NCBI GenBank assembly: GCA_050250895.1
Contig: JBFWNU010000001.1
Location: 3,140,891 to 3,204,890 of the forward strand
Reading direction: 5' to 3'
From: Vulcanimicrobiota bacterium
Lineage (GTDB): Bacteria; Vulcanimicrobiota; Xenobia; Xenobiales; JADMJV01
DNA: 64,000 bases
Of the stretch, positions 1-64,000 are shown piece by piece. The position numbers and the translations under genes are program-made. Position 1 is the stretch's first letter, and each line of letters starts with the position of its first letter. The notes beneath the pieces are model-generated. The model was not told the DNA's origin and searched no databases. It saw nothing but the letters and a program-made list of their open reading frames with translations.

Positions 1-115
1 GAACGCCTGCCGCCGCAGCCAGGCCCGCCGCGCCGACTCGCCAAGCCAGGCCGACCCGCGCCCGACCACCCCACGCCCCGCGCGACCCTCTCCGCCGGAT
101 CTCCGTGTTCATCCC

Positions 116-571
116 TCGAGCGCCCACTGGCGAGCGACGCCAACTGCACTTCGACAGTGCACCCCGACGGGTATCTCGCCGGTTCCAGCCCCGTCGCGCA
201 TCGATGAGCGATACGCCCCTCCACCCAAATCCTCAAGCCGTGCCAATCAAAGAGGCCGCCGCCCAGCAACCCATACCTCTGCGTCTCGGCGGACTCGGCG
301 GTTTTCACCACGAGAGGGCACCTCGCAGCGGCGCTCACGACGCCCCGCGGTTCTCACGATCGAGCGCCCACTGGCGAGCGACGCCAACTGCACTTCGACA
401 GTGCACCCCGACGGGTATCTCGCCGGTTCCAGCCCCGTCGCGCATCGATGAGCGATACGCCCCTCCGCCCAAATCCTCAAGCCGTGCCAATCAAAGAGGC
501 CGCCGCGCACCGCGCACCCCTACAACCTCTGCGTCTCGGTGACCTCGGCGGTTTCAACCACGAGCGGGCAC
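116..571. repeat. Intergenic tandem duplication (about 244-250 bp offset)
   Basis: 116-262 matches 360-506 almost exactly. A second block, 276-321, resembles 526-571. Confidence 0.9.
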
Positions 572-582
572 GTCTCCCTACG

Positions 583-1302
583 CTAGGCGAATAGTCGTCC
601 GACGTACATGTCCATCTGGCGATGCCACCAGGGCCAGTCATGGGCTACTTCGGGGCCCCACAGGTCAAAGTTGTGCTCGATGCCGCTGGCGGCCAGGCGG
701 TTCGAGAACTCGCGGGTCCAGTGGATGCGTTCCCACGGACCCTGACCGCAGAGGACGTGAATCTGGCACCCGGCCAGGCGGGCGGGATCGTAGTGGCGCA
801 GGTAGTCGACCGGATTGTGGGCGTAGCAGGTGTCGTCGTAGTAACCGTCCAGGCAGGAAGTGATGTCGTAGACGCCGCTCATGCAGATCCCGATCTTGAA
901 CAAGTCGGGATGGCGCAGCAGGCTGTTGGCGGCGTGATAGGCGCCGAAGCTGGCCCCGGCTACGGCGATGGGCAATTGCCCCTGGCAGTCGTGATAGATG
1001 GCTGGAACAACTTCGTCGGCCAGGTAGCGATCATAGAGCGCCTGGCGGCGAATGCGTTCGGCCGGGGGGACCGAGAAGTTCGAAAGGCTCTCGGAGTTGA
1101 TGCTGTTGACGCTAAAAAGCTTGACCCGTCCGGCCTCTACATGGTGGGCCAGGGCCCCCACCATGCCCATGCGCTCGTGCTCTTCGAAGTCTGAGCTGGC
1201 CGTGGGGATGAGTAGGAGAGGGGTGCCGAAATGGCCGTAGATGGACATCGGCATCGGTCGTCCGAGGACCTGGCTGTGTTGGGCAAACTTATGAATACGC
1301 AC
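583..1302 (-). CDS. Putative esterase (alpha/beta hydrolase)
   Basis: HSQVLGRPM...YGHFG N-terminus, GASFG nucleophile elbow, C-terminal HDWPWW. Confidence 0.85.
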   Translation of the reverse strand: MRIHKFAQHSQVLGRPMPMSIYGHFGTPLLLIPTASSDFEEHERMGMVGALAHHVEAGRVKLFSVNSINSESLSNFSVPPAERIRRQALYDRYLADEVVPAIYHDCQGQLPIAVAGASFGAYHAANSLLRHPDLFKIGICMSGVYDITSCLDGYYDDTCYAHNPVDYLRHYDPARLAGCQIHVLCGQGPWERIHWTREFSNRLAASGIEHNFDLWGPEVAHDWPWWHRQMDMYVGRLFA

Positions 1303-1335
1303 CGGGCGCGATTCTCGTCGGGGCGGAGCGTTCCT

Positions 1336-2193
1336 CTAATTGGCTACCAGTTCCCAGCCCTCTGACGAGGTGCCTCCGGCCGACTCGACCCGGTTGCGGC
1401 CACCCTGCTTGGCGCGGTAGAGGGCCTTATCGGCAGCCTGAATCAGGTTGACGAAATTGTCTGACCCGACCACGTCCGTTCCCGCTACGCCCAGGCTCAT
1501 GGTCACCATCAGGCTGCCCCAGATGGTATCGATGGGTCGTGAGCAAAGCTCGCTGCGGATGCGCTCGGCCACCTGGACAGCGAAGGAACTCGAGGCCCCT
1601 GGCAGCACCACCATCATTTCTTCACCGCCATATCGGCCAGGCGAGTCGATGGCCCTGATCGAGATGGCCAGCCGGCGGGCCACCTCTTGCAGCACCGCGT
1701 CACCGCAGGGGTGACCGTGATTGTCGTTGATCCTCTTGAAGTGATCGACATCGCACAGGATGACCGACAGCGAAGTGCGTTGGCGGCGGCTGCGTTCGAG
1801 CTCTTCTTCGAGGATCTCGAAAATGGCGCCCCGGTTGCGGAGCCCGGTCAAGGGGTCGGTGGTGGCTCGCTCGTAGAGTTCGCGGTTGGCTTCTTCGAGT
1901 TGCTCTTTCTGGGCCCTGGACATCAGCAGTCCGCCCGCAAAGGCCAGGGCTTGGCCGGCGGCGGTCAGCAGCAAGCCCATCGGGCCGAGGGTGACGGCGC
2001 CAGCGACGCAGCCGGCCACCATTCCGCCAACGGCCAACAATTTGCCCACCGAGGGCCCGAGAGCGCGCCCACCCGAGAGCTTGACTCCGTCGCTGGGCAG
2101 GGCCGGACCCCCAGGTTGCTCGGTCTTTGGCGTGGCGCGGAAGCGTAGCCCGCTAAGAAAGCTCTTGCCGGGCTCGGGACCTTGAACCTTCAT
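1336..2193 (-). CDS. Diguanylate cyclase (GGDEF) with N-terminal Gly-rich membrane hairpin
   Basis: TDPLTGLRNR, DVDHFKRINDNHGH, RYGGEEM, ADKALYRAKQGGRNRV. Confidence 0.95.
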   Translation of the reverse strand: MKVQGPEPGKSFLSGLRFRATPKTEQPGGPALPSDGVKLSGGRALGPSVGKLLAVGGMVAGCVAGAVTLGPMGLLLTAAGQALAFAGGLLMSRAQKEQLEEANRELYERATTDPLTGLRNRGAIFEILEEELERSRRQRTSLSVILCDVDHFKRINDNHGHPCGDAVLQEVARRLAISIRAIDSPGRYGGEEMMVVLPGASSSFAVQVAERIRSELCSRPIDTIWGSLMVTMSLGVAGTDVVGSDNFVNLIQAADKALYRAKQGGRNRVESAGGTSSEGWELVAN

Positions 2194-2279
2194 GCCAACG
2201 GGTATTCGACGGCGAGGCCAGATTTCCTCGGGGTTTGACCTCGAGAGGAGTGGCAGCTTGTGAACGGAATTGTGGCGGC

Positions 2280-2690
2280 ATGCGAAAGATTTGTATCTTC
2301 TGGCTGGTACTTTGCCTGGCCGGCAATGCCTGGGCCGACCTGACCATCCGCAAAGGCGGCAGTCTGTGGGCCACGGTCGAGTCCGGCGGCACGATCCGTA
2401 TCGGCGGCACCATGGTCGGTGAGTTCGAGTCTAATGGCGCGGTGCGCAAGGCCGGCTCGCTGGTGGGCGAGGTCGAGTCTGGCGGCAATGTCCGCAAATC
2501 GGGCAGTCTCTATGGTCAGCTCGAGAAAAGCGGCTATCTGCGCGTGGGGGGCAGCCTGGTGGGTCAGATCGAAAGCGGCGGGACCATCCGCAAGAACGGC
2601 TCCATGTGGGGGTCGGCCGAGGGGCTGTCAAGCTTTGAGGACATGCGCAAGGTCACCGCGGTTTTGATGTTCTTTAGTGACGAATTTTAA
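2280..2690 (+). CDS. Secreted 16-aa repeat protein (5-fold beta-flower-like)
   Basis: Signal peptide MRKICIFWLVLCLAGNAWA, then five LVGxxESGGxIRKxGS-type repeats. Start moved to ATG 2280. Confidence 0.75.
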   Translation: MRKICIFWLVLCLAGNAWADLTIRKGGSLWATVESGGTIRIGGTMVGEFESNGAVRKAGSLVGEVESGGNVRKSGSLYGQLEKSGYLRVGGSLVGQIESGGTIRKNGSMWGSAEGLSSFEDMRKVTAVLMFFSDEF

Positions 2691-2764
2691 CCTGGTTCAC
2701 CCTTTCTTAAGGTTTTGAGGCCCCATCCCCAGCGGATTTCGTCTAAAATGGCGACGGAGGGGTC

Positions 2765-3052
2765 ATGTCAAAAACCGATCGAAGAAACTATCCCCGGGTG
2801 CTCACCGACACTACCGTGTGCGTCTGGGTCAATGGAAGTCACACCGTTGGCCAGGTTCATGACCTGAGTTCAGGCGGCGCCCGGCTGTCGCTGAGGGGGC
2901 CGCTCCGGGTCGGCCAGACGGTCCGCATGCTGTTCGAGACCGGGGTGAACCGATTCGAAAGCGTCGATGCCGTAGCCGTGCGTCGCTTTGACGACGGGGC
3001 TGGGGTCCGCTTCAAGAGCCCGACGAGTCGGGCCCGTTTATTGGGTCCTTAA
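2765..3052 (+). CDS. PilZ domain protein
   Basis: RRNYPR (RxxxR) and DLSSGG (DxSxxG) motifs. Confidence 0.9.
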   Translation: MSKTDRRNYPRVLTDTTVCVWVNGSHTVGQVHDLSSGGARLSLRGPLRVGQTVRMLFETGVNRFESVDAVAVRRFDDGAGVRFKSPTSRARLLGP

Positions 3053-4824
3053 GGAGTCAGGGTCACCAGGTTACCGATCAGACGGGCCAGCACGATCAGA
3101 TTGGTGTTCATACCCGAGTTCCACACCACCACGGCATCACCGTTGCTGGTGCAGGCCACTCTCGAGGCCGAGTTAAATCCGTTTCTGGCGGCCAGACCCG
3201 GGGCGGCTTGACCGGTCGAGATGTCCAACGCGGCTCCCACCGCAACCGGCGGGGCCGAAGCGACCGAGCGGAATCGCTGCAGCATGATCTCGGAGTTGCC
3301 GCCGGTGAACTGGGTCCAGGTGACCAGGAAAGTGCCGTCACTATTGACCACGGCCACGTCGGGCAAAATGGCGCTGTTCATGTTGACGGGGGGCACGATC
3401 TCGAGTTCGGGACCGATGGCCATCTTGTCAGGCATAAAACAGCGAGCGTAGAGACCGGTGCCCATGATGGTGCTGTCGAACACCGAGTAGACGAAGACGA
3501 TCTCACCGCTCTCGAACCAGTCCACCGCCAACCCGCCGACGGAAGCTTTCATGGCGCTGGGCTGGCCGCTGTTGACTACGAACGGCGTGTCGGCTGAATT
3601 GAAGTCTTCGAAGACGGCGTCGACGGATGCCCCACCTGAGGAGAAGACGATGACCGCTGGCGTCGGAGTGTTCTTGCGGTTGGCCACCTCGGGATTGACA
3701 TTGGACATCACCGGGGCGAAGGTTTGTAATAATTCGTTGACCGGCGGGGTGCCGACGGCCGGGACCGAGGCCGAATTGGCCGAGGAGATCTCGTATTGCA
3801 CCGCCTTCACGTGCATAGTTGGATCGAGAAAGGCGTAGTGAATGGGGGCCACGCTCGGACCCGCGTTGGCCATCGAGACCGAAGCAGGGTTCGAGTTGCC
3901 GGCCGCGATGGTGATGACCGAGGCCGGGTCCGGCTCGAAGAAATTCATGTTCAGGCTATTGTTGACGGCGTTCAGGGGGCCGAGCACCACTGAGCGAATG
4001 ACCGGTCCGGCCGAAACCATCGGGCTCGGGTTCGAATCGGACCAGACCACGGTGAAGGCGCCGTCGTCATTCATCGACAGGCGGGGATTCTTGGCGTTCG
4101 TGATGGCCATGCCCTGAGTGTTGTACTGGCTGATGTCGAAGTCATTACCGGCCGACGGGTCGATGTCGGTCTGGGAGGTGGGTATGCCGGTGGAGAAGTT
4201 GGCCTGGAACCGCTCACCGTGGATGTAGCCCGAGATGGAGAAGTTGGCATCGTCGGTCACGCTGGCCGCCACTACGAAGAAACCGTCATCGCGAATATCG
4301 ACATCGGGCTGACCTTGAATGATATCGGCGTTGGCTACCGGACGGAAGGCCGGTCCGGCTAGCGAGAATTCTCCCCCGGTGCCGCCGTTGCCCTGAAATG
4401 CGATCTGGGTCACCTGGCCCGGGTTGACCGGGGCCAACTGCTGACCACTCAAGAAGAGCGCGCCGGTGCTATCGAAGACCTGCAGCATGAAGAGATGGGT
4501 GCCGGGGATGACCTGGCTCACCGTGAAGGATTGCTGGGTCTGGGTGCGGTCGAAGTTGAACGCGGTGGCAGGGTGAACCGGTTCTTGCGTCTCGGGGTCG
4601 AGGATGTTGATGATCAACTGGTCGACACCGCCGCTGGCCAGCAGTTCGTCGGTGCGAGGAATAGCCGATGGGTTCAGGCGGAAAGTGACCGAGCCAGTCC
4701 CGACTCCGCTGCCCGGTCCGGCCGAAGGGGTCCCCTCGGTGGCGGAGCCACCACCTCCGCAGGCCGTAAAAAGTAGCGCGGCAAGAAGCATCGCAACCCA
4801 CCAGAGTTTGGGCGCTTTAGACAT
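3049..4824 (-). CDS. Lipoprotein with N-terminal Ig-like domain and probable beta-propeller
   Basis: Lipobox FTAC, Gly linker, and repeated PDVA..DGxFxVxW blade-like motifs. Confidence 0.75.
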   Translation of the reverse strand: MSKAPKLWWVAMLLAALLFTACGGGGSATEGTPSAGPGSGVGTGSVTFRLNPSAIPRTDELLASGGVDQLIINILDPETQEPVHPATAFNFDRTQTQQSFTVSQVIPGTHLFMLQVFDSTGALFLSGQQLAPVNPGQVTQIAFQGNGGTGGEFSLAGPAFRPVANADIIQGQPDVDIRDDGFFVVAASVTDDANFSISGYIHGERFQANFSTGIPTSQTDIDPSAGNDFDISQYNTQGMAITNAKNPRLSMNDDGAFTVVWSDSNPSPMVSAGPVIRSVVLGPLNAVNNSLNMNFFEPDPASVITIAAGNSNPASVSMANAGPSVAPIHYAFLDPTMHVKAVQYEISSANSASVPAVGTPPVNELLQTFAPVMSNVNPEVANRKNTPTPAVIVFSSGGASVDAVFEDFNSADTPFVVNSGQPSAMKASVGGLAVDWFESGEIVFVYSVFDSTIMGTGLYARCFMPDKMAIGPELEIVPPVNMNSAILPDVAVVNSDGTFLVTWTQFTGGNSEIMLQRFRSVASAPPVAVGAALDISTGQAAPGLAARNGFNSASRVACTSNGDAVVVWNSGMNTNLIVLARLIGNLVTLTP

Positions 4825-4863
4825 GATCAGTCCCCCCAGGTCAAAAAAGTTGCCGTATCTTTC

Positions 4864-6024
4864 TTAAGAGTTCTCGGCTCTCCTCCTCAAGGCAGAACCA
4901 TGAAAGCCGGCTAGAGAAGTGGCCAGCACCGAAGCGGCCACCGCGAAGCAGGCGGGATAGCTCAGCACCTGAGCTACCAGCCCCGAGGCCAGGGCGCCGA
5001 GCAGAAAGCCGCCGTCGAAGGCAGCCGTGAACAGGGCCATTCCGGTGCTGCGGTCGCCCGGGTCGGTGCGCCTCAGGGTGAGAAGGGACAGGGCCGGATA
5101 AGCCACGCCGTGGGCTAGACCATAGAGAAGTGCGGCGCCGCTGAGCAGGACGACCGCGTTGGAGGGGGCGAGTTTGCATAGGAGCAATAGCGAGAGCACC
5201 TGGCAAGCCAGGGCGGTGGGGATCAGCCGCTCTGGACCCAGGCGGTCGAGCCAGCTGCCGGTCCCCAGGCGGACCAGAATCGAGGCCACCGAAAAGGCCA
5301 GAAAGAACGGCGCCACGCTGGACAGGCCGCGGGTTACCCCGTAGGGGGCCAGAAAGCACCATACCAGACCCATGGCCCAACCCAGGGGAACGGATACGCC
5401 CAGCATCGGAGCCAGGGACCGCCGACCCATCAACTCGAAGATACTGGCCGGCGAGGGTGCTCCCTGGGGGTGGAAGTCGGGCAGCCCCAGCAGGCCGACG
5501 AAAGCCGCCAGGGAGAGGACCCCCGCGGCCAGAAAGAGGACTGGAAAGCCGGCTCGGGCCACCAGTGCCTCGCCCAGAGCCGGTCCCAGGGCCCCGGCCA
5601 ACAGTCCCGATACGCCGAACATCCCTTGTAGTTCGCCCACACGCTCGGGTGGGGCCAGATCGGCCACCCAGGTCCAGATCGAGGTGAGATAGATGGCGAT
5701 CCCGGCCCCGTGCACCATGCGAATGGCAGCCACCAGCAGGGGCTGGGTAAAACCGCTGGCCAGGGCCAGGCTGGCCAGGGCCGTCAGCAGGCAACCGAAC
5801 AGAAAGAAGAAGCGTCTACCTCTCAGGTGGCACCAGTTACCCAGTTCGATGCGAATCAGGATGCCGGCCAGCGAAAAAGCTCCTGCAATGACGCCGAGTT
5901 CCCAGCGCGGATAGCCGGCTCGTTCCAGATGCAGCGGCACCAGCACCAGCAGGGCCGTGTTGCCTGCCAGACAAAAGAGATTGCAAAGATTGGCCGCCCA
6001 GAAGGCGCCGGTGTAAGCGCTCAA
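4864..6024 (-). CDS. MFS transporter
   Basis: About 12 hydrophobic segments and a GSWLDRLGPE motif A-like sequence. Confidence 0.9.
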   Translation of the reverse strand: MSAYTGAFWAANLCNLFCLAGNTALLVLVPLHLERAGYPRWELGVIAGAFSLAGILIRIELGNWCHLRGRRFFFLFGCLLTALASLALASGFTQPLLVAAIRMVHGAGIAIYLTSIWTWVADLAPPERVGELQGMFGVSGLLAGALGPALGEALVARAGFPVLFLAAGVLSLAAFVGLLGLPDFHPQGAPSPASIFELMGRRSLAPMLGVSVPLGWAMGLVWCFLAPYGVTRGLSSVAPFFLAFSVASILVRLGTGSWLDRLGPERLIPTALACQVLSLLLLCKLAPSNAVVLLSGAALLYGLAHGVAYPALSLLTLRRTDPGDRSTGMALFTAAFDGGFLLGALASGLVAQVLSYPACFAVAASVLATSLAGFHGSALRRRAENS

Positions 6025-6100
6025 TCTCCAGGGAATTTAGCTGGTCCAACAGACCATCCTGCTATGGGGGAGTCAATCGACGATTAGCGAATCGCCCGGC

Positions 6101-7399
6101 ATGCGCATCTTGATCGTGACCTTGTTGTTGAGTTCCATGGTCTGGGCCCAGTCGGCCGCCACGGCCCTGGACCAAGGCCAATACGAGGAAGCCTGGCGCC
6201 TGTATCAGGCAGAATTGGCGGCTTCTCCCGACAAGCTCGACGCCCTGGCGGGCGGCTCCGAGGCCTTGCTGAATCTGGGGCGGGCCGAGGAGGCGCTCGC
6301 GTTGGCCAACCGCGCCTGTCGATTGACCCCCAACGATCCCGCCTGCCTGGCGCAACGGGCCGAGATCCTGGGGGTGCTGGAGCGACCCCAAGAAGCTCTG
6401 CAGGACCTCGATCGGGCCATCGCCCTGGCCCCCGATGCGCCGTACCTCTATCTGGCACGAGGTTATGCCTACGCCGACCTGGGCGAATTTCCCGAGTCGG
6501 TAGCCGATCAGACCCGCGTCATTACGCTCGAACCGACCAACGCCCTGGCCTACGCCGGCCGGGCCTACGCTCGGGCTCAGTTGGGCGAGATCGACGAGGC
6601 TTTTCAAGACGTGGCCACCTCGCTCAAACTTGCCCCCGAACTGGTGCCGGCCATTCACACCCGGGCCGACCTGTTCTTTCGCCGGGCTCGCTATGTCGAG
6701 GCGCTCAACGACTATGACCGGGCCATTGCGCTCGACGGCACCGAGCCGTTCTTGTTTGCCGGTCGGGCCGGAGTGAAGGCCTCGCTCAATCAGCTCGAAG
6801 CGGCTCTCGAAGACTACAACCGGGCCATCGAATTAGCTCCCAATCGGCCTGCTCTCTATAGCGAGCGGGGTAACCTCCTGGCCGTGATGGGTCGGATGGA
6901 GGATGCTCTCAAGGACCATAACACGGCCGTCGGGCTTAGCCCCAATTCGCCCGACCCCTTGGTGGCCCGGGGACAGTTCTTTCTCGACTGGGAAAGGGCT
7001 GAGCGCGCCCTGCAAGACTTCAACGAAGCGATCCGCGTGGACCCGACCATGGGCGAGGGTTATCTGGGTCGCGGCGAGACCTATCTAGCCATCGGCCAAC
7101 CCGACCAGGCCCTCGGCGATCTCAATAAGGCCGTCGAGCTGTCGCCGGCTCTTTTGTATGCCTATACGGCGCGGGCCCGAGCCTTCGAGGCCAAGGGTGA
7201 CAAGGAGAGGGCTTTCCAGGAATACAGCGACCTGCTCAAAACCACGCCGACCTTCTCGCCGGCCCTGCTCGGACTGGGTTATCTGCAGCTCGAGAAGGGT
7301 GACTCCAGGGCGGCCCGCAAGAGTTTTGAAGCGGCTCTCGAGCACGCCTCGACCCCGGATCTGATGTCGGAAGCTCGGGCCGCTATCAGCGACCTCTAA
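6101..7399 (+). CDS. Secreted tetratricopeptide repeat protein
   Basis: Signal peptide and about 11 A..DY.RAI.L.P repeats of 34 aa. Confidence 0.92.
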   Translation: MRILIVTLLLSSMVWAQSAATALDQGQYEEAWRLYQAELAASPDKLDALAGGSEALLNLGRAEEALALANRACRLTPNDPACLAQRAEILGVLERPQEALQDLDRAIALAPDAPYLYLARGYAYADLGEFPESVADQTRVITLEPTNALAYAGRAYARAQLGEIDEAFQDVATSLKLAPELVPAIHTRADLFFRRARYVEALNDYDRAIALDGTEPFLFAGRAGVKASLNQLEAALEDYNRAIELAPNRPALYSERGNLLAVMGRMEDALKDHNTAVGLSPNSPDPLVARGQFFLDWERAERALQDFNEAIRVDPTMGEGYLGRGETYLAIGQPDQALGDLNKAVELSPALLYAYTARARAFEAKGDKERAFQEYSDLLKTTPTFSPALLGLGYLQLEKGDSRAARKSFEAALEHASTPDLMSEARAAISDL

Positions 7400-8471
7400 C
7401 TCGCCGCCCAGCCACCCCGACCGTGGCTGCCAGGGCCACCACGTCCGGCCCATAGGCGGCCACCACGGCGGGGAGTCGACCGGCTTCGCAGAGCACTCCG
7501 GCTGCCGACGAGACCAGCCAGTAAACAAAGAAGATAACCATCGAGGAGGCCAGCGCAAAGGCCGGACCGGAACGCCCCGGCATCTGGCCGAGCTGCAGGG
7601 CCAGGGCTCCCAACACCAGGCAGGCTAAAGGCATGGCCAGCCGCTGATGATAGACAAGCAACAACCGCGCCGCGCTCTGGCGATCAGGGTGGGTCCGCAG
7701 GCGCTCTTTGATGTCGGCTCGCGAAAGCAGACGGGGTGGGCGCCGCTGCTTTAGCAGCTCCCGGGGGGCGCTCATCGGTTCGAGCGGACTGGCGCTATAG
7801 AGGTGTTCGGCGGTCAACTCGGTGGCCAGGTTCTCGTGGCCGTCGAAGGTGGTGCGCCTCACTCCTTCGAGTTTCCAGCCCCCCTCCTGCCAGACCGCCT
7901 TCTCGGCGTAGAGCTGCTGCTGGCGACGACCCTCGTAGAAGTAATTGACGAAGACGCCGCTGGCAGTCCCTTCCTCGGGTGAGAAGGTGCGAGCGCAGAC
8001 GAGTCTTTCGCGGCCGTCGGGCAAGACTTCCAGGCCGCTGACCAGGGCCCGGGAGAGGCCTTGTTTACTGTGGGACTCGAGCAGAAGCTCGGCGGCCTGG
8101 CTGGCGGTCTGGGGAACGACCTGGTCCGAGAGCCCAAAATTGAGCAGAGCCGCCAGGGCGAAAAGAGCCAGCCCGGGCCAGGTCACCGCCCAGGGTGAAA
8201 GCCCTCCTGACTGGATGGCCAGCAACTCGTTGTCGTTGGCCAGTCGGCGGTAGGCAGTCAGGGTGCCAAGCACGATACCCATGGGCAAAGTGAGCACCAA
8301 CCAGCTCGGCGCCATCAGGAGAAGATAGCGGCCGGTGGTGGAAGCCCCGCGGGCCTCCAGCAGAATCCGGCCGGGACCGGCCACTAGATCCACCGACATC
8401 AGCAAGGCCAGAAATAGCGCGATGCCGGCCAGGATCGGTCCGATCAATTCGCCCAGCAGATAGCGAGTCAC
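7386..8471 (-). CDS. LptF/LptG family permease
   Basis: RYLLGE..GP, LPMGIVLGTL..YRRLANDNELLAIQSGGLS, AEKAVW..GGWKL jellyroll, YHQRLAMPLACLV. Confidence 0.9.
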   Translation of the reverse strand: MTRYLLGELIGPILAGIALFLALLMSVDLVAGPGRILLEARGASTTGRYLLLMAPSWLVLTLPMGIVLGTLTAYRRLANDNELLAIQSGGLSPWAVTWPGLALFALAALLNFGLSDQVVPQTASQAAELLLESHSKQGLSRALVSGLEVLPDGRERLVCARTFSPEEGTASGVFVNYFYEGRRQQQLYAEKAVWQEGGWKLEGVRRTTFDGHENLATELTAEHLYSASPLEPMSAPRELLKQRRPPRLLSRADIKERLRTHPDRQSAARLLLVYHQRLAMPLACLVLGALALQLGQMPGRSGPAFALASSMVIFFVYWLVSSAAGVLCEAGRLPAVVAAYGPDVVALAATVGVAGRRVRGR

Positions 8472-9187
8472 GAGTTGAAGGTGGCTCCCAGGTAGTGCTC
8501 TCGAACCTTCGGGTCACGTCGGATCTCGTCGGCCGTTCCGGCCAGCAGAATTCGGCCGTCGACGATGACGTAGCCTCGGGTAGCCACCTCCAGAGCCGCT
8601 CGCACGTTGTGGTCGGTGATCAGCACGCCCAGGCCCGCCACGGCCAGGCGACCAACCAGCTCGCGAAGGTCGTCGATGGTCACCGGGTCAAGACCCGCAA
8701 AAGGCTCGTCCAGCAACAGGTAGGTCGGGTTCAGCATCAGGGCTCGAGCCAGTTCCAGCCTTCGCCGTTCGCCACCCGAGAGGGTCGCGGCCGATTGGTT
8801 CCGCAGGGCAGCCAGCGAGAACTGGGCGAGCAGGTCCTCGGCTTTGGCCTCAAGAGCAGCCACCGCCTGACCCCGCGCCCGGGGCAAGATGGCCAGATTC
8901 TGCCACACGGAAGCCCGGCGAAAGACCGAACTCTCCTGAGGAAGATAGGCCAGGCCGAGGCGCGAGCGCTGATACGCTGGCATCGCGGTCACATCGGCCG
9001 TGGCCAGCTTGACGGCGCCCTGTTCGGCCCGAAGGTGGCCCGCCAGGATCGAGAAGACGGTGGTTTTTCCAGCTCCGTTGGGTCCGAGCAAAGCTACCAC
9101 CTCGCCGGCTTCGACCTCGAGCGAGATATCCTGGGCGACGATTCGCCCTCCGTAGGACTTGGTCAAGGCCTCGGCAATGAGTGTCAT
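8468..9187 (-). CDS. lptB: LptB-type ABC ATPase
   Basis: GPNGAGKTT, YLPQESSVFR, LSGGERRRLELARAL, LDEPFAG, ITDHNVR, YLG end. Confidence 0.92.
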   Translation of the reverse strand: MTLIAEALTKSYGGRIVAQDISLEVEAGEVVALLGPNGAGKTTVFSILAGHLRAEQGAVKLATADVTAMPAYQRSRLGLAYLPQESSVFRRASVWQNLAILPRARGQAVAALEAKAEDLLAQFSLAALRNQSAATLSGGERRRLELARALMLNPTYLLLDEPFAGLDPVTIDDLRELVGRLAVAGLGVLITDHNVRAALEVATRGYVIVDGRILLAGTADEIRRDPKVREHYLGATFNS

Positions 9188-9741
9188 AAGCTCGAGAAGT
9201 CAAAGTCCAGCGAGAACCGCAGGCCGCTGGCCTGGGCCCGGCCGCGGCGGTTTTGGACCAGGTAAGGGCCCGGAATCTCGAAGGCTGCGGCCTCGGGGTT
9301 CCAAAAAGCCTGGCTGGCTTGCAGTTCGAGATCGCGATGCTGAAGGCGAAAGCCCAGCAGTTCGGTGGCCCGCCCGGGCTTGGATTGGGCCTGGTCGGCC
9401 GCGATGGTGATCCAGTCCCCCCCGCGCCTCTGACGCAGTTTCAGGCCGCGGATCAAGACCGGCAGGCGGGCCTCGAGCAAGGTGTCCAGGGCCGCGAAAG
9501 GATCGGGTTCGTGACTCTCGATTTCGGCCTGATCGAGTTCATAGCGAAACAGGCCCCGCACCCCGAAAACTCCAAAGACAGGCTGCCGGCCCAGCGCCAA
9601 CTCAGCGACCACCAGCCGGTAGGACAATTGGCCGGCACGATAGCGTCCAAACTCGACCTGTCTGGCTCGAAGCTCGGCGCTCTCGGGCGCGGCCAATCCT
9701 GCTGAACTCAACAGCAGGCACACCAGCAGAAGGCTTCTCAC
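9184..9741 (-). CDS. Secreted protein, possibly LptC/LptA-like beta-jellyroll
   Basis: Signal peptide. WITIAADQA and LQASQAFWNPE...GLRFSLDF resemble LptC strands. Overlaps the lptB start. Confidence 0.5.
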   Translation of the reverse strand: MRSLLLVCLLLSSAGLAAPESAELRARQVEFGRYRAGQLSYRLVVAELALGRQPVFGVFGVRGLFRYELDQAEIESHEPDPFAALDTLLEARLPVLIRGLKLRQRRGGDWITIAADQAQSKPGRATELLGFRLQHRDLELQASQAFWNPEAAAFEIPGPYLVQNRRGRAQASGLRFSLDFDFSSL

Positions 9742-11237
9742 TGCAGGATGTCGGGAATTCCGTTCATGTTCGTATCGTGGTTCGGGTCGGCCAGGCTGCC
9801 GGGCACGGCCGGAACGAACACTGGCGAGAATGGCATCCCCATGAAGAACCCGTTGGCGTGATCGCCTGCCAGGGGCGGGAAGAAGGGTCGCAGGTCGAGA
9901 CCATTGGCGAAGTAGTTAGGCAGATCGAGAGTCCCCTGGTCACCGTTGGAAGCCATCGTCATCACCTGCGAAGTCAGGGCGTTGCGATAGGCCGTGATGT
10001 CGTTGCGAAAGGCCGTGATGTCGGCCGGCGGAACGTTGAGGATGTTGATGAAGTCATCACTCTGGGGGTCGGTCTCGGCGGCCATGAAATCCAGGGCCGC
10101 CAGGGCATCGTCGAGCGAGCCCGACAGCTGGGCCGGAACGCCGCCCAGCAGAGAGCGGTCGAGATGGTTTCCGGCGTTAGGGTTGTTGCCGAACAGCGTG
10201 GCCAGGGTGCGCAGCGGGTCGTTGAGTGCGACGCCCACGTCGCTGCTACCCAGGTCGTAACTGGTGGCCACCAAGAGACCCGCCAGGATGGAACGATAGC
10301 CCGCCCGCAGGGCCAGCACATCGCCGTAGTCGCTCTCGACATTCTTGAGGGGTCCGTCGGTGAGAAACGACCAGTTGATGGCAAAGCCCGTGGAAATGGC
10401 GTTGAGATTGGCGATGGCGCCCTCGACTTCAGAGCGCAGGCGACCGCCCAGAAAGATGCGGGCTTCGCTGGCTGAGAGCCCCAGATTGAAAGAGGCGGGA
10501 GCCGTCAGGCTCTTGTAGTCGGTGCGCCCGGCGGCAGCAAAGCCGAGCAGGTCGAGGAAGTCTCCCATTCGGTTAAGGTCGGTGGCGTTGCCGTCGGACG
10601 GAAGTTCCGCGGCCACTGCGGCCACTCGGGTCAAGGCGTAGAAGAAGTTGGCCTGGTCCGAGTCCACCTGGGAGGTAGTGCTGCCGATGTTGGCAACGGC
10701 TTGTTGGAACAGGTCGCGGGCCGAGACCAGATTGGCGTAGCCGCCCAACTGAAGCAGGGCCAGGCCCTGGGTGACCAATCCAGCCACGTCGCCCCCGATT
10801 CCGCCGCCGCTGCCCAGCGAGAAGGCTACCTGGGTGACCTGGCCAGGATTGACGGGAACGAGTTGCTCTTGGAAGAGGGTGACCTCGCCGAGGCTGTTAT
10901 GGACCTCGATCCGTACCAACCAGGTGCCGGGTAGAACTCCGGTGACCACTAGCGTCTGGGTGGTCGAGTTGCCGTCGGGTGAGAAGACCGAGGTGGGGTG
11001 AATCGGAGTCCGAGTCTGAGGGTCGAGGATCATGACCTGAATCTCGGTGACCGAACTGGTCGATTGGGCCAACACGCGCGGGTTGGGGTAGGAAACCCTG
11101 AGGCGCAGTTCGGCCAGATTCGAGCCGGGACCAGGACCCGCTGAGGGCGTGCCGCCGGCGGTTTGGCCGCCGCCGCCGCAGGCAGCCAGACAGGTCAGTA
11201 GAAATAGGCAAATGAGCCCGTGGAATTTGGAATGCAT
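9738..11237 (-). CDS. Lipoprotein, paralog of 3049-4824 in its N-terminal domain, helical C-terminus
   Basis: Lipobox LAAC. Shares GTPSAGPG, ILDPxT..P.HP and PVNPGQVTQ.AF with the paralog. Confidence 0.75.
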   Translation of the reverse strand: MHSKFHGLICLFLLTCLAACGGGGQTAGGTPSAGPGPGSNLAELRLRVSYPNPRVLAQSTSSVTEIQVMILDPQTRTPIHPTSVFSPDGNSTTQTLVVTGVLPGTWLVRIEVHNSLGEVTLFQEQLVPVNPGQVTQVAFSLGSGGGIGGDVAGLVTQGLALLQLGGYANLVSARDLFQQAVANIGSTTSQVDSDQANFFYALTRVAAVAAELPSDGNATDLNRMGDFLDLLGFAAAGRTDYKSLTAPASFNLGLSASEARIFLGGRLRSEVEGAIANLNAISTGFAINWSFLTDGPLKNVESDYGDVLALRAGYRSILAGLLVATSYDLGSSDVGVALNDPLRTLATLFGNNPNAGNHLDRSLLGGVPAQLSGSLDDALAALDFMAAETDPQSDDFINILNVPPADITAFRNDITAYRNALTSQVMTMASNGDQGTLDLPNYFANGLDLRPFFPPLAGDHANGFFMGMPFSPVFVPAVPGSLADPNHDTNMNGIPDILQ

Positions 11238-11322
11238 CGAACGCGAAATCCCCTCCGAAAGTAGCCGACTCCTTCGGACAGTAGACGACTTCCCCTGTGC
11301 CTTGAGTGAAATATTGGTTCGC

Positions 11323-13467
11323 TCACCGTTCGGATTGAGAAATCAGCAAAAGCTTCAGGCCGGCCGGGTTGAGATTGGCCAGGTCCAGCAGATAGCTCGG
11401 CGCCAGGACGAACTTGACGGCCTCGGCCTTGACCGTGATATGGCCGCCCAGCAAGCTCGAATCGCCGGGCTGCTCGACGCTCGGGTCCCCGCCGTAGGCG
11501 ATGACGGTGCCTTGAATGTTCAGTTTTCCCCAACGGGTGACATCGTCGTGACCGAGCTTGCCGATGAAGTCTCCCCAGCTGTAGACGACGCCCTTGAGCT
11601 TGACATCGAAGTAGTCATAGCTGGTGCCGACCTTCTGCAGAGGAGCGATGACGATGTCCTCGCGGGAATAAAGGCTGAAACCCTCGGCGACGGCTCCTGG
11701 ATTGGCGGCCAGGTCGATACCCAGACCGGCCAGCCGGATCTGACCTCCGGCGATGAGCGAAGCACCCTCGCCCTTGAGCCGGCCCCCGATGCGAATGTCT
11801 CCCTCCGAGGTCACGGCGGCGTATTCGCCCGTCGGGTCGATCTCGAACTGCAGGTCCTGAGGCGTGATCGAGTCCGACACACTCGCCTCGTTGAGAAACT
11901 GGAGCTCTTCCGGGGCCACTCCTCCGCTGGAATAGGTGGCCGAAATGTAGGTGTTGGCGGCCGAGTTCGAGACGCTGGTGCCGGGCCCGCTGGTGTAGGG
12001 AGGGTTGGTCAGGGCGGCCCCCCCCACGGCGGTGAAAGTCTGGCCGCTAAAGAGTTCGCTCAGCAACATCGAGGCCGACCCGCTGGCCACCACCGTGCCG
12101 CTGGGAATGTCCCAATTGAGTTGGCCGCTACCGTAGGGTGAGGTGTATTGACCGTTACTGGCGACCTGGGAGAGGAAGTCTTGCAGGTCGGCCGGATTGG
12201 CGGCCAGATAGGTCGGGGCCGACGAAATGTCCACCGGAGTGCCCGGGCTGGGAGGCTGTTCGGCCGCGCCGTGGCGGGGGATGACGGTCAGATCCTGGGT
12301 GCCGGCCAGAGTCGACTCGACGTAGACGCTGTCGGTGATTCGCAAGGTCGGCTTGCCGCTGGCGTTGGTGCCCAGACCCAGCGGTCCGCCGGTCACCACC
12401 GAGCCCGCCAGGCCAGGATTGGCGGTGATGGCGTCGACGTAGTCTTCGTAATTCATGTCGTAGTAATGAAAGCTCGAGTCGGCCTCCCAGAAGACATAGA
12501 CGCCGGCGGGCACGGTGTCGTTGGTGGAATCGGCCTTTTTGAGCTGGTCCCAGGCCACCCGATAAAAGTCGTCGTTAGACTCGACGCCGCGATTGACGTT
12601 GGCGCCTTCGTTGGCGGTGATGGTCGATTTGGCCAGTAGCTCGCCGGCCGAGGTCGAGGTGGCTTCCAGGTTGACGGGGCCGCCGTTGGTGACCTCGAGT
12701 TCGGCCTTGGAACGGATGCGGGGGGCGGCGTCGCTGGCGCTGGCCAGCTCGACCTGGCCGCTTCCCTGCAATTCGACGCTGAACTTGGCGCCGCTCATCG
12801 AGGCGGCGTCCTCGACCGGGGTGGTGGTTAGCTGCAACTCGTCGATCTGATGGATCGACTCGATCACCCGCCGGGTCGCCGAATGAAGGGTAGGATTGGG
12901 GTTGGCGCTGGTGGCCCCGGTCAGTTCCGAGCTACTCACCCCCTCCACCACCAGGGCTACGCAATGAGCCGGCACGGGATGGTCGGCTTGATTGCCGTCA
13001 ACCGACCAGCCAGGCCCGTCGGCGATCGGGATGGGAGCCGGCAGCGAGGCCATCAGGTTGTTGACCGAAAGATGGGGGTTGTCGATGGTGAGGGTAGGAT
13101 CGTCCATCCCGTCCTCTCCGCCGCCGCCGTCTTGATAATTGAAGCGCAGTCGGAACTGGCTGGTGAGCGAGCCGCTCCGGATCAACCCGATGACGTTGCC
13201 GTGGTCTTCCACGACCACCAACTCGGGAGTCTCCACGACCACCGCGTTGGCGTCACCGCGCCAGTTGGGATCGACCTGCAGTCGGGCCAGGGCGTAGTCT
13301 CGGCCCGACAGGGCCGCGGCTTCGGCGGCCGTGTCCCGCTCGCCGCTGCGAACGAGGCCAAAATTCTGAGGGGCGATAGCGGTGGCGGCGGCGACATACA
13401 TGGCCACCAGCAGGGCCATCAACATCACGCCAATGAGCACGATGCCCGTGTTTCGAACTTTTTTCAT
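11323..13467 (-). CDS. PilX-like N-terminal pilus assembly/adhesin protein
   Basis: TGIVLIGVMLMALLV, then AEAAALSGRDYALARL, followed by a long beta-rich body. Confidence 0.7.
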   Translation of the reverse strand: MKKVRNTGIVLIGVMLMALLVAMYVAAATAIAPQNFGLVRSGERDTAAEAAALSGRDYALARLQVDPNWRGDANAVVVETPELVVVEDHGNVIGLIRSGSLTSQFRLRFNYQDGGGGEDGMDDPTLTIDNPHLSVNNLMASLPAPIPIADGPGWSVDGNQADHPVPAHCVALVVEGVSSSELTGATSANPNPTLHSATRRVIESIHQIDELQLTTTPVEDAASMSGAKFSVELQGSGQVELASASDAAPRIRSKAELEVTNGGPVNLEATSTSAGELLAKSTITANEGANVNRGVESNDDFYRVAWDQLKKADSTNDTVPAGVYVFWEADSSFHYYDMNYEDYVDAITANPGLAGSVVTGGPLGLGTNASGKPTLRITDSVYVESTLAGTQDLTVIPRHGAAEQPPSPGTPVDISSAPTYLAANPADLQDFLSQVASNGQYTSPYGSGQLNWDIPSGTVVASGSASMLLSELFSGQTFTAVGGAALTNPPYTSGPGTSVSNSAANTYISATYSSGGVAPEELQFLNEASVSDSITPQDLQFEIDPTGEYAAVTSEGDIRIGGRLKGEGASLIAGGQIRLAGLGIDLAANPGAVAEGFSLYSREDIVIAPLQKVGTSYDYFDVKLKGVVYSWGDFIGKLGHDDVTRWGKLNIQGTVIAYGGDPSVEQPGDSSLLGGHITVKAEAVKFVLAPSYLLDLANLNPAGLKLLLISQSER

Positions 13468-13511
13468 TTTTAGCTCTCACCTTCCAGGAAGGACGGACAC
13501 CCTGTGGTAAA

Positions 13512-14024
13512 ATGTTAGAGTCGAACATGTGTTTCTCCTTCTCTAAGAGGCAAGGCTTCACGCTGGCAGAGATGATTCTGGCCATCGCCTTCGCGGCTGT
13601 GGCCATTCTGACTCTGCTCGTGTTGTGCGGCTCGGCCTTGCGCGCCAACCAGCGGACTGCGGACTCGACTCTGGCCGAAACCTTGGCTCGGTCAGAATTC
13701 GAGCGCCTGCGGGCACGGGTGGCCGGCGACGAGCCGGCCGGTTGCCACGACAGCTTTTGGAACCACACGGGACCGGGGCCCTGGACACCCCCCTGGAACC
13801 CGAGTGGCCAGGTGCGTCTGGATCGAACCGACTTTAGCCTCACCATCTATGCTGAAACGGTGCCCGACGCCACCACCGGCTTCGCCCTGGGCACCGGCCT
13901 CACGGGGGTCGAGCACCCTGACAATCGGGTCAAGAAGGTCGATCTGGTGATCAGCTGGATGGATGGCGAGCGCCAGGGTTATGGCCGCACCACCATCCAT
14001 CGTAGTCGGCTGGTGTGCGAATGA
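13512..14024 (+). CDS. Type IV prepilin-like protein (PilV-like)
   Basis: KRQG|FTLAE class III signal plus hydrophobic helix. Start may be ATG 13527. Confidence 0.8.
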   Translation: MLESNMCFSFSKRQGFTLAEMILAIAFAAVAILTLLVLCGSALRANQRTADSTLAETLARSEFERLRARVAGDEPAGCHDSFWNHTGPGPWTPPWNPSGQVRLDRTDFSLTIYAETVPDATTGFALGTGLTGVEHPDNRVKKVDLVISWMDGERQGYGRTTIHRSRLVCE

Positions 14025-14779
14025 GACGCGGCTTCTCGATGCTCGAGGTGATCGTGGTGCTCGGCATGGCGGCCCTGGTGGCGCTCGTTTTTCAACTGGC
14101 TTTTCGCCAGAGTATCGGCGTCTATCGCAAAGTGGCCAGTGAGGACCTGGCCATGCGCAATCTGCGCAAAGCACGCGATCGTCTCAGTCAGGAGTTGGCC
14201 GTGTCTTGTTTTCAAGAAGTGCGGGTGAGTCCCGGCCCCACCAGTTTGGTGGGTCGCGACGGTGACGCGGTCTGGTTTTTATCGGCCGTCGATCCGGCCA
14301 CCGGCCACTTCATGCGGCGCCAGGACGGAACCCCGTTCTGGCAGAGGACCATCCTCTACTACCCGGTGATTCCCGCCAACAAGTTCGCAGGAGCGGGGTT
14401 GGAGGTGGGCGGCTATGAGGTGAGTTGCCCCAACAAGGTGCTGGTTCGCAAGGTCTTCGATACCGGTCCGGCCACCCACCCCGCCGACGAGTCCACGGCC
14501 GAGGAGTTGCCGGCTGACATGACCCCGTTCTTGGACCGGCCCGATGGTTTTGACACCAGCGCCATGAGCGGCCAGACGGTGAGCCTGGTCGCCACCGACC
14601 TGATCACCTTTCGGGCGGTGGCCGACCCGGCCGTGCGCGAGGTGCGTTTTGACGTGCGTAGTCTGGCCATCGGTGACGCCAGTCGCGAACTGGCGGTGGG
14701 CTCGGTGGACCTGCTCGAGACGCGCTTTACCAGCCGGCTCGATTTTTCTATCTTCCCGATCAATCGCAGCACGCCCTGA
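14021..14779 (+). CDS. Type IV prepilin-like protein (PilW/GspJ-like)
   Basis: MRRG|FSMLE and ATGA overlap with the upstream stop. Confidence 0.8.
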   Translation: MRRGFSMLEVIVVLGMAALVALVFQLAFRQSIGVYRKVASEDLAMRNLRKARDRLSQELAVSCFQEVRVSPGPTSLVGRDGDAVWFLSAVDPATGHFMRRQDGTPFWQRTILYYPVIPANKFAGAGLEVGGYEVSCPNKVLVRKVFDTGPATHPADESTAEELPADMTPFLDRPDGFDTSAMSGQTVSLVATDLITFRAVADPAVREVRFDVRSLAIGDASRELAVGSVDLLETRFTSRLDFSIFPINRSTP

Positions 14780-15716
14780 GCAAGGCGGCGATGGTGGTCT
14801 GGCCGAGTTCGCGAGTGAGCTGGGTGACCGAATAGAACATCGCTTCTCGGACCAGCCGCTGGGCCGGATGGTCCAGGCTGTTGGCCCGCCCTCCGGCCGA
14901 AACCACGCTGGCCTGGGCCGCCAGCAATCCCAGCCGCACGGCTCGGGCGCGGATCTCTAAGCCATCCTCCCCGCCCTGCCACCGGCGGGCCCGTTGGCGT
15001 AAACTCTCGTACTCTCGTCTCAGCAGCGGCTCGGGCACCAGCTCGAGGGCTGCTCGGGTCACCCCCAACGAGCGAGCCGAGTTGGCCACGATGTTGGCCA
15101 GGTCTCGACCCGCCAGTTCCTGGGGCGTAACCCGGGCCAACAGGCGCTCGGCCGGAAGCTCCAGGTCGAGCTCGAGGGCCACTGTGTTGGAGGCTTGCAT
15201 GGCGCATAAGAGCTGGACGGGACCAGGCCTGACCCGGTCGAGTTCGGTGACGGCGAAAAGAAAGTCTCCCTCGGCGGTGGTGCCAGCCACCACCACGTCT
15301 TGCATCAGTCCCCAGCCGGTGAACCAGGGGGCCGTGCCGCGAAAGCGCAGGTGCCCTCCCTCGAGCCGGGCCTCGACCTCGACGCGCGGCCGGCGGATGT
15401 GGGCAAAGCAGATGCCGGCCAGGCGACGACCGCTGGTCCACTCCGGCAAGAATTGCGCGGCTAACGGCGTGCCGACCACCCGACGACAGGCGCTCTCATG
15501 CTGGCTCGACACGAAGGTGGTCACCCCGCAAGCCGACGACATCAGCTCGAGATAGTCGAAGCGCTCGAGACGATCGGCCTCGAGCAGAGGCCGATAGAGG
15601 CCCGAGGCGGCCAGCTGGCGGACCTGCTCGGCGACCACTTCCCAGCTCTGGTCAGCGCGCTGGGCCTGCTGGCGGAACTGTTCGGCGAAGCCGGCGGCGA
15701 TGGCCATCCAATCCAT
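14760..15716 (-). CDS. Acyl-CoA dehydrogenase family protein
   Basis: SSACGVTTFVSSQH, GTAPWFTGWG, GGRANSLDHPAQRLVREAMFY. Start trimmed to ATG 15716. Confidence 0.85.
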   Translation of the reverse strand: MDWMAIAAGFAEQFRQQAQRADQSWEVVAEQVRQLAASGLYRPLLEADRLERFDYLELMSSACGVTTFVSSQHESACRRVVGTPLAAQFLPEWTSGRRLAGICFAHIRRPRVEVEARLEGGHLRFRGTAPWFTGWGLMQDVVVAGTTAEGDFLFAVTELDRVRPGPVQLLCAMQASNTVALELDLELPAERLLARVTPQELAGRDLANIVANSARSLGVTRAALELVPEPLLRREYESLRQRARRWQGGEDGLEIRARAVRLGLLAAQASVVSAGGRANSLDHPAQRLVREAMFYSVTQLTRELGQTTIAALLRACCD

Positions 15717-15830
15717 AAAGCGCCCTTCGGCCGGGGTCAGATCGGTCCTTTCGGAAGCGGGTTTACCTGGCTGTAACAACTTTCTAACCTTTTTGGAACA
15801 TGATCTCGCCTGGAAGGACGGTAGAACCCA

Positions 15831-17273
15831 ATGCAAATCCACGCCAACTCTCTCAACTCCACCCCACGAACCTTCAGCTACAACCAGCAGGACTCGTCGG
15901 TCATGCCGGCGGCCACCATCACCCTCGACGATGTCTCGGTCGGCCGTACCCCGGCCACCGACCTGGTGAAACTGCGCAACATTCACTTTCTACCGGCCGA
16001 AGGCCGTTTTGAGCCCGACCCCGCTACCACCCTCAAAGCCAGCAGCAACGGCGACTTCGTCTATTCCGAAGGCAGCCGCGACTACACCACCGCCAACGCT
16101 TTCGCCAGCACCGCCCACACGGTGGCGACCTTCAACGACAAGCTCGAGCAACTCACCGGTAAGTCGATTCATTGGGCCTTCGACGAGGGGCACTTGGGGG
16201 TGGCACCTCACGCCGGGGACAAGATTGCCGAGGACTTTCCCAACGCTTTCTACTATCGCCCCGCTGGCAACCTGTTCTTTTTCAACTATCACAGCGGCGG
16301 CCAGGCCACCAGCACCGGCAACTCGGGCGAGATCGTGGGCCACGAAGCCGGCCACGCCATCCTCGACGCCCTGCGTCCCAATCTGATGGGCTCGTTCAGC
16401 TTCGAAGCCGCAGCCTTTCACGAGGCTTTCGGCGACGCCGTCTCGATCTTGATGTCGCTTGAAGACGAGCGCACTCTAGCCCTGGCTGCCCGCCAGACAG
16501 GTGGTGACCTTTCCAACCCCAATATCATCTCTGAGTTGGGAGAAGAAATGGGCCCGGCCATCGGCCGCAGTTCGGTGCGCGATGCGCGCAACAACTTCCG
16601 CTACGTCGATCCCGACAGTCTGCCGGACCCCAGCAACGAGCGCGTCCCCGCTGACCAGTTGGCTCGCGAGTCGCACAGCTTCGCCCGGGTCTGGACGGGA
16701 GCTTTCTATGAATTGCTCGATAAGGTGGCCGACGACTACCGCGCCCGCGGCGCCAGCCCTCAAGAAGCCCTGCGCGAGGCGGGCCGCGAGGGTTGGAAGA
16801 TGCTCATCGGCCAGATCGACAACGCTCCTCGGGGTAGCTACGTGACCTTCCGCGACATGGCCGGAGCCCTGTTGCGGGGTGATGCCCAGCAGAACGGCGG
16901 AAATCGCCAGGAATTGATCCGCGATGTTTTTGGCGGTCGTAACATTCTCGGCCCCGAGCCCGAGGTCCAGTTTGCCACCGCGGGGGCGGCCCCTCGCCAG
17001 TTCGAGCTGACCCTGGGCCAGGAGTTCGGCGAGCTGGCTGGAGCCAGGGTGAGCTTCCAGGACGAACCCGCCATCTTCGCCTCGAACAGTCCCAAGCACG
17101 GCGAGCGCATCAAGAAGGATCTGGCCGCTCTGCACCGCAACGGCGACATCCTGGTGCCGGCCGAAGGTCACGAGCCTACGCTGGCCGACTTCTTGCGCCC
17201 CGACGGCTCGCATTATCACGCCTATCTCGACCGAGCGAGCAACGAACTCAAACCCGTGCTCCTCGCCGGATGA
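15831..17273 (+). CDS. Zinc metallopeptidase (M4/M36-like)
   Basis: NAFY, HEAGH (HExxH), FHEAFGD, ESH..ARVW. Confidence 0.88.
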   Translation: MQIHANSLNSTPRTFSYNQQDSSVMPAATITLDDVSVGRTPATDLVKLRNIHFLPAEGRFEPDPATTLKASSNGDFVYSEGSRDYTTANAFASTAHTVATFNDKLEQLTGKSIHWAFDEGHLGVAPHAGDKIAEDFPNAFYYRPAGNLFFFNYHSGGQATSTGNSGEIVGHEAGHAILDALRPNLMGSFSFEAAAFHEAFGDAVSILMSLEDERTLALAARQTGGDLSNPNIISELGEEMGPAIGRSSVRDARNNFRYVDPDSLPDPSNERVPADQLARESHSFARVWTGAFYELLDKVADDYRARGASPQEALREAGREGWKMLIGQIDNAPRGSYVTFRDMAGALLRGDAQQNGGNRQELIRDVFGGRNILGPEPEVQFATAGAAPRQFELTLGQEFGELAGARVSFQDEPAIFASNSPKHGERIKKDLAALHRNGDILVPAEGHEPTLADFLRPDGSHYHAYLDRASNELKPVLLAG

Positions 17274-17338
17274 TGGGATGCCCCCTGCGCCTACCCGCGA
17301 GGGTGGGGCGCAGGTCTGGCGCAGCCTAACATTCGGTT

Positions 17339-17551
17339 ATGAGCACTCGCCAGAAACTCATCCGTTTGATCGACCAGTTGCCGGAGGCAGAGCTGAGCAA
17401 CGTTCGCGACTATCTCGAAGGCCTGGTGGCGCGCGAGCGACCGTCGGGTCATCTTGACAGCCTGCGCCAGTTGATGCGGGCCGATATTCGCCGCTACCGG
17501 TTGTCGAGCCGGCTTCACTGTGATGAACTCGAACCCGAGCCTCTCAACTAA
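17339..17551 (+). CDS. Small antitoxin-like hypothetical protein
   Basis: RQKLIRLIDQLPEAELSNVRDYLEGL resembles small DUF2281-like antitoxins. Confidence 0.45.
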   Translation: MSTRQKLIRLIDQLPEAELSNVRDYLEGLVARERPSGHLDSLRQLMRADIRRYRLSSRLHCDELEPEPLN

Positions 17552-18192
17552 AAGCGCGGGTCTTTGGGTGGCAAGTTCACCGACCTGACAGTAGGTTCGT
17601 CGTCGACGATGTCGAGCAGAAAGCCACCGATGTCTACCGTGTCGCCATCGTTAACAATGGCTTTGCTATCGACCTTGAGCGCATCAGCCAGATTCAGCAC
17701 CTGACGGGTGCTGTCGGCTTTAACCAGATATTCGGCCACCAGTTTGGCGTGGCCGGGACCAAGCGCGTCCAACGAAGCCTGCGGTTCATCGCCGCAGGCT
17801 TTGCCTTGAGCCAGCAAACTGCGAAACAGCAATTCTCCGCCCACCATGGCGGCTCCGCAGGCGATGGCGATGCCGGTGCGCATCCCCATCGAGGCCAGGT
17901 CGTGGGCGTGAAAGATCGAGAAGAAACCGCCCACGAAGCCAAAGGCTCCAGCGTGGGTCACGGCCTTGATGATGGAAAGGTTGCGATCGTTGCTGCGACT
18001 TTTGTCCAGCCCCTGGTCGATGACCGAGCGATAGTCACGCAGGCGGGTCAGGTCGCTCTCGGGAGCCTTGATCTTGGCCGCCAGATCGATAGCCTCGTCC
18101 AGGGTGTCGACCCGTTCCTGCCACTGGTGGTAGCGTTCGCGGTTCCATGGCGAGAAGACCGGAAAGCTCTGCACATAGCCTTTCACATTCAC
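17548..18192 (-). CDS. Hypothetical membrane protein (2 TM)
   Basis: 214-aa ORF with a central hydrophobic hairpin. Confidence 0.65.
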   Translation of the reverse strand: MNVKGYVQSFPVFSPWNRERYHQWQERVDTLDEAIDLAAKIKAPESDLTRLRDYRSVIDQGLDKSRSNDRNLSIIKAVTHAGAFGFVGGFFSIFHAHDLASMGMRTGIAIACGAAMVGGELLFRSLLAQGKACGDEPQASLDALGPGHAKLVAEYLVKADSTRQVLNLADALKVDSKAIVNDGDTVDIGGFLLDIVDDEPTVRSVNLPPKDPRF

Positions 18193-18225
18193 CCGCTCAG
18201 TCTAGCCGCCCGGCCTCAAAGAAAG

Positions 18226-19194
18226 CTAAATCCAGCGCAGCACGTCGCGAGCGTGATAGGTGAGGATCAAGTCGGCACCGGCCCGCTTCATTCCGGTGAG
18301 CATCTCGAGCACGACCGCTCTTTCGTCGATCCAGCCCTTCTCGGCGGCGGCCTTCACCATCGAATACTCGCCACTCACATTATAGGCAGCCAGCGGGTGG
18401 GGCAGGGCATCGCGAATTTCGCGCAGGATATCGAGGTAAGGAAGGGCCGGTTTGACCATCAAGATGTCGGCCCCTTCCTCGGCGTCGAGGATGGCTTCAC
18501 GCAGGGCCTCACGCCGATTGGCCGGGTCCATCTGGTAGGCTCGCCGGTCGCCGAAGCTGGGAGTGGAGTGGGCCGCCTCGCGGAACGGTCCGTAGAAGCT
18601 CGAGGCGAACTTGGCCGAATAAGCCATGATGGCGGTGTCTTGGAAGCCCTCGGCGTCAAGTCGATGGCGGATTGCCTCGACACGTCCATCCATCATGTCC
18701 GAGGGGGCAACCATGTCGGCCCCGGCCTGAGCGTGCGAGAGCGCCGTTTGAGCTAGCAGGTCGAGGCTTGGGTCGTTGGCTACCTGATGGCCCTCGAGCA
18801 AGCCGCAGTGGCCGTGGTCGGTATACTGACACAGGCAGACATCGGTGATGACCAGCAGTTCCGGATGGTTGGCTTTGGCCAGAGCCACGGCCCTTTGCAC
18901 GGGAGCCTCGGGATGCCAGGCCTGACTGCCCTGGGGGTCCTTGTGGCCCGGCAAACCGAACAGGATGATGGCGCGAACCCCTTCACCCACCGCCTTTTCC
19001 AGGTCTTGAGCGAAGCGGTCGAGGCTCAGGTGATAAACGCCCGGCAGGGCCGAGATTTCATCAGACACGCCTTCGCCTTCGACCACGAAGTAGGGCAGGA
19101 TCAGGTCGTTGGGGGTGAGCTGGGTCTCGCGCACCAGATCGCGCATGGTGGGGCTGCGTCGCAAGCGACGCATGCGTAGATAGGGAAACTGCAT
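18226..19194 (-). CDS. hemB: Porphobilinogen synthase
   Basis: RMRRLR, DVCLCQYTDHGHCG, APSDMMDGRV, SSFYGPFREA, MVKPALPYLD, YNVSGEY. Confidence 0.98.
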   Translation of the reverse strand: MQFPYLRMRRLRRSPTMRDLVRETQLTPNDLILPYFVVEGEGVSDEISALPGVYHLSLDRFAQDLEKAVGEGVRAIILFGLPGHKDPQGSQAWHPEAPVQRAVALAKANHPELLVITDVCLCQYTDHGHCGLLEGHQVANDPSLDLLAQTALSHAQAGADMVAPSDMMDGRVEAIRHRLDAEGFQDTAIMAYSAKFASSFYGPFREAAHSTPSFGDRRAYQMDPANRREALREAILDAEEGADILMVKPALPYLDILREIRDALPHPLAAYNVSGEYSMVKAAAEKGWIDERAVVLEMLTGMKRAGADLILTYHARDVLRWI

Positions 19195-19218
19195 GGCCCG
19201 GCAGTTAGGGCCGCGAGG

Positions 19219-19806
19219 CTAGGTTCCCTTCTTCTCCTGGTCGAGGCGGGCTTGAGCCTTCTGCTCTTTCAGGCGAGCGCCAGCGGCCACTTCTTCATCC
19301 GCGTCCGACAGCGGAGCGATGGTGTTGTGAGAGGGAGCCAGAGCCGAACGCTGGACCTTCTGCATCTTCTTGACCGTCTTTTCAGCGTCGGCGTCTTCGC
19401 CGGTGTCGATCATGACCTTGCCGGCCACTCGATAGGCCTGTCCATCGGGCCCGAGCTTGGACTCATAGCTGGGCATGCCCTGGGCCAATTCTTCGGCGGC
19501 CCGGTAGTGGTCCATCTCGTGTTCTTCGACGGCCTTGTCGACCTTGCGCAGCTCTTTGAGTTGCTCACGCTGGCCGTCGGTCATCTCGCCGAGCTTCTCC
19601 CGCGAGACCGAGGGACCACCATCGGTGGAAAAGGCGCTCATCAAACCGTCGAGCAGGTTGCCCGAGGCGCCCTTGTCTTTGCCTTCGGAGGGGGCCCGAG
19701 AGAACTGGTCGGCTTGACCGGCCTGGGCTGGTTGCGAGCCAGCCTTGCGGGCCAGCGGAGGGGCGGTCAGGCGGGGGGCGTCGTTCTCGCGAATGCTACC
19801 GATCAT
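19219..19806 (-). CDS. SprA-related family protein
   Basis: DKAVEEHEMDH, GPDGQAYRVAGKV.ID, KMQKVQRSALAP..LSDAD. GGAGG precedes ATG 19806. Confidence 0.75.
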   Translation of the reverse strand: MIGSIRENDAPRLTAPPLARKAGSQPAQAGQADQFSRAPSEGKDKGASGNLLDGLMSAFSTDGGPSVSREKLGEMTDGQREQLKELRKVDKAVEEHEMDHYRAAEELAQGMPSYESKLGPDGQAYRVAGKVMIDTGEDADAEKTVKKMQKVQRSALAPSHNTIAPLSDADEEVAAGARLKEQKAQARLDQEKKGT

Positions 19807-19863
19807 CTCCTCCATTGTAGCAGCGATCCGATGTCCAGGTGTTAAGGAAAGGTAACGATTGCT

Positions 19864-20268
19864 TTACACTTTTAGTCCAGGAATCTGCCCGGCCAGGCGA
19901 CTGGCGAGCTGCTCGCCGGCCTTCTGTTTGACAAACTCGAAGAACATGCTCAAGAAACTGGGCGCTTTGTCGGCGTCTAGCCCCGAACCGGACAGGGCCG
20001 AGACCAGCTGGGTCAATCCGGCCACCTTGTCGCCGCCCAGGGCCCCGGCGGCGGCGCCCATCAGGCTGCCGAAGCCCGCGCCCACTCCCTCGGGACTCTG
20101 CACCAGGTCGGCGGCGCCGGGAACCTGGTTGAGCAGCTCTTGAAAGTCACCCTGAGCGACTTGCTTTTGAAGGGCAGACAGCAGTCCGCTGGTGGCGTTC
20201 TCGGCCGTGCCCTGATCCAGATCGAGGCTCCTGGAGGCGCTGGCGATGAAGTCGCTGATGCTAGTCAT
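19864..20268 (-). CDS. DUF2780-like protein
   Basis: Helical Gly/Ala-rich pattern AENATSGLL...FQELLNQVPGAADLV...GLDADKAPSF. Confidence 0.65.
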   Translation of the reverse strand: MTSISDFIASASRSLDLDQGTAENATSGLLSALQKQVAQGDFQELLNQVPGAADLVQSPEGVGAGFGSLMGAAAGALGGDKVAGLTQLVSALSGSGLDADKAPSFLSMFFEFVKQKAGEQLASRLAGQIPGLKV

Positions 20269-20323
20269 GAAGCGGACTATTCCCGTCTGGAGGGTTGTTC
20301 CCTCTCGGACGGAATCTGGGCTC

Positions 20324-21205
20324 GTGAAGAAGCTGCTATTCTCGCTGGCCTACAGCAATCTCTGGCTGGCCCTTTCGGCCGCCGGGCAGACCTGGGTGAA
20401 CGCTCACCTGCTGGGGATTCCACCCCGCAAGCTGCCGGCCATCCTGGCCGTCATGTCGATGTACTGGGTCTATACCTTCGCCAAGACGGTTCGCTTCGAC
20501 CCCGCCGCCGACGCCGTCAACGACCCCGAGCGCACGGCCTTCCTCAAGCGTTGGCGATTGCCCCTGATCGTGTGGGGGATCAGTGCGCTGGTAGTGGGGT
20601 CTTACCTGGCCTGGCAGAGGTCGGCCACGACCTTATTCATCTTCTTATTGCCGGCGCTGGCTGGCGTCCTCTACGATGTGAAGTTTCTGCCGACCGGCTT
20701 CCGGTATCGGCGACTCAAGGACATCACCGGCGTCAAAGGTCTGGTCGTGGCCCTGGCCTGGACCATCCTGACGGTGGGGCTGCCCATTTGCTTCCATTGC
20801 TGTCGACCGAACGCAGGTCTGATCTGGTTGGTAGGCTTCTGGAATTTCGCGAACTGGTTCGTGAATACCACCTACTTCGACCTGGGTGATCTGGCCGGCG
20901 ATCGCGCCGAGGGCACGGTCACCATACCTGTTCGCTTCGGCTATGCCGCCACCCGTCGCGGACTACACTGTCTCAATCTGTTGGCCTGGCTGGTTCTGAG
21001 CGGGGGAGTCTGGGCCGGATGGTTGCCGTGGTTGGCCCATTTTCCTGGCTTGATCGTGCTGGTGAACTACTACATTCTGAGCCGAGCTCGGTCAGAAGAG
21101 GCCGACATCTCGTTCGAGTGTGATATCATATCAGACGGAGTCTACATCTGGGCGGCTGCTCTGTTGGCCCTTTCAGAAATATTTTTGGGCTCTGTCCTAG
21201 TCTAG
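20324..21205 (+). CDS. UbiA prenyltransferase family protein
   Basis: DAVNDPER, RLKDITGVK, FDLGDLAGDRAEGTVTIP, multiple TM segments. Start at GTG 20324. Confidence 0.85.
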   Translation: MKKLLFSLAYSNLWLALSAAGQTWVNAHLLGIPPRKLPAILAVMSMYWVYTFAKTVRFDPAADAVNDPERTAFLKRWRLPLIVWGISALVVGSYLAWQRSATTLFIFLLPALAGVLYDVKFLPTGFRYRRLKDITGVKGLVVALAWTILTVGLPICFHCCRPNAGLIWLVGFWNFANWFVNTTYFDLGDLAGDRAEGTVTIPVRFGYAATRRGLHCLNLLAWLVLSGGVWAGWLPWLAHFPGLIVLVNYYILSRARSEEADISFECDIISDGVYIWAAALLALSEIFLGSVLV

Positions 21206-21209
21206 TTCC

Positions 21210-22400
21210 ATGATTCACAATATCGCCACCGCCAGACCCGTGATCGCTACCCCCACTCGAGCTGCGTCGACCGCTCCGGCGACTCCGCAAACTCCTGAGG
21301 CTCCGGTGAGCGACCGCGTTCAGTTGCAGCAGTTGGCGCCCCTCGAGAGCCCCAAGAAGGCCATCGACACGCTGGTCAGCGGACTGGGCTATTGCGAATT
21401 TCCCCAGGTGTCGCCTGACGGCCAGACCCTGGTCTTCAACGTGGTCCACGACTATGCCACTTCGCAGGTGATGGTGGTGCCCGCCAAAGGCGGCAAGGTG
21501 AAGGCCCTGGACACCGGCGAGCGTATCAAGCCCGAGAACGTCTCTGAGTATCTGGCTGCCCACGAAGGTCATATCCTCGAGCAGGCCAGCTGGGCCCGAG
21601 ACGGCAAGTCCCTTTTCTTCCGCAGCAACGAGCAGGGCACATTCGGTATCGGCCAGCACAATATGGCCGACGGCAGTCGCCAGATGCTGGTGCACAACCC
21701 CGACCTCAACATGAAGCATCCCAGCGAGATGCCCGACGGACGCATTGTTTGCTACGGCGGCCCGCCCAGCCAGCAATACCCCACCGTCGATCAATTTTCC
21801 AACCTTTTTATCGCCGACCCCAGCAACGGCGCCATCACGATGCTGACCGATTCGACCGGAGATTTCGCCTACAAGCACCCGGCCGTGCTCGGCGATGTGG
21901 TGGTGGCTCACAAAGAAGACAAACAGGCCGACGGAATGGCCGACCTGATTCGTCTCGACCCGGTCACTCGCGAGCAGGTGAAGATCACCGACACTCCTAC
22001 CGCCGACGAGCGCCATCCCTTCCACAGCCCGGCCGTGGACCTGCTGGTGTACCACCGCAAAGAAGACGGCGATAAGAACCTGGTGCTCTCGACCCCTGAC
22101 GGCAGCCGCACCGCTCAGCTGACCTTCTACGGTCGCCCGGCCCAGTCGCCCTGTTGGTCGCCCGACGGCAAGAAGATTTACTTCGTCAAGAAAGACATCA
22201 AGCAAGCAGAGGGCGAGCCGTTCTATGCTCGCCAGTCCGAAATCCGCGTCATGGATGTCGAGAAGGCCCTCAAAGACCTGAAGAAACAGGCTAAGGACCA
22301 GGTCGAGAAGCTCGAAGGCGAGGGCGCCAAGCCCGAACTGATCGAACTCGCCCGTCAGCAACTCGACAATTACAGCTACTTCTTGCGGAGGTACGACTAG
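21210..22400 (+). CDS. TolB-like PD40 beta-propeller protein
   Basis: PQVSPDGQTLVF, ASWARDGKSLFF, PCWSPDGKKIYF. Confidence 0.85.
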   Translation: MIHNIATARPVIATPTRAASTAPATPQTPEAPVSDRVQLQQLAPLESPKKAIDTLVSGLGYCEFPQVSPDGQTLVFNVVHDYATSQVMVVPAKGGKVKALDTGERIKPENVSEYLAAHEGHILEQASWARDGKSLFFRSNEQGTFGIGQHNMADGSRQMLVHNPDLNMKHPSEMPDGRIVCYGGPPSQQYPTVDQFSNLFIADPSNGAITMLTDSTGDFAYKHPAVLGDVVVAHKEDKQADGMADLIRLDPVTREQVKITDTPTADERHPFHSPAVDLLVYHRKEDGDKNLVLSTPDGSRTAQLTFYGRPAQSPCWSPDGKKIYFVKKDIKQAEGEPFYARQSEIRVMDVEKALKDLKKQAKDQVEKLEGEGAKPELIELARQQLDNYSYFLRRYD

Positions 22401-22406
22401 CCCCTC

Positions 22407-23378
22407 GTGATCAATACCCACGGTTTTCTCATCGCCGGTCAGCCGCTCGCTCACACCGCTGCCCCCACTCCCGGCCGCCAGTTTCTGCTGGAGGGCACCA
22501 CCGATGTTTATGAGGTGTTGCCTCGCGAGCACCGGTTCCAGCCGGGCGAAGGCCCCATTTATCCGGCTCTGGGCAAGAAGCTGCTCCCGGCCGTCGACGC
22601 CCTCGAACAGACGGTGGGCCAGCTGGGTAAGCACCCCACTCCGGAAGAAGCCGACCGCTCCAACATTCGGCGCCTGATCCGGGTCATGCTGACGCTCTCG
22701 AGCGCTTATCAAGATAGCTATCCTGACAAGAAGCTGACCAAAGCCACCCGCAAGCTCAAGCGCGTGGCCTCGGCCATCGGCAAATACAAAGACCATGGCA
22801 TCCTCCAGCAAAAAGTTGACGAGCTCTATCCCAACGGCGTTCCCAGGAAGCTCCAGAAGCGCCTCGATGCTCACCTGGAAAAGCGCGAGGCTGACTTCAA
22901 GAAGGCCTACCGCCAGTTTCGCAAAGAGGATCTGGCCTACGTGGTCGATGTCCTCAGTCGGCCCGCCAGTCTCGACGGTACGCGTTCACCCCACGACATC
23001 CAAAGCGCCGACTGCGCGCGGCTGAGTGGTCACCTGTCGGGTCTGGTCGACGAGGTCGAGAAGGTCGGGCTCACCCATCACGATCCTCACGATTTTCACG
23101 AAGGCCGCAAGGCCTTGCGCTGGGTGCTGCTGACCGCTCAGGGCACTAACGACGTGCTGCCGATTCCTTCGGGCTCGATCGATTCGATGTCGAACCTGGT
23201 CAACGGGTTGGGCGTGGCTCAGGACAGCTGCATCGCCTGGGAGTGGCTGCGCGACGAGGGCTTCAAGTCTGAGGCCAAGGCCATGGAGAAGGAATACTGG
23301 GACCTGCACGACCACGAGTTGGTGGCCGCTCGCCAGTTCCTCGACGCCGGTCACCTCGATCAACTGCGCTCGCTCTAG
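22407..23378 (+). CDS. CHAD domain protein
   Basis: IRRLIR, IGKYKD, FHEGRKALR, LGVAQD, basic helical composition. Confidence 0.7.
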   Translation: MINTHGFLIAGQPLAHTAAPTPGRQFLLEGTTDVYEVLPREHRFQPGEGPIYPALGKKLLPAVDALEQTVGQLGKHPTPEEADRSNIRRLIRVMLTLSSAYQDSYPDKKLTKATRKLKRVASAIGKYKDHGILQQKVDELYPNGVPRKLQKRLDAHLEKREADFKKAYRQFRKEDLAYVVDVLSRPASLDGTRSPHDIQSADCARLSGHLSGLVDEVEKVGLTHHDPHDFHEGRKALRWVLLTAQGTNDVLPIPSGSIDSMSNLVNGLGVAQDSCIAWEWLRDEGFKSEAKAMEKEYWDLHDHELVAARQFLDAGHLDQLRSL

Positions 23379-23908
23379 AGGCCCAGTTCACCTTCGCTGC
23401 GCTCGAGCCGGCGGTCGTGCCACTTGACCTTTTCGTTAACGACCGCGACCTTGGCGTGAAACTCTTCGCTGACGACTCCGAGGTAGCGGGCGAACAGTTG
23501 GTGCATCGTGTCGTGCATCTTCTCGAACTGCTCACCGATGAAGGCCATGGCGTCGGCATCGGCCTGGTCTTTGTTGACCATCCACTGACTATGCTCGTTG
23601 AGGATGCGAGTGTGCTCGTGGAGTAGGGCTGTGTGCTCGTCTAGCTTGCGACTGTGTTCGTCAAGCTTTTGGCTGTGCTCGTCAAGCTTTTGGCCGTGCT
23701 CGTCAAGCTTTCGGCCGTGCTCGTCAAGCTTTCGGCCGTGCTCGTCAAGCTTCTCGGTATGCTCGTCAAGCTTCTGGGTATGCTCGTCAAGCTTCTGGCG
23801 ATGCTCGATATGGTGCTGGGTGTGATCGGCTAGAACTTCTGAGTGGCGCTTGAGAATGTCGGTGTTCTCGGCGACCTGGCGATGGAGGTCTTTCATAGGC
23901 TCCACCAT
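23375..23908 (-). CDS. Heptad-repeat coiled-coil protein
   Basis: Eight KLDEHxx heptads plus degenerate flanking heptads. Confidence 0.75.
   Translation of the reverse strand: MVEPMKDLHRQVAENTDILKRHSEVLADHTQHHIEHRQKLDEHTQKLDEHTEKLDEHGRKLDEHGRKLDEHGQKLDEHSQKLDEHSRKLDEHTALLHEHTRILNEHSQWMVNKDQADADAMAFIGEQFEKMHDTMHQLFARYLGVVSEEFHAKVAVVNEKVKWHDRRLERSEGELGL
23633..23797. repeat. Intragenic 21-bp tandem repeat (8 copies)
   Basis: Recurrent tgctcgtcaagctt core at 21-bp spacing. Confidence 0.9.
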
Positions 23909-23947
23909 ACGCCTTTCGGCCGGCGGCTACAAGAAGACAAACATTCG

Positions 23948-24319
23948 CTACCAGGGATTGACCGAATGTTCCAGATACCCACCTTGCTGGTCGAACAAAA
24001 AGCCTCCGTAGTTGACGAAGTCGATGCGAAAGCAGTCAGGGCCGTTGGACTTGACCACCGGGGGATGGTCGAGTAGCCAGGATTGCTTGTCGTCGATGCA
24101 GGCAAAGGCGCTCTGCAAGACACCGTTGGTGAGCGGGACCGGTCGCCCTGAATCGGCGAAACAGCCTGTCTTCGGGTCGATGAAGGCGCGAGCCCCGGGA
24201 GCCAGTCCGGCCAGGCTTTCTTTGGCCTGCCAGCCGCTGACTTCCAGCGGGATACGATAGCTGCCGACTCCGTTGCCGGCGTGGTGAACGGAGAGTCTGG
24301 TATTAATCATCGGCCGCAC
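23948..24319 (-). CDS. Hypothetical protein
   Basis: 123-aa ORF filling the gap downstream of the tRNA, no motif recognised. Confidence 0.55.
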   Translation of the reverse strand: MRPMINTRLSVHHAGNGVGSYRIPLEVSGWQAKESLAGLAPGARAFIDPKTGCFADSGRPVPLTNGVLQSAFACIDDKQSWLLDHPPVVKSNGPDCFRIDFVNYGGFLFDQQGGYLEHSVNPW

Positions 24320-24401
24320 TGTACTTGAGTCGGCTTAACCAACTCTGAAAGTCAGAGCAGCGTCTCACCACCATAAGTCACCACCGCCGCGCGGCCGGGA
24401 G

Positions 24402-24433
24402 AAAAAAAGAGCTCCTCGACGGAAGTCTGGAGC
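24402..24433 (-). terminator. Intrinsic terminator after tRNA-Met
   Basis: Minus strand AGCTCCagac-ttcc-gtcgaGGAGCT followed by a T-run. Confidence 0.6.
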
Positions 24434-24508
24434 TGGTGGCGGGGGGGAGAATCGAACTCCCGACCAAGGGCTTATGAGTCCCCTGCTCTGCCGCTGAGCT
24501 ACCCCGCC
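24434..24508 (-). tRNA. tRNA with CAT anticodon (probably elongator Met, Ile2 not excluded)
   Basis: GGCGGGGTAGCTCAG...CTCATAA...GTTCGATTC...CCGCCACCA cloverleaf. The paired G1:C72 argues against an initiator. Confidence 0.92.
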
Positions 24509-24517
24509 GCAGAATGC

Positions 24518-24546
24518 ATATTACGACCTCGGCCAGGGGATGTCAA
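24518..24546 (-). promoter_or_regulatory. Sigma70 promoter of tRNA-Met
   Basis: TTGACA-17bp-TAATAT. Confidence 0.75.
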
Positions 24547-24587
24547 GCTCTCGGAGGGAACGGCCGGGCGACCACAAACTAGCCCGC

Positions 24588-25853
24588 ATGGATCCTTTAG
24601 AGCTGGACGTTCGCTCCGAGATTGGCAGGCTGCGGGCGGTCATGACGCACCGTCCCGGGCGAGAAGTGGATCGGATGGTCCCGGGCATGATGAGCGAGTT
24701 GCTCTTCGAGGACATCCTCTATGGCCAGGACGCCCGTGCTGAGCACGACGCTTTTCGCAGCGTACTGGCGGTCGTGGCCGACGAGGTACTCGACATCAGT
24801 ACTTTCCTGGCCGAAGCGCTGGTGGATGACAGTGTCCGGATGGCCTTTATCCAGGCTGTCTCTTACCTCGAGCAACTCCACCCCGAAACGGCCGAGATGC
24901 TCTCGGGGATGAGCGCGCCCAAACTGGCCGACGCCGTCATCGGCGGCCTCGAGTATGAAGAGACCTTCCGTGGCTGGCGAGTGACCCCGCTCCCCAATCT
25001 GCTGTTCGTGCGCGACCCGCTGGTGGTGGCCCAGGACGGCGTGTTGATGGGCTCCATGGCTCGCGTTGCTCGACGTCGCGAACCCCTCATCATGGAGTTC
25101 GCCTACGGCTACCACCCGCGTCTGCGCCTTAAGAAGACCGACCGATTCTATTTTGATGCCCTCAATCGTCCCGGCTATCTGCGCCGACGAACCGTGCCCG
25201 GTCTCGAGGGGGGCGACTTTGCCGTTCTCAGCGACAAGGTGCTGGCCATCGGCCGCTCTGAGCGCACCAGCGAAGTGGCCATCGATCTCCTGGCCAATTC
25301 CTTGATCAATAACAGTTCCATTGAGACGATCCTCATGGTTTTGCTGCCCGAAGAGCGGGCCATGATGCACCTCGACACTGTCTTTAGCCAGACCAACCAT
25401 GAGGAGTGTCTGGTGTATCCACCTTTCTTCATCGGCGAAGGTCCCGATGTCTGCCCGGTGATTCGCAAAGACTTGCGCCGGGGGCATGTACACTCCGAAC
25501 TCAAGCCGTCGCTGCTCGAGGCTCTGGCCGAGGAGGGCATCCAGCTCGAGCCTATCCCGTGTGGAGGCAAAGACCCCATCAACCAGCGCCGCGAACAGTG
25601 GACCGACGGAGCCAACGCTGTGGCTCTGGCCCCCGGCGTGATCATCCTCTACGAGCGCAATCGTTACACCGTCGACGAATTGGCTGCCCGGGGCTACCAG
25701 GTGGTCCATCCTGACGAGGTTGCCGCCGGCAAGGTTTCTCTGGACCTTTCAGGACCCAAGAAATACGTGGTGCTGGTGGAAGGCCACGAGTTGTCTCGGG
25801 CACGTGGGGGCCCCCACTGCATGACGATGCCTTTGAAGCGCGATTCGATTTGA
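24588..25853 (+). CDS. arcA: Arginine deiminase
   Basis: VRSEIGRLRAVMTHRPG, PNLLFVRD, LEGGD, MHLDTVF, EQWTDGAN, ELSRARGGPHCMTMPL. Confidence 0.95.
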   Translation: MDPLELDVRSEIGRLRAVMTHRPGREVDRMVPGMMSELLFEDILYGQDARAEHDAFRSVLAVVADEVLDISTFLAEALVDDSVRMAFIQAVSYLEQLHPETAEMLSGMSAPKLADAVIGGLEYEETFRGWRVTPLPNLLFVRDPLVVAQDGVLMGSMARVARRREPLIMEFAYGYHPRLRLKKTDRFYFDALNRPGYLRRRTVPGLEGGDFAVLSDKVLAIGRSERTSEVAIDLLANSLINNSSIETILMVLLPEERAMMHLDTVFSQTNHEECLVYPPFFIGEGPDVCPVIRKDLRRGHVHSELKPSLLEALAEEGIQLEPIPCGGKDPINQRREQWTDGANAVALAPGVIILYERNRYTVDELAARGYQVVHPDEVAAGKVSLDLSGPKKYVVLVEGHELSRARGGPHCMTMPLKRDSI

Positions 25854-25878
25854 CACTCTCGGGTCAAAGCTATACCAT
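25850..25878 (+). promoter_or_regulatory. Sigma70 promoter
   Basis: TTGACA-17bp-TACCAT upstream of the hemolysin-family gene. Confidence 0.6.
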
Positions 25879-25947
25879 GCCCTCTATGGGAGACCCTTCC
25901 CTATCGGACCTCGATGAACCGCCTTCAGGAGTGAGTTTCTGGCCGTC

Positions 25948-27318
25948 GTGAATCTCGCTCCTTTCTTGCTTCTGGCCGAGACCGGCGAACACGCGCTGCC
26001 TCTTTCCCTGCCCTGGGCCTTTCTGCTCATCGCTTTTCTGTTACTACTCAACGGCTATTTCGTAGCTCTCGAGTTCGCCCTGGTGGCGGTGCGCAAGACG
26101 CGCATCGACCAGATGGTGCGCGAGGGCGTGCGGGGCGCGGCTTCGGTCAAAAGAGGCAAGGAGAAGGTCGACGACTTTGTAGCCACCGCCCAGCTCGGGA
26201 TCACGGTGGCCAGCCTGGCCATCGGTCGCTTGATCGAGCCAGCGGTGGTAGCCGTCATTCAAAAGCCGTTTCACGACCATCTCGGGATCGAGATCACCGG
26301 CCGGGGCGGGCTGGGCTTCGCTTTGGGGCTGGGCATCGGCACCATACTCCACGTTGTCCTGGGTGAGCAGGTGCCCAAAATGCTGGCCATTCAGCAGCCC
26401 ACGCGCCTGGCTCTATGGTTGGCGCCGCCGGCCGAGATTCTCCTGACCATCTGCCGACCTTTCGTCTGGTTTCTGTCGGCCTTGACCCACATCAGCCTCA
26501 AGCCATTCGGCGTCCAGGCCGATGGGGGTCATCACGACGGGCCTCCTCACTCAGAGGAAGAAATCCGCGATATTCTCACCCGCCGGCTGCAGGCCGGGCT
26601 GGCCGAAGAGGCCGAGAACGAGATGATCGCCCGGGTTTTCAACTTCTTCGACATGTCGGCCACCCAGATCATGATTCCCCGTACCGAGATGGTCTTCGTG
26701 CCCGGCAGCGCCAATGTTCGCGAGGTCATGCAGATCGCCTCGGAAGAAGGCCACGACCGCTACCCGGTCTATGGAGAGAATATCGACGAGATCGTGGGGA
26801 TCCTGCTCCTCAAAGACCTCGTGAGCTTCATCGCCGAAGACCCCGATTCTTTGGACCGTCCCATCGACAACCTGTTGCGCGAGGCCCTCTGCGTGCCGGG
26901 TAGCGTGTCGGGTTCGGCTTTGATGACACAGATGCGCGAGCAACACACTCGCCTGGCCATCGTGCTCGACGAATACGGCGGCACAGCTGGAATGGTCACG
27001 CTCGGCGATGTGCTCGAGCGGATCGTGGGCGAGGTCGATGAGGAGACCGAAGAACTGGAGATGGAGGACGTGGTCGAACTCGCTCCCAATCTCTATTCGG
27101 TGTCGGGCCTTCTGCTCACCGAGGACATCGAGGAACTTTTCGAGTCAAAGATCGAAGACGAGCACAACGACACCATCGGCGGAGTAGTCTTTAGCCAACT
27201 GGGGCGCCGTCCCGAGGTGGGCGACGAAGTACGTTTGAACGGGCTGGTGTTTCGCGTCGAGCGCCTCGACGGTCTGCGCATCGACCGTCTGCGCGTGCGG
27301 CTGGAGCCCGACGAGTAG
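25948..27318 (+). CDS. Hemolysin family/CNNM (DUF21-CBS-CorC) protein
   Basis: NGYFVALEFAL, QLGITVASL, GEQVPK, MIPRTEM, DEYGGTAGMVT, ERIVGEV. Confidence 0.95.
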   Translation: MNLAPFLLLAETGEHALPLSLPWAFLLIAFLLLLNGYFVALEFALVAVRKTRIDQMVREGVRGAASVKRGKEKVDDFVATAQLGITVASLAIGRLIEPAVVAVIQKPFHDHLGIEITGRGGLGFALGLGIGTILHVVLGEQVPKMLAIQQPTRLALWLAPPAEILLTICRPFVWFLSALTHISLKPFGVQADGGHHDGPPHSEEEIRDILTRRLQAGLAEEAENEMIARVFNFFDMSATQIMIPRTEMVFVPGSANVREVMQIASEEGHDRYPVYGENIDEIVGILLLKDLVSFIAEDPDSLDRPIDNLLREALCVPGSVSGSALMTQMREQHTRLAIVLDEYGGTAGMVTLGDVLERIVGEVDEETEELEMEDVVELAPNLYSVSGLLLTEDIEELFESKIEDEHNDTIGGVVFSQLGRRPEVGDEVRLNGLVFRVERLDGLRIDRLRVRLEPDE

Positions 27319-27422
27319 TCAGACGGTAGTCGGCGTTGCCGGCAATATGTGAGGGAAGCGCAACGCAGCCACAGGGGATGGAGCAGCGCCCCGAATGCAC
27401 GAGGGATTTCCTGACAGGCCCC

Positions 27423-27806
27423 TTAGTAGTGGGTACAGTACATGCGGTGCTGCTGGCAGTAGTAGGGCGGGTTGTTGCAGCCGGGCTGGCGTCCGTGCCG
27501 ACCGCGCGAGTTGTAGTTGCGGTTGTCACAACGGGGGTCGTAGTAGCCCTGGTTATAGTAACCTTGATTATAATAGCCCTGGTTATAATAGCCCTGGTTG
27601 TAGTATCCGCGGTTGCGATAGTAGGGTTGATGGTTGCAGTAGCGATTGTGGGCGCCGCACCAGTAGCCGCCGCGGTTGCCACCCACCGAGATGGTCACGC
27701 TGGGGCCGTTGCAACCCCCGCCGCCGATACTGATACCGATACCCGGGCCGGCCCAGGCGGCCGAAGTCAGAAAAACAAAAGTTGTAATTGCAAGAATCCA
27801 TCGCAT
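27423..27806 (-). CDS. Small secreted Tyr/Asn/Gly-repeat, Cys/His-containing protein
   Basis: Signal peptide MRWILAITTFVFLTSAAWA and YYNQG x4. Confidence 0.7.
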   Translation of the reverse strand: MRWILAITTFVFLTSAAWAGPGIGISIGGGGCNGPSVTISVGGNRGGYWCGAHNRYCNHQPYYRNRGYYNQGYYNQGYYNQGYYNQGYYDPRCDNRNYNSRGRHGRQPGCNNPPYYCQQHRMYCTHY

Positions 27807-27922
27807 AGTGCCCCCAACATACCCGGCGGCCGGCGGCGCAAATCCTAACAAATCGTAAACTCCGCGGCGTCGGCACCAACCGATGCTTTGAAAAATCACG
27901 GTTTGGCTTCGGCCGCCCAAAT

Positions 27923-27948
27923 AAAAAAGCCACCCCGAAGGGTGGCTT
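27923..27948 (-). terminator. Intrinsic terminator of nrdJ
   Basis: GCCACCC-ttcg-GGGTGGC plus T6 on the minus strand. Confidence 0.85.
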
Positions 27949-27962
27949 CGAAGCCGAGTGGG

Positions 27963-30500
27963 CTAGCACTCGGAGTGCCCGCAGTTGTAGCAGCTTTGAC
28001 AGCCTTCGATGTAGACCAGCGAGGTGTTGCCGCAAGCGGGGCAGAGGTCGGCCATGACCGCATTCTCGGCACCGGCCGTGGGCGGTTCGACCACCTTGGC
28101 GGCCGGGGGCGCACCCGGGCTATCCTCGAGCAGATACTGCTCTTCGAGCGCCTGGGCTAGAGCATCCGGGAGAGAGCGGACACGGGAACGGCCGAAGCCC
28201 AGCGAACGAGGTCCGCCGATGCCGGACAACTGGTTGACGATCTCGTAGATACGTTCGCGAGGAGTCAGGGGGGAGCTGACCCGCAAGACCAACGAGGTCA
28301 AACGACCGAGCGCTTCCGCCATCGCCTTGATGTCGCTGCCACCTTTGCCGATGTCCACGAAGACCTCGAAAGGACGACCTTCTTCATCGTCGTTCATGGT
28401 CACGTGGGCGGTGCCGGCGGGAGTCGCCTTGGAGACCGTGGCCCCGTAGCGACGGTAAGGGCGCGGACGAACCTTGGGCTGAGGCGTATCCAGGACCTTA
28501 GCCTTGGGCTCTTCCTTTTTCTCCTCCACATCTTCTTTGAGATGTAGAACCTGCTCATCACGCGACTTGTCACGATAGATGGTGCCGCCCTTGCAACCCA
28601 GCCGATACATCAGCTCGTAGAGTTCGCGCGTCTGCTCTACGGTGTAGGTCGACGGGCAGTTGCAGGTTTTGGAGATGGCCGAGTCCACCCAACGCTGGGT
28701 CGCGGCCTGAGCGCGGACATGCTCCTCGGGAGTCAGGTCCATGGCGCTCACGAAGTAGTCGGGCAGCTCCTGGCCAGGATGCTCGCCCTGCCACTCCTCG
28801 AGAACTTTGACTTTCTCTTCATGCATACCCAGACGGCTCTTGCGGAAGTAGCTCCAGAAGTAGAACGGCTCGATACCGGTCGAAGTACCGACCATCGTGC
28901 CCACGGTGCCGGTGGGAGCCTGGGTCAGCAGGGTGACGTTGCGGATGCCCTTCTCGCGCACGGCTGTGCGAACCCGCTGAGGCATCTTCTTCATGAAGCC
29001 GCTGTCGAGGAACTTGTCGGCTTCGAAGTAGTCAAACGAGCCCTTCTCGGCAGCGATGTCGGCCGAAGCGAGATAGGCCTCTTCGGCGATGAAAGCGTAG
29101 AGCTTGTCGATGAAATCGATCGACTCTTGCGAGCCGTAGCGCAGTTCGAGGCGAATCAACATCTCGGCCAGGCCGATGGTGCCCAGTCCGACGCGGCGTT
29201 CTTTCCGTTGTTGCTCCTCGTTCTCTTTAAAGAAGTAGGGCGTGGCGTCGATGACGTTGTCGAGGAAGCGCACTGCCGTGCGCACCGAACTGCCGAGACG
29301 ATCCCAGGTCACCTCGCCGTGGTCGACAAAGCGCGCCAGGTTGATGTGACCGAGATTGCAGACCGACCATGCCGGCAGCGGCTGCTCGCCGCACGGGTTG
29401 GTGCAGATCAGGTCGCCCTTCTCGTAATAATACGAGTTGGACAGCTTGTTGGAGCGGTCCACGAACCACATGCCGGGTTCGGCTGAAGCCCAGGCGCTCT
29501 CGGTGATCTGGTTCCAGATGTCGCGAGCGCGGACCGTCTTGTGGACTACCACCTGACCGCCCTTTTCGCGCCAGGCATTGAGGTTGCCGGTCCATTCATT
29601 GGCATACTTAGGATCGTTGGTGTCAGGGAAGACCAGTTCCCAATCGGAGTCAGAGTCGACCGCGGCCATGAAATCGTCGGTGATACCCACCGAAATGTTG
29701 GCGTTGGTGATGCGACCCATCTCGCGTTTGCTCGAGATGAACTCGAGCACATCAGGATGCCAGATATTGAGGATCAGCATCAAGGCGCCGCGGCGTGAGC
29801 CGCCTTGCTCGATCAGGCCAGTCACGAACGAGTAGAGACCGCCCCACGAGACCGAACCCGAGGACCGCCCGTTGACGCCGCGCACATAGGCGTAGCGAGG
29901 ACGCAGGGTGGAAAGGTTGATGCCGACACCGCCGCCACGACTCATGATCTCGGCCATGTGGGATAGGGTGTCGAAGATGCCGTCGCGTGAGTCGACCGGA
30001 CTGGGAATGACATAGCAGTTATAGAAGGTCAGGTTTTGATCGGTGCCGCAGGCGGTCAGGATGCGGCCGCCGGGCGTGAACTTCCAGCCCTGGAGCAGGC
30101 TGCGGAACTCTTGCTCCCACTGCTGCTGCTTTTCTGGGGTCGACTCGACCACCGCAGCGCCGCGGGCCACGCGATCCATCATCTCTTCGACGGTGGTCTC
30201 GATGGGCTTGTCTACATGCTCAAGAGCACGCTCGACCTCTTCGCCGTCGCGCAAGGTGACGGTCACCTGCTGGCCGGTAACGGTCTTGACCGAGCCGATC
30301 TCGCGTTGGCCGGTCTTGGGGTCGACCACGGCCACCACGGTGTCACCGGGCTTGAGGCTCTCTTTTTTGCCGTCCTTGAGGGCGTAACGATCAAGGAAGA
30401 TCTTTTCGCCCAGGGGCGAGAGTTCGTTGCTTTCCACCAGAGTATTTCTTTCCAGGACCCCGACGGGGCCCGGGGTTCCATTTCGACGCGATTTAGCCAA
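27963..30500 (-). CDS. nrdJ: Class II (adenosylcobalamin-dependent) ribonucleotide reductase
   Basis: PGGRIL, FYNCYV, SRGGGVG, TNPCGEQPL, APTGT, ISKTCN, YRDKSR, C-terminal TSCPD-like domain and Zn ribbon. Confidence 0.96.
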   Translation of the reverse strand: MAKSRRNGTPGPVGVLERNTLVESNELSPLGEKIFLDRYALKDGKKESLKPGDTVVAVVDPKTGQREIGSVKTVTGQQVTVTLRDGEEVERALEHVDKPIETTVEEMMDRVARGAAVVESTPEKQQQWEQEFRSLLQGWKFTPGGRILTACGTDQNLTFYNCYVIPSPVDSRDGIFDTLSHMAEIMSRGGGVGINLSTLRPRYAYVRGVNGRSSGSVSWGGLYSFVTGLIEQGGSRRGALMLILNIWHPDVLEFISSKREMGRITNANISVGITDDFMAAVDSDSDWELVFPDTNDPKYANEWTGNLNAWREKGGQVVVHKTVRARDIWNQITESAWASAEPGMWFVDRSNKLSNSYYYEKGDLICTNPCGEQPLPAWSVCNLGHINLARFVDHGEVTWDRLGSSVRTAVRFLDNVIDATPYFFKENEEQQRKERRVGLGTIGLAEMLIRLELRYGSQESIDFIDKLYAFIAEEAYLASADIAAEKGSFDYFEADKFLDSGFMKKMPQRVRTAVREKGIRNVTLLTQAPTGTVGTMVGTSTGIEPFYFWSYFRKSRLGMHEEKVKVLEEWQGEHPGQELPDYFVSAMDLTPEEHVRAQAATQRWVDSAISKTCNCPSTYTVEQTRELYELMYRLGCKGGTIYRDKSRDEQVLHLKEDVEEKKEEPKAKVLDTPQPKVRPRPYRRYGATVSKATPAGTAHVTMNDDEEGRPFEVFVDIGKGGSDIKAMAEALGRLTSLVLRVSSPLTPRERIYEIVNQLSGIGGPRSLGFGRSRVRSLPDALAQALEEQYLLEDSPGAPPAAKVVEPPTAGAENAVMADLCPACGNTSLVYIEGCQSCYNCGHSEC

Positions 30501-30592
30501 GACACTGCCTCCCTACGGCCGTGGGCCGTTTTAATGTTTTGGTAACGCGCGAACTAAATTCGCGCTTTGTTGGAATCATTTTCAACTTTGCT

Positions 30593-30621
30593 ATCCTAAC
30601 CTTGAATTGAAATCTTGTCAA
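30593..30621 (-). promoter_or_regulatory. Sigma70 promoter of nrdJ
   Basis: TTGACA-17bp-TAGGAT. Confidence 0.7.
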
Positions 30622-30666
30622 CTACATCTGGGAGTTTGTTCAAGAGGTGGCCACTACATGTTGTGG
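30619..30666. promoter_or_regulatory. Tandem NrdR boxes
   Basis: caACTACATCTGGgag (30619) and cCACTACATGTTGTGg (30651), 32 bp apart, match acaCwAtATaTwGtgt upstream of an RNR. Confidence 0.85.
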
Positions 30667-30827
30667 GTAGACTGTCCACAGGCATGACCGCGCAGTGGTC
30701 GGACTTGAAGTCGTCTTGTGGAAAAAGGCTCTAGTGTTTTCCAGGGTTCCCACAGGAATGTCACAAGAATTTTACTTTTTCAGGGTGTTTTAAGGGCTAG
30801 ACTCAAGCCACCAAATAGGAGGTTCCC

Positions 30828-31742
30828 ATGTTGCTCAACACCGCTCAAGTCAAGAGATTCGACTCTGCACCCAACTACAAAGTCTACCGCGGAGCGGGAG
30901 CATCTGCCCGAGAAAGCCAGGACGTCGACCAGGTGACCATCGGCACCTATAACGTCAAGAATCTCTTCGACGGCATCGATCAAGACCCTTCGCGGGGAAC
31001 GACCGAGAAGCCGGACCGCGAGCTGCGAGCCCTGGCAGCAGTGATTGCCAACTCGAAGGCTGACGTGGTGGCGCTGCAGGAAGTCGAGAACATCGATGTG
31101 CTCAACAAGTTCCTGCAGGACTTCATGCCCGAACAGTTCCAGCACGCGGTGCTGGTGGAGGGCAACGACGGCCGCGGAATCGATGTCGCGGTCATCTCAA
31201 AGTTCGACATCACCAACGTGGTTAGCCACAAGGAGAACCGTTTTCCCAAGCCCGACGGTTCGGGACAGACCGACTTCTCCAGGGATCTTTTGCGCGTAGA
31301 CCTGCAGGTAGGTCAGTACCCTCTGAGCGTCTACACCACCCACCTCAAATCAAAGCGTGGCGGCGAAGAGTCGACCGTCCAGCGGCAAGCCGAGGCCAAT
31401 GAGGTTCGGCGGATTCTAGAGCAGGAAATGGGCAACTTCGAAGGCAAGAATTTCGTGGTTACCGGAGACCTCAACGATTCACCCATGGCTAATACCACCA
31501 AAACCATTCGCGAGGGCGAGCCGGGGCATCCCAGGCTGATCGACGGTCTGGACGGCAAGCCCTGGAATCAGCGCGACACCTGGCCCTCAGATCGGCCTCG
31601 ACGCCAGATCGACTTCATCATGTTTCCCGAGCATATGGCCGACAATCTGGTCAAGCAAGAAGTTCAACATCATTCCCAGGCCTCGACTGCCTCGGACCAC
31701 ATGATGGTGGCGGCCACCTTCAATTTGCGGGATGAGGCCTAG
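30828..31742 (+). CDS. Endonuclease/exonuclease/phosphatase family protein
   Basis: TYNVKNLFD, ALQEVE, NDGRGIDV, HLKS, GDLND, SDH. Confidence 0.92.
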   Translation: MLLNTAQVKRFDSAPNYKVYRGAGASARESQDVDQVTIGTYNVKNLFDGIDQDPSRGTTEKPDRELRALAAVIANSKADVVALQEVENIDVLNKFLQDFMPEQFQHAVLVEGNDGRGIDVAVISKFDITNVVSHKENRFPKPDGSGQTDFSRDLLRVDLQVGQYPLSVYTTHLKSKRGGEESTVQRQAEANEVRRILEQEMGNFEGKNFVVTGDLNDSPMANTTKTIREGEPGHPRLIDGLDGKPWNQRDTWPSDRPRRQIDFIMFPEHMADNLVKQEVQHHSQASTASDHMMVAATFNLRDEA

Positions 31743-32666
31743 TTGCGAGCACTGGTGACGGGGGGAGCCGGGTTTATCGGCTCCCATCTGGTGGAGCGGT
31801 TGCTCGAAGAGGGTCACGACGTTCTGTGCCTGGATAACTATTTCACGGGACGTCGCCAGAATCTGCAGCATCTACTCGACCATCCGGGTCTTGAGTTGAT
31901 TCGCCACGACGTGGTCGAGCCTATCCTCTTGGAGACCGATTGGGTCTACAACCTCGCCTGCCCAGCCTCGCCGGTGCACTATCAGTTCAACCCGGTCAAG
32001 ACGGTCAAGACCAACGTGATGGGCACCATTAACATGTTGGGCCTTTGTAAGCGAACGGGGGCCAGTATGGTCCAGGCCTCGACCTCGGAGGTCTATGGCG
32101 ACCCCGAGGTTTCACCTCAGTCTGAAGAGTACTGGGGCCGGGTGAACCCCATCGGCATTCGCAGTTGCTATGATGAGGGCAAGCGGGTGGCCGAGACTCT
32201 CTGCATGGACTACCACCGTCAGAACGGCGTCGACGTCAAAATCGTTCGCATCTTCAACACCTACGGCCCGCGCATGGCTCGCGAGGATGGACGGGTAGTC
32301 AGTAATTTCATTGTGCAGGCCCTGGCCGGCGAGCCGATCACGATCTACGGCGAGGGCACGCAGACGCGCTCGTTTTGCTATGTCGACGACACGGTCGAAG
32401 CTATCGTGCGCCTGCGGAGCCTACCCCCCGACCAGCCGGGTCCGGTCAACGTGGGCAATCCGTCTCCTATTCAGATCGGAGAGCTGGCCACTCTGATCGT
32501 GAAAATGTGCGGCTCGACCTCCGAGGTCGTCTATCATCCCTTGCCTTCTGACGACCCGACCCAACGTTGCCCGGACATCACTCGGGCCAAGACGATGCTC
32601 GATTGGGCGCCCACCGTCGCACTCGAGGCGGGTTTGGCCCGAACCATCGACTATTTCCGAGGTTAA
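31743..32666 (+). CDS. UDP-glucuronate decarboxylase (SDR epimerase family)
   Basis: [47 protein letters not shown]. Confidence 0.93.
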
Positions 32667-32720
32667 CCGCCGCGCTCGCTGTGCTCGCGAGGGGGAGCGC
32701 TCGCTTTGCTCGCGAGGAGG

Positions 32721-33070
32721 GAGCGCTCGCTGTGCTCGCGAGAAGGGAGCCGGGCTGCGCCCGGAGAGGGGAGCGCTCGCTTTGCTCGTGAGAAGGGAGC
32801 CGGGCTGCGCCCGGAGAGGGGAGCGCTCGCTTTGCTCGTGAGAAGGGAGCCGGGCTGCGCCCGGAGAGGGGAGCGCTCGCTTTGCTCGTGAGAAGGGAGC
32901 CGGGCTGCGCCCGGAGAGGGGAGCGCTCGCTTTGCTCGCGAGAAGGGAGCCGGGCTGCGCCCGGAGAGGGGAGCGCTCGCTTTGCTCGTGAGAAGGGAGC
33001 CGGGCTGCGCCCGGAGAGGGGAGCGCTCGCTTTGCTCGCGAGAAGGGAGCCGGGCTGCGCCCGGAGAGGG
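32721..33070. repeat. Tandem array of 7 x 50 bp, with partial units at 32670-32720
   Basis: Unit gagcgctcgctttgctcgYgagaagggagccgggctgcgcccggagaggg, no spacers. Confidence 0.95.
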
Positions 33071-33237
33071 GAGCACTGGCTTCGCTTGCGCTCGCCAGTG
33101 AGATCTAGATGTACTCGACGCTTCGCGTCGTAAATCTTGCGCGGCTTCGCCGCTCGGCCAGCCTGCGGCCGAAGAGGGCTCGCTGCCCGCCGTGCCCACC
33201 GCCGCCGACCAGCCCGGCCCAGCAGCCCTGGCTGTTT

Positions 33238-33761
33238 GGCGAACATGTGGTTGTTTCCGGCCGTCTAGTGTGCGCCGCACAGTCCGATGTTGCGAATGTA
33301 CGGCGCAAGTGTGCGCCGCACAAGCCGGTTTGCTGAATGTGCGGCGCACAAACTCGCCGCCGCCCGCCGAGGTCGCAGCCACTAGCCGAGCCCGGCGCCG
33401 CCCGGCGAGGCCGCAGCCACTAACCGTTCACCGCGGCCCACCGAACCTGCCGCTGTCCGCCGATTCCGCCGCTACTAGCCGAGTTCGCTGCCCTGTCTGC
33501 CGCGGTCCGCCGCCGCCTACCCACCGAGTCCGCCGCCGTGCGGCGAACGCATGTTTGTTTTTGGCTGTCGGGTGTGCGCCGCACAGTCCAATGTTGCGAA
33601 TGTACGGCGCAAGTGTGCGCCGCACAAGCCGGTTTGCTGAATGTGCGGCGCACAAACTCGCCGCCGCCCGCCGAGGTCGCAGCCACTAGCCGAGCCCGGC
33701 ACCGCGCGGGCCGAGGCCGCAGCCACTAACCGAGTTCACCGCGGCCCACCGAACCTGCCGC
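33238..33761. repeat. Direct duplication of about 215 bp (offset 304)
   Basis: 33238-33453 matches 33542-33761, with internal tgtgcgccgcaca/tgtgcggcgcaca inverted motifs. Confidence 0.9.
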
Positions 33762-33918
33762 GGCCCCCCGAGCCCATCGCCGCCGCCCTCGGAGCCACCG
33801 CCGCCCAGCCCAGGTCCTCCACACCAACTCAAAGTGCCTGTCCGTCCCAGGCCCACTTCTTCGCGGCCCACTGCGGATCTCCGCGGTATTCCCAAGGAGC
33901 GCCCCCCAACGTTCAGGC

Positions 33919-35400
33919 TCAGGGGCGGCGGCCGCCGGTGCGCTCGAGGATCGAGTCGAGAAAGGCCTGAGCCCAGACTTCGGCGGGGCCGTGGGCGATC
34001 ATTTGGTCGAGCAGCGCGACCTGGTCCTTGAGCCGGCCCTGGCGACCGAGCAGGCGGACTTTGTCGGCATAGGCGTAGAAGAGGTTAGGGTGGCGGGCCA
34101 GCATCAGGTCGAGGATCTCGAGGGCCGCGTCGGCGTGGTCGAGTTCGGCCAGGCACTCCGAAGCGGCCAGCTGGAAGTAGGGGTCTTCGGGATAGCCTCC
34201 CATGCCCTGGCGGGCCAGGTCGAGGGCGGCCGGATAGTCTTTGGCGGCGAAGGCGGCCTGCAGTCGAAACCGCAAAGCGCGCCGGCTGGAGAGATGCGAG
34301 AGGGTCTCGAGGCCTTCGGTCAGGCGTCCCTGCGCCATCACGACGGCGGCTAGATTGAAGGTGTTCACCTCGAGGTCAGACAGTGCCGCGGCCTGGCGCA
34401 GGTGTTGTTCGGCCAGGTCCGGTTGAGACCAGAGCAGCGCTCCCAGACGCACCTCGCGATAGTAGCCGGGAGCTAGAGAGGCTAGCTGTTCGCGTCGCTC
34501 TGCTTGAGAGAGAAACGGGCTCTTGACGACCTCGGCCGTGAGGGCCGGCTCCAGGGCCCGCATCTCCTGCCAGGCCTGGTGGGTCTGGGGGTGGAGCAGG
34601 CGATAGCCGACCAGCAACTTGGAGGGGCCGGTCAGGCGCAACTGGCCCACCGGCACCTGCAGCCCGGTCAGCATTTTCCAGACTCTGACCACGCCGTCGC
34701 TATCGACCTGCAGGCCGTAGGCGGTCTCGGGGAGCTCGATGCCCAGGGGGATCCCTTCCTGGGTGGTGACCTTACCGTCGCGCCCTACCCGCAGTTGGAG
34801 CCCGCTAAATTCGTGGCCGGCTGTCCGCAGGCTGTCGGGGCCCCAGACGGCCAGCTGGTTGGGAATGCCGGTGAACTCGATGGCGTTCTCGAGAAAGAAC
34901 TGGTAGAAGTGGATGGCTTCCTGTGGGCGACCGGCCGCGGCCAGAGCCCGGGCCAGACCGAGCTGGGCGTCCAGCTCGGCCGGTGGGGCCAGTTCGATGG
35001 CCCGCTGGAAGAGCGCGATGGCTCGTGGTGGCGGCGATACCTCGGCCAGACGGGTCAGGGCTCGATAGCGAAAGAGATCGGCGGTGGCCAGGGCCATGAC
35101 GAAGGGCGTGCGGCCGGGGTGCTCCTGGATAAGCGTGGCTGTCTCGGCGGGCGCCTGGGCCAGGGCCCGCTCGAAGGAAGAACGGGCCTCGTCAGGGCGC
35201 CCCAGTTGCTGCAGGGCCATGCCAGCATTGTAGAGGATGAAGGGGTTATCGGGGTGGCCTTTGAGGGCCTGGCGATAGTGAGCGAGGGCAGCCTCGGGGC
35301 GCCCCTCGCGCAGTTCGCGATTGCCGTCACGAAAGTCATCGGCCGCGACTGGCGCGACCGATAGGAAAAGTAGAACGAGTGTAAGGTAACGTCTTAGAAT
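33919..35400 (-). CDS. Secreted TPR protein with FlgG-like inserted domain (start uncertain)
   Basis: Signal-like RRYLTLVLLFLSVAPVAA, TPR helices and a beta-rich insert. Confidence 0.75.
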   Translation of the reverse strand: MLRRYLTLVLLFLSVAPVAADDFRDGNRELREGRPEAALAHYRQALKGHPDNPFILYNAGMALQQLGRPDEARSSFERALAQAPAETATLIQEHPGRTPFVMALATADLFRYRALTRLAEVSPPPRAIALFQRAIELAPPAELDAQLGLARALAAAGRPQEAIHFYQFFLENAIEFTGIPNQLAVWGPDSLRTAGHEFSGLQLRVGRDGKVTTQEGIPLGIELPETAYGLQVDSDGVVRVWKMLTGLQVPVGQLRLTGPSKLLVGYRLLHPQTHQAWQEMRALEPALTAEVVKSPFLSQAERREQLASLAPGYYREVRLGALLWSQPDLAEQHLRQAAALSDLEVNTFNLAAVVMAQGRLTEGLETLSHLSSRRALRFRLQAAFAAKDYPAALDLARQGMGGYPEDPYFQLAASECLAELDHADAALEILDLMLARHPNLFYAYADKVRLLGRQGRLKDQVALLDQMIAHGPAEVWAQAFLDSILERTGGRRP

Positions 35401-35825
35401 CGGTTGTGATAGACCAGCCGGTAAGTCCCCGGGGGTTCGATGCGCACGAACAGGCCGGGGCGAAGCGACTGGATGGGAATTCGATTCGTGTAGCCGAGGT
35501 CGGCCGTGTTGACCCGCTGCGAGGTGCGCTGCTCGATCATTGCGATCTGGCCCTCGAGGCTGAGGGTGACGCGGTCGCGCAACCACGGGGTCTTAATGCC
35601 GTCGAGCAGATTGGGAATGCCGCCAGTGTCCTGGACGGCCGACAGGCCGACGCCTTCGACCTGGCGGGGGCGGGCACCCAGGCCCTGGGAGGGATCGTAA
35701 CCGGGGATATTGCCGCCGGGTCCGCCACCGGCACCGCCAGCACCACCGCCGGCCGGGCCCTGGTAGGATTCTCGACTGCGTCGGGCCCGGATTTGCTCGA
35801 TTTTATCTCTATAATCGTCTGCCAC
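35394..35825 (-). CDS. Hypothetical protein
   Basis: GGAG(AGG) RBS, 143-aa ORF with a Gly-rich linker. Confidence 0.7.
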   Translation of the reverse strand: MADDYRDKIEQIRARRSRESYQGPAGGGAGGAGGGPGGNIPGYDPSQGLGARPRQVEGVGLSAVQDTGGIPNLLDGIKTPWLRDRVTLSLEGQIAMIEQRTSQRVNTADLGYTNRIPIQSLRPGLFVRIEPPGTYRLVYHNRF

Positions 35826-35894
35826 TAGAGAACCCTCTCCTTGTTTGCGATGGCCTGGTTAGCCCCAGTATTATAGCACGTTCCAGGCACCCTG

Positions 35895-36962
<1,068 letters not shown>

Positions 36963-37013
36963 GGGCGCCTGTTCAAGAAGGCGCCCCGCAGCCCCTCGCG
37001 GAATGGCCAGTTC

Positions 37014-38132
37014 ATGCTGATGGCGGGTTTGCTGGCCCTGTTCTGGGTGCTGATTTGGGGGGAGCGATTTCGCTCGATGAGGTATCTGATGCGACTCGAG
37101 CAGTTCGCCGAACAGACCCCCGCCGTGTACCCTCGCGTCTCGGTGCTGGTGGCCGCCTGCAACGAGGAGGCCACGGTCGCGTCGGCGCTCCAGTCGCTAC
37201 TCGCACTGGACTATCCCGATTATGAGGTGGTGGTGGTCAACGACCGCTCGAGCGACCAGACCGGGGCCATTCTCGATGGCATGGCCCGGCCGGGTCTGGT
37301 GGTCGTTCACAACCGCGAACTGCCTCAGGGCTGGCTGGGCAAAAACCATGCCCTGCATCTGGCGGCCCGCCGAGCCAGCGGTGAGGTGTTGTTGTTCACC
37401 GATGCCGATGTCCACTTCGAACCCACGGCGTTAAGAGTGGCGGTGGCCGCCATGCTCAACCTGCGGGTGGACCACCTGGTGATGGTGCCCACCATCGAGA
37501 CGCACGGGTTTTGGGAGAAGACGCTGATCGGGTTCTTCACCTTCATGTTCGGCAGTCGGTTTCGGCCCGAACTGGTCCACCGCGAGGAACGCTATTTCGT
37601 CGGCGTGGGGGCCTTCAACATGCTGCGGCGCGCGGCTTACCAGCAGATCGGTGGGCATGAGCCCATCAGTCTGCAGGTGGCTGACGACCTGATGCTGGGA
37701 AAATTGATCAAGCAAGCGGGATTGACCCAGGCTTTTCTGGCTGGCCAGCGTTACGCCCGGGTGCGCTGGGTGGTCGGCCTGGGCGGGTTGGTGCATGGCC
37801 TCGAGAAGAACGCTTTCGCCGGCCTTGAATACTCGGTGGCCCAGACCCTGGTGGGCTGCGGCGGGCTGCTGACCGTCACCTGGGGGCCGCTGTGGTGCGG
37901 GACCCCGGGCTTGGCGCCGCTGATCTTGATGCTGGGGGGCGCGATGATCCATCACCGGCGCATCGAATTGCCGGCCTGGTCGGGATTGACCTTTCCTCTG
38001 GCCAGCCTGGTGTTGAACTATGTCATCCTGCGCTCGATGCTGCTCACCCTCTGGCGAGGCGGCATCTGGTGGCGGGGCACGTTCTATTCCCTGCGCGAGT
38101 TGCGCAGCCAGCCCATCAGTTTTTGGACTTGA
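37014..38132 (+). CDS. Glycosyltransferase family 2 (HpnB/CrtQ-like)
   Basis: AACNEE, VNDRSSDQT, GWLGKNHA, FTDAD, GAFNM, ADDLML. The long 5' ORF extension is antisense to the dehydrogenase. Confidence 0.9.
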   Translation: MLMAGLLALFWVLIWGERFRSMRYLMRLEQFAEQTPAVYPRVSVLVAACNEEATVASALQSLLALDYPDYEVVVVNDRSSDQTGAILDGMARPGLVVVHNRELPQGWLGKNHALHLAARRASGEVLLFTDADVHFEPTALRVAVAAMLNLRVDHLVMVPTIETHGFWEKTLIGFFTFMFGSRFRPELVHREERYFVGVGAFNMLRRAAYQQIGGHEPISLQVADDLMLGKLIKQAGLTQAFLAGQRYARVRWVVGLGGLVHGLEKNAFAGLEYSVAQTLVGCGGLLTVTWGPLWCGTPGLAPLILMLGGAMIHHRRIELPAWSGLTFPLASLVLNYVILRSMLLTLWRGGIWWRGTFYSLRELRSQPISFWT

Positions 38133-39180
38133 TGCGAGCGACTTCGATCTGCACCAACGGGTCGGCCGGAGCCAGGGCCGAGGCTTTCAGGTAAGCGGCT
38201 TTGGCTTTGTCCAGGTCGGCCTTGTCGGCTTTGACGTCAAAGCGGCGCTCATAGCTGTTGCCCAGATAGCGCCAGGCTTCGAGGCTGCCGCCGTCGAGCT
38301 GGGTGGCCCGATCGAGATACTCGATGGCCGAATCGGTGTCGCCCATTCGATAGAAGAGGGCTCCGATGGAGACATGGGCGGCCAGGCTGCGTGCATCGCT
38401 CTGGATGGCCTTGCGCAGCATCGCCTCGGCGGCGTTGAACTTGTTGGCGGCGATCTGCAGTTCGGCTTCTTGAATCAGGGCGTTGACATCCGAGCTACTG
38501 GTAGCCGTGTTGGCCGTGTTGTTGTTGGGGCCGGGACGGTCAGGAGGCGCAATGGAGCCGCTCATGGACTTGTCGTATTCGTCCAGCAGTTTCTGGGCCA
38601 GGGTACTGCCCGCCTTGATCGCCTCTTTGGCTTCTTCGACGCCCCGCTTGTCTTCGCCGATGATGAAGCTGATGGCGGCCATGCGATAGAGGCAGTCGGG
38701 CTTCTCGTAGTTGCGGCGAGCCACGATTCCATAGGTTTGATGGGCCTCAAACAGCTGTTTGGCCTGCTCTTGCAGGCGGCCTTTGAGGTAAAGAGCAGCC
38801 ACCGTGTCGGGGTGGGTGATCAGAATGTTGTCGACCAGTTCCTGAGTCATCTGGAAGTTGCCGGCCTTGAAGAAGGCCCAGGCCAGATCCAGGCGGTAGC
38901 TTCCCTCTTTGCCCACCACGTCGCGGGCCAGGTCGCCCAGAATGGCGAAACGGAAGGCGTCGTCAATGTGGTTATTGTCGATTGCCCAGCGAATCCGTCG
39001 TTCGACCTTGTCGAAGAACGAATTGTCGAGCTGGCCGCGGTGGCGACCCATGATCTCTTTCCACTGGGGAATGGGAGCTTTGAAGACTTCCTTGAGCATC
39101 TCGACCTGACCCTGCTCGTCGGCCAGGGCCGGAGCCAGGCAGACCAGGCCCATCATCAAAGCGATCAACAGCTTGCGCAT
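38116..39180 (-). CDS. Secreted TPR protein
   Basis: GGAGG RBS, signal MRKLLIALMMGLVCLAPALA, TPR repeats. Confidence 0.85.
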   Translation of the reverse strand: MRKLLIALMMGLVCLAPALADEQGQVEMLKEVFKAPIPQWKEIMGRHRGQLDNSFFDKVERRIRWAIDNNHIDDAFRFAILGDLARDVVGKEGSYRLDLAWAFFKAGNFQMTQELVDNILITHPDTVAALYLKGRLQEQAKQLFEAHQTYGIVARRNYEKPDCLYRMAAISFIIGEDKRGVEEAKEAIKAGSTLAQKLLDEYDKSMSGSIAPPDRPGPNNNTANTATSSSDVNALIQEAELQIAANKFNAAEAMLRKAIQSDARSLAAHVSIGALFYRMGDTDSAIEYLDRATQLDGGSLEAWRYLGNSYERRFDVKADKADLDKAKAAYLKASALAPADPLVQIEVARIKSKN

Positions 39181-39283
39181 AGCAATACCCTCCGTTTGGG
39201 GCCATATATTATGGCTTGAACTCTTGGTTCCTCTTTGGGTGTCTTCGCGCGTCCTGGTTCTGGGTTGCCAGAGGCTGGGGGGA

Positions 39284-39312
39284 AAAGAAAAAGCCCCGGC
39301 TTTCGCCGGGGC
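39284..39312 (-). terminator. Intrinsic terminator
   Basis: GCCCCGGC-gaaa-GCCGGGGC plus T-run, downstream of the esterase. Confidence 0.8.
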
Positions 39313-39378
39313 GGTCCAACCAATGCTCATCTCACTAAAAAGACTTTACGATGGCGGCGTCACAGCAGCGTTAAATCG

Positions 39379-40293
39379 TCAGGCTGCCGGCTTGAAGATG
39401 TGGCGCAATACCTGCATGGCAAAGCGGTCGGCGATGAACCAGTTGTGGCTGCCGTCGCGCACCTCGAGTTGGAACTGGTTGGGCAGATTGCGCGAGGCCA
39501 GGGCCTCGATCAGAGCTCTGGTTCGCTCATAGTTGGCGTCGTGGGGTTCGGAGCTGGCGGGGCCGCTTTGCAGGTAGTAGCGGGCCCGCTCGAGCTGTTG
39601 ATAGGGAAGGTTGCGGGCTAACCAGACGGGGCTGTGGGGCTTGACCTGAGTCGACACCCGCGGCTTGTCGAAGACCGGGTCGAACATCGGGTGAGAAAGG
39701 ATTCCGTCGCGGCCGCCCAGCGGATCGCGATAGAAGCTACCGTCATAGGCGGCCACCTCGCGGAATAGGCCAGGATGTCGAAAGGCGATGATAAATGCGT
39801 TGAGACCTCCCAGCGAAAAGCCGATGGCGATGCGGCTCGGCTCTTCGAGCTGCAAACCTTCCTCCAGGGTGGGCATGAACTCTTCGATGAAGTGCGTCTC
39901 GTAGCGTCCCAGGCCCATCCCCGGAGCGTCGGGGCCTTTGTGGGCCGCAAACCAGTCGGCCGCCACGGTGTGAAACTTCCGGTCGTCGGACCCGAAGCAA
40001 GGACTGATCAGCACCATCGGAGGCAACTCCTGGGCCGCGATGGCCTGGCCGACCTGTTCGGCGAACGGGGTCTGGCGCGAGGCGTCTTCGGTGGGGTTGA
40101 ACCACTCGGTGTGGTGGCCGCGGAAAAGATATACGACCGGATAGCGGCGGGCCGGCGTGAAGTCCGACGGTAACCACACGCCGCACCAACGTCGCAATCC
40201 GAGCTGAGCCGAGAAGACCGGCACCCTCAGGACCACCTCTCGGGGGGCTGCGAGCAACTCGGAGGGTCGGCATACTGGTCGCGGTGAATCCAT
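39379..40293 (-). CDS. Putative esterase (alpha/beta hydrolase)
   Basis: VWLPS...YPVVYLFRG, GFSLGG, GSHNW. Confidence 0.85.
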   Translation of the reverse strand: MDSPRPVCRPSELLAAPREVVLRVPVFSAQLGLRRWCGVWLPSDFTPARRYPVVYLFRGHHTEWFNPTEDASRQTPFAEQVGQAIAAQELPPMVLISPCFGSDDRKFHTVAADWFAAHKGPDAPGMGLGRYETHFIEEFMPTLEEGLQLEEPSRIAIGFSLGGLNAFIIAFRHPGLFREVAAYDGSFYRDPLGGRDGILSHPMFDPVFDKPRVSTQVKPHSPVWLARNLPYQQLERARYYLQSGPASSEPHDANYERTRALIEALASRNLPNQFQLEVRDGSHNWFIADRFAMQVLRHIFKPAA

Positions 40294-40405
40294 AGGTTGG
40301 GACGGGTTTTATAGACCGCTCAAAAAACCTCCGCCGGAAGGGCTAGACAAACGCCGCAGGGAACAGCGAACACCGAGGTTATTTCGACTTGGAGCCACAG
40401 GGTCC

Positions 40406-40464
40406 AAAAAAAACACGGCACCTCGTGAGAGGTACCGGTGACAAGAGGTTAGAGACGGACACCT
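40406..40464 (-). ncRNA. Candidate small RNA or attenuated leader (about 60 nt)
   Basis: Bounded by TTTACA-17-TATAAT (40499-40471) and a hairpin plus T8 terminator (40440-40406). Confidence 0.55.
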
Positions 40465-40517
40465 GTTCGCATTATAGTCCTGTACGCGTCCTTTGTAAAG
40501 AATTTATTTCAATTTTC

Positions 40518-40856
40518 TTGGTGCTGCTGGCCGTGCTTTTGGCCGGTTGCGAGCGTACCAGCCCGCTGGTAGGCGTCTGGAAGGGGACCGACCGTGAGGG
40601 TAAGGAGGTGACCATCGAGTTTCGTCCCGACGGCACCTTTCAGGCCGAGACCGGTGGCGATACCGTGCAGGGCAACTTTCAAGCCGATTTCTCGCTCACT
40701 CCGGTCGAGTTGGACCTGCGGGTCAAGGATACCAAGCCGCTGTTGACCATCGTCAAGCTCGAGGGCGACAAGCTGACCATCCAGCGCACTGGCCCGGGTT
40801 TGTCGCGGCCGACCGGCTTCTCGGCCGACTCTACCGTCTATTCCCGTCAAGAGTAA
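40518..40856 (+). CDS. Small lipoprotein (lipocalin-like beta protein)
   Basis: Lipobox LAGC, LVGVWKG...FRPDGTF. Start probably TTG 40518 or GTG 40521. Confidence 0.7.
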   Translation: MVLLAVLLAGCERTSPLVGVWKGTDREGKEVTIEFRPDGTFQAETGGDTVQGNFQADFSLTPVELDLRVKDTKPLLTIVKLEGDKLTIQRTGPGLSRPTGFSADSTVYSRQE

Positions 40857-40870
40857 GGCTTTCACCCCCC

Positions 40871-40896
40871 AAAAAAAAACCGGCCTGTTGGCCGGT
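40871..40896 (-). terminator. Intrinsic terminator
   Basis: ACCGGCC-aaca-GGCCGGT plus T-run on the minus strand. Confidence 0.8.
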
Positions 40897-41029
40897 AGCG
40901 TGTGAAGGACTCTGCTTTTGTGTTGTGTGTGGATGTATATATGTATCTTGTATCCCGAATATAGGATGACCGGCTGAAAAAACACTTAAAGTCGTGAACC
41001 GGGATGTTTCCGGTTGGATCGATACCAGG

Positions 41030-42124
41030 CTAGATCTGCTCGTCGAGTTTGGCGTCGGTCAGATCAGTGCGGTCGAAGGTGGCCCGGTGCAGGTCGGCTG
41101 AGCGCAGATCGGCCTGCTGAAAGTTGGCTCGGTCGAGCACCGCATTGGACAGGTCGGCCTGGAACAGGTTGGCCCCCACCAGGCTGGCAGCGCGCAGATC
41201 GGCGCCGGCCAGGTCGGCGCGTTCGAGGTTGGCGCCGTCGAGCACGGCTCGATCCAGGCGAGCCCCGCTGGCGTCACAGCCACTGAGATCGGCTTCTTTG
41301 GCCTGAATGCGGCGCAAATCGGCTCCGGAAAGGTCGGTGCCGGCCAGGCAGGCTCCTTCGAGACTAGCCTTTTCGAGCTTGGTCTTGAACAACAGACCGC
41401 CCCGAAAGTCGGCCTGGTCGAGGTTGGCTTCCGACAGGCGGGCTTCGGCCAGGCTGCAGCCCACCAGGCGAGCCTTCTGAAAGCTGGCCCTCTTGAGATT
41501 GGCCTTCGAGAGGTTAGCGCCTGAGAGGTCGGCCTGGCCAAAGTCGGTTTCGCGAGCTTTCGAGCCACTCAAGTCAGCCCCAGCCAGGACCGCTTGTTGC
41601 AGGTCGGCCCCGTCGAGATTGGCCCGCGAGGCCACCGCTCCGCGCAGGTCCGCCTTTTTGAGATTGGCTTTGGTCAGAGTGGCGCCGGTGAGGTCGGCCC
41701 CGGTCAACACGGCTCCTTGCAGGTTGGCTCCCTCGAGTTCGGCGCGCGAGAGGTCGGCCCCCGATAGGTCGGCCCCGGAGAGATTCACGCCGTTCATCTG
41801 AGCCCCGGAGAGGTCGGCACCCACCAGGCTGGCCCTGGCCAGGTCGGCCCCGTCCAGTTCGGCGTCGCTGGCCAAAAGGCCCGATAGTTCGGCCCCGGCC
41901 AGACCGGTCCTGGAAAGTTTGGCCCCGGTCAGGTCTGCCCCTGACAGATCGGCTCCTCCGAGTTTGGCGCCGGCCAACTCGGCCCCCGCCATGGGCTCGC
42001 CCGAGAGGGCGGCTTGAGCGAGCGACACCCCCTCGGCTACGGCCGTCTCGACCGCCTCCTGAAAAGTGTCCGATTCGCTGGTATAGAGGTCTTTTCCGTT
42101 CTTTTTGCGGATAACGAGCGCCAT
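41030..42124 (-). CDS. Pentapeptide repeat protein
   Basis: Continuous A(D/N)Lxx repeats. Confidence 0.95.
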   Translation of the reverse strand: MALVIRKKNGKDLYTSESDTFQEAVETAVAEGVSLAQAALSGEPMAGAELAGAKLGGADLSGADLTGAKLSRTGLAGAELSGLLASDAELDGADLARASLVGADLSGAQMNGVNLSGADLSGADLSRAELEGANLQGAVLTGADLTGATLTKANLKKADLRGAVASRANLDGADLQQAVLAGADLSGSKARETDFGQADLSGANLSKANLKRASFQKARLVGCSLAEARLSEANLDQADFRGGLLFKTKLEKASLEGACLAGTDLSGADLRRIQAKEADLSGCDASGARLDRAVLDGANLERADLAGADLRAASLVGANLFQADLSNAVLDRANFQQADLRSADLHRATFDRTDLTDAKLDEQI

Positions 42125-42166
42125 ATAACAGCCTTTCTACCTTCGCGGGGGCCCAGCCTTCCGCGG

Positions 42167-43762
42167 CTACAAAGAGGACTGGAAGTCGCGCTTTAATCGG
42201 GACAACACTTCTTGGCCTGCTCGCACTCCGTGGTACTGAGCCTCTTCGAAAATGGAAATTCCGGACAGGTCCGAGTGCGCAAACGAGACATTCTCGACCG
42301 GCTCGGCGGCTCGCCGTCGCGGCTCACCCCAGAGGAAACCTGGGGTGGGCCGCACCATGGCGTGGCCCAGCAGACACACATCGAGCCTGCGCACCATGCT
42401 TTCGATGCCCGGATAAACGGTATCGAATTCGGCCAGCACGAGGTCGCGCCAGTAGGCCCAATCGGTCCTTAGCAGCTCTTTGCGCATGGCGGCCGGTTCG
42501 CCCTCGAGCATGGGACGATACCAGGTGAACACGGTCGGGCGCCGCCGGGTGGTGGCCAGGCTCTGATGGGTCGCTACCACGTATCCCAGCGACGGGCTCT
42601 CGTAAAAGACATTGTCCCAGGCCAGTTCAGCCCCCGAGTAGGTCAGTTCTTCGGGATAACGCTCCAGCACCAGGTTGGCCGTGACCCAGGCCGAATAGGA
42701 AAAGGCCGGTTGCGGCTGGCCCATCGTCTTTTCGCGCGTGAAGCTCGGCAAAGCGTAGACGATCTGGTCGGCCTCGACCCGCACGAGTTCTGAAGTGCCA
42801 AGATCGAGATAGTCGAAGCCCTGGCCGGGGCGTACCGCCACCACCAGGGAGCGCGGTCGCAAGCGTTCTCCCACCACCCCCAGCAAGTGGCGCGCCAGAT
42901 GACCGTTGCCCTCGGGCCAGACCAGCAACTCTTCGCCCTCAGAAAAGCCTCCGCCGTCGCGACTGCAATGGTAGTGCAGTCCCGCCCAGGCCGAAGTTTG
43001 CTCGAGCAGGGTGCCGTAGTCGTCTCGGCAGCCGTACTCCAGCAGCCACCGCAGACGGGGTGAGGTCCAGCCGTGACGATCGGCGAACGAGGCAAAACTC
43101 TCCTGATCGAGGGCCCGCAACTCGGGGGTGTCGGCAGAGTAGGCCAGGGGCAGCGCGAAAGCCTTGCGACCCTGGGGATCGCGCCACTCTTGCCAGGCTT
43201 GAACCACGGCTTGAAACGACTCGAGCTGCTGGAAGTCTTCGTCGCTGGCCCCGATCGAAGGAAAGAGGCCCTCTTGCCAGCGGCCATAGAGGAAAATGCG
43301 TTCCTGGGGAGAGTGGCAAAGATGACGGGTGTCGTAGCGCGGTGACCCATCCGGCTCCTGGCCGAGATAGATACCCATCTCCTCGAGCAACTCTCGCACG
43401 GCTCTCGATTCGACCGTGGGAATCGGCAGATAGTGGGCGGCCAGCGGGGCTGCCGATTCGGGATAGTCAAACCAGCGCGAGTTGCCGCCCCCGCGCTCTT
43501 CCAGGTCGAAGACCTCGAAATCGGAATAGCCGCTCCGTTCGAGTTTCCAGGCCGCCGACAGGCCGGCGATTCCGGCCCCCAGGATGGCCGTGCCCAGTTT
43601 GCGGCTGCGGCTGGGCTGGCTGGGGAATTTGCCATCGCGCAGGCGGTGGCCGCTGCTAGAGTCTGGGCCGCGCGAGGCTCCCGCGAGGGGACGCGACGAG
43701 GCTTTGCAGCCCCCCAGACCCAGCATCAACAGGCTACCCTTTAAGAATTCGCGTCGCTTCAA
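42167..43762 (-). CDS. Tat-signal FAD-dependent amine oxidase-like oxidoreductase
   Basis: KRREFLK twin-Arg, GAGIAG, AHYLP, CRDDYG, GHAMVRP, AHSDLSG.SIFEEA. Confidence 0.88.
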   Translation of the reverse strand: MKRREFLKGSLLMLGLGGCKASSRPLAGASRGPDSSSGHRLRDGKFPSQPSRSRKLGTAILGAGIAGLSAAWKLERSGYSDFEVFDLEERGGGNSRWFDYPESAAPLAAHYLPIPTVESRAVRELLEEMGIYLGQEPDGSPRYDTRHLCHSPQERIFLYGRWQEGLFPSIGASDEDFQQLESFQAVVQAWQEWRDPQGRKAFALPLAYSADTPELRALDQESFASFADRHGWTSPRLRWLLEYGCRDDYGTLLEQTSAWAGLHYHCSRDGGGFSEGEELLVWPEGNGHLARHLLGVVGERLRPRSLVVAVRPGQGFDYLDLGTSELVRVEADQIVYALPSFTREKTMGQPQPAFSYSAWVTANLVLERYPEELTYSGAELAWDNVFYESPSLGYVVATHQSLATTRRRPTVFTWYRPMLEGEPAAMRKELLRTDWAYWRDLVLAEFDTVYPGIESMVRRLDVCLLGHAMVRPTPGFLWGEPRRRAAEPVENVSFAHSDLSGISIFEEAQYHGVRAGQEVLSRLKRDFQSSL

Positions 43763-45249
43763 TTGTTCAGGGCCGACCAGTCCTGCTGGTAGTAGCGCAC
43801 CAGGGACTGGTCAAAAAGCCGGTTGACATCGGCGGGGACGCGAGCCATATCCTGGGGAAAGATGAACATGCTCTCGGCCACGGCCGGGTTGAGGAACTGC
43901 AGCCCAGGAGGCAGGTCGAGGTGGCTCGGCAGCGGGGTCTTCGAGATCAGGGCGAAGCCCCATTCGCCGAACGAGGGCACGAAGGCGTGGTAGGGACGCA
44001 CCACAAAGCCGGCGCTCTCGATGGTGCTGATGATACACCAGAACGAGCGGCGGGCGTACATCGGCGAGGTGCACTGGACGGCCGCTACGCCGTCTTCGGT
44101 CAGGTGCGATTTGAGGGCTCGATAGAAGAGGTCGGTGTAGAGCTTGCCCACCGAGTAGTTGCCCGGGTCGGGAAAGTCCACCAACGCCACGTTGAACTTG
44201 CGATCGCTTTGCTCAAGCCAGATGAAGGCATCCTGATAGATGACCTCGACCCTGGACGAGTTAAGCGCGCCGTGATTGAGGGCGGCCAGTTCAGGGTTGT
44301 TCTTGAACAGTTCGATCATGGTGGGATCGAGTTCGACCAGGGTGATGGTCTTGACCCGATCGTCCTTGAGTAGCTCGCGCACCGCCAAACCGTCGCCACC
44401 GCCCAGCACCAGGACGTGCTCAGGATTGGGGCTCGAGGTGAGGGCGGGATAGACCAGCGCTTCGTGATAGCGATATTCGTCGGCCGAGGCAAATTGTAGG
44501 TTGCCGTTGAGGTAGAGGCGGGTCTCGCGCCTGCCCCGGGTAACGGCGATGCGCTGATAAGGAGTGTTGCGGGTCAAGATCACCTCATCAGGATAGAGGG
44601 CCTCTTCGGCCAGGCTGGTGAGTTGGGTCGAATACAGCGCGCCCGCCAGCAGAAAGACCAGAATCGCGCTTCCCTGCACCAGCACGCCGCTGAAGCCGGG
44701 CTTGCCCAGCTTGTGATAGAAAACCAAAGCTACCATCACATTGACCATGCCGAAGACGAAGGCCGTGCGCATCAAGCCCAGTTGAGGCACCAGAAAGAGA
44801 GGAAAGAGGATCGAGGCGACCAGGGCGCCGACATAATCCAGCGCCAACACCTGCGAGACCAGATCCTTGAAATCGAGGTGATCCTTTAGCAAGCGCAGCA
44901 GCAGAGGGATCTCGACCCCCACCAACGTACCGATGGCGAAGACCAGCAAATAGAGCACCAGACGAAAGCCGCTGCCGTAGCCGAAGGTGAGATAGAGGAT
45001 GGCAGTCGAGCACCCTCCCAGCAGACCCACCAGCAATTGCAGCTGGACAAAGGGCATCATCAGGCCTCGCGTCACGTACTTGGAGAGATAGCTGCCGACC
45101 CCCATGGCGAACAGGTAAGTGCCAATCACGGTCGAGAACTGCAACACCGAGTCGCCCAGCAAATAGCTGGCCAGGGCTCCGGCGATCAACTCGTAGACCA
45201 GGCCGCAGGTGGCGACCAGGAAGACCGATGCCAGAATCAGGAGGGGCAC
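43759..45249 (-). CDS. Membrane-bound polyamine aminopropyltransferase (SpeE-like)
   Basis: About 7 TM N-terminus, DEYRYHEALV, LGGGDG, VELD, DFPDP. Confidence 0.93.
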   Translation of the reverse strand: MPLLILASVFLVATCGLVYELIAGALASYLLGDSVLQFSTVIGTYLFAMGVGSYLSKYVTRGLMMPFVQLQLLVGLLGGCSTAILYLTFGYGSGFRLVLYLLVFAIGTLVGVEIPLLLRLLKDHLDFKDLVSQVLALDYVGALVASILFPLFLVPQLGLMRTAFVFGMVNVMVALVFYHKLGKPGFSGVLVQGSAILVFLLAGALYSTQLTSLAEEALYPDEVILTRNTPYQRIAVTRGRRETRLYLNGNLQFASADEYRYHEALVYPALTSSPNPEHVLVLGGGDGLAVRELLKDDRVKTITLVELDPTMIELFKNNPELAALNHGALNSSRVEVIYQDAFIWLEQSDRKFNVALVDFPDPGNYSVGKLYTDLFYRALKSHLTEDGVAAVQCTSPMYARRSFWCIISTIESAGFVVRPYHAFVPSFGEWGFALISKTPLPSHLDLPPGLQFLNPAVAESMFIFPQDMARVPADVNRLFDQSLVRYYQQDWSALNN

Positions 45250-45252
45250 GTT

Positions 45253-45447
45253 CTACTTGTGGTTGTAGTAGACCGTGTTGTAATGCGTGGTGCCGCCCGG
45301 GTTGCTGCGCACAGTACTCGGGTTGTAGTAGGCCCGCGACGGGATTCGCGCCGAGGTGTCATAGTCGCCGGTGTTGACGCCGCGGAACTGGAAAAAGCAG
45401 AAAAGACCGAAGATCGTGAGCGCGAAGACTGTGTACAGGTTTTTCAT
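45253..45447 (-). CDS. Small membrane-anchored operon protein
   Basis: N-terminal hydrophobic helix, PSTVRSNPG motif, tight operon spacing. Confidence 0.7.
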   Translation of the reverse strand: MKNLYTVFALTIFGLFCFFQFRGVNTGDYDTSARIPSRAYYNPSTVRSNPGGTTHYNTVYYNHK

Positions 45448-45459
45448 CGATGCATTTCC

Positions 45460-47418
45460 TTAGGCGTGGTCTGACTGAGACCAGCGTCGGGTCTCGAAGC
45501 TATTGTAGCGGGCGGTGGTGATGAGCGGGCTCCAGATGAGCAAGAAAATCAAGGTGAGCACCCAGCCCCACTGCGGAACTCCGCGCGTCACCTTGAGGGT
45601 GTAGCTGAATTGTCGGGTGGGCTTGGCGCCGGCGGCGGGAGGCTTGTTCTCGTCTTTCTTGCCGCCAGCACCGGCCGTCTGAATATCCCAGTTGAGCACG
45701 TAGGTCCCGGGCGGAATCGAGCTGAGCAAGATGCGGCCCTGCCGGTCGCCGCGGCTATAGTAATAGCTCAGATTCTTGCCGAAGACGTAGCGTTTCTTGG
45801 TCTTTTGGTTGACCAGCGACATGTTGAAGTAGGCCCAACGGTTGCTGAGATTATTGGCCGCAATGTCGATGGCCAGATTCGAGGTCGGTCCTTTGACTTC
45901 GAAGGGCTCGCTTACCTTGCTCGGCTCTTGCTCGTAGGACATGTGGTCAAACGACTTGTTGTAGAGCGGCTTCTGATTCATCGAGGTGAACCACTGGAAG
46001 CCGGTGATCAAGAACGCCAGCACCACCAGAAGCTTGAACAGCCGCCACACCGCCACTCGCTTGTCGGTCAACGGATTGGGTTGGTTGGGGGCCACCCCGG
46101 AGGTGCGCGGGGGACGTCCTTCGAGGCCGAAGCCTTCCCAGACATCCTGCCCGGTGACGTAGACCCCGTGAGACCAGTCGATGCCGTTCTCGCTCACCTC
46201 CATGGACAGGATGTCAGGAGGGGCGATGTAGTCGTGATTGACGGTCGGGTCGCCCAGGGCCACGCGCCAGTAGAATTCGCCCGCTACGTAGTCGACTCGC
46301 CCCTGCGAGGACTGGAAATGACGGAAAGGCCGGCCGTCCCACTGGATGTCGGATTGGGTTGGAAAGCTGACCGGAGCATTGCCTTGCTCAGGCAGTTTCT
46401 TGAGGGCGTCCATCAGCGTGAAGTGCCCGTCGGATTCGGTCAGCCAGCGATACCCCTTGTAGCGGTTGTGGAGCAGGTACTCCGACCAGGGATAGGCGAC
46501 GCCTTCATAGGTGACGCTGCGCCGCATGAAGCCGATGCACTCCCATTCGGCCTCTTCGAGCATGGCCTTAGAGCCCAGCGGGATCGAAGGCGGGACCTTG
46601 TGAGCCCGTTGCTGCTCGGCCTTCCACAGAATGGCCATATTGGGGTCGCGGGCGTCGATGGCGGCATCGCAGTATTCGCAAACGATCACCTGGCTGCGCG
46701 GACCGCCCTTGATTTCGAGCGGGGCGCCGCAGGAGGTGCAGTTGAACTTCTTGACCGCTCCGAAGTGCAGGGTCGGCCCGGCCATGTCGTCGGCCTCGGT
46801 CGACGCCTCGCGCAGGCCGCGGAACTCGAGTTGCTCGAAGGGCACGTACTCGCCCATGAAGAGGATGGGGCTTTCCTCGGAGTAGTCGATGGTGGCGGCC
46901 TTGCCGCTGCAGCTGCGTAAGTCGGCTGAAGGCAGCGCATACTCGCCCGGCATGATGAAAGGCAGCTCGCCCTCGTAAGAGACCACCTTCGAGGTCATCA
47001 GATTGGTGACGGCATAGGCCTCGCCCTCGAGCCGCAAGACCTGGCCCAAGGCCAGTTGACTATAGGCGGGCAGGCCGTCCGCCTTCTGATCGAACGAGAG
47101 GAAATATTCGCCGGCGGCCTCTCCGAGCCAGCCGACCTTGCGGTCCTGGTAGTGCAGGCACCACTCGTTCCAAAAGCCTGCCTCATGGCGGATCTGGATG
47201 CGGCCCACGAGCTCGAACTGGACGCCGTTGTATCGTCCCTGCGTTCCCAGTTGGAGCGGCGTACCGTCGGGCTGGAGTTCGGCCACCTTGCCGATCATCT
47301 CGACGTTGACATCCTGGCGAACCAGCAGTGCGTTGCACGCTCCGCAAGTTGCGTAAACTGAGAGTTCAGACTTGAAGCGGACGGCAGAACCGCATGATGG
47401 ACAGTTGCACTGTATCAC
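45460..47418 (-). CDS. DUF4178 domain protein (two Zn-ribbon plus DUF4178 modules)
   Basis: CPSCG..CGAC and CTSCG..CEYC, WNEW/WSEY, GELPF/GEFYW, FETRRWSQSD end. Confidence 0.88.
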   Translation of the reverse strand: MIQCNCPSCGSAVRFKSELSVYATCGACNALLVRQDVNVEMIGKVAELQPDGTPLQLGTQGRYNGVQFELVGRIQIRHEAGFWNEWCLHYQDRKVGWLGEAAGEYFLSFDQKADGLPAYSQLALGQVLRLEGEAYAVTNLMTSKVVSYEGELPFIMPGEYALPSADLRSCSGKAATIDYSEESPILFMGEYVPFEQLEFRGLREASTEADDMAGPTLHFGAVKKFNCTSCGAPLEIKGGPRSQVIVCEYCDAAIDARDPNMAILWKAEQQRAHKVPPSIPLGSKAMLEEAEWECIGFMRRSVTYEGVAYPWSEYLLHNRYKGYRWLTESDGHFTLMDALKKLPEQGNAPVSFPTQSDIQWDGRPFRHFQSSQGRVDYVAGEFYWRVALGDPTVNHDYIAPPDILSMEVSENGIDWSHGVYVTGQDVWEGFGLEGRPPRTSGVAPNQPNPLTDKRVAVWRLFKLLVVLAFLITGFQWFTSMNQKPLYNKSFDHMSYEQEPSKVSEPFEVKGPTSNLAIDIAANNLSNRWAYFNMSLVNQKTKKRYVFGKNLSYYYSRGDRQGRILLSSIPPGTYVLNWDIQTAGAGGKKDENKPPAAGAKPTRQFSYTLKVTRGVPQWGWVLTLIFLLIWSPLITTARYNSFETRRWSQSDHA

Positions 47419-48509
47419 GCAGACGGTTTGGCGGTAAGTGTCGCCGATTCCTCTCCAAATTTCAGTTCGGGGTTCTTTCGCCGCTTCCAGATGAAGCCGT
47501 CGAGCACGTAGTGTGTTAGTTGCGGAACGGCCAACAAGGGGACCAGCCAGCGATCGACGCCAGGCAAATGCCAGGGTGCTCCGAAGAGCCAGTCGTGATC
47601 AGGCCAGACGGCCCGATTCCAGAACATCTCCTCGCAGAAGGCCAGGGCCCAGACGGTCAAAAGAAAAGGGACGATGCCTTGAATCAGGGGACCGCGTTCG
47701 CCCTTTTGGCGCGCCTCATGGCTGCGGCGGCGCGTGTGCCAGTAGACCAGGGCCATGTAGGGAATGCCGTGGATGAGCACGTTCGTGACGGTGAACGCAT
47801 AGTCCGAGTTGAACGTGATGATGCCGACATACCAGCACACTGCGGTGGTGACCATGACGATATCCCGACCCGGATTGGGCGTCCCCTTCTTCCAGGAGGC
47901 CGCCGAACGGGCTATGTAGGCCAGCATGATCAGCCAGTAGAGGGGGGTGGCCAACTGAGCCACCGCCTGGGGCAGGCTGGTGAAGTCGTCGTTTAGGAAC
48001 CACCAGAACTTGCGGGGCATATTGGCATGCCACCAGATCAGAGGATAGAGGGTGGTGGCGTAGATGGCCACCGTGTCCACCCAGCGCGTCCAGTCGTTGG
48101 GTTCGTTCAATCGCCGCCGGTAGAGGGCCACCCATCCATATTGCTGGCGCACGAAGTGCCAGACGGCCAGATAGGCCAGCACGCGCCAGAAGACTTCTGA
48201 GCCGAGTCGATAAAGCCCCAGGCCGATGGCGAACCCCGCCAGGGGCGTCAAGAGATAAAGGCCCGGGCGGCGGCGCACCTCGGCCGGGTCGAAATAGACT
48301 TTGAACCCGGTCGAGTAGACGTGAGCCACATCGACTAGCAAGACCGCATAGACCCAGGTCCATTCGGGCGTGTCGCGATCGAGAAGCCCCAGTTCGTAAC
48401 CCACTGCCAGGGCCAACAAAGCCAAACCGGCACTGCCCAAAAAGACGCCCAGGTCCACCGCTGGTGAGAAAAGCCACCAGCCACGCGGGGTTTTGCTTTC
48501 GCCGGCCAT
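47415..48509 (-). CDS. His-motif integral membrane protein
   Basis: DVAHVYST, WHFVRQQYGW, HGIPY, THYVLDGFIWK. Overlaps the DUF4178 start. Confidence 0.8.
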   Translation of the reverse strand: MAGESKTPRGWWLFSPAVDLGVFLGSAGLALLALAVGYELGLLDRDTPEWTWVYAVLLVDVAHVYSTGFKVYFDPAEVRRRPGLYLLTPLAGFAIGLGLYRLGSEVFWRVLAYLAVWHFVRQQYGWVALYRRRLNEPNDWTRWVDTVAIYATTLYPLIWWHANMPRKFWWFLNDDFTSLPQAVAQLATPLYWLIMLAYIARSAASWKKGTPNPGRDIVMVTTAVCWYVGIITFNSDYAFTVTNVLIHGIPYMALVYWHTRRRSHEARQKGERGPLIQGIVPFLLTVWALAFCEEMFWNRAVWPDHDWLFGAPWHLPGVDRWLVPLLAVPQLTHYVLDGFIWKRRKNPELKFGEESATLTAKPSA

Positions 48510-48703
48510 GACCTTCGGCTTCTCTAGCGAAGAGGTGGACCCTTTTCGATTCTCGTGGGTTACCAATCGGTAACATCTTGTCCGTTGTCTCGAACGGGGG
48601 AATGGCTTTACGATGGGATTCGAGGGAAACCATCCAGAACGCGATTTCAGAGAAATTTCAACACTTTTCCGTAGGATGGTGACTCTAGAAGGAGTCTGCT
48701 CAT

Positions 48704-51043
48704 ATGAAAGTACCTGGCAACACAGTCAAACTCGGTGACATCACGCTTCGCCCCGAGAACGTGAACGTCGATACCATCAAGACCCTGGCCGACAAAGCGG
48801 CCGGTTCGGGGGTCGCAGAGGCCAAGGAGGCCAAGGCGGCCATCGATAACTGGGCCAAGACCGGAGAGATCAGCACCGAAGACTATGCCAAGGTAGAAGA
48901 CTTCCGCAAGGCCGCGGGACGCCAGTTCCGCGACCTCAAGAGCGAGTTCTGGGATCGCAAGAATGGCGGTGCCAACTGGGAAGACCTCAAGCCCGTCGAG
49001 GCCAAGATGGGCAAAGTCGGCGCCTTCCTTCACCTCAACGAGAAGATCCGCACCGAATTGCGCGAAGCCACCGCGCTGACAGCCGTCCAGGCTGCGGCGG
49101 GCGCTTCCTTCTCGGGTCCCGTGGGGGTGGTGGCCCTTTATGCCGCCTATTCCAACGGAGCCACCTGGGATGGCTCGGCCGATAAAGCCACCAAAGAATT
49201 ACTCGAGACCTACCAGGGCTACCTCAGTGGCGACTCGCGCATGATTACTGAAGGCAACCTGGTCGAGCAATTCCATCGCGACAGCCTCTGGCACTCCATG
49301 AACGGAGGGCTCAAAGAGGGTATCGCGGACGCCAAGGCCGGCGAGTCGGTCGAACTGACCGAGCAATACTATGAACTCACCTCGGCCGAGATTCTCGGCA
49401 AGAACGCCGAAGCTGTCGACGCCAAAGCCAAGTTTCGGGGCAACATCGATCCCGGCCGCTTGAGCTACCCGGATAAGGACGACAAGGGCTCCTACTTCGA
49501 TGTGGACGACATCCCTCACAAGATGCGCACCGTCATCCAGCTGCTCTCGAAGAAAGGTGCCGATGTCGGCCTCACCATCTTCGCCGTCAACAAGTTGCTC
49601 AACAATAATCCCGAGAACCTGATGCATCGCAAGGTCTTGCGCAAGAACGACGAGGTGACCCTCAGCGGCATGAACGCCAACGACGGGTCGGGCGAGAATG
49701 TCGATGCCGGTTACCGCTTCCGCGGGCCGGTTGCCCGCAAGATTATGGAGAACCTCAAGCGCGATGTGGCCAACTCGGTGGGGGCCGGCATCGAGGAAAT
49801 CTGGGGCGAGAAGCACTTCCAGGGCTTCACCGATGGCCGCCTGAAGGTAGGCGTTCGCGGCATGACCGCCATTCTCGACGTGCTGGGCGGACCCGCTCCG
49901 GCCGACCAGGAACTGGACAAGCCCACCAACATGAAAGAACTCGAGGCCCTGGCCAAGAAGGCCAAGGTCAAGCTGGCCGAGCTGATCGAGGCTCCCGACG
50001 GAGGCGAAGAGAAGGCTCTCGAGGCCATGCTTCACGGCGCAAAGGTCGAGCTGAGCGCTACCGGAAAAGAAAAACTCATCTCGATCATCAACCAGGCCGT
50101 GACCATGACCCAGGCTCCCGACAACATCGAGAGGGCTCAGGATATCAGTCTGCCCTCGGGCGAAAAGGTCGGCACCACCCGGGTGGATCTGGCCGACTTG
50201 CCTACCGAGCGCGAGACGCTGATGCTCGATGCTATCGCCAAAGCCGAAAAGTTCATCTATCTGCCCGGCTTCGTGGTGACCAGGGCGGTGGCCGCCGCCA
50301 TCGTGGCTCGCAAGAACGAACTCGCGGCCCAGGGCAAAGAGCTTGATGTGAAAGTCATCGCCGACCCGGGCGTCTACCCCGGCGGCGACACTCCCAACAG
50401 CTGGGGAGTGAAATTCCTCGAGGATCACGGCATCAACGCCCGCTGGGCGATGCTGACCCGCTCGGGCTGGCACGACCGCAAGATTCACGCCAAGCAGCTG
50501 ATCACCGACAAGGGCGAGATGACCGGCAGCACCAACTTCTCGAACAAGGGAATGAAAGACAACTGGGAGACCTCGACCTTCGTCCACTTCGACCCCGAGG
50601 ATCCCAAATCGATGGCCGATCGCGACCGTTCGGTCGCCCAGTTCATGGAACTGTGGCAGAACAACTCGTTCGAACTCAGCACGCTCGACCTGGCCGGTTG
50701 CTGGAACCGCTACAAACCCGCCGAGGGCAAAGAATACATGGTCGAAGACTCGCGCAACGGCGCCGTCAAGAAGATCATCGGCTGGCTCGAGGATTACGAG
50801 AAAGAAACAGCCGGCTTCATGGCCCGCCTGGCCAAGCGGCCCGACATCGCGCCGGTGGTGGCGTCGATGGTCGCCGACGGCTACTCCGAAGGAGATGCGA
50901 TTCTCAACGGCGTGGTGTCGGTCATCGGTGAACGTCACTACTACGAGGGTCTAGCCCAGCTGCCGGCCTACAAGACGCTGATGGAAGAGAAGGGGAAGGT
51001 CGAGGCCTGGAAGGCCAGAGAGGCTCGCTTCAATAAAGGCTAG
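48704..51043 (+). CDS. Phospholipase D superfamily protein
   Basis: HRKVLRKND..LSGMN and HAKQLITD...TGSTN HKD-type motifs. Confidence 0.85.
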   Translation: MKVPGNTVKLGDITLRPENVNVDTIKTLADKAAGSGVAEAKEAKAAIDNWAKTGEISTEDYAKVEDFRKAAGRQFRDLKSEFWDRKNGGANWEDLKPVEAKMGKVGAFLHLNEKIRTELREATALTAVQAAAGASFSGPVGVVALYAAYSNGATWDGSADKATKELLETYQGYLSGDSRMITEGNLVEQFHRDSLWHSMNGGLKEGIADAKAGESVELTEQYYELTSAEILGKNAEAVDAKAKFRGNIDPGRLSYPDKDDKGSYFDVDDIPHKMRTVIQLLSKKGADVGLTIFAVNKLLNNNPENLMHRKVLRKNDEVTLSGMNANDGSGENVDAGYRFRGPVARKIMENLKRDVANSVGAGIEEIWGEKHFQGFTDGRLKVGVRGMTAILDVLGGPAPADQELDKPTNMKELEALAKKAKVKLAELIEAPDGGEEKALEAMLHGAKVELSATGKEKLISIINQAVTMTQAPDNIERAQDISLPSGEKVGTTRVDLADLPTERETLMLDAIAKAEKFIYLPGFVVTRAVAAAIVARKNELAAQGKELDVKVIADPGVYPGGDTPNSWGVKFLEDHGINARWAMLTRSGWHDRKIHAKQLITDKGEMTGSTNFSNKGMKDNWETSTFVHFDPEDPKSMADRDRSVAQFMELWQNNSFELSTLDLAGCWNRYKPAEGKEYMVEDSRNGAVKKIIGWLEDYEKETAGFMARLAKRPDIAPVVASMVADGYSEGDAILNGVVSVIGERHYYEGLAQLPAYKTLMEEKGKVEAWKAREARFNKG

Positions 51044-51051
51044 CCCAGCGC

Positions 51052-51795
51052 TTACCCGCAGTCCCAGTTGTAGAAGACAGTGTCGAACCTCAGCCTGGCC
51101 AGATCCGCGGGCTTGATGAAGAAGTTACCCACGCCGGCATCACCCCACATGATGTCGGCGTGGTCGTCTGTGTCGATCTGGAGCAGCAACTCATAGTCTC
51201 GAAGCGCCGGCCGGTATTCGCGCGGATCGACCTGGGTGAAGCCCGGATAGCCGCCCAGGCGGTGCCCGTCGCCAGAGCACAGTTCGTAGTAGGCCTCCAT
51301 CAACTCGTCGGTATATAGTCCCAATTGCTCGAACCGATAGTCGGCCGCCGAAACCGGTGCCTCGGCCTTCATGAACCGCATACCGTAGCTGCCATGGACC
51401 GGCAGAGAGTCGGTGGGCGGAAGAAAGCTGAAGTCGGTCACCAGATCGTGCTGGCGAACTTCGGGGAGGTAGATGACCCGGAACCCGTTTTGTTTGCGCT
51501 GCCCATCCAGGTCCAGGCCATACATATCATCGTCGGCGATGAAAAACTGCAGCAGGCCGTCCTGGGGGAAGCCATCCAGTCTGGGAGTCTCGCTAAAGTT
51601 GATCTGAGCCAGCAGGTAGAGCGGGCCGTCGGGGCCCTGGGGGTATTCGGCTTCGAGCGGCAGATAAGGAGGGCCCCCGATGCGGCTACTCCACGGCGCC
51701 GGCACCGAGCCCGGCAAGGGATCGAGGGCGATGTGCGGCCGGACGGTAGCGGCAATCGCTTTTCGATAGGGCTCGAGCAGGGCGGGCAGTTGCAT
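51052..51795 (-). CDS. YwqG/DUF1963 family protein
   Basis: SRIGGPPYLP, LLAQINF, GGYPGFTQVDPR, LLLQIDTD..IMWGDAG, YNWDC. Confidence 0.9.
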   Translation of the reverse strand: MQLPALLEPYRKAIAATVRPHIALDPLPGSVPAPWSSRIGGPPYLPLEAEYPQGPDGPLYLLAQINFSETPRLDGFPQDGLLQFFIADDDMYGLDLDGQRKQNGFRVIYLPEVRQHDLVTDFSFLPPTDSLPVHGSYGMRFMKAEAPVSAADYRFEQLGLYTDELMEAYYELCSGDGHRLGGYPGFTQVDPREYRPALRDYELLLQIDTDDHADIMWGDAGVGNFFIKPADLARLRFDTVFYNWDCG

Positions 51796-52012
51796 CTGCC
51801 GCGCATTCGCGTCGACCTGCTCGGCACCTCTTAGGGCGAGGGGTGGAGCTTTTCTTGGAGAGTTTTTTGCAGTCTCTGTTGGAACGGCCACGAGCCGGCA
51901 ACATGATCAAGTCTTTCGGAAACATACTTAACAATCGTGTAACAACCTTGGCCTCTCGCCGCGTTGGCCAATCACTACAATGGGGGCGAGACAAACAGGA
52001 GGCGTGTGCAAA

Positions 52013-53080
52013 ATGGCAGGTAGCAGAGGCGTATCATCTAGACCGGCGGCAAGACCCGCGGCCAAACCCCCTCGTCAGAGCGGCGGTTCGCGGGTGGCCA
52101 ATACTGGCCGAGGCTTCGGCAACGCAATCTCCAGAGGTGGCAGCTGGCTCGGAAACAAGATTGGCGGCAGCGTCGGAAACAGTATCTCTACGGGAGCGAA
52201 CTCGCTCGGCAAGAGCATCGGCTCCGGTGCCGAGTCGGTTGGCAAGACCATCGACAAGTATGTTCCCTCGAGCGTCTCCAATGGAGTCATCGACGCGGCC
52301 TCGGCGGTCAGCCCGGCTGGCTCGGCTGTGGCCAACAGCATTAGCAACTGGGGCAACAACGGCAACGCCAACGCCAACGGCGCCAACGGCAACAACAACA
52401 ATGGTAACAGCAATTCTAACGGTGACCCCAACACCAACACCAATAACAACAATACCAACGGTAACAACAACACCAACGGCACTAACACCAACAACCAGGT
52501 CGACCCGAACGGCAACTGCAATAACAACGGCAACTGCAATGGTGGCGGTTGTGATGGCGGTGGCCAGGCCAACGACTGCGGCGGTGGCGGCGGCGAATGC
52601 GGCGGCGGCGGTGAAGCTGGCGGCGGCCAGGGTGCCGGCGGCGGCGGCGAAGCGGGCGGCGCCCAGGGTGGCGGCGAGGCCGGTGGTGCTCAGGGCGCTG
52701 GCGACCAGCAGCAAAAGCAAGACATCAACGGTCAGCTGGCCGCGATGGCTTCAGGAATCATTCAAGCCGCTCAGGGCGGCGGCCAGGGCCCTCAGCAACA
52801 GGGCGGGGGCGACGTTTCGCAGCAGGTCGAGCAGCTAGGCCAGACCTACCAGCAGGCCGGCGGAGCCGAGAACCAGCAGATTAAAGCCGAGACTCACCAG
52901 CTCGTCCAGCTCGCCATGAGCATGGGCGGCGGCGGTGGCCAGGGCGGCGGCGAACAGGCCGGTATGGACGCTCTGGGTGCCCTGGCCGGATTGGCCGGCG
53001 GCGGCGCTCCCGGTGGCGGACTGCCCGGAATGGGCGGCGGAATCCCCGGAATGGGCGGTCCCCAGACGCTGCTCGGATAG
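52013..53080 (+). CDS. Gly/Asn/Gln-rich low-complexity protein
   Basis: AGGAGG RBS, GGC/AAC-biased codons, hairpin after the stop. Confidence 0.8.
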   Translation: MAGSRGVSSRPAARPAAKPPRQSGGSRVANTGRGFGNAISRGGSWLGNKIGGSVGNSISTGANSLGKSIGSGAESVGKTIDKYVPSSVSNGVIDAASAVSPAGSAVANSISNWGNNGNANANGANGNNNNGNSNSNGDPNTNTNNNNTNGNNNTNGTNTNNQVDPNGNCNNNGNCNGGGCDGGGQANDCGGGGGECGGGGEAGGGQGAGGGGEAGGAQGGGEAGGAQGAGDQQQKQDINGQLAAMASGIIQAAQGGGQGPQQQGGGDVSQQVEQLGQTYQQAGGAENQQIKAETHQLVQLAMSMGGGGGQGGGEQAGMDALGALAGLAGGGAPGGGLPGMGGGIPGMGGPQTLLG

Positions 53081-53105
53081 GCTCTAGGAGAACCTGCTTG
53101 CTTCG

Positions 53106-53128
53106 ACGAACCCCTTCGGGGGTTCGTT
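53106..53128 (+). terminator. Probable terminator hairpin
   Basis: ACGAACCCC-ttcg-GGGGTTCGT followed by ttgctttatgttt. Confidence 0.6.
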
Positions 53129-53134
53129 TGCTTT

Positions 53135-53788
53135 ATGTTTGGATTTCGCAAGACCAAAGAGATACCTAAGCCCGAGGTCGAGGTGGTCGGCTGGGCCAAC
53201 GGAATGGTCCGCTTGAAATGCGCCGACGATTTGGCCATGGGCCTGACCGCGGTGGTGGCTCGCCTGTCGCCTGACGAGACGGTCGAGGCGGCCCTGGTGA
53301 TCGACACCTATCTTCCCCAAGAGGACCTGTGGTTGGCCAAGGTCGAGGCGCCCGAAGAGCTGCCGGCCCGCCTCGAGGAGATGTATCCTCCCCGCGACCC
53401 CGACGAGCCCGAGCCGGTCACCTGGGACGAAAAACGCTCCGTCGACCGGGTCCAGCGTGGGCTGGGCGTGATGTGCAAGCAGTTCAAACATTTCAAAGGT
53501 CTGACCTATGATGTCACCGCCGAAGGCGCGCGCTTGATCGCCGAAAGCCATCACCCGGCCGGCAGCGTGCTCGATATCCGCATGGAGATCGATGACGCCC
53601 GCGTCGAGGCGATGCACTTTAAGGCCGAGGTGATCTGGACGGCCCCCGTCGACGAGTCCGAGAAGCAGTTTTACATGGGTTGCAAGATCTTTCTCAGCGA
53701 CGAACAGAAGGAAGTGCTCGACGAATTCCTCGACTTCTTCCGCAACTACACCGACGAGGTCTTCTCGGAACTGTACGCGCCGGACTAG
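53135..53788 (+). CDS. PilZ domain protein
   Basis: EKRSVDR and DVTAEG motifs, AEVIW..MGCKI. Confidence 0.7.
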   Translation: MFGFRKTKEIPKPEVEVVGWANGMVRLKCADDLAMGLTAVVARLSPDETVEAALVIDTYLPQEDLWLAKVEAPEELPARLEEMYPPRDPDEPEPVTWDEKRSVDRVQRGLGVMCKQFKHFKGLTYDVTAEGARLIAESHHPAGSVLDIRMEIDDARVEAMHFKAEVIWTAPVDESEKQFYMGCKIFLSDEQKEVLDEFLDFFRNYTDEVFSELYAPD

Positions 53789-53953
53789 GTCGCCCTGCGG
53801 GCGACAGGGAGCGAGCCTTCGGCTCGAGATTTCTGCCTGCGGCCGACGGGGAGCGGCGCTTTGCGCCGGGTAAGGGGGCGAGCTTTTGGTTCGAGTCGGG
53901 GACAATCTCACAGAGGGTCTGGGTCTGCTTGAGCTATCCTGCGTTCAAGTCAT

Positions 53954-54030
53954 CTGGGTGTAGGAAAGCCTGGTATTCCGCCTGCCTTGGACGCAGGAAG
54001 TCGGCGGTTCGAATCCGTCCACTCAGACCA
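53954..54030 (+). tRNA. tRNA-Pro(TGG), atypical A37
   Basis: Acceptor CTGGGTG/CACTCAG-ACCA, D stem GGAA/TTCC, anticodon arm CCTGC-CTTGGAC-GCAGG, TTCGAAT loop. Confidence 0.88.
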
Positions 54031-54104
54031 TCTCGGCCCTCGGGCCGCGAAAGGGCTTCAGGCAAAGGTTTGAGGCGAGGAATCGCTCGCCTCGAGGTTG
54101 GGCG

Positions 54105-54653
54105 CTATTCGCCGCTAGCCAGGGAGTGCCATTTCTCGCCGCGGGCCGCGAGTGCCCGGGCGTCGTCGTCGGGAAGGGACTTCAGCTGGTCGTTGATGCG
54201 GCGATAGGGAGGGCCGATGAGCTGGTCCTCGGGGCCGAAGCCGGACCAGTAAGAGACCTTGTCGCCCTCTTTGGCTTGGCTGGTGGCTCCAAAGCTGATC
54301 ACCCGGCCGCCCTGGTAATAGCTGTGCCCCTTCTCGGTCGGACTCTCGAAGTCGATGCGCCGAATCCCCTCGCCGCCGCTCCACACGGTCAGCTTGGTGT
54401 CACCGTCCATCACTTCTTTCGAAGTCAGGATGTTGTCGCCGACCTGCGAATCGATGAGATTGATGGTCTGGGTCAGAGAAGAGTTGTCGGTAGGACCTGA
54501 GGCCGCCGGGGTCGGCGTGGGGGTGGCGGCCTCGGCCTCGGCGGTCGCGCTGGTGGCAGGGGCTGCCGGGGTGGTGGTTGCCACCGGGGTGGCGGTGCCG
54601 CCGCAGCCGAAGAGAACAGCTGCCAGGGCCAGGGAGACAAAAGAGCTTTTCAT
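54105..54653 (-). CDS. Lipoprotein, hypothetical
   Basis: Lipobox LFGC and Thr/Ala/Pro linker. Start trimmed to ATG 54653. Confidence 0.75.
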   Translation of the reverse strand: MKSSFVSLALAAVLFGCGGTATPVATTTPAAPATSATAEAEAATPTPTPAASGPTDNSSLTQTINLIDSQVGDNILTSKEVMDGDTKLTVWSGGEGIRRIDFESPTEKGHSYYQGGRVISFGATSQAKEGDKVSYWSGFGPEDQLIGPPYRRINDQLKSLPDDDARALAARGEKWHSLASGE

Positions 54654-54739
54654 GGCGGCCGGTTTCTTGACTCTGAGAGTGGATTCCTCGCCTCTGGCTG
54701 GGGACTTTGGGTTTGTCAGAGGCCGCCCTCGGGCAAACG

Positions 54740-54760
54740 AAAAGCCCGCGGTGGCGGGCT
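54740..54760 (-). terminator. Terminator after tRNA-Ala
   Basis: AGCCCGC-cacc-GCGGGCT plus T-run. Confidence 0.65.
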
Positions 54761-54763
54761 TGG

Positions 54764-54839
54764 TGGTGGAGAAGAAGAGACTTGAACTCTCGACCTCTGC
54801 ATTGCGAACGCAGCGCTCTCCCAGCTGAGCTACTTCCCC
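54764..54839 (-). tRNA. tRNA-Ala(CGC)
   Basis: GGGGAAGTAGCTCAG...CTGCG-TTCGCAA-TGCAG...CTTCTCCACCA with G3:U70. Confidence 0.96.
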
Positions 54840-54851
54840 GAGGACGGGCTC

Positions 54852-54880
54852 ATTATACGGCCACCCGGTAGGGCTGTCAA
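54852..54880 (-). promoter_or_regulatory. Consensus sigma70 promoter of tRNA-Ala
   Basis: TTGACA-17bp-TATAAT. Confidence 0.85.
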
Positions 54881-55206
54881 TCGCCGCCAACGGCTCGGCG
54901 GGCCAGAAGTCTGTCGCGAATCCCTTGCGGGTCGAGCCGCAGCTCAGATTCCTGTTTCGTTGTTCCGCGTTGAACCAGACGCTGCCTCAGATAATCCTCT
55001 ACGTCATCCAGATTGCGTAGGTAGAAGGCGATGATAGCGTAGACATCAGAGAGCCCCAGAGTTGGAAACCGCTGGACGATCTCCTCGGGTGTGGGGCCCG
55101 ACCTAAAGCAATCAACGATAGTGTCCAGGGGGACGCGGGTGCCCTGAACGAGGGCGACTCCATCCCGGCTCATTTCCAGGGGCACTGGCCCGGAAAAGAT
55201 CTTCAT
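54877..55206 (-). CDS. DUF433 domain protein (antitoxin-like)
   Basis: GTRVPLDTIV..F..G.TPEEIVQRFPTLGLSDVYAIIAFYL. Confidence 0.88.
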   Translation of the reverse strand: MKIFSGPVPLEMSRDGVALVQGTRVPLDTIVDCFRSGPTPEEIVQRFPTLGLSDVYAIIAFYLRNLDDVEDYLRQRLVQRGTTKQESELRLDPQGIRDRLLARRAVGGD

Positions 55207-55592
55207 AAAGCTCCTCTCGCCACTATAGCATAGGTGTCGAGGTCCGGAGTCAATCGCTGCCGGTCTCTAGTTCGGCGGGCCTCGACGATGCGCCGCACCA
55301 GTGCCTCGGGTAGGGGCTTGTCGGGGGTGAAGCGGATGGTGCCGGCGCTGGTCGAAAAGCCTTTCAGCTCAGCCTTGAACTGGGGCACGATGGAGGCGCT
55401 CATCGGATAGAGGGCGCAATGCTTGCTGGCTGCCCCAAAGGCGACCAGCACCTTCTGGCGGCGGAAGGCCGGGCGCGAGTAGCTGATGCATTCGGTGGCC
55501 AGGGGGTCGGCCCGCTGGATCTGCTCGCGCAGGCGCTGCAAGGCTTGGCGCTGGTCGTCGGGGAGGGAGTCGAGATAGTCGTCGATGGTCAC
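55203..55592 (-). CDS. DUF1801/YdhG-like protein
   Basis: TIDDYL..LP..QRQALQRLR, ECISY..P, KHCALYP, GTIRF..DKPLP. GTG start overlaps the bdhA stop. Confidence 0.85.
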   Translation of the reverse strand: MTIDDYLDSLPDDQRQALQRLREQIQRADPLATECISYSRPAFRRQKVLVAFGAASKHCALYPMSASIVPQFKAELKGFSTSAGTIRFTPDKPLPEALVRRIVEARRTRDRQRLTPDLDTYAIVARGAL

Positions 55593-56371
55593 TGAGCGGT
55601 CCAGCCGCCATCCATGGACAGGGCCGTGCCGGTCATCTGGGCCGCGCCGGAGCCGCAGAGAAAGACGGCCAGTTCGCCGATCTGTTCGACGGTCACGAAT
55701 TGCTTGGTGGGTTGAGCCGCCAGCAGCACGTCGCGTTGGACCTCTTCTTCGCTGATGCCGCGAGCTTTGGCGGTGTCGGGAATCTGCTTTTCCACCAGCG
55801 GGGTCAACACGTAACCGGGACAGATGGCGTTGACGGTGATGCCGTGCTGGGCCAATTCGAGGGCCACCGTTTTGGTCAGGCCAAGCAGGCCATGCTTGGC
55901 GGCCACGTAAGCGGTCTTGAAGGGCGAGGCCACCAGCGAGTGGGCCGAGGCCAGATTGATGATACGGCCCCAACCGGCCTGCTTCATGGCGGGCACGGTC
56001 AAGCGGATCGTGTGGAAGGCGGCCGAGAGGTTGATGGCCAGAATCTGGTCCCATTTCGCTACCGGAAACTCTTCGACCGGGGCCACATGCTGGATGCCGG
56101 CGTTATTGACCAGCACCTCGACCGGACCCAGTTGGGCCCGGCACTCCTCGACCAGCTGAGCGATGGCCGCCGGGTTGGTCACGTCGGCGTCAGACAGCGC
56201 GGTGCGAATGGCGAACTCGTCAGCCAGCTTGTCGGCCAATTCGTGATTGGCCGCCGGGTCGCCCAGGCCGTGGAGCATCAGGTTGGCTCCCGCTCCGGCC
56301 AGGGCCCGGGCGATGCCCAGGCCGATGCCGCTGGTCGAGCCGGTGACCAGGGCTGTCTTGCCTTTGAGCAT
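55589..56371 (-). CDS. bdhA: 3-hydroxybutyrate dehydrogenase
   Basis: TGSTSGIG, NNAGIQHV, ASAHSLVASPFKTAYVAAKHG, TPLVEKQI, DGGWTAQ. Confidence 0.95.
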   Translation of the reverse strand: MLKGKTALVTGSTSGIGLGIARALAGAGANLMLHGLGDPAANHELADKLADEFAIRTALSDADVTNPAAIAQLVEECRAQLGPVEVLVNNAGIQHVAPVEEFPVAKWDQILAINLSAAFHTIRLTVPAMKQAGWGRIINLASAHSLVASPFKTAYVAAKHGLLGLTKTVALELAQHGITVNAICPGYVLTPLVEKQIPDTAKARGISEEEVQRDVLLAAQPTKQFVTVEQIGELAVFLCGSGAAQMTGTALSMDGGWTAQ

Positions 56372-57753
56372 CAGTAGATTCCCGTCAACATGTAGAAGGC
56401 GATGACGAAGAACACGCTCAGCGTCTTGATGCAGGTGATGGCAAAGATGTCTTTGTAGGATTGGCGATGGCTAAGGCCCGTGATGACCAGCAGAGTGATG
56501 ACGGCGCCGTTGTGGGGCAGCGTATCCATGCCGCCGGAGGCCATCGAAGCCACCCGGTGCAGCACATCGGGAGGAATGCCCGCCGCCTGGGCCTGTTCGA
56601 GATACTGGTTGCCGAGAGCTGCCAAAGAAAGCGAGAGGCCTCCCGAGGCCGAACCGGTGATGCCGGCCAGCACGTTGACCGAAACGGCTTCGTTGACCAG
56701 CGGGTTGGCAAAGGCTCCACCGATCCAGGTCTTGACCGCGGCGAAACCGGGCAGGGAAGCGATGACTCCGCCGAAGCCGTATTCCGAGGCGGTGTTCATG
56801 GTGGCCAGCAGAGCCCCCCGCACGGCCAGGTCGACGCCTTCACGCAGTTGCTTGAGGATAGCCGGATAGCCCAGGGCGAAAGTCAGGCCGATGCCGGCGA
56901 CCAGGGCCATCTCGATCGACCAGATGCCGCACATCTTGGCCACTTCCACCTCGTGGCCGCCCACCGTCAGGCCGTTGGCGAAGCGCTGGGGCAGCCACAG
57001 GCTGGCTCCGCGATTGACCAGACCGACCAGCAGCAACGGCATCATGGCAGGGATGGGGTGTAGCTTGGGTGCGTCCGGATCCTCTTTGGTGGGCTCGTGA
57101 AGGTGCCCCTCGCCATAACCCTCCCCGGCCGCGGCCGCCAGTCGACGGGCCCGGTCGAGATAGAGCATGCCGCAGATCAGCACGAAGAGGGCGCCTACGA
57201 TGCCCAGCCAGGGGGCGGCGTAGATGGTGGTTCCGAAAAAGGTCGTGGGAATGACGTTCTGGATTTGAGGCGTGCCGGGCAGGGCGTCCATCGTGAAAGT
57301 GAAGCTGCCCAGGGCGATGGTGCCGGGGATCAGGCGTTTGGGAATGTCGGAATCGCGAAACAGGCTGGCCGCAAACGGATAAACCGCGAAAGCCACCACG
57401 AAGAGACTGACGCCGCCGTAGGTCAACACGGCGCAGGCCACCACGATGGCCAACATCGAGTGGCGAGTACCCAAGAAGCCGACAATCGACTTCGAGATCG
57501 AGCGCGCCGCTCCCGACATCTCGACCACTTTGCCGAAGACGGCTCCCAGCAAGAACACCGGGAAATAGAGCTGGATGAACACGACCATTTTGGCCATGAA
57601 GACATCCGAGTAGAACGGCAGCATCTGGTCGGGACCCAGCGAAAGCCCCACCGCCAACAAAGCGCACAGCGGCGCCAAAAGAATGACCGACATGCCGCGA
57701 TAGGCCACGCCCATCAGCAGGCCCAGGGCCAGAATGATAATCAGAACGTCCAT
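56371..57753 (-). CDS. GntP-family (hydroxybutyrate) permease
   Basis: YGGVSLFVV, PGTPQIQN, GITGSASGG, DTLPHNGAV, coupled to bdhA. Confidence 0.9.
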   Translation of the reverse strand: MDVLIIILALGLLMGVAYRGMSVILLAPLCALLAVGLSLGPDQMLPFYSDVFMAKMVVFIQLYFPVFLLGAVFGKVVEMSGAARSISKSIVGFLGTRHSMLAIVVACAVLTYGGVSLFVVAFAVYPFAASLFRDSDIPKRLIPGTIALGSFTFTMDALPGTPQIQNVIPTTFFGTTIYAAPWLGIVGALFVLICGMLYLDRARRLAAAAGEGYGEGHLHEPTKEDPDAPKLHPIPAMMPLLLVGLVNRGASLWLPQRFANGLTVGGHEVEVAKMCGIWSIEMALVAGIGLTFALGYPAILKQLREGVDLAVRGALLATMNTASEYGFGGVIASLPGFAAVKTWIGGAFANPLVNEAVSVNVLAGITGSASGGLSLSLAALGNQYLEQAQAAGIPPDVLHRVASMASGGMDTLPHNGAVITLLVITGLSHRQSYKDIFAITCIKTLSVFFVIAFYMLTGIY

Positions 57754-57776
57754 AGCTAGCAATCTAATGGGTGGGC

Positions 57777-57796
57777 GTTACACAGCCGTTACACAG
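57777..57796. promoter_or_regulatory. 11-bp direct repeat (OmpR/PhoB-type box candidate)
   Basis: GTTACACAG x2 at 57777 and 57788 between divergent genes. Confidence 0.5.
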
Positions 57797-57828
57797 GGAC
57801 GAAGGCCGACCTTGGCCAACCATGCGGC

Positions 57829-58482
57829 ATGCGCTATTTCTCGTGTTGGCTGTTATTGCTCTGTCTGGCCGGCTGCGCCAAGCCGGCCGTGACCCTGACT
57901 TCAAAGGTCGAGGTTCCCGAGCTCTTAGGCGCCGAGTCCACCCGCTTCAAGGTGCACCTCGAGAACGTCGGACCAGAGGTGGCAGAGAACGTTGTGGTGT
58001 TGGCCAATCTCGGCAAGGAAGTGACCGAACTGCGGGTCGAGCGCCTCGAGCCGGGCCAGAAGCAGACCCTGGAGGGTGTGTTGTCGACTCAGCCCGGCCA
58101 GGGTTCGCTGATGTTTTCGGCCCGGGTGATGGGCGCAGGGTTCTGTTATCGCTCCGAGACCCTCGAGGTGCGTCGGGTCGAGCAGCGGGGCGGGACCGGC
58201 TTGGCCTACATCGAGCCCCTCGAGAGCTACAGCGCCTCAGGCCAGCAGCTTCGCAAAGCGCCGCAGCAGCAACAGATGGTCTCTCCCGAAGACTTTGGCG
58301 AGCATGAGATGGACTCCGAGATGCGCCTGGGAACTCTCGAGCCCGTCGAGCCCTCGGCCGATGTCGAGAACCTGATCGCCCGCGTCGAGCACGAGCATTG
58401 CGCAGCCAGTCGCAGCATCCTGGAAAAATACCGCCAAAACGGAAACCGCCGAGCGGGAGAGTTCCTGCTCGGCAGCCTGTAG
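57829..58482 (+). CDS. Lipoprotein with Ig-like (CARDB-like) domain
   Basis: Lipobox LAGC, VHLENVG...LEPGQ. Confidence 0.7.
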   Translation: MRYFSCWLLLLCLAGCAKPAVTLTSKVEVPELLGAESTRFKVHLENVGPEVAENVVVLANLGKEVTELRVERLEPGQKQTLEGVLSTQPGQGSLMFSARVMGAGFCYRSETLEVRRVEQRGGTGLAYIEPLESYSASGQQLRKAPQQQQMVSPEDFGEHEMDSEMRLGTLEPVEPSADVENLIARVEHEHCAASRSILEKYRQNGNRRAGEFLLGSL

Positions 58483-58501
58483 TAACTGTAAGCCGGCGGG
58501 C

Positions 58502-59239
58502 TTAGGCGATCAGGGCTTCTTGACCGCCCCCGCCCTGACGCAGTTGGGTGGCAGCGGCCTCGGCAGCGATACCCTCGGCGCGCTCGTCGGCGACCTGGAG
58601 CGGCCGATAGCTGACATCGGCCGGGTCAAGAATGTCCATCGGCCTGGCCGATTTCTCTAGGGGCTCGGCCAGTTTGAGCACGGGCGTGGCAGCGGCTTCA
58701 TCAACGCCGCGGTCGGTCTTGAGTTCAGCCACTTTCTCGGGGCCATCGGTGCTCAGTTTGGTGTTGACCATGTTCTCGGCAGCCACGCGAGTGTGGTCGG
58801 GCATATCGGCATTGAGGTCGACGGCGTGATCGCGCGAGTCGAGGGCGCCGATGGCCAGGTCTTCTTCGTGGGTCAGGTCATAGACATCGTCTTCAGGAGC
58901 GTGGACCATCTCGCCGTGCTGGTGAACTTCGCCGGCGCCGACCTGAACATCGCGAGAGTCTTTCTCATTGGTCTCTTCTTTTTTGCGGGTGCGATTGGCC
59001 TGGGCCGATTCGTCGGCCATCGAGGCCATGGCTTCGTCCTGGGCACCGGCCAGCACGCGCTGCTCGTTTAAACGAGCCAGGGTTTCTTCATCGAGACTTT
59101 CGGTTTGATTGGCTTTGGCCTTTTCGGCTACCAGACCGGTGCGAGCTGCCGCCGTGGCGCCCTGATCGGCGCTGACCTTGCTGAGGTCTGGTTGGGGAAC
59201 GCCTCCGGCTGCTCCGGGGTTGAATCTGTTAATCTGCAT
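58502..59239 (-). CDS. Acidic hypothetical protein
   Basis: GGAGG RBS, 245 aa, MQINRF start. Confidence 0.75.
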   Translation of the reverse strand: MQINRFNPGAAGGVPQPDLSKVSADQGATAAARTGLVAEKAKANQTESLDEETLARLNEQRVLAGAQDEAMASMADESAQANRTRKKEETNEKDSRDVQVGAGEVHQHGEMVHAPEDDVYDLTHEEDLAIGALDSRDHAVDLNADMPDHTRVAAENMVNTKLSTDGPEKVAELKTDRGVDEAAATPVLKLAEPLEKSARPMDILDPADVSYRPLQVADERAEGIAAEAAATQLRQGGGGQEALIA

Positions 59240-59360
59240 TGAAAGCCTCCGACTACTTTGCTGCGGACTGACCGCATCGTGAACATCTTATCACGAATCG
59301 GTGTCTCATGGACAATAGACTCTTTCCCTATATGATGTAAACATTTGGACGGGCGGGCAG

Positions 59361-59493
59361 GGAGCGAAGACTGTGTCGTCGAGAAGGGAGCCCGGGCTTC
59401 GCCGAGAGAGGGGAGCGGCGCTTTGCGCCAAGAGGGGAGCGAATTGAGCTGGGGCTCAATTCGGGATTTGGGCTACTCGACGCTTCGCGTCGT
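59361..59493. repeat. Dispersed REP-like element related to the 50-bp array
   Basis: Shares 20-mers with 33112-33131 and 53848-53867, and carries a degenerate 50-mer at 59381. Confidence 0.75.
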
Positions 59494-59595
59494 CATGCTG
59501 GGGCGGCGGAGCCGCCTTCGGGTTTTAACGGAATATTGACTTTTTTTCAACTTTTCGGCATAATGTGAAAAGCCTAGGAAAGTGAGCTGTTGCCC

Positions 59596-59736
59596 GTGAG
59601 CGATATCCAGATCACCCCTGAAGTCCGTAAGAAAGACAAGGTGCTCGAGCCGGGGCAACTAGAGCTGCTCGAAGCCTTCGCCCTCTCCCAGGCCGCCGTC
59701 GAGGCTACTGCCCTCAGTCGTTTGCGCAACGTTTAG
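59596..59736 (+). CDS. Small protein (46 aa, not in ORF track)
   Basis: MSDIQITPEVRKKDKVLEPGQLELLEAFALSQAAVEATALSRLRNV, preceded by TTGACT-17-CATAAT (59536-59564). Confidence 0.5.
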   Translation: MSDIQITPEVRKKDKVLEPGQLELLEAFALSQAAVEATALSRLRNV

Positions 59737-59738
59737 AC

Positions 59739-60230
59739 TTGCTACCCGAAATCTCTCTGGAGGCCGGCGAGCTGGCCATCACCGGAGCATTCCCCGGGCT
59801 CACCCAGGCTGAACTTGAAAAGCGGCTGGGTGAGTCGACCGAGGTCGAGCCTCGGCTGCGCCGTTGGTCCTTTGCTAAAGGCGTCGGCTGCCTGGTTCGT
59901 TTCGATAGTCAGGGGACCGCCGTCGAGGTGCAAGGTTCTCATCTAATGTCTTCGTCTGCTCGAATCGAGCCAGGGGCCACCCGCAAGCAGGTGGAGGCTC
60001 TTTTGGGCGAGGCCTGGCACGAGGGCTTCGGCGACCAAAGCGGCTATCAGCTCTATCTAGAGAATGCCGAGTTTGGCGAAGCTAGCCCGCTCGAGATGGC
60101 ACTGGCCATCGTGGTGCATTTCCGCAAAGACAAGCGAGCCTGGGTCTTTGAGCGGGCCGTGGCCCTGCTCACGCCAGCCGAAGATGCTGGTCCCGCGCTC
60201 ATCGCAGAGCTAGAGGAAGTTCTGGACTAG
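59739..60230 (+). CDS. Hypothetical protein
   Basis: 163 aa with two G.T...(L/V)E..LGE repeats. Confidence 0.65.
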   Translation: MLPEISLEAGELAITGAFPGLTQAELEKRLGESTEVEPRLRRWSFAKGVGCLVRFDSQGTAVEVQGSHLMSSSARIEPGATRKQVEALLGEAWHEGFGDQSGYQLYLENAEFGEASPLEMALAIVVHFRKDKRAWVFERAVALLTPAEDAGPALIAELEEVLD

Positions 60231-60395
60231 GCGGGGATACACGGTTTCGCCCGCCTGGCGAGCGGCCTCTTCCTGGCTCAACTCGCGCTCGGCATCGGCC
60301 AGCACCAGTTCGATCAGTTCGGTCAAGGATAGTGGCATGCTCTCAGAGTAGCCGGAAGGTGGCTATAAACCTGAAGCAAATGTATCGATTTTGTG

Positions 60396-61412
60396 TCAGG
60401 CGCGAAGGTAACCCAGTTCCTCGGCTTTGGCCTGTTGCTCTGGGGTGTCGAACAGTTCGGCACTCTCGCCCAGAGGCTTGTCGGTGAGGAAGTTGGCCAT
60501 CGTTTCGACCACCTTGGCGCTGTTTTGGATCTTGCCGTGGCTTTTGAACCAGATGTGGCGGGCGTCGGCACCGGGTAGCTCGGCGGAGCGGCGAGCTACC
60601 ACCGAGTCCCCTTTGATCGTGACTCCCAGGCCGCCCGTGGCGGTAGGATAGCCGTTGCCGGTAAACATCAAGAATTGAGCCCGCTCGCGCTGCAGGCCCC
60701 AGTTCTGGTTCAGGGCGTGCAGTTCGGGGTTGGCGGGAGTTCCGTCTTTGTCCACCGTGTCGAGAGTGAGCCAGTGAAGGGTGCGGCGCACCTCGGGATC
60801 GTCGGTGGGGGGCGAGATGGGAAAACCGAATTTCTCCCGGAAGACCAACTCGAGGTTGGCCAGATACGAGCCGTGGTTAGGCGTGCCCATCTGTACCACG
60901 TGGGCTACCTTCTCGTCGGGGTCCTGCAGATAGTAGCGGGCGTCGAGCCCGCCCAAGCTGTGCACCACCAGATCGACTTCGCTGGCGCCGGTGGCTGCGC
61001 AAACGGCTTCCACGGCGGCTTTGAGCTCGTCTTTGTTGGTCTCGACGCTATTGAACGAGCGCGAGAAGGCTAGCGCGAACATATTCGAGGTGGGGTCGAG
61101 GTTCTCGAACTTTCCGGCCTCGACCACTCCGCCCCAACGATTCTCCCCGGTGGAAGCCAGCCATTCGCCGACCTTGTCCCAGCGATGAGGGTTGCCGTTG
61201 AATCCGTGCACGAACACGATGGGGCGCTTCAGCTGCGGGGGCGGGTCTTTGGGCAGGTCGAACGGTTCGGGATCGGGGTCCACGAACTGTGACGGGAAAA
61301 GGGCCACCTGAGCCGGGGTGAAAGTATCCTGGGCCTCGGCCGGTGCCATGGGGGCCGGGGCCGAACTCGCTTGATGGACTCTTTTGATCGGTTGGAACGG
61401 GGTGATTCTCAA
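60396..61412 (-). CDS. Lipase-like alpha/beta hydrolase
   Basis: PIVFVHGFNG, VHSLGG, GTPNHGS, GDSVV. Confidence 0.9.
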   Translation of the reverse strand: MRITPFQPIKRVHQASSAPAPMAPAEAQDTFTPAQVALFPSQFVDPDPEPFDLPKDPPPQLKRPIVFVHGFNGNPHRWDKVGEWLASTGENRWGGVVEAGKFENLDPTSNMFALAFSRSFNSVETNKDELKAAVEAVCAATGASEVDLVVHSLGGLDARYYLQDPDEKVAHVVQMGTPNHGSYLANLELVFREKFGFPISPPTDDPEVRRTLHWLTLDTVDKDGTPANPELHALNQNWGLQRERAQFLMFTGNGYPTATGGLGVTIKGDSVVARRSAELPGADARHIWFKSHGKIQNSAKVVETMANFLTDKPLGESAELFDTPEQQAKAEELGYLRA

Positions 61413-61568
61413 GGCGAGACTCCTTCGGCCCGATCATGGCCTGGGGTCGCGGTCGAGGTACGAAACGTTTTGTTAAAATCCGGACGGGCCAGACGCCGGA
61501 CCAAGAGCAACAAGTCGGCAACATTTCAGAGAAACGGGCGGGGTAGGCTGCCATAGAGGAGAGACCCA

Positions 61569-62348
61569 ATGCAGCTGTCATCCATACGTGCGTTACCCAA
61601 CTTGCCGCCGGCCCGGGCCACGCGGAGCGCGGCTCCTGAGGCCGTCGAGCCCCAGAGTGCCGACACGGTCCAGATTGGCACTCTCGAAGAGGCGGCCCGT
61701 TTGCCCGTGCTCGATCCGGCTTTCCAAATGGGTCTGGCCGTGGGGGTGCTCTCGTCCTTGATGGGCGGCCCGCGCGAGGTCCCTCCCAAAGTGCAGCTTG
61801 ATGTCGCTTCTCATCAGGGTGATGTGGCCGTGAGCGCCCACTACAATCTGGATCTCTCGGCGGCCACGCCGCTGACCGGGTCGGGTCAGATCGGCGACCA
61901 GACCTTCACCGAGACGGGACGCCTGCAGGACGGCAAGATCCTTTTCGAGGGCCAGGTGGGCCAGGCTCAAGAAGCCCTCGAGATCGAGATCGGTGAAGAC
62001 GAGCGCTCGTTCCATATCAGCGGCAACGCCGGGGCTCTACCAGTCGACCTCGACGTGCAGACCATCCGCAATGGCGAAGGCGCTTTCACTGGCATTTCGA
62101 CGGTCGGCCTGGTGGGTGGCCAACGCTATATGGTCGACGCTCTGATCGACTTGCCCGGTTCGGTCATCGCCGGGGAAAACTCGGGAGCCATGACCGTTCG
62201 CGGCCATATGAACGGCGAGCTGGTGCACAAGAACTACCGCGTTTCGGTGCGCTCGAACGAGGACGGTCTGCTGGTCCAGGCCGACGGCCAGGGTCTTAAC
62301 GCCGGGGTTTTCCAGGCAGTGGACGTCCGCCTGCGCGTCTCGGCCTAG
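61569..62348 (+). CDS. Beta-rich hypothetical protein
   Basis: GAGGAG RBS, 259-aa ORF. Confidence 0.75.
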   Translation: MQLSSIRALPNLPPARATRSAAPEAVEPQSADTVQIGTLEEAARLPVLDPAFQMGLAVGVLSSLMGGPREVPPKVQLDVASHQGDVAVSAHYNLDLSAATPLTGSGQIGDQTFTETGRLQDGKILFEGQVGQAQEALEIEIGEDERSFHISGNAGALPVDLDVQTIRNGEGAFTGISTVGLVGGQRYMVDALIDLPGSVIAGENSGAMTVRGHMNGELVHKNYRVSVRSNEDGLLVQADGQGLNAGVFQAVDVRLRVSA

Positions 62349-62400
62349 CTCGTTCTTCTGCTCGACAGGCACTAGCGACTCCTCGGAGAAAAATCGAGTT

Positions 62401-63168
62401 ATGGGTCGACCGTTGATTATCGGTCATCGTGGCTCGGCAGATGCACCCGAGAACACTATGGTTGGTTTCCGCGAGAGCCTGCGCCAGGGGGCGCAGATGC
62501 TCGAACTCGACGTGCGCCTATCGCGCGACGGAATTCCCTTCGTCATGCACGACAGCACCCTTAAGCGAGCCACCGGGGGCAAACCTGGCACGGTCAGCGC
62601 GCGAACTTCTCGCCACATTCAGAGTCTGCAGCTCGACGAGGGGGTGACCATTCCCACCCTCGAAGAGGTCCTGCTCGAGCTGTGCCCGCAGATTCCCATC
62701 AACGTCGAGATGAAATTCAACCGTCCCGAGCTACGGCCGCTCGCGCAGGGGGTGGCCCAAGTGATCACCAGGCTCGGTTTTACCCGCCATGTGCTGGTGT
62801 CGTCGTTTTTTCACCAGTCTCTGCAGATGCTCAAGAAGGTCGCCCCGGACATCATCACGGCCCCGCTCTTTGGCACGCCGACCGGGCCGCTCCACGACGA
62901 TGACCTCGACGAAGTTTTGTCGGGTCCGTTGCGAGAAGGCCCCATCGCCCCCGGAGAATTGCCTTTCCGAGGACGGGTGGCGGTGCTGTTACATTCGACC
63001 GTGACTCCGGCCATCGCCGAGAGATTTCGCCAGGCCCAGGGCACGCTGCTGGTCTACACCGTGGATGCACCGGCTGACCTGGCCCGCATGGTGGCCCTCG
63101 GGGTCGATGGCATCATCACCAACCGGCCGGCCCTGGCCTTTCGGGTGCTCGAAACACTAGACACCTAG
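62401..63168 (+). CDS. Glycerophosphodiester phosphodiesterase
   Basis: GHRG...PENT, ELDVRLSRDG..VMHD, NVEMK, GVDGIITNRP. Confidence 0.95.
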   Translation: MGRPLIIGHRGSADAPENTMVGFRESLRQGAQMLELDVRLSRDGIPFVMHDSTLKRATGGKPGTVSARTSRHIQSLQLDEGVTIPTLEEVLLELCPQIPINVEMKFNRPELRPLAQGVAQVITRLGFTRHVLVSSFFHQSLQMLKKVAPDIITAPLFGTPTGPLHDDDLDEVLSGPLREGPIAPGELPFRGRVAVLLHSTVTPAIAERFRQAQGTLLVYTVDAPADLARMVALGVDGIITNRPALAFRVLETLDT

Positions 63169-64000
63169 CGGGGGCGCAGGGGCAAGATGCAGTGGAGCTC
63201 CTGAAAGGCTGGTCGGACCGGGGCCCAGCGGGTCGAGTCGGCGCTGTAGTAGAGGTGGCCCGCGGCCGTGCCGGCATAGAAGAGATGGTCACCCGCCGCC
63301 ATGCTCACGATCGGCGCCTGGGCTGCCGCCGGCAAGGAGGCCGAGGCCAGTTCCCAGTTGTGGCCGCCGTTCTTAGAGCTGAAGACCGTGCCCCCCTGGT
63401 GGTTCGGCTTGTTCACCCCGAGCAAGATGTGGTCGGGATTGTCGGGGTCCACACACAAGGCCTGAGCGTCGAGCCAGGGCAGGCCGTTTACATAGTTTTG
63501 CCACGACTCGCCCAGGTCGTCGGAACGATAGAAACCGAGGATGGTCGAGGCATAGAGTCGCCCGGCCGCCCCCCGCGGACAGTGCAGCTTCTTGACCTGG
63601 CGGGGCAGCCCCGCGCCCCGGTCCACCCAGGTCTGGCCCCGGTCAAGACTGGCGACCACCCCGCCTACCTCGACGCTGGCGAAAAGCACATCGGCGTTGC
63701 TCGGGTGGAAGAACAGACTGGTGACCCGCGGCATGTAGGGTGGCTGAGGAAAGGTCCAGTTGTCGGCGCTCTTCACTTTGTTGAAGCTCGCCATCTTGCT
63801 CCAGTGGAGGCCGTTGTCAGAGCTAACGAAGACCGCGGCCGGAGCGGTGCCGGCATACACCGTGGACGGGTCGGACGGCGAATGGGCCAGCGAATAGACG
63901 CTGGTGTTGGTCAGACCTTCGAAACGTGGGTGCCAGGTCTCCCAGTCCTTAGAGCACTGGACCATTCCGTCGACCAGGCCGACGAAGATCGTGCCATCCG
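63165..64000 (-). CDS. BNR/Asp-box beta-propeller protein (5' end outside window)
   Basis: Repeated S.D.G..W Asp-boxes. Confidence 0.8.
   Translation of the reverse strand, partial: DGTIFVGLVDGMVQCSKDWETWHPRFEGLTNTSVYSLAHSPSDPSTVYAGTAPAAVFVSSDNGLHWSKMASFNKVKSADNWTFPQPPYMPRVTSLFFHPSNADVLFASVEVGGVVASLDRGQTWVDRGAGLPRQVKKLHCPRGAAGRLYASTILGFYRSDDLGESWQNYVNGLPWLDAQALCVDPDNPDHILLGVNKPNHQGGTVFSSKNGGHNWELASASLPAAAQAPIVSMAAGDHLFYAGTAAGHLYYSADSTRWAPVRPAFQELHCILPLRPR

Follow-up and report, generated by a model that had tools for sequence, protein, structure and literature searches.

A two-block N-terminal leader without a hydrophobic core on about 150 proteins of an Eremiobacterota lineage: a possible export signal and its association with a second SecA-like ATPase

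Introduction

Sec translocation normally requires a hydrophobic core, and we know of no sequence-defined, non-hydrophobic leader in the SecA2-only systems. The flagellar export signal of FlgD is built differently: according to the work cited, it needs both small hydrophobic residues (positions 2-5) and a motif (positions 36-40), with an optimal spacer of ~24 residues or more (PMC8983047). The Lysobacter reported to export proteins through a flagellar gate is described as non-flagellated and predatory (PMC7688988); a predatory lifestyle has also been suggested for large-genome marine members of the phylum considered here, in the account cited (PMC9259500).

The window analyzed here is a DNA stretch of 64,000 nucleotides from an Eremiobacterota lineage with flagellar L/P-ring genes, so that the host probably has two membranes. 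An initial annotation of the window proposed that dispersed, unrelated, hydrolase-rich proteins share a FlgM-like N-terminal leader, lack Sec signals and leave the cell through a flagellar or type III-like apparatus.

Results

Anatomy and statistics of the leader

A genome-wide two-block model finds the leader on ~150 proteins at a strict cut-off and on ~200 at a looser one. The first block, M-[RKQ]-[I/V]-x-P, comprises Met, a basic or polar residue, Ile or Val at position 3 (98% of members) and often Pro at position 5. A linker rich in Pro, Ala, Arg and Ser and poor in Asp and Glu leads to the second block, P-x-D-x-[V/F]-x-[L/P/I]-[S/G], whose Asp lies at residues 27-32 (index 26-31) in 73 of 118 proteins; the entire leader spans ~35-40 residues. 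No curated model in Pfam or NCBIfam covers it, and a literature search found no published description of it.

Among 8018 ORFs, for which gene calls and starts are home-made and not from a standard gene finder, the pattern D.V.[LIV][SG] is found 42 times between residues 20 and 29 and 48 times between residues 30 and 39, against a baseline of 3-19 per 10-residue bin over residues 60-299. The common leader proposed for dispersed proteins of the window extends to the whole genome: 151 candidate starts score at least 12, where 2.8 are expected from 87227 internal start codons, and 115 score at least 14, where none is expected. With half of the ORFs used for training and the other half for test, 127 held-out starts score at least 10 (8.6 expected). 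The two blocks are statistically coupled. Defined by a score of at least 9 within residues 19-42, the second block follows 71 of 1094 first starts of type M-x-[IV] and 17 of 548 of type M-[IV]-x, which is thus an enriched variant, as against 16 of 6202 first starts of other types and only 0.05-0.06% of internal starts.

Codon usage at the conserved leader Ser (AGY 35, TCN 39) and Asp (GAC 85, GAT 54), in an analysis with a GC3 of 0.706, is synonymously diverse, so the leader is conserved at the level of protein and not of DNA. ATG is the start codon in 111 of 150 members, the open stretch upstream has a median of 10.5 codons, and homologues in other genomes also keep the leader. The blocks are short, the linker is of low complexity, the gene calls are our own and a few members begin at the second to seventh candidate start codon of their ORF, all of which might suggest chance similarity, mis-called starts or a conserved DNA or RNA element upstream of genes. 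The internal-start controls, cross-validation, block coupling, synonymous codon diversity, ATG use, short upstream open stretch and retention in homologues contradict that explanation, which is scarcely credible; these controls reject it for the leader family as a whole, while single members may be false. A few high scorers, such as an enoyl-CoA hydratase and a metallo-beta-lactamase-fold hydrolase, are likely false.

The ten proteins of the window

All ten genes named in the initial annotation lie where it had placed them, and Pfam upholds its domain labels (GGDEF, M36-like, PD40/TolB-like, EEP, alpha/beta-hydrolase/lipase, SprA-related, CHAD and PLD). As members of the leader family they fare unequally: six pass the model clearly, the TolB-like protein is plausible but unproven, and the SprA-like, CHAD and PLD proteins score below 4.

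The leader of the lipase/alpha-beta hydrolase (60396-61412, minus strand; Pfam Abhydrolase_1/Lipase_2) occupies residues 1-34 (61311..61412; MRITPFQP...AQDTFTPA; score 18.4), with a TTG start and a second block of the D-x-F-x-P form, and four leader-bearing paralogues lie elsewhere in the genome. In the GGDEF protein (1336-2193, minus strand), residues 1-40 (2074..2193; MKVQGP...PSDGVKLSG; score 15.5) are followed by Gly/Ala-rich membrane segments and then by the GGDEF domain (residues 110-268 in Pfam); on our reading of the sequence, the leader would probably stay on the cytoplasmic side if two membrane segments are present, which counts against its export. A 259-aa protein without a Pfam family (61569-62348, plus strand) has its leader in residues 1-37 (61569..61679; MQLSSI...SADTVQIG; score 14.2), with 4 open codons upstream. 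That of the M36-like metallopeptidase (15831-17273, plus strand) lies in residues 1-38 (15831..15944; MQIHAN...LDDVSVG; score 14.0), with merely 2 open codons upstream; close homologues, one of them named Candidatus Bruticola, retain M-x-I starts, and distant ones from Chloroflexi and Gemmatimonadaceae have none.

The EEP nuclease/phosphatase (30828-31742, plus strand) has an uncertain leader (30828..30944; MLLNTA...VDQVTIG; score 13.6), to which a weak first block contributes 2.3; the second block overlaps the first strand of the domain, which starts in Pfam at residue 37-39, just as the initial annotation had cautioned. The leader-like N-terminus of a 245-aa protein (58502-59239, minus strand; no Pfam family) at 59120..59239 (MQINRFNPG...; score 12.9) combines a strong first block (7.3) with a weak second one (5.6). 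The propeller (21210-22400, plus strand; Pfam PD40) has a possible variant leader at 21210..21329 (MIHNIA...VSDRVQLQ), in which the second block scores 7.2 and the first, M-I-H, fails the model while conforming to the M-[IV]-x variant start. The model does not admit the SprA-related protein (19219..19806, minus strand) or the CHAD protein (22407..23378, plus strand), both scoring below 3, or the PLD-like protein (48704..51043, plus strand; Pfam PLDc_2; score 3.5), whose motif lies at residue 7, without a spacer.

Cargo

The attachment of the leader to unrelated, hydrolase-rich proteins is borne out: 145 cargo regions fall into 116 unrelated BLASTP clusters, 105 members match 95 Pfam families of which none is common to more than 4, and no NCBIfam model is common to leader members. 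The neighbours of leader genes include no conserved partner beyond common families. The cargo comprises subtilases, clostripain-like, M13, M36-like and M48 peptidases, lipases, glycosidases, nucleases, arginine-deiminase-like enzymes, propellers and many small glycine-zipper membrane proteins. Cargo proteins of 300-1650 aa are common, and in 40 of 150 members the 80 residues that follow the leader contain a membrane-like segment. Cargo of types that reside in the envelope (a YddW-type lipoprotein glycosidase, BamB/TolB-like propellers and a LoiP-like M48 peptidase) is easier to reconcile with passage across the inner membrane than with ejection in one step. Cytoplasmic-looking cargo, which counts against export, also occurs: adenylate kinase, glycerol-3-phosphate oxidase-like, RNase R-like, cytidine deaminase, DJ-1 and GGDEF proteins.

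The leader in place of Sec signals

An h-region-like stretch is found in 1 of 150 leader proteins, as against 1650 of 8018 in the proteome, so the claim that hydrophobic Sec signals are lacking holds. Among 120 homologues in the S8 family, 37 score at least 8 on the leader model; in 6, from other phyla such as Calditrichaeota, the same prodomain motif is immediately preceded by a classical signal peptide. In the YddW-type GHL10 family, 20 of 119 homologues (one named Candidatus Xenobia) score at least 8, and 39 (Myxococcales, Nannocystis) have Sec/lipoprotein signals directly before the same HxRELRGAWVA start. Since Sec/lipoprotein signals take the exact place of the leader in relatives of two families, the leader behaves as a substitute export signal, and this swap in distant homologues supports the export-signal-like behavior originally ascribed to it. 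Our tentative reading, made from sequence, is that the leader may be a lineage-specific, non-hydrophobic, bipartite export leader doing the job of a Sec/lipoprotein signal peptide. The absence of the hydrophobic core that Sec translocation normally needs counts against a Sec-type route.

A second SecA-like ATPase

Beside one SecY, the genome encodes two SecA proteins, the second of which (G000 C12:63314-66898) is long, with the full SecA domain set and a 170-aa N-terminal extension. In 14 of 15 SecA-like orthologues the extension carries, some 33-45 residues in, a [DE]-x-[FVL] element after Pro/Ala, and a TPR gene adjoins the SecA-like gene in 10 of 15 loci. The long SecA is present in 11 of 12 relatives with at least 7 leader matches, in 4 of 18 with 6 or fewer and in none of ten small-genome relatives. 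In a 121-genome phylum sample, at least 2 SecA_DEAD matches were obtained for 20 of the 27 genomes with a leader match and for 3 of the 94 without. Both sets of counts overstate independence, the genomes being close kin, and are partly confounded with genome size. In another class, four genomes of 7-8 Mb each encode a single SecA and yield 0-1 weak leader match; G056, from another class, has six leader matches with convincing sequences, and its second SecA itself passes the leader model at the N-terminus (10.0). There are exceptions: G007 (96% complete) and G005 (94%) have 3-4 leader matches and one SecA, G012 (82% complete) has 10 leader matches and no long SecA, and G040 and G045 have two SecA matches and no leader match. 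The second SecA tracks the leader far better than the flagellar gate does; carrying the motif itself, it may be one more cargo, which would make the co-distribution trivial.

Discussion

The flagellar export genes whose presence the initial annotation made a point to check are there, as two full FlhA/FlhB sets; the genome also encodes eight soluble paralogues of FlhA-C, among them one fusion to FlhB-C. Early flagellar substrates carry a bipartite signal, of which the leader could be a conserved form, its Ile/Val at position 3 opening the gate and D-x-V-x-L-S docking at FlhB-C or FlhA-C, with the flagellar gate ejecting effectors. The layout, a hydrophobic residue at position 3 followed by a spacer of ~24-29 residues and a short motif, does match the early-subunit signal as described (PMC8983047), flagellar gates are reported to export non-flagellar proteins in Campylobacter (PMC2764114) and Lysobacter (PMC7688988), and the cytoplasmic-type cargo (kinase, nucleases, deaminase) would be in keeping with an injection of effectors. 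The distribution of the leader, however, does not follow FlhA: 112 of the 121 genomes from the phylum encode a full-length copy, and among them are 86 of the 94 that have no leader match (in itself weak evidence, since the profile derives from one source genome and its sensitivity falls with distance). The conserved gate (FlhA 77-95% identical) is present in all 30 relatives, and ten of these, of 2.2-3.5 Mb, have 0-2 weak leader matches; the extra gate (45% identity) is found in only 6 of 30 and was not detected in leader-rich G016 and G020. With FlhA present whether or not the leader is, the flagellar link is without comparative support. The FlgM-like label does not survive either: Pfam FlgM matches true FlgM only and no leader protein, none of the ten window proteins included, and the lineage's own FlgM proteins score at most 8.3 on the leader model. 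Moreover, the second block differs from the F-x-x-x-hydrophobic gate motif, and the envelope-resident cargo and the Sec/lipoprotein swap fit periplasmic delivery better. Thus the gates and the similar layout stand, the expected co-distribution does not, and ejection by the flagellar gate is unlikely.

With its abundance of Pro, Ala, Ser and Arg and its scarcity of Asp and Glu, the linker is composed like organelle transit peptides, and the leader, which lies outside all curated models, might be transit-peptide-like, serving a dedicated, undescribed route with a receptor of its own, either for export or for delivery to an internal or specialized compartment. The mixture of digestive enzymes with housekeeping paralogues (adenylate kinase, glycerol-3-phosphate oxidase-like, RNase R-like, cytidine deaminase and a complete SecA) would suit such a destination, the second SecA, which bears the motif itself, being one protein sent there. 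That neither a candidate receptor or channel nor a conserved partner beside leader genes was found, that there is no sign of an internal compartment and that orthologues swap the leader for ordinary Sec signals, which argues for an ordinary destination, make this rather improbable. Export might also be dispensed with altogether, the leader acting as a cytoplasmic handle for a chaperone, protease or scaffold that restrains dangerous enzymes and membrane-active peptides or positions them within the cell. The GGDEF protein and the SecA-like ATPase do need cytoplasmic catalytic parts, TPR and FlhA-C-like proteins are possible readers, and the 40 members with a nearby membrane-like segment are compatible with it. 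It would, however, leave prodomain subtilases, M13/clostripain-type peptidases, lipases, an amylase and the YddW-type glycosidase without an exit route, although orthologues of such enzymes elsewhere bear export signals at the same position; we regard a tag of this kind as very unlikely.

If the leader is, as we tentatively prefer, a substitute for Sec/lipoprotein signals, its recognition would take place in the cytoplasm, and the protein would cross the inner membrane unfolded, bound for the envelope or beyond; the likeliest motor would be the second, long SecA-like ATPase together with the single SecY. The conserved TPR neighbour could serve as adaptor and the strand-like D-x-V-x-L-S element as docking piece; the motif in the N-terminal extension of the SecA-like protein perhaps serves as a pseudo-substrate built into the protein or as a shared docking tag. 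Where the outer membrane too has to be crossed, the greatly expanded type II/type IV-pilus-like machinery might be used; as to other one-step systems, the genome yielded no TssC and no VirB4. The leader points to a so far undescribed signal for protein export, one that follows the distribution of a second SecA, the putative motor, and not that of the flagellum.

Comparison with known systems

Sec and lipoprotein signal peptides share with the leader their position before the mature domain or prodomain and are interchangeable with it between orthologues, but the leader has no h-region and no lipobox, and its ~35-40 residues hold two conserved blocks. The early flagellar (rod/hook) signal, e.g., of Salmonella FlgD, resembles it, as that signal is described, in having a small hydrophobic residue at the extreme N-terminus, a disordered spacer of ~24-30 residues before a short docking motif, no hydrophobic core and recognition in the cytoplasm, putative for the leader (PMC8983047). 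The leader differs in having P-x-D-x-[V/F]-x-[L/P]-[S/G] instead of F-x-x-x-hydrophobic, in its strong conservation over ~150-200 non-flagellar proteins and in a distribution that does not follow the flagellar gate. The lineage's own FlgM proteins (PF04316), found in only 5 of 30 relatives (6 of 31 counting this genome), likewise combine an M-x-[IV] start and a disordered N-terminus with x-V-x-[LV]-S ~40 residues in, but lack the Asp and have a longer spacer. Hydrolases or toxins without Sec signals exit, as the leader proteins may do, from bacteria with a flagellar gate in the accounts of Campylobacter Cia/FlaC (PMC2764114) and Lysobacter enzymogenes OH11 (PMC7688988); unlike the leader proteins, these substrates are a handful and have no consensus leader.

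Double-glycine leaders, which work with C39-peptidase ABC exporters, are also non-hydrophobic and N-terminal and precede small Gly-rich membrane-active peptides. The leader has no Gly-Gly cleavage consensus, its cargo is often 300-1650 aa long and the genome contains a single stand-alone C39 domain, in a frame of 233 aa. In SecA2-only export of actinobacteria and firmicutes, as portrayed in the cited work, a second SecA beside one SecY acts on a subset of proteins (PMC6333443, PMC7503281), as the one here may do, possibly with a dedicated helper, SatS there (PMC6333443) and the TPR neighbour here. Unlike SecA2, the second SecA of this lineage exceeds SecA in length, and a leader-like element lies in its 170-aa N-terminal extension.

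A bipartite leader on unrelated proteins

The genome that carries the window at C1:3140891-3204890 (G000: 9.5 Mb in 17 contigs, designated C1, C3 and so on, ~62% G+C, completeness rating 99.6%) comprises 8018 genes as called by a codon-usage model, with starts ranked on coding potential, start codon and a Shine-Dalgarno term; these are our own hand-made calls. Close homologues of its proteins are labelled Candidatus Xenobia, Candidatus Eremiobacterota/Vulcanimicrobiota and Candidatus Bruticola in their sources. Because disordered leaders lower coding scores, every candidate start within the first 120 codons of each open reading frame was scored, with 87227 start codons lying more than 150 codons inside genes (internal starts) as the control set. 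The leader model is a position matrix in two blocks, one spanning residues 2-11 and the other the twelve residues around an Asp, which is allowed at index 14-55.

That unrelated proteins of the window share an N-terminal leader was the central observation of the initial annotation, and it holds genome-wide. In the 8018 open reading frames, D.V.[LIV][SG] occurs 42 times at residues 20-29 and 48 times at residues 30-39, versus 3-19 times per bin at residues 60-299, and the matches look like a single family (e.g., MKIQPVRTF...APDRVTLS and MRIRPALPS...PADRVELS). Scores of at least 12 are reached by 151 candidate starts, with 2.8 expected from the internal-start control, and scores of at least 14 by 115, with 0 expected; 202 open reading frames score at least 10. 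A model trained on one half of the material and applied to the held-out half finds 127 starts (122 open reading frames) at 10 or above versus 8.6 expected, and 242 starts (224 open reading frames) at 8 or above versus 35 expected. These counts therefore put the family at ~150 members by a strict cut-off and ~200 by a looser one, that is, 2-2.5% of the proteome.

First and second blocks are coupled: a good match to the second, 19-42 residues in, is found for 6.5% of first starts of the form M-x-[IV], for 3.1% of the form M-[IV]-x (a class absent from the training set of the model) and for 0.26% of others, with 0.05-0.06% for internal starts. Among 150 members the first block reads M, [R/K/Q], I (81%) or V (17%), x, P (33%), [L/F], the frequency of Ile and Val at position 3 being partly circular in that the seed pattern demanded I, L or V there. 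The linker is enriched in Pro (2.8-fold), Ala, Ser and Arg and depleted of Asp, Glu and large hydrophobic residues; the leader is predicted, from composition alone, to be disordered. The second block reads P (at -2), x, D (93%), [Q/S/R/T], V (63%) or F (16%), [E/T/S], L (49%)/P/I/V, S (51%) or G (29%), and its Asp lies at index 26-31 in 73 of 118 proteins. The leader is conserved at the protein level: the Ser column is encoded by AGY in 35 cases and TCN in 39, both Asp codons are used, and GC3 of the linker is 0.706 versus 0.778 in coding sequence overall. The start codon is ATG in 111 of 150 members, and the open stretch upstream has a median of 10.5 codons.

All ten window proteins singled out in the initial annotation are present, with correct positions and domain labels. 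Six of them pass the model (12.9-18.4), and the TolB-like protein could plausibly be an M-I-x variant; three, the SprA-like, CHAD and PLD proteins, fail and leave the set. The reservation about the EEP nuclease was well placed: its second block coincides with the domain's first strand, so this example is doubtful. Pfam and NCBIfam scans of 105 members return no common N-terminal family and no model spanning the leader itself. The leader is real, modular and lineage-specific, and apparently undescribed so far: searches of the literature on flagella in Eremiobacterota, on secretion in Xenobia and on Eudoremicrobi turned up no account of it.

The proteins that carry it

Leader proteins range from 80 to 1651 aa (median 327) and are scattered over all large contigs. 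Compared past residue 60, 145 of them split into 116 BLASTP clusters, the biggest with five members, and the 105 members scanned match 95 Pfam families, none of them in more than four members. The counts are PAD_porph 4, Peptidase_S8 3, BamB/PQQ propellers 3, alpha/beta hydrolases and lipases 3, clostripain C11 2, M48 2, InhA-like MAM 2 and M36 2, with M13, GHL10, alpha-amylase, FGE-sulfatase, RNB, GGDEF and others also matched; GHL10 glycosidase, clostripain, amylase, lipase and arginine-deiminase-like proteins are among the top scorers, and about half of the best-scoring members have no Pfam family. Also present are leader-bearing copies of enzymes generally regarded as cytoplasmic: adenylate kinase (C14:19260-20015), a glycerol-3-phosphate oxidase/dehydrogenase-like flavoprotein (C5:43741-45705) and DJ-1/PfpI (C3:623955-624707), all three likewise top scorers, as well as an RNase R-like protein and cytidine deaminase (NCBIfam). 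Thirty-three members shorter than 230 aa with scores of at least 14 consist mostly of the leader plus Gly/Ala-rich glycine-zipper segments; ten of these were scanned and gave no family except weak glycine-zipper matches in one. A membrane-like segment lies within 80 residues past the leader in 40 of 150 members, including 21 of the 39 that are shorter than 200 aa.

The 533 neighbours of 150 leader genes include 24 response regulators/GGDEF proteins, nine Ser/Thr kinases, five GspF-like platforms, five PilZ-like and four pseudopilin-like proteins. Leader genes are mildly clustered with one another (18 adjacent pairs versus 8.2 expected, with a maximum of 17 in 1000 shuffles). Two pairs of near- or fully identical short open reading frames ~5 kb apart (C3:199260-199598 and C3:204994-205332; C15:8205-8558 and C15:13017-13370) suggest recent local duplications or repeats.

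The leader in the place of a signal peptide

An h-region-like stretch (Kyte-Doolittle 10-residue mean of at least 2.5 within the first ~35 residues) occurs in 1650 of 8018 genes versus one of 150 leader proteins, which bears out the remark that these proteins have no hydrophobic Sec signal and disposes of a Sec or lipoprotein signal peptide. What occupies its position can be read from two families. In the subtilase C3:669507-671714 the leader stops immediately before the prodomain (…VPGQVIVKLRPG). Among 120 homologues, 37 reach a leader-model score of at least 8, drifted versions are seen in many others, and in six from other phyla a classical signal peptide immediately precedes the same prodomain motif. 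The GHL10 protein C3:568864-570339, whose relatives are called 'lipoprotein YddW' by one source, has 119 homologues, of which 20 score at least 8 (one labelled Candidatus Xenobia) and 39 (Myxococcales, Nannocystis, others) have Sec or lipoprotein signals right before the same H-x-RELRGAWVA start. The window's M36-like peptidase family differs: close homologues keep the leader and distant ones lack any signal. The leader thus takes up the position, and by inference fulfils the function, of a signal for export through the inner membrane. YddW-type glycosidases, BamB/TolB-like propellers and M48 peptidases of the LoiP type reside in the envelope elsewhere among bacteria; cargo of this kind fits delivery of leader proteins to the periplasm. 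Overall, the leader is most likely a signal for export that stands in for the Sec signal peptide.

Several established routes were considered and set aside. A Tat signal has a twin-arginine motif with an h-region behind it; Arg is common at positions 14-16 of the leader, but no h-region follows. For a double-glycine/C39-ABC route there is a single stand-alone C39 match, in a 233-aa open frame, and no Gly-Gly consensus follows the second block. TssC and VirB4, searched for as markers of type VI and type IV secretion, are unmatched in this genome of 99.6% rated completeness.

The genome has two secretins. The number of its pilus/type II-like platforms is extraordinary: there are 67 GspF/PilC-like paralogues (e.g., C1:2106682-2107878 and C7:19322-21812), and T2SSF domain matches number from 47 to at least 97 in large-genome relatives versus 8-12 in the small-genome family. 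A link between platform and leader genes was rejected, 16 of the 67 paralogues having a leader gene within five genes versus roughly 15 hand-estimated from leader-gene density. In the window, three adjoining genes at 11323-14779 have prepilin-like N-termini (e.g., ...KRQGFTLAEMILAIAF) and are part of the pilus/pseudopilin expansion.

The flagellar gate

The initial annotation took the leader to be FlgM-like and proposed export by a flagellar or type III-like apparatus. A search of the genome for flagellar export genes, which it had recommended, finds two core sets: a compact one, the flgB-to-flhA cluster at C1:1458932-1476156, and a dispersed one at C1:126-129 kb, 545 kb and 555-594 kb with flagellin, FlgK/L, FlgM, FliA, Mot and L/P-ring genes. 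According to PMC8983047, the early flagellar signal combines hydrophobic residues within positions 2-5 with a motif at 36-40, the spacer being optimal at ~24 residues. The layout of the leader resembles this bipartite signal, with a small hydrophobic residue near the N-terminus and a second motif ~24-30 residues on. The second motifs themselves are different patterns: F-x-x-x-hydrophobic, which binds FlhB-C, in the early signal and D-x-[V/F]-x-[L/P/I]-[S/G] in the leader. A complex prediction of the leader (alignment A2) with FlhA-C/FlhB-C of the compact-cluster gate gave 0.11 (mark 0.32) and weighs neither way.

In the comparative evidence neither gate tracks the leader. The compact-cluster FlhA has orthologues of 77-95% identity in nearly all of 30 relatives, including ten small genomes with 0-2 weak leader matches; the second FlhA type (~45% identity), like the dispersed set as a whole, is confined to some large genomes and was not detected in two leader-rich ones (G016 and G020). 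In a 121-genome sample of the phylum, the leader profile, which weakens with evolutionary distance, matches 27 genomes, nearly all in the window's class, and none of 56 in the largest other family. Full-length FlhA is found in 112 of the 121: in 26 of the 27 leader-positive genomes and also in 86 of the 94 leader-negative ones. Export of leader proteins through a flagellar gate is unlikely in our estimate, and ranks second.

Identity with FlgM does not survive. Pfam FlgM (PF04316, a model of the C-terminal part that binds sigma-28) matches no leader protein; in a whole-genome scan at E≤1 it hits three places, of which only the true FlgM (C1:558747-558902) is significant, and at E≤0.1 the ten window proteins give no match. 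FlgM is small (~90-100 aa) and encoded with late flagellar genes, and leader proteins are unlike it in size and dispersal. FlgM occurs in only six of 31 genomes, those with the dispersed set, and the FlgMs of these six have the same general layout as the leader but score at most 8.3, so that the leader as a copy of the FlgM N-terminus was dropped. The original observation is confirmed and extended, and its flagellar interpretation is only partly supported: the layout and the presence of gates speak for it and the distribution among genomes against.

Eight proteins consist of FlhA-C without the rest of FlhA: C6:529281-530666, C1:2013805-2014935, C7:121829-122929, C1:1126937-1128199, C7:117220-118743, C1:2008491-2009819, C8:31611-33212 and C1:2473655-2476609. 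One is fused to an Xre-type HTH (HTH_3 plus FHIPEP 321-578), one to the C-terminal part of FlhB-C, and one, of 984 aa, matches FliG too; in relatives the number of FHIPEP matches is 2-19. These proteins might sense export substrates or serve as adaptors for them. A 150-aa protein encoded at C1:1476513-1476965 (+), divergently from the adjoining flgB of the compact cluster, has SDVFTPSE at residue ~43, the D-x-F-x-P-S form of the second block; the first block is absent.

A second SecA

A candidate whose distribution tracks the leader better than that of the gates is a second, long SecA-like protein (C12:63314-66898) of 1194 aa, with SecA_DEAD, PP_bind, P-loop_SecA and SecA_SW behind a 170-aa disordered extension. 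SecY has one match in the genome (no SecY2). Among 30 relatives the long SecA is found in 11 of 12 genomes with at least seven leader matches, in four of 18 with six or fewer and in none of ten small genomes. In the 121-genome sample, two or more SecA_DEAD matches, which are not copy numbers, occur in 20 of 27 leader-positive versus three of 94 leader-negative genomes. The small-genome family has two genera with a second SecA, whose four genomes (3.7-4.7 Mb) are all leader-positive, versus two of 13 genomes in the three genera without it. Genome size alone cannot account for the pattern, because another class includes four genomes of 7-8 Mb in which a single SecA goes with 0-1 weak leader match. 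In yet another class, G056 combines a second SecA with six leader matches of convincing sequence (e.g., MNISAQP...PKDSFEPS). These counts overstate independence because the genomes are close kin, and they include an unpublished genome, G120, which is a single leader-negative case on which no claim depends. The exceptions are G005, G007 and G012, leader-positive without a long SecA, and G040 and G045, leader-negative with two SecA matches.

The extension has a likeness to the leader. In 14 of 15 SecA-like orthologues [DE]-x-[F/V/L] follows Pro/Ala ~33-45 residues in, and the entire N-terminus of the G056 protein passes the leader model at 10.0. Because it carries the motif itself, the SecA-like protein might be cargo rather than machine. 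A TPR protein gene adjoins the SecA-like gene in 10 of 15 loci; the G000 locus further includes a subtilase that lacks a signal, and two genes for ExbD. The relatives G009, G001, G018 and G088 have as many as 4-6 SecA_DEAD matches each, and G009 has several long SecA-like genes; accessory SecA appears expanded in the window's class.

Export of the leader proteins by way of the accessory SecA ranks first among the readings and is held tentatively, as a fairly plausible proposal somewhat short of an even chance. Ranked third is a route or destination of some unknown kind, which we regard as improbable.

Implications and relation to known systems

The fullest reading is that the leader is a third general bacterial N-terminal export signal beside Sec and Tat, non-hydrophobic, sequence-defined and bipartite, whose short strand-like motif is read by an accessory SecA; as a whole this is possible but rather doubtful. 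The accessory SecA would keep a copy of the second-block motif as a built-in pseudo-substrate or docking tag. The leader would direct 2-3% of the proteome, made up of hydrolases and glycine-zipper membrane toxins, to the envelope, from which the hugely expanded pilus/type II-like machines (67 platform genes) would carry the proteins onward, and these proteins would be the means of attack of an Eremiobacterota lineage that may be predatory. That large-genome members of the phylum are predators has been suggested in PMC9259500.

Export signals underlie every prediction of which bacterial proteins reach the envelope or the surroundings, and standard predictors would miss this one. Some ~150-200 proteins per genome would be misread as cytoplasmic, among them the majority of the evidently secreted-type proteases, lipases and glycosidases without a Sec signal; the leader provides a ready-made list of candidate effectors in an uncultured, natural-product-rich phylum.

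The clients of the well-studied accessory SecA and flagellar-gate systems are not known to have a consensus in common; a sequence-defined, non-hydrophobic leader would offer a handle on how accessory SecA motors, or else flagellar gates, choose their clients. A known counterpart is the SecA2-only type of accessory Sec system, where export of a defined set of proteins depends on the SecA paralogue and in which, as in this genome, a second complete SecA paralogue is found together with a single SecY.
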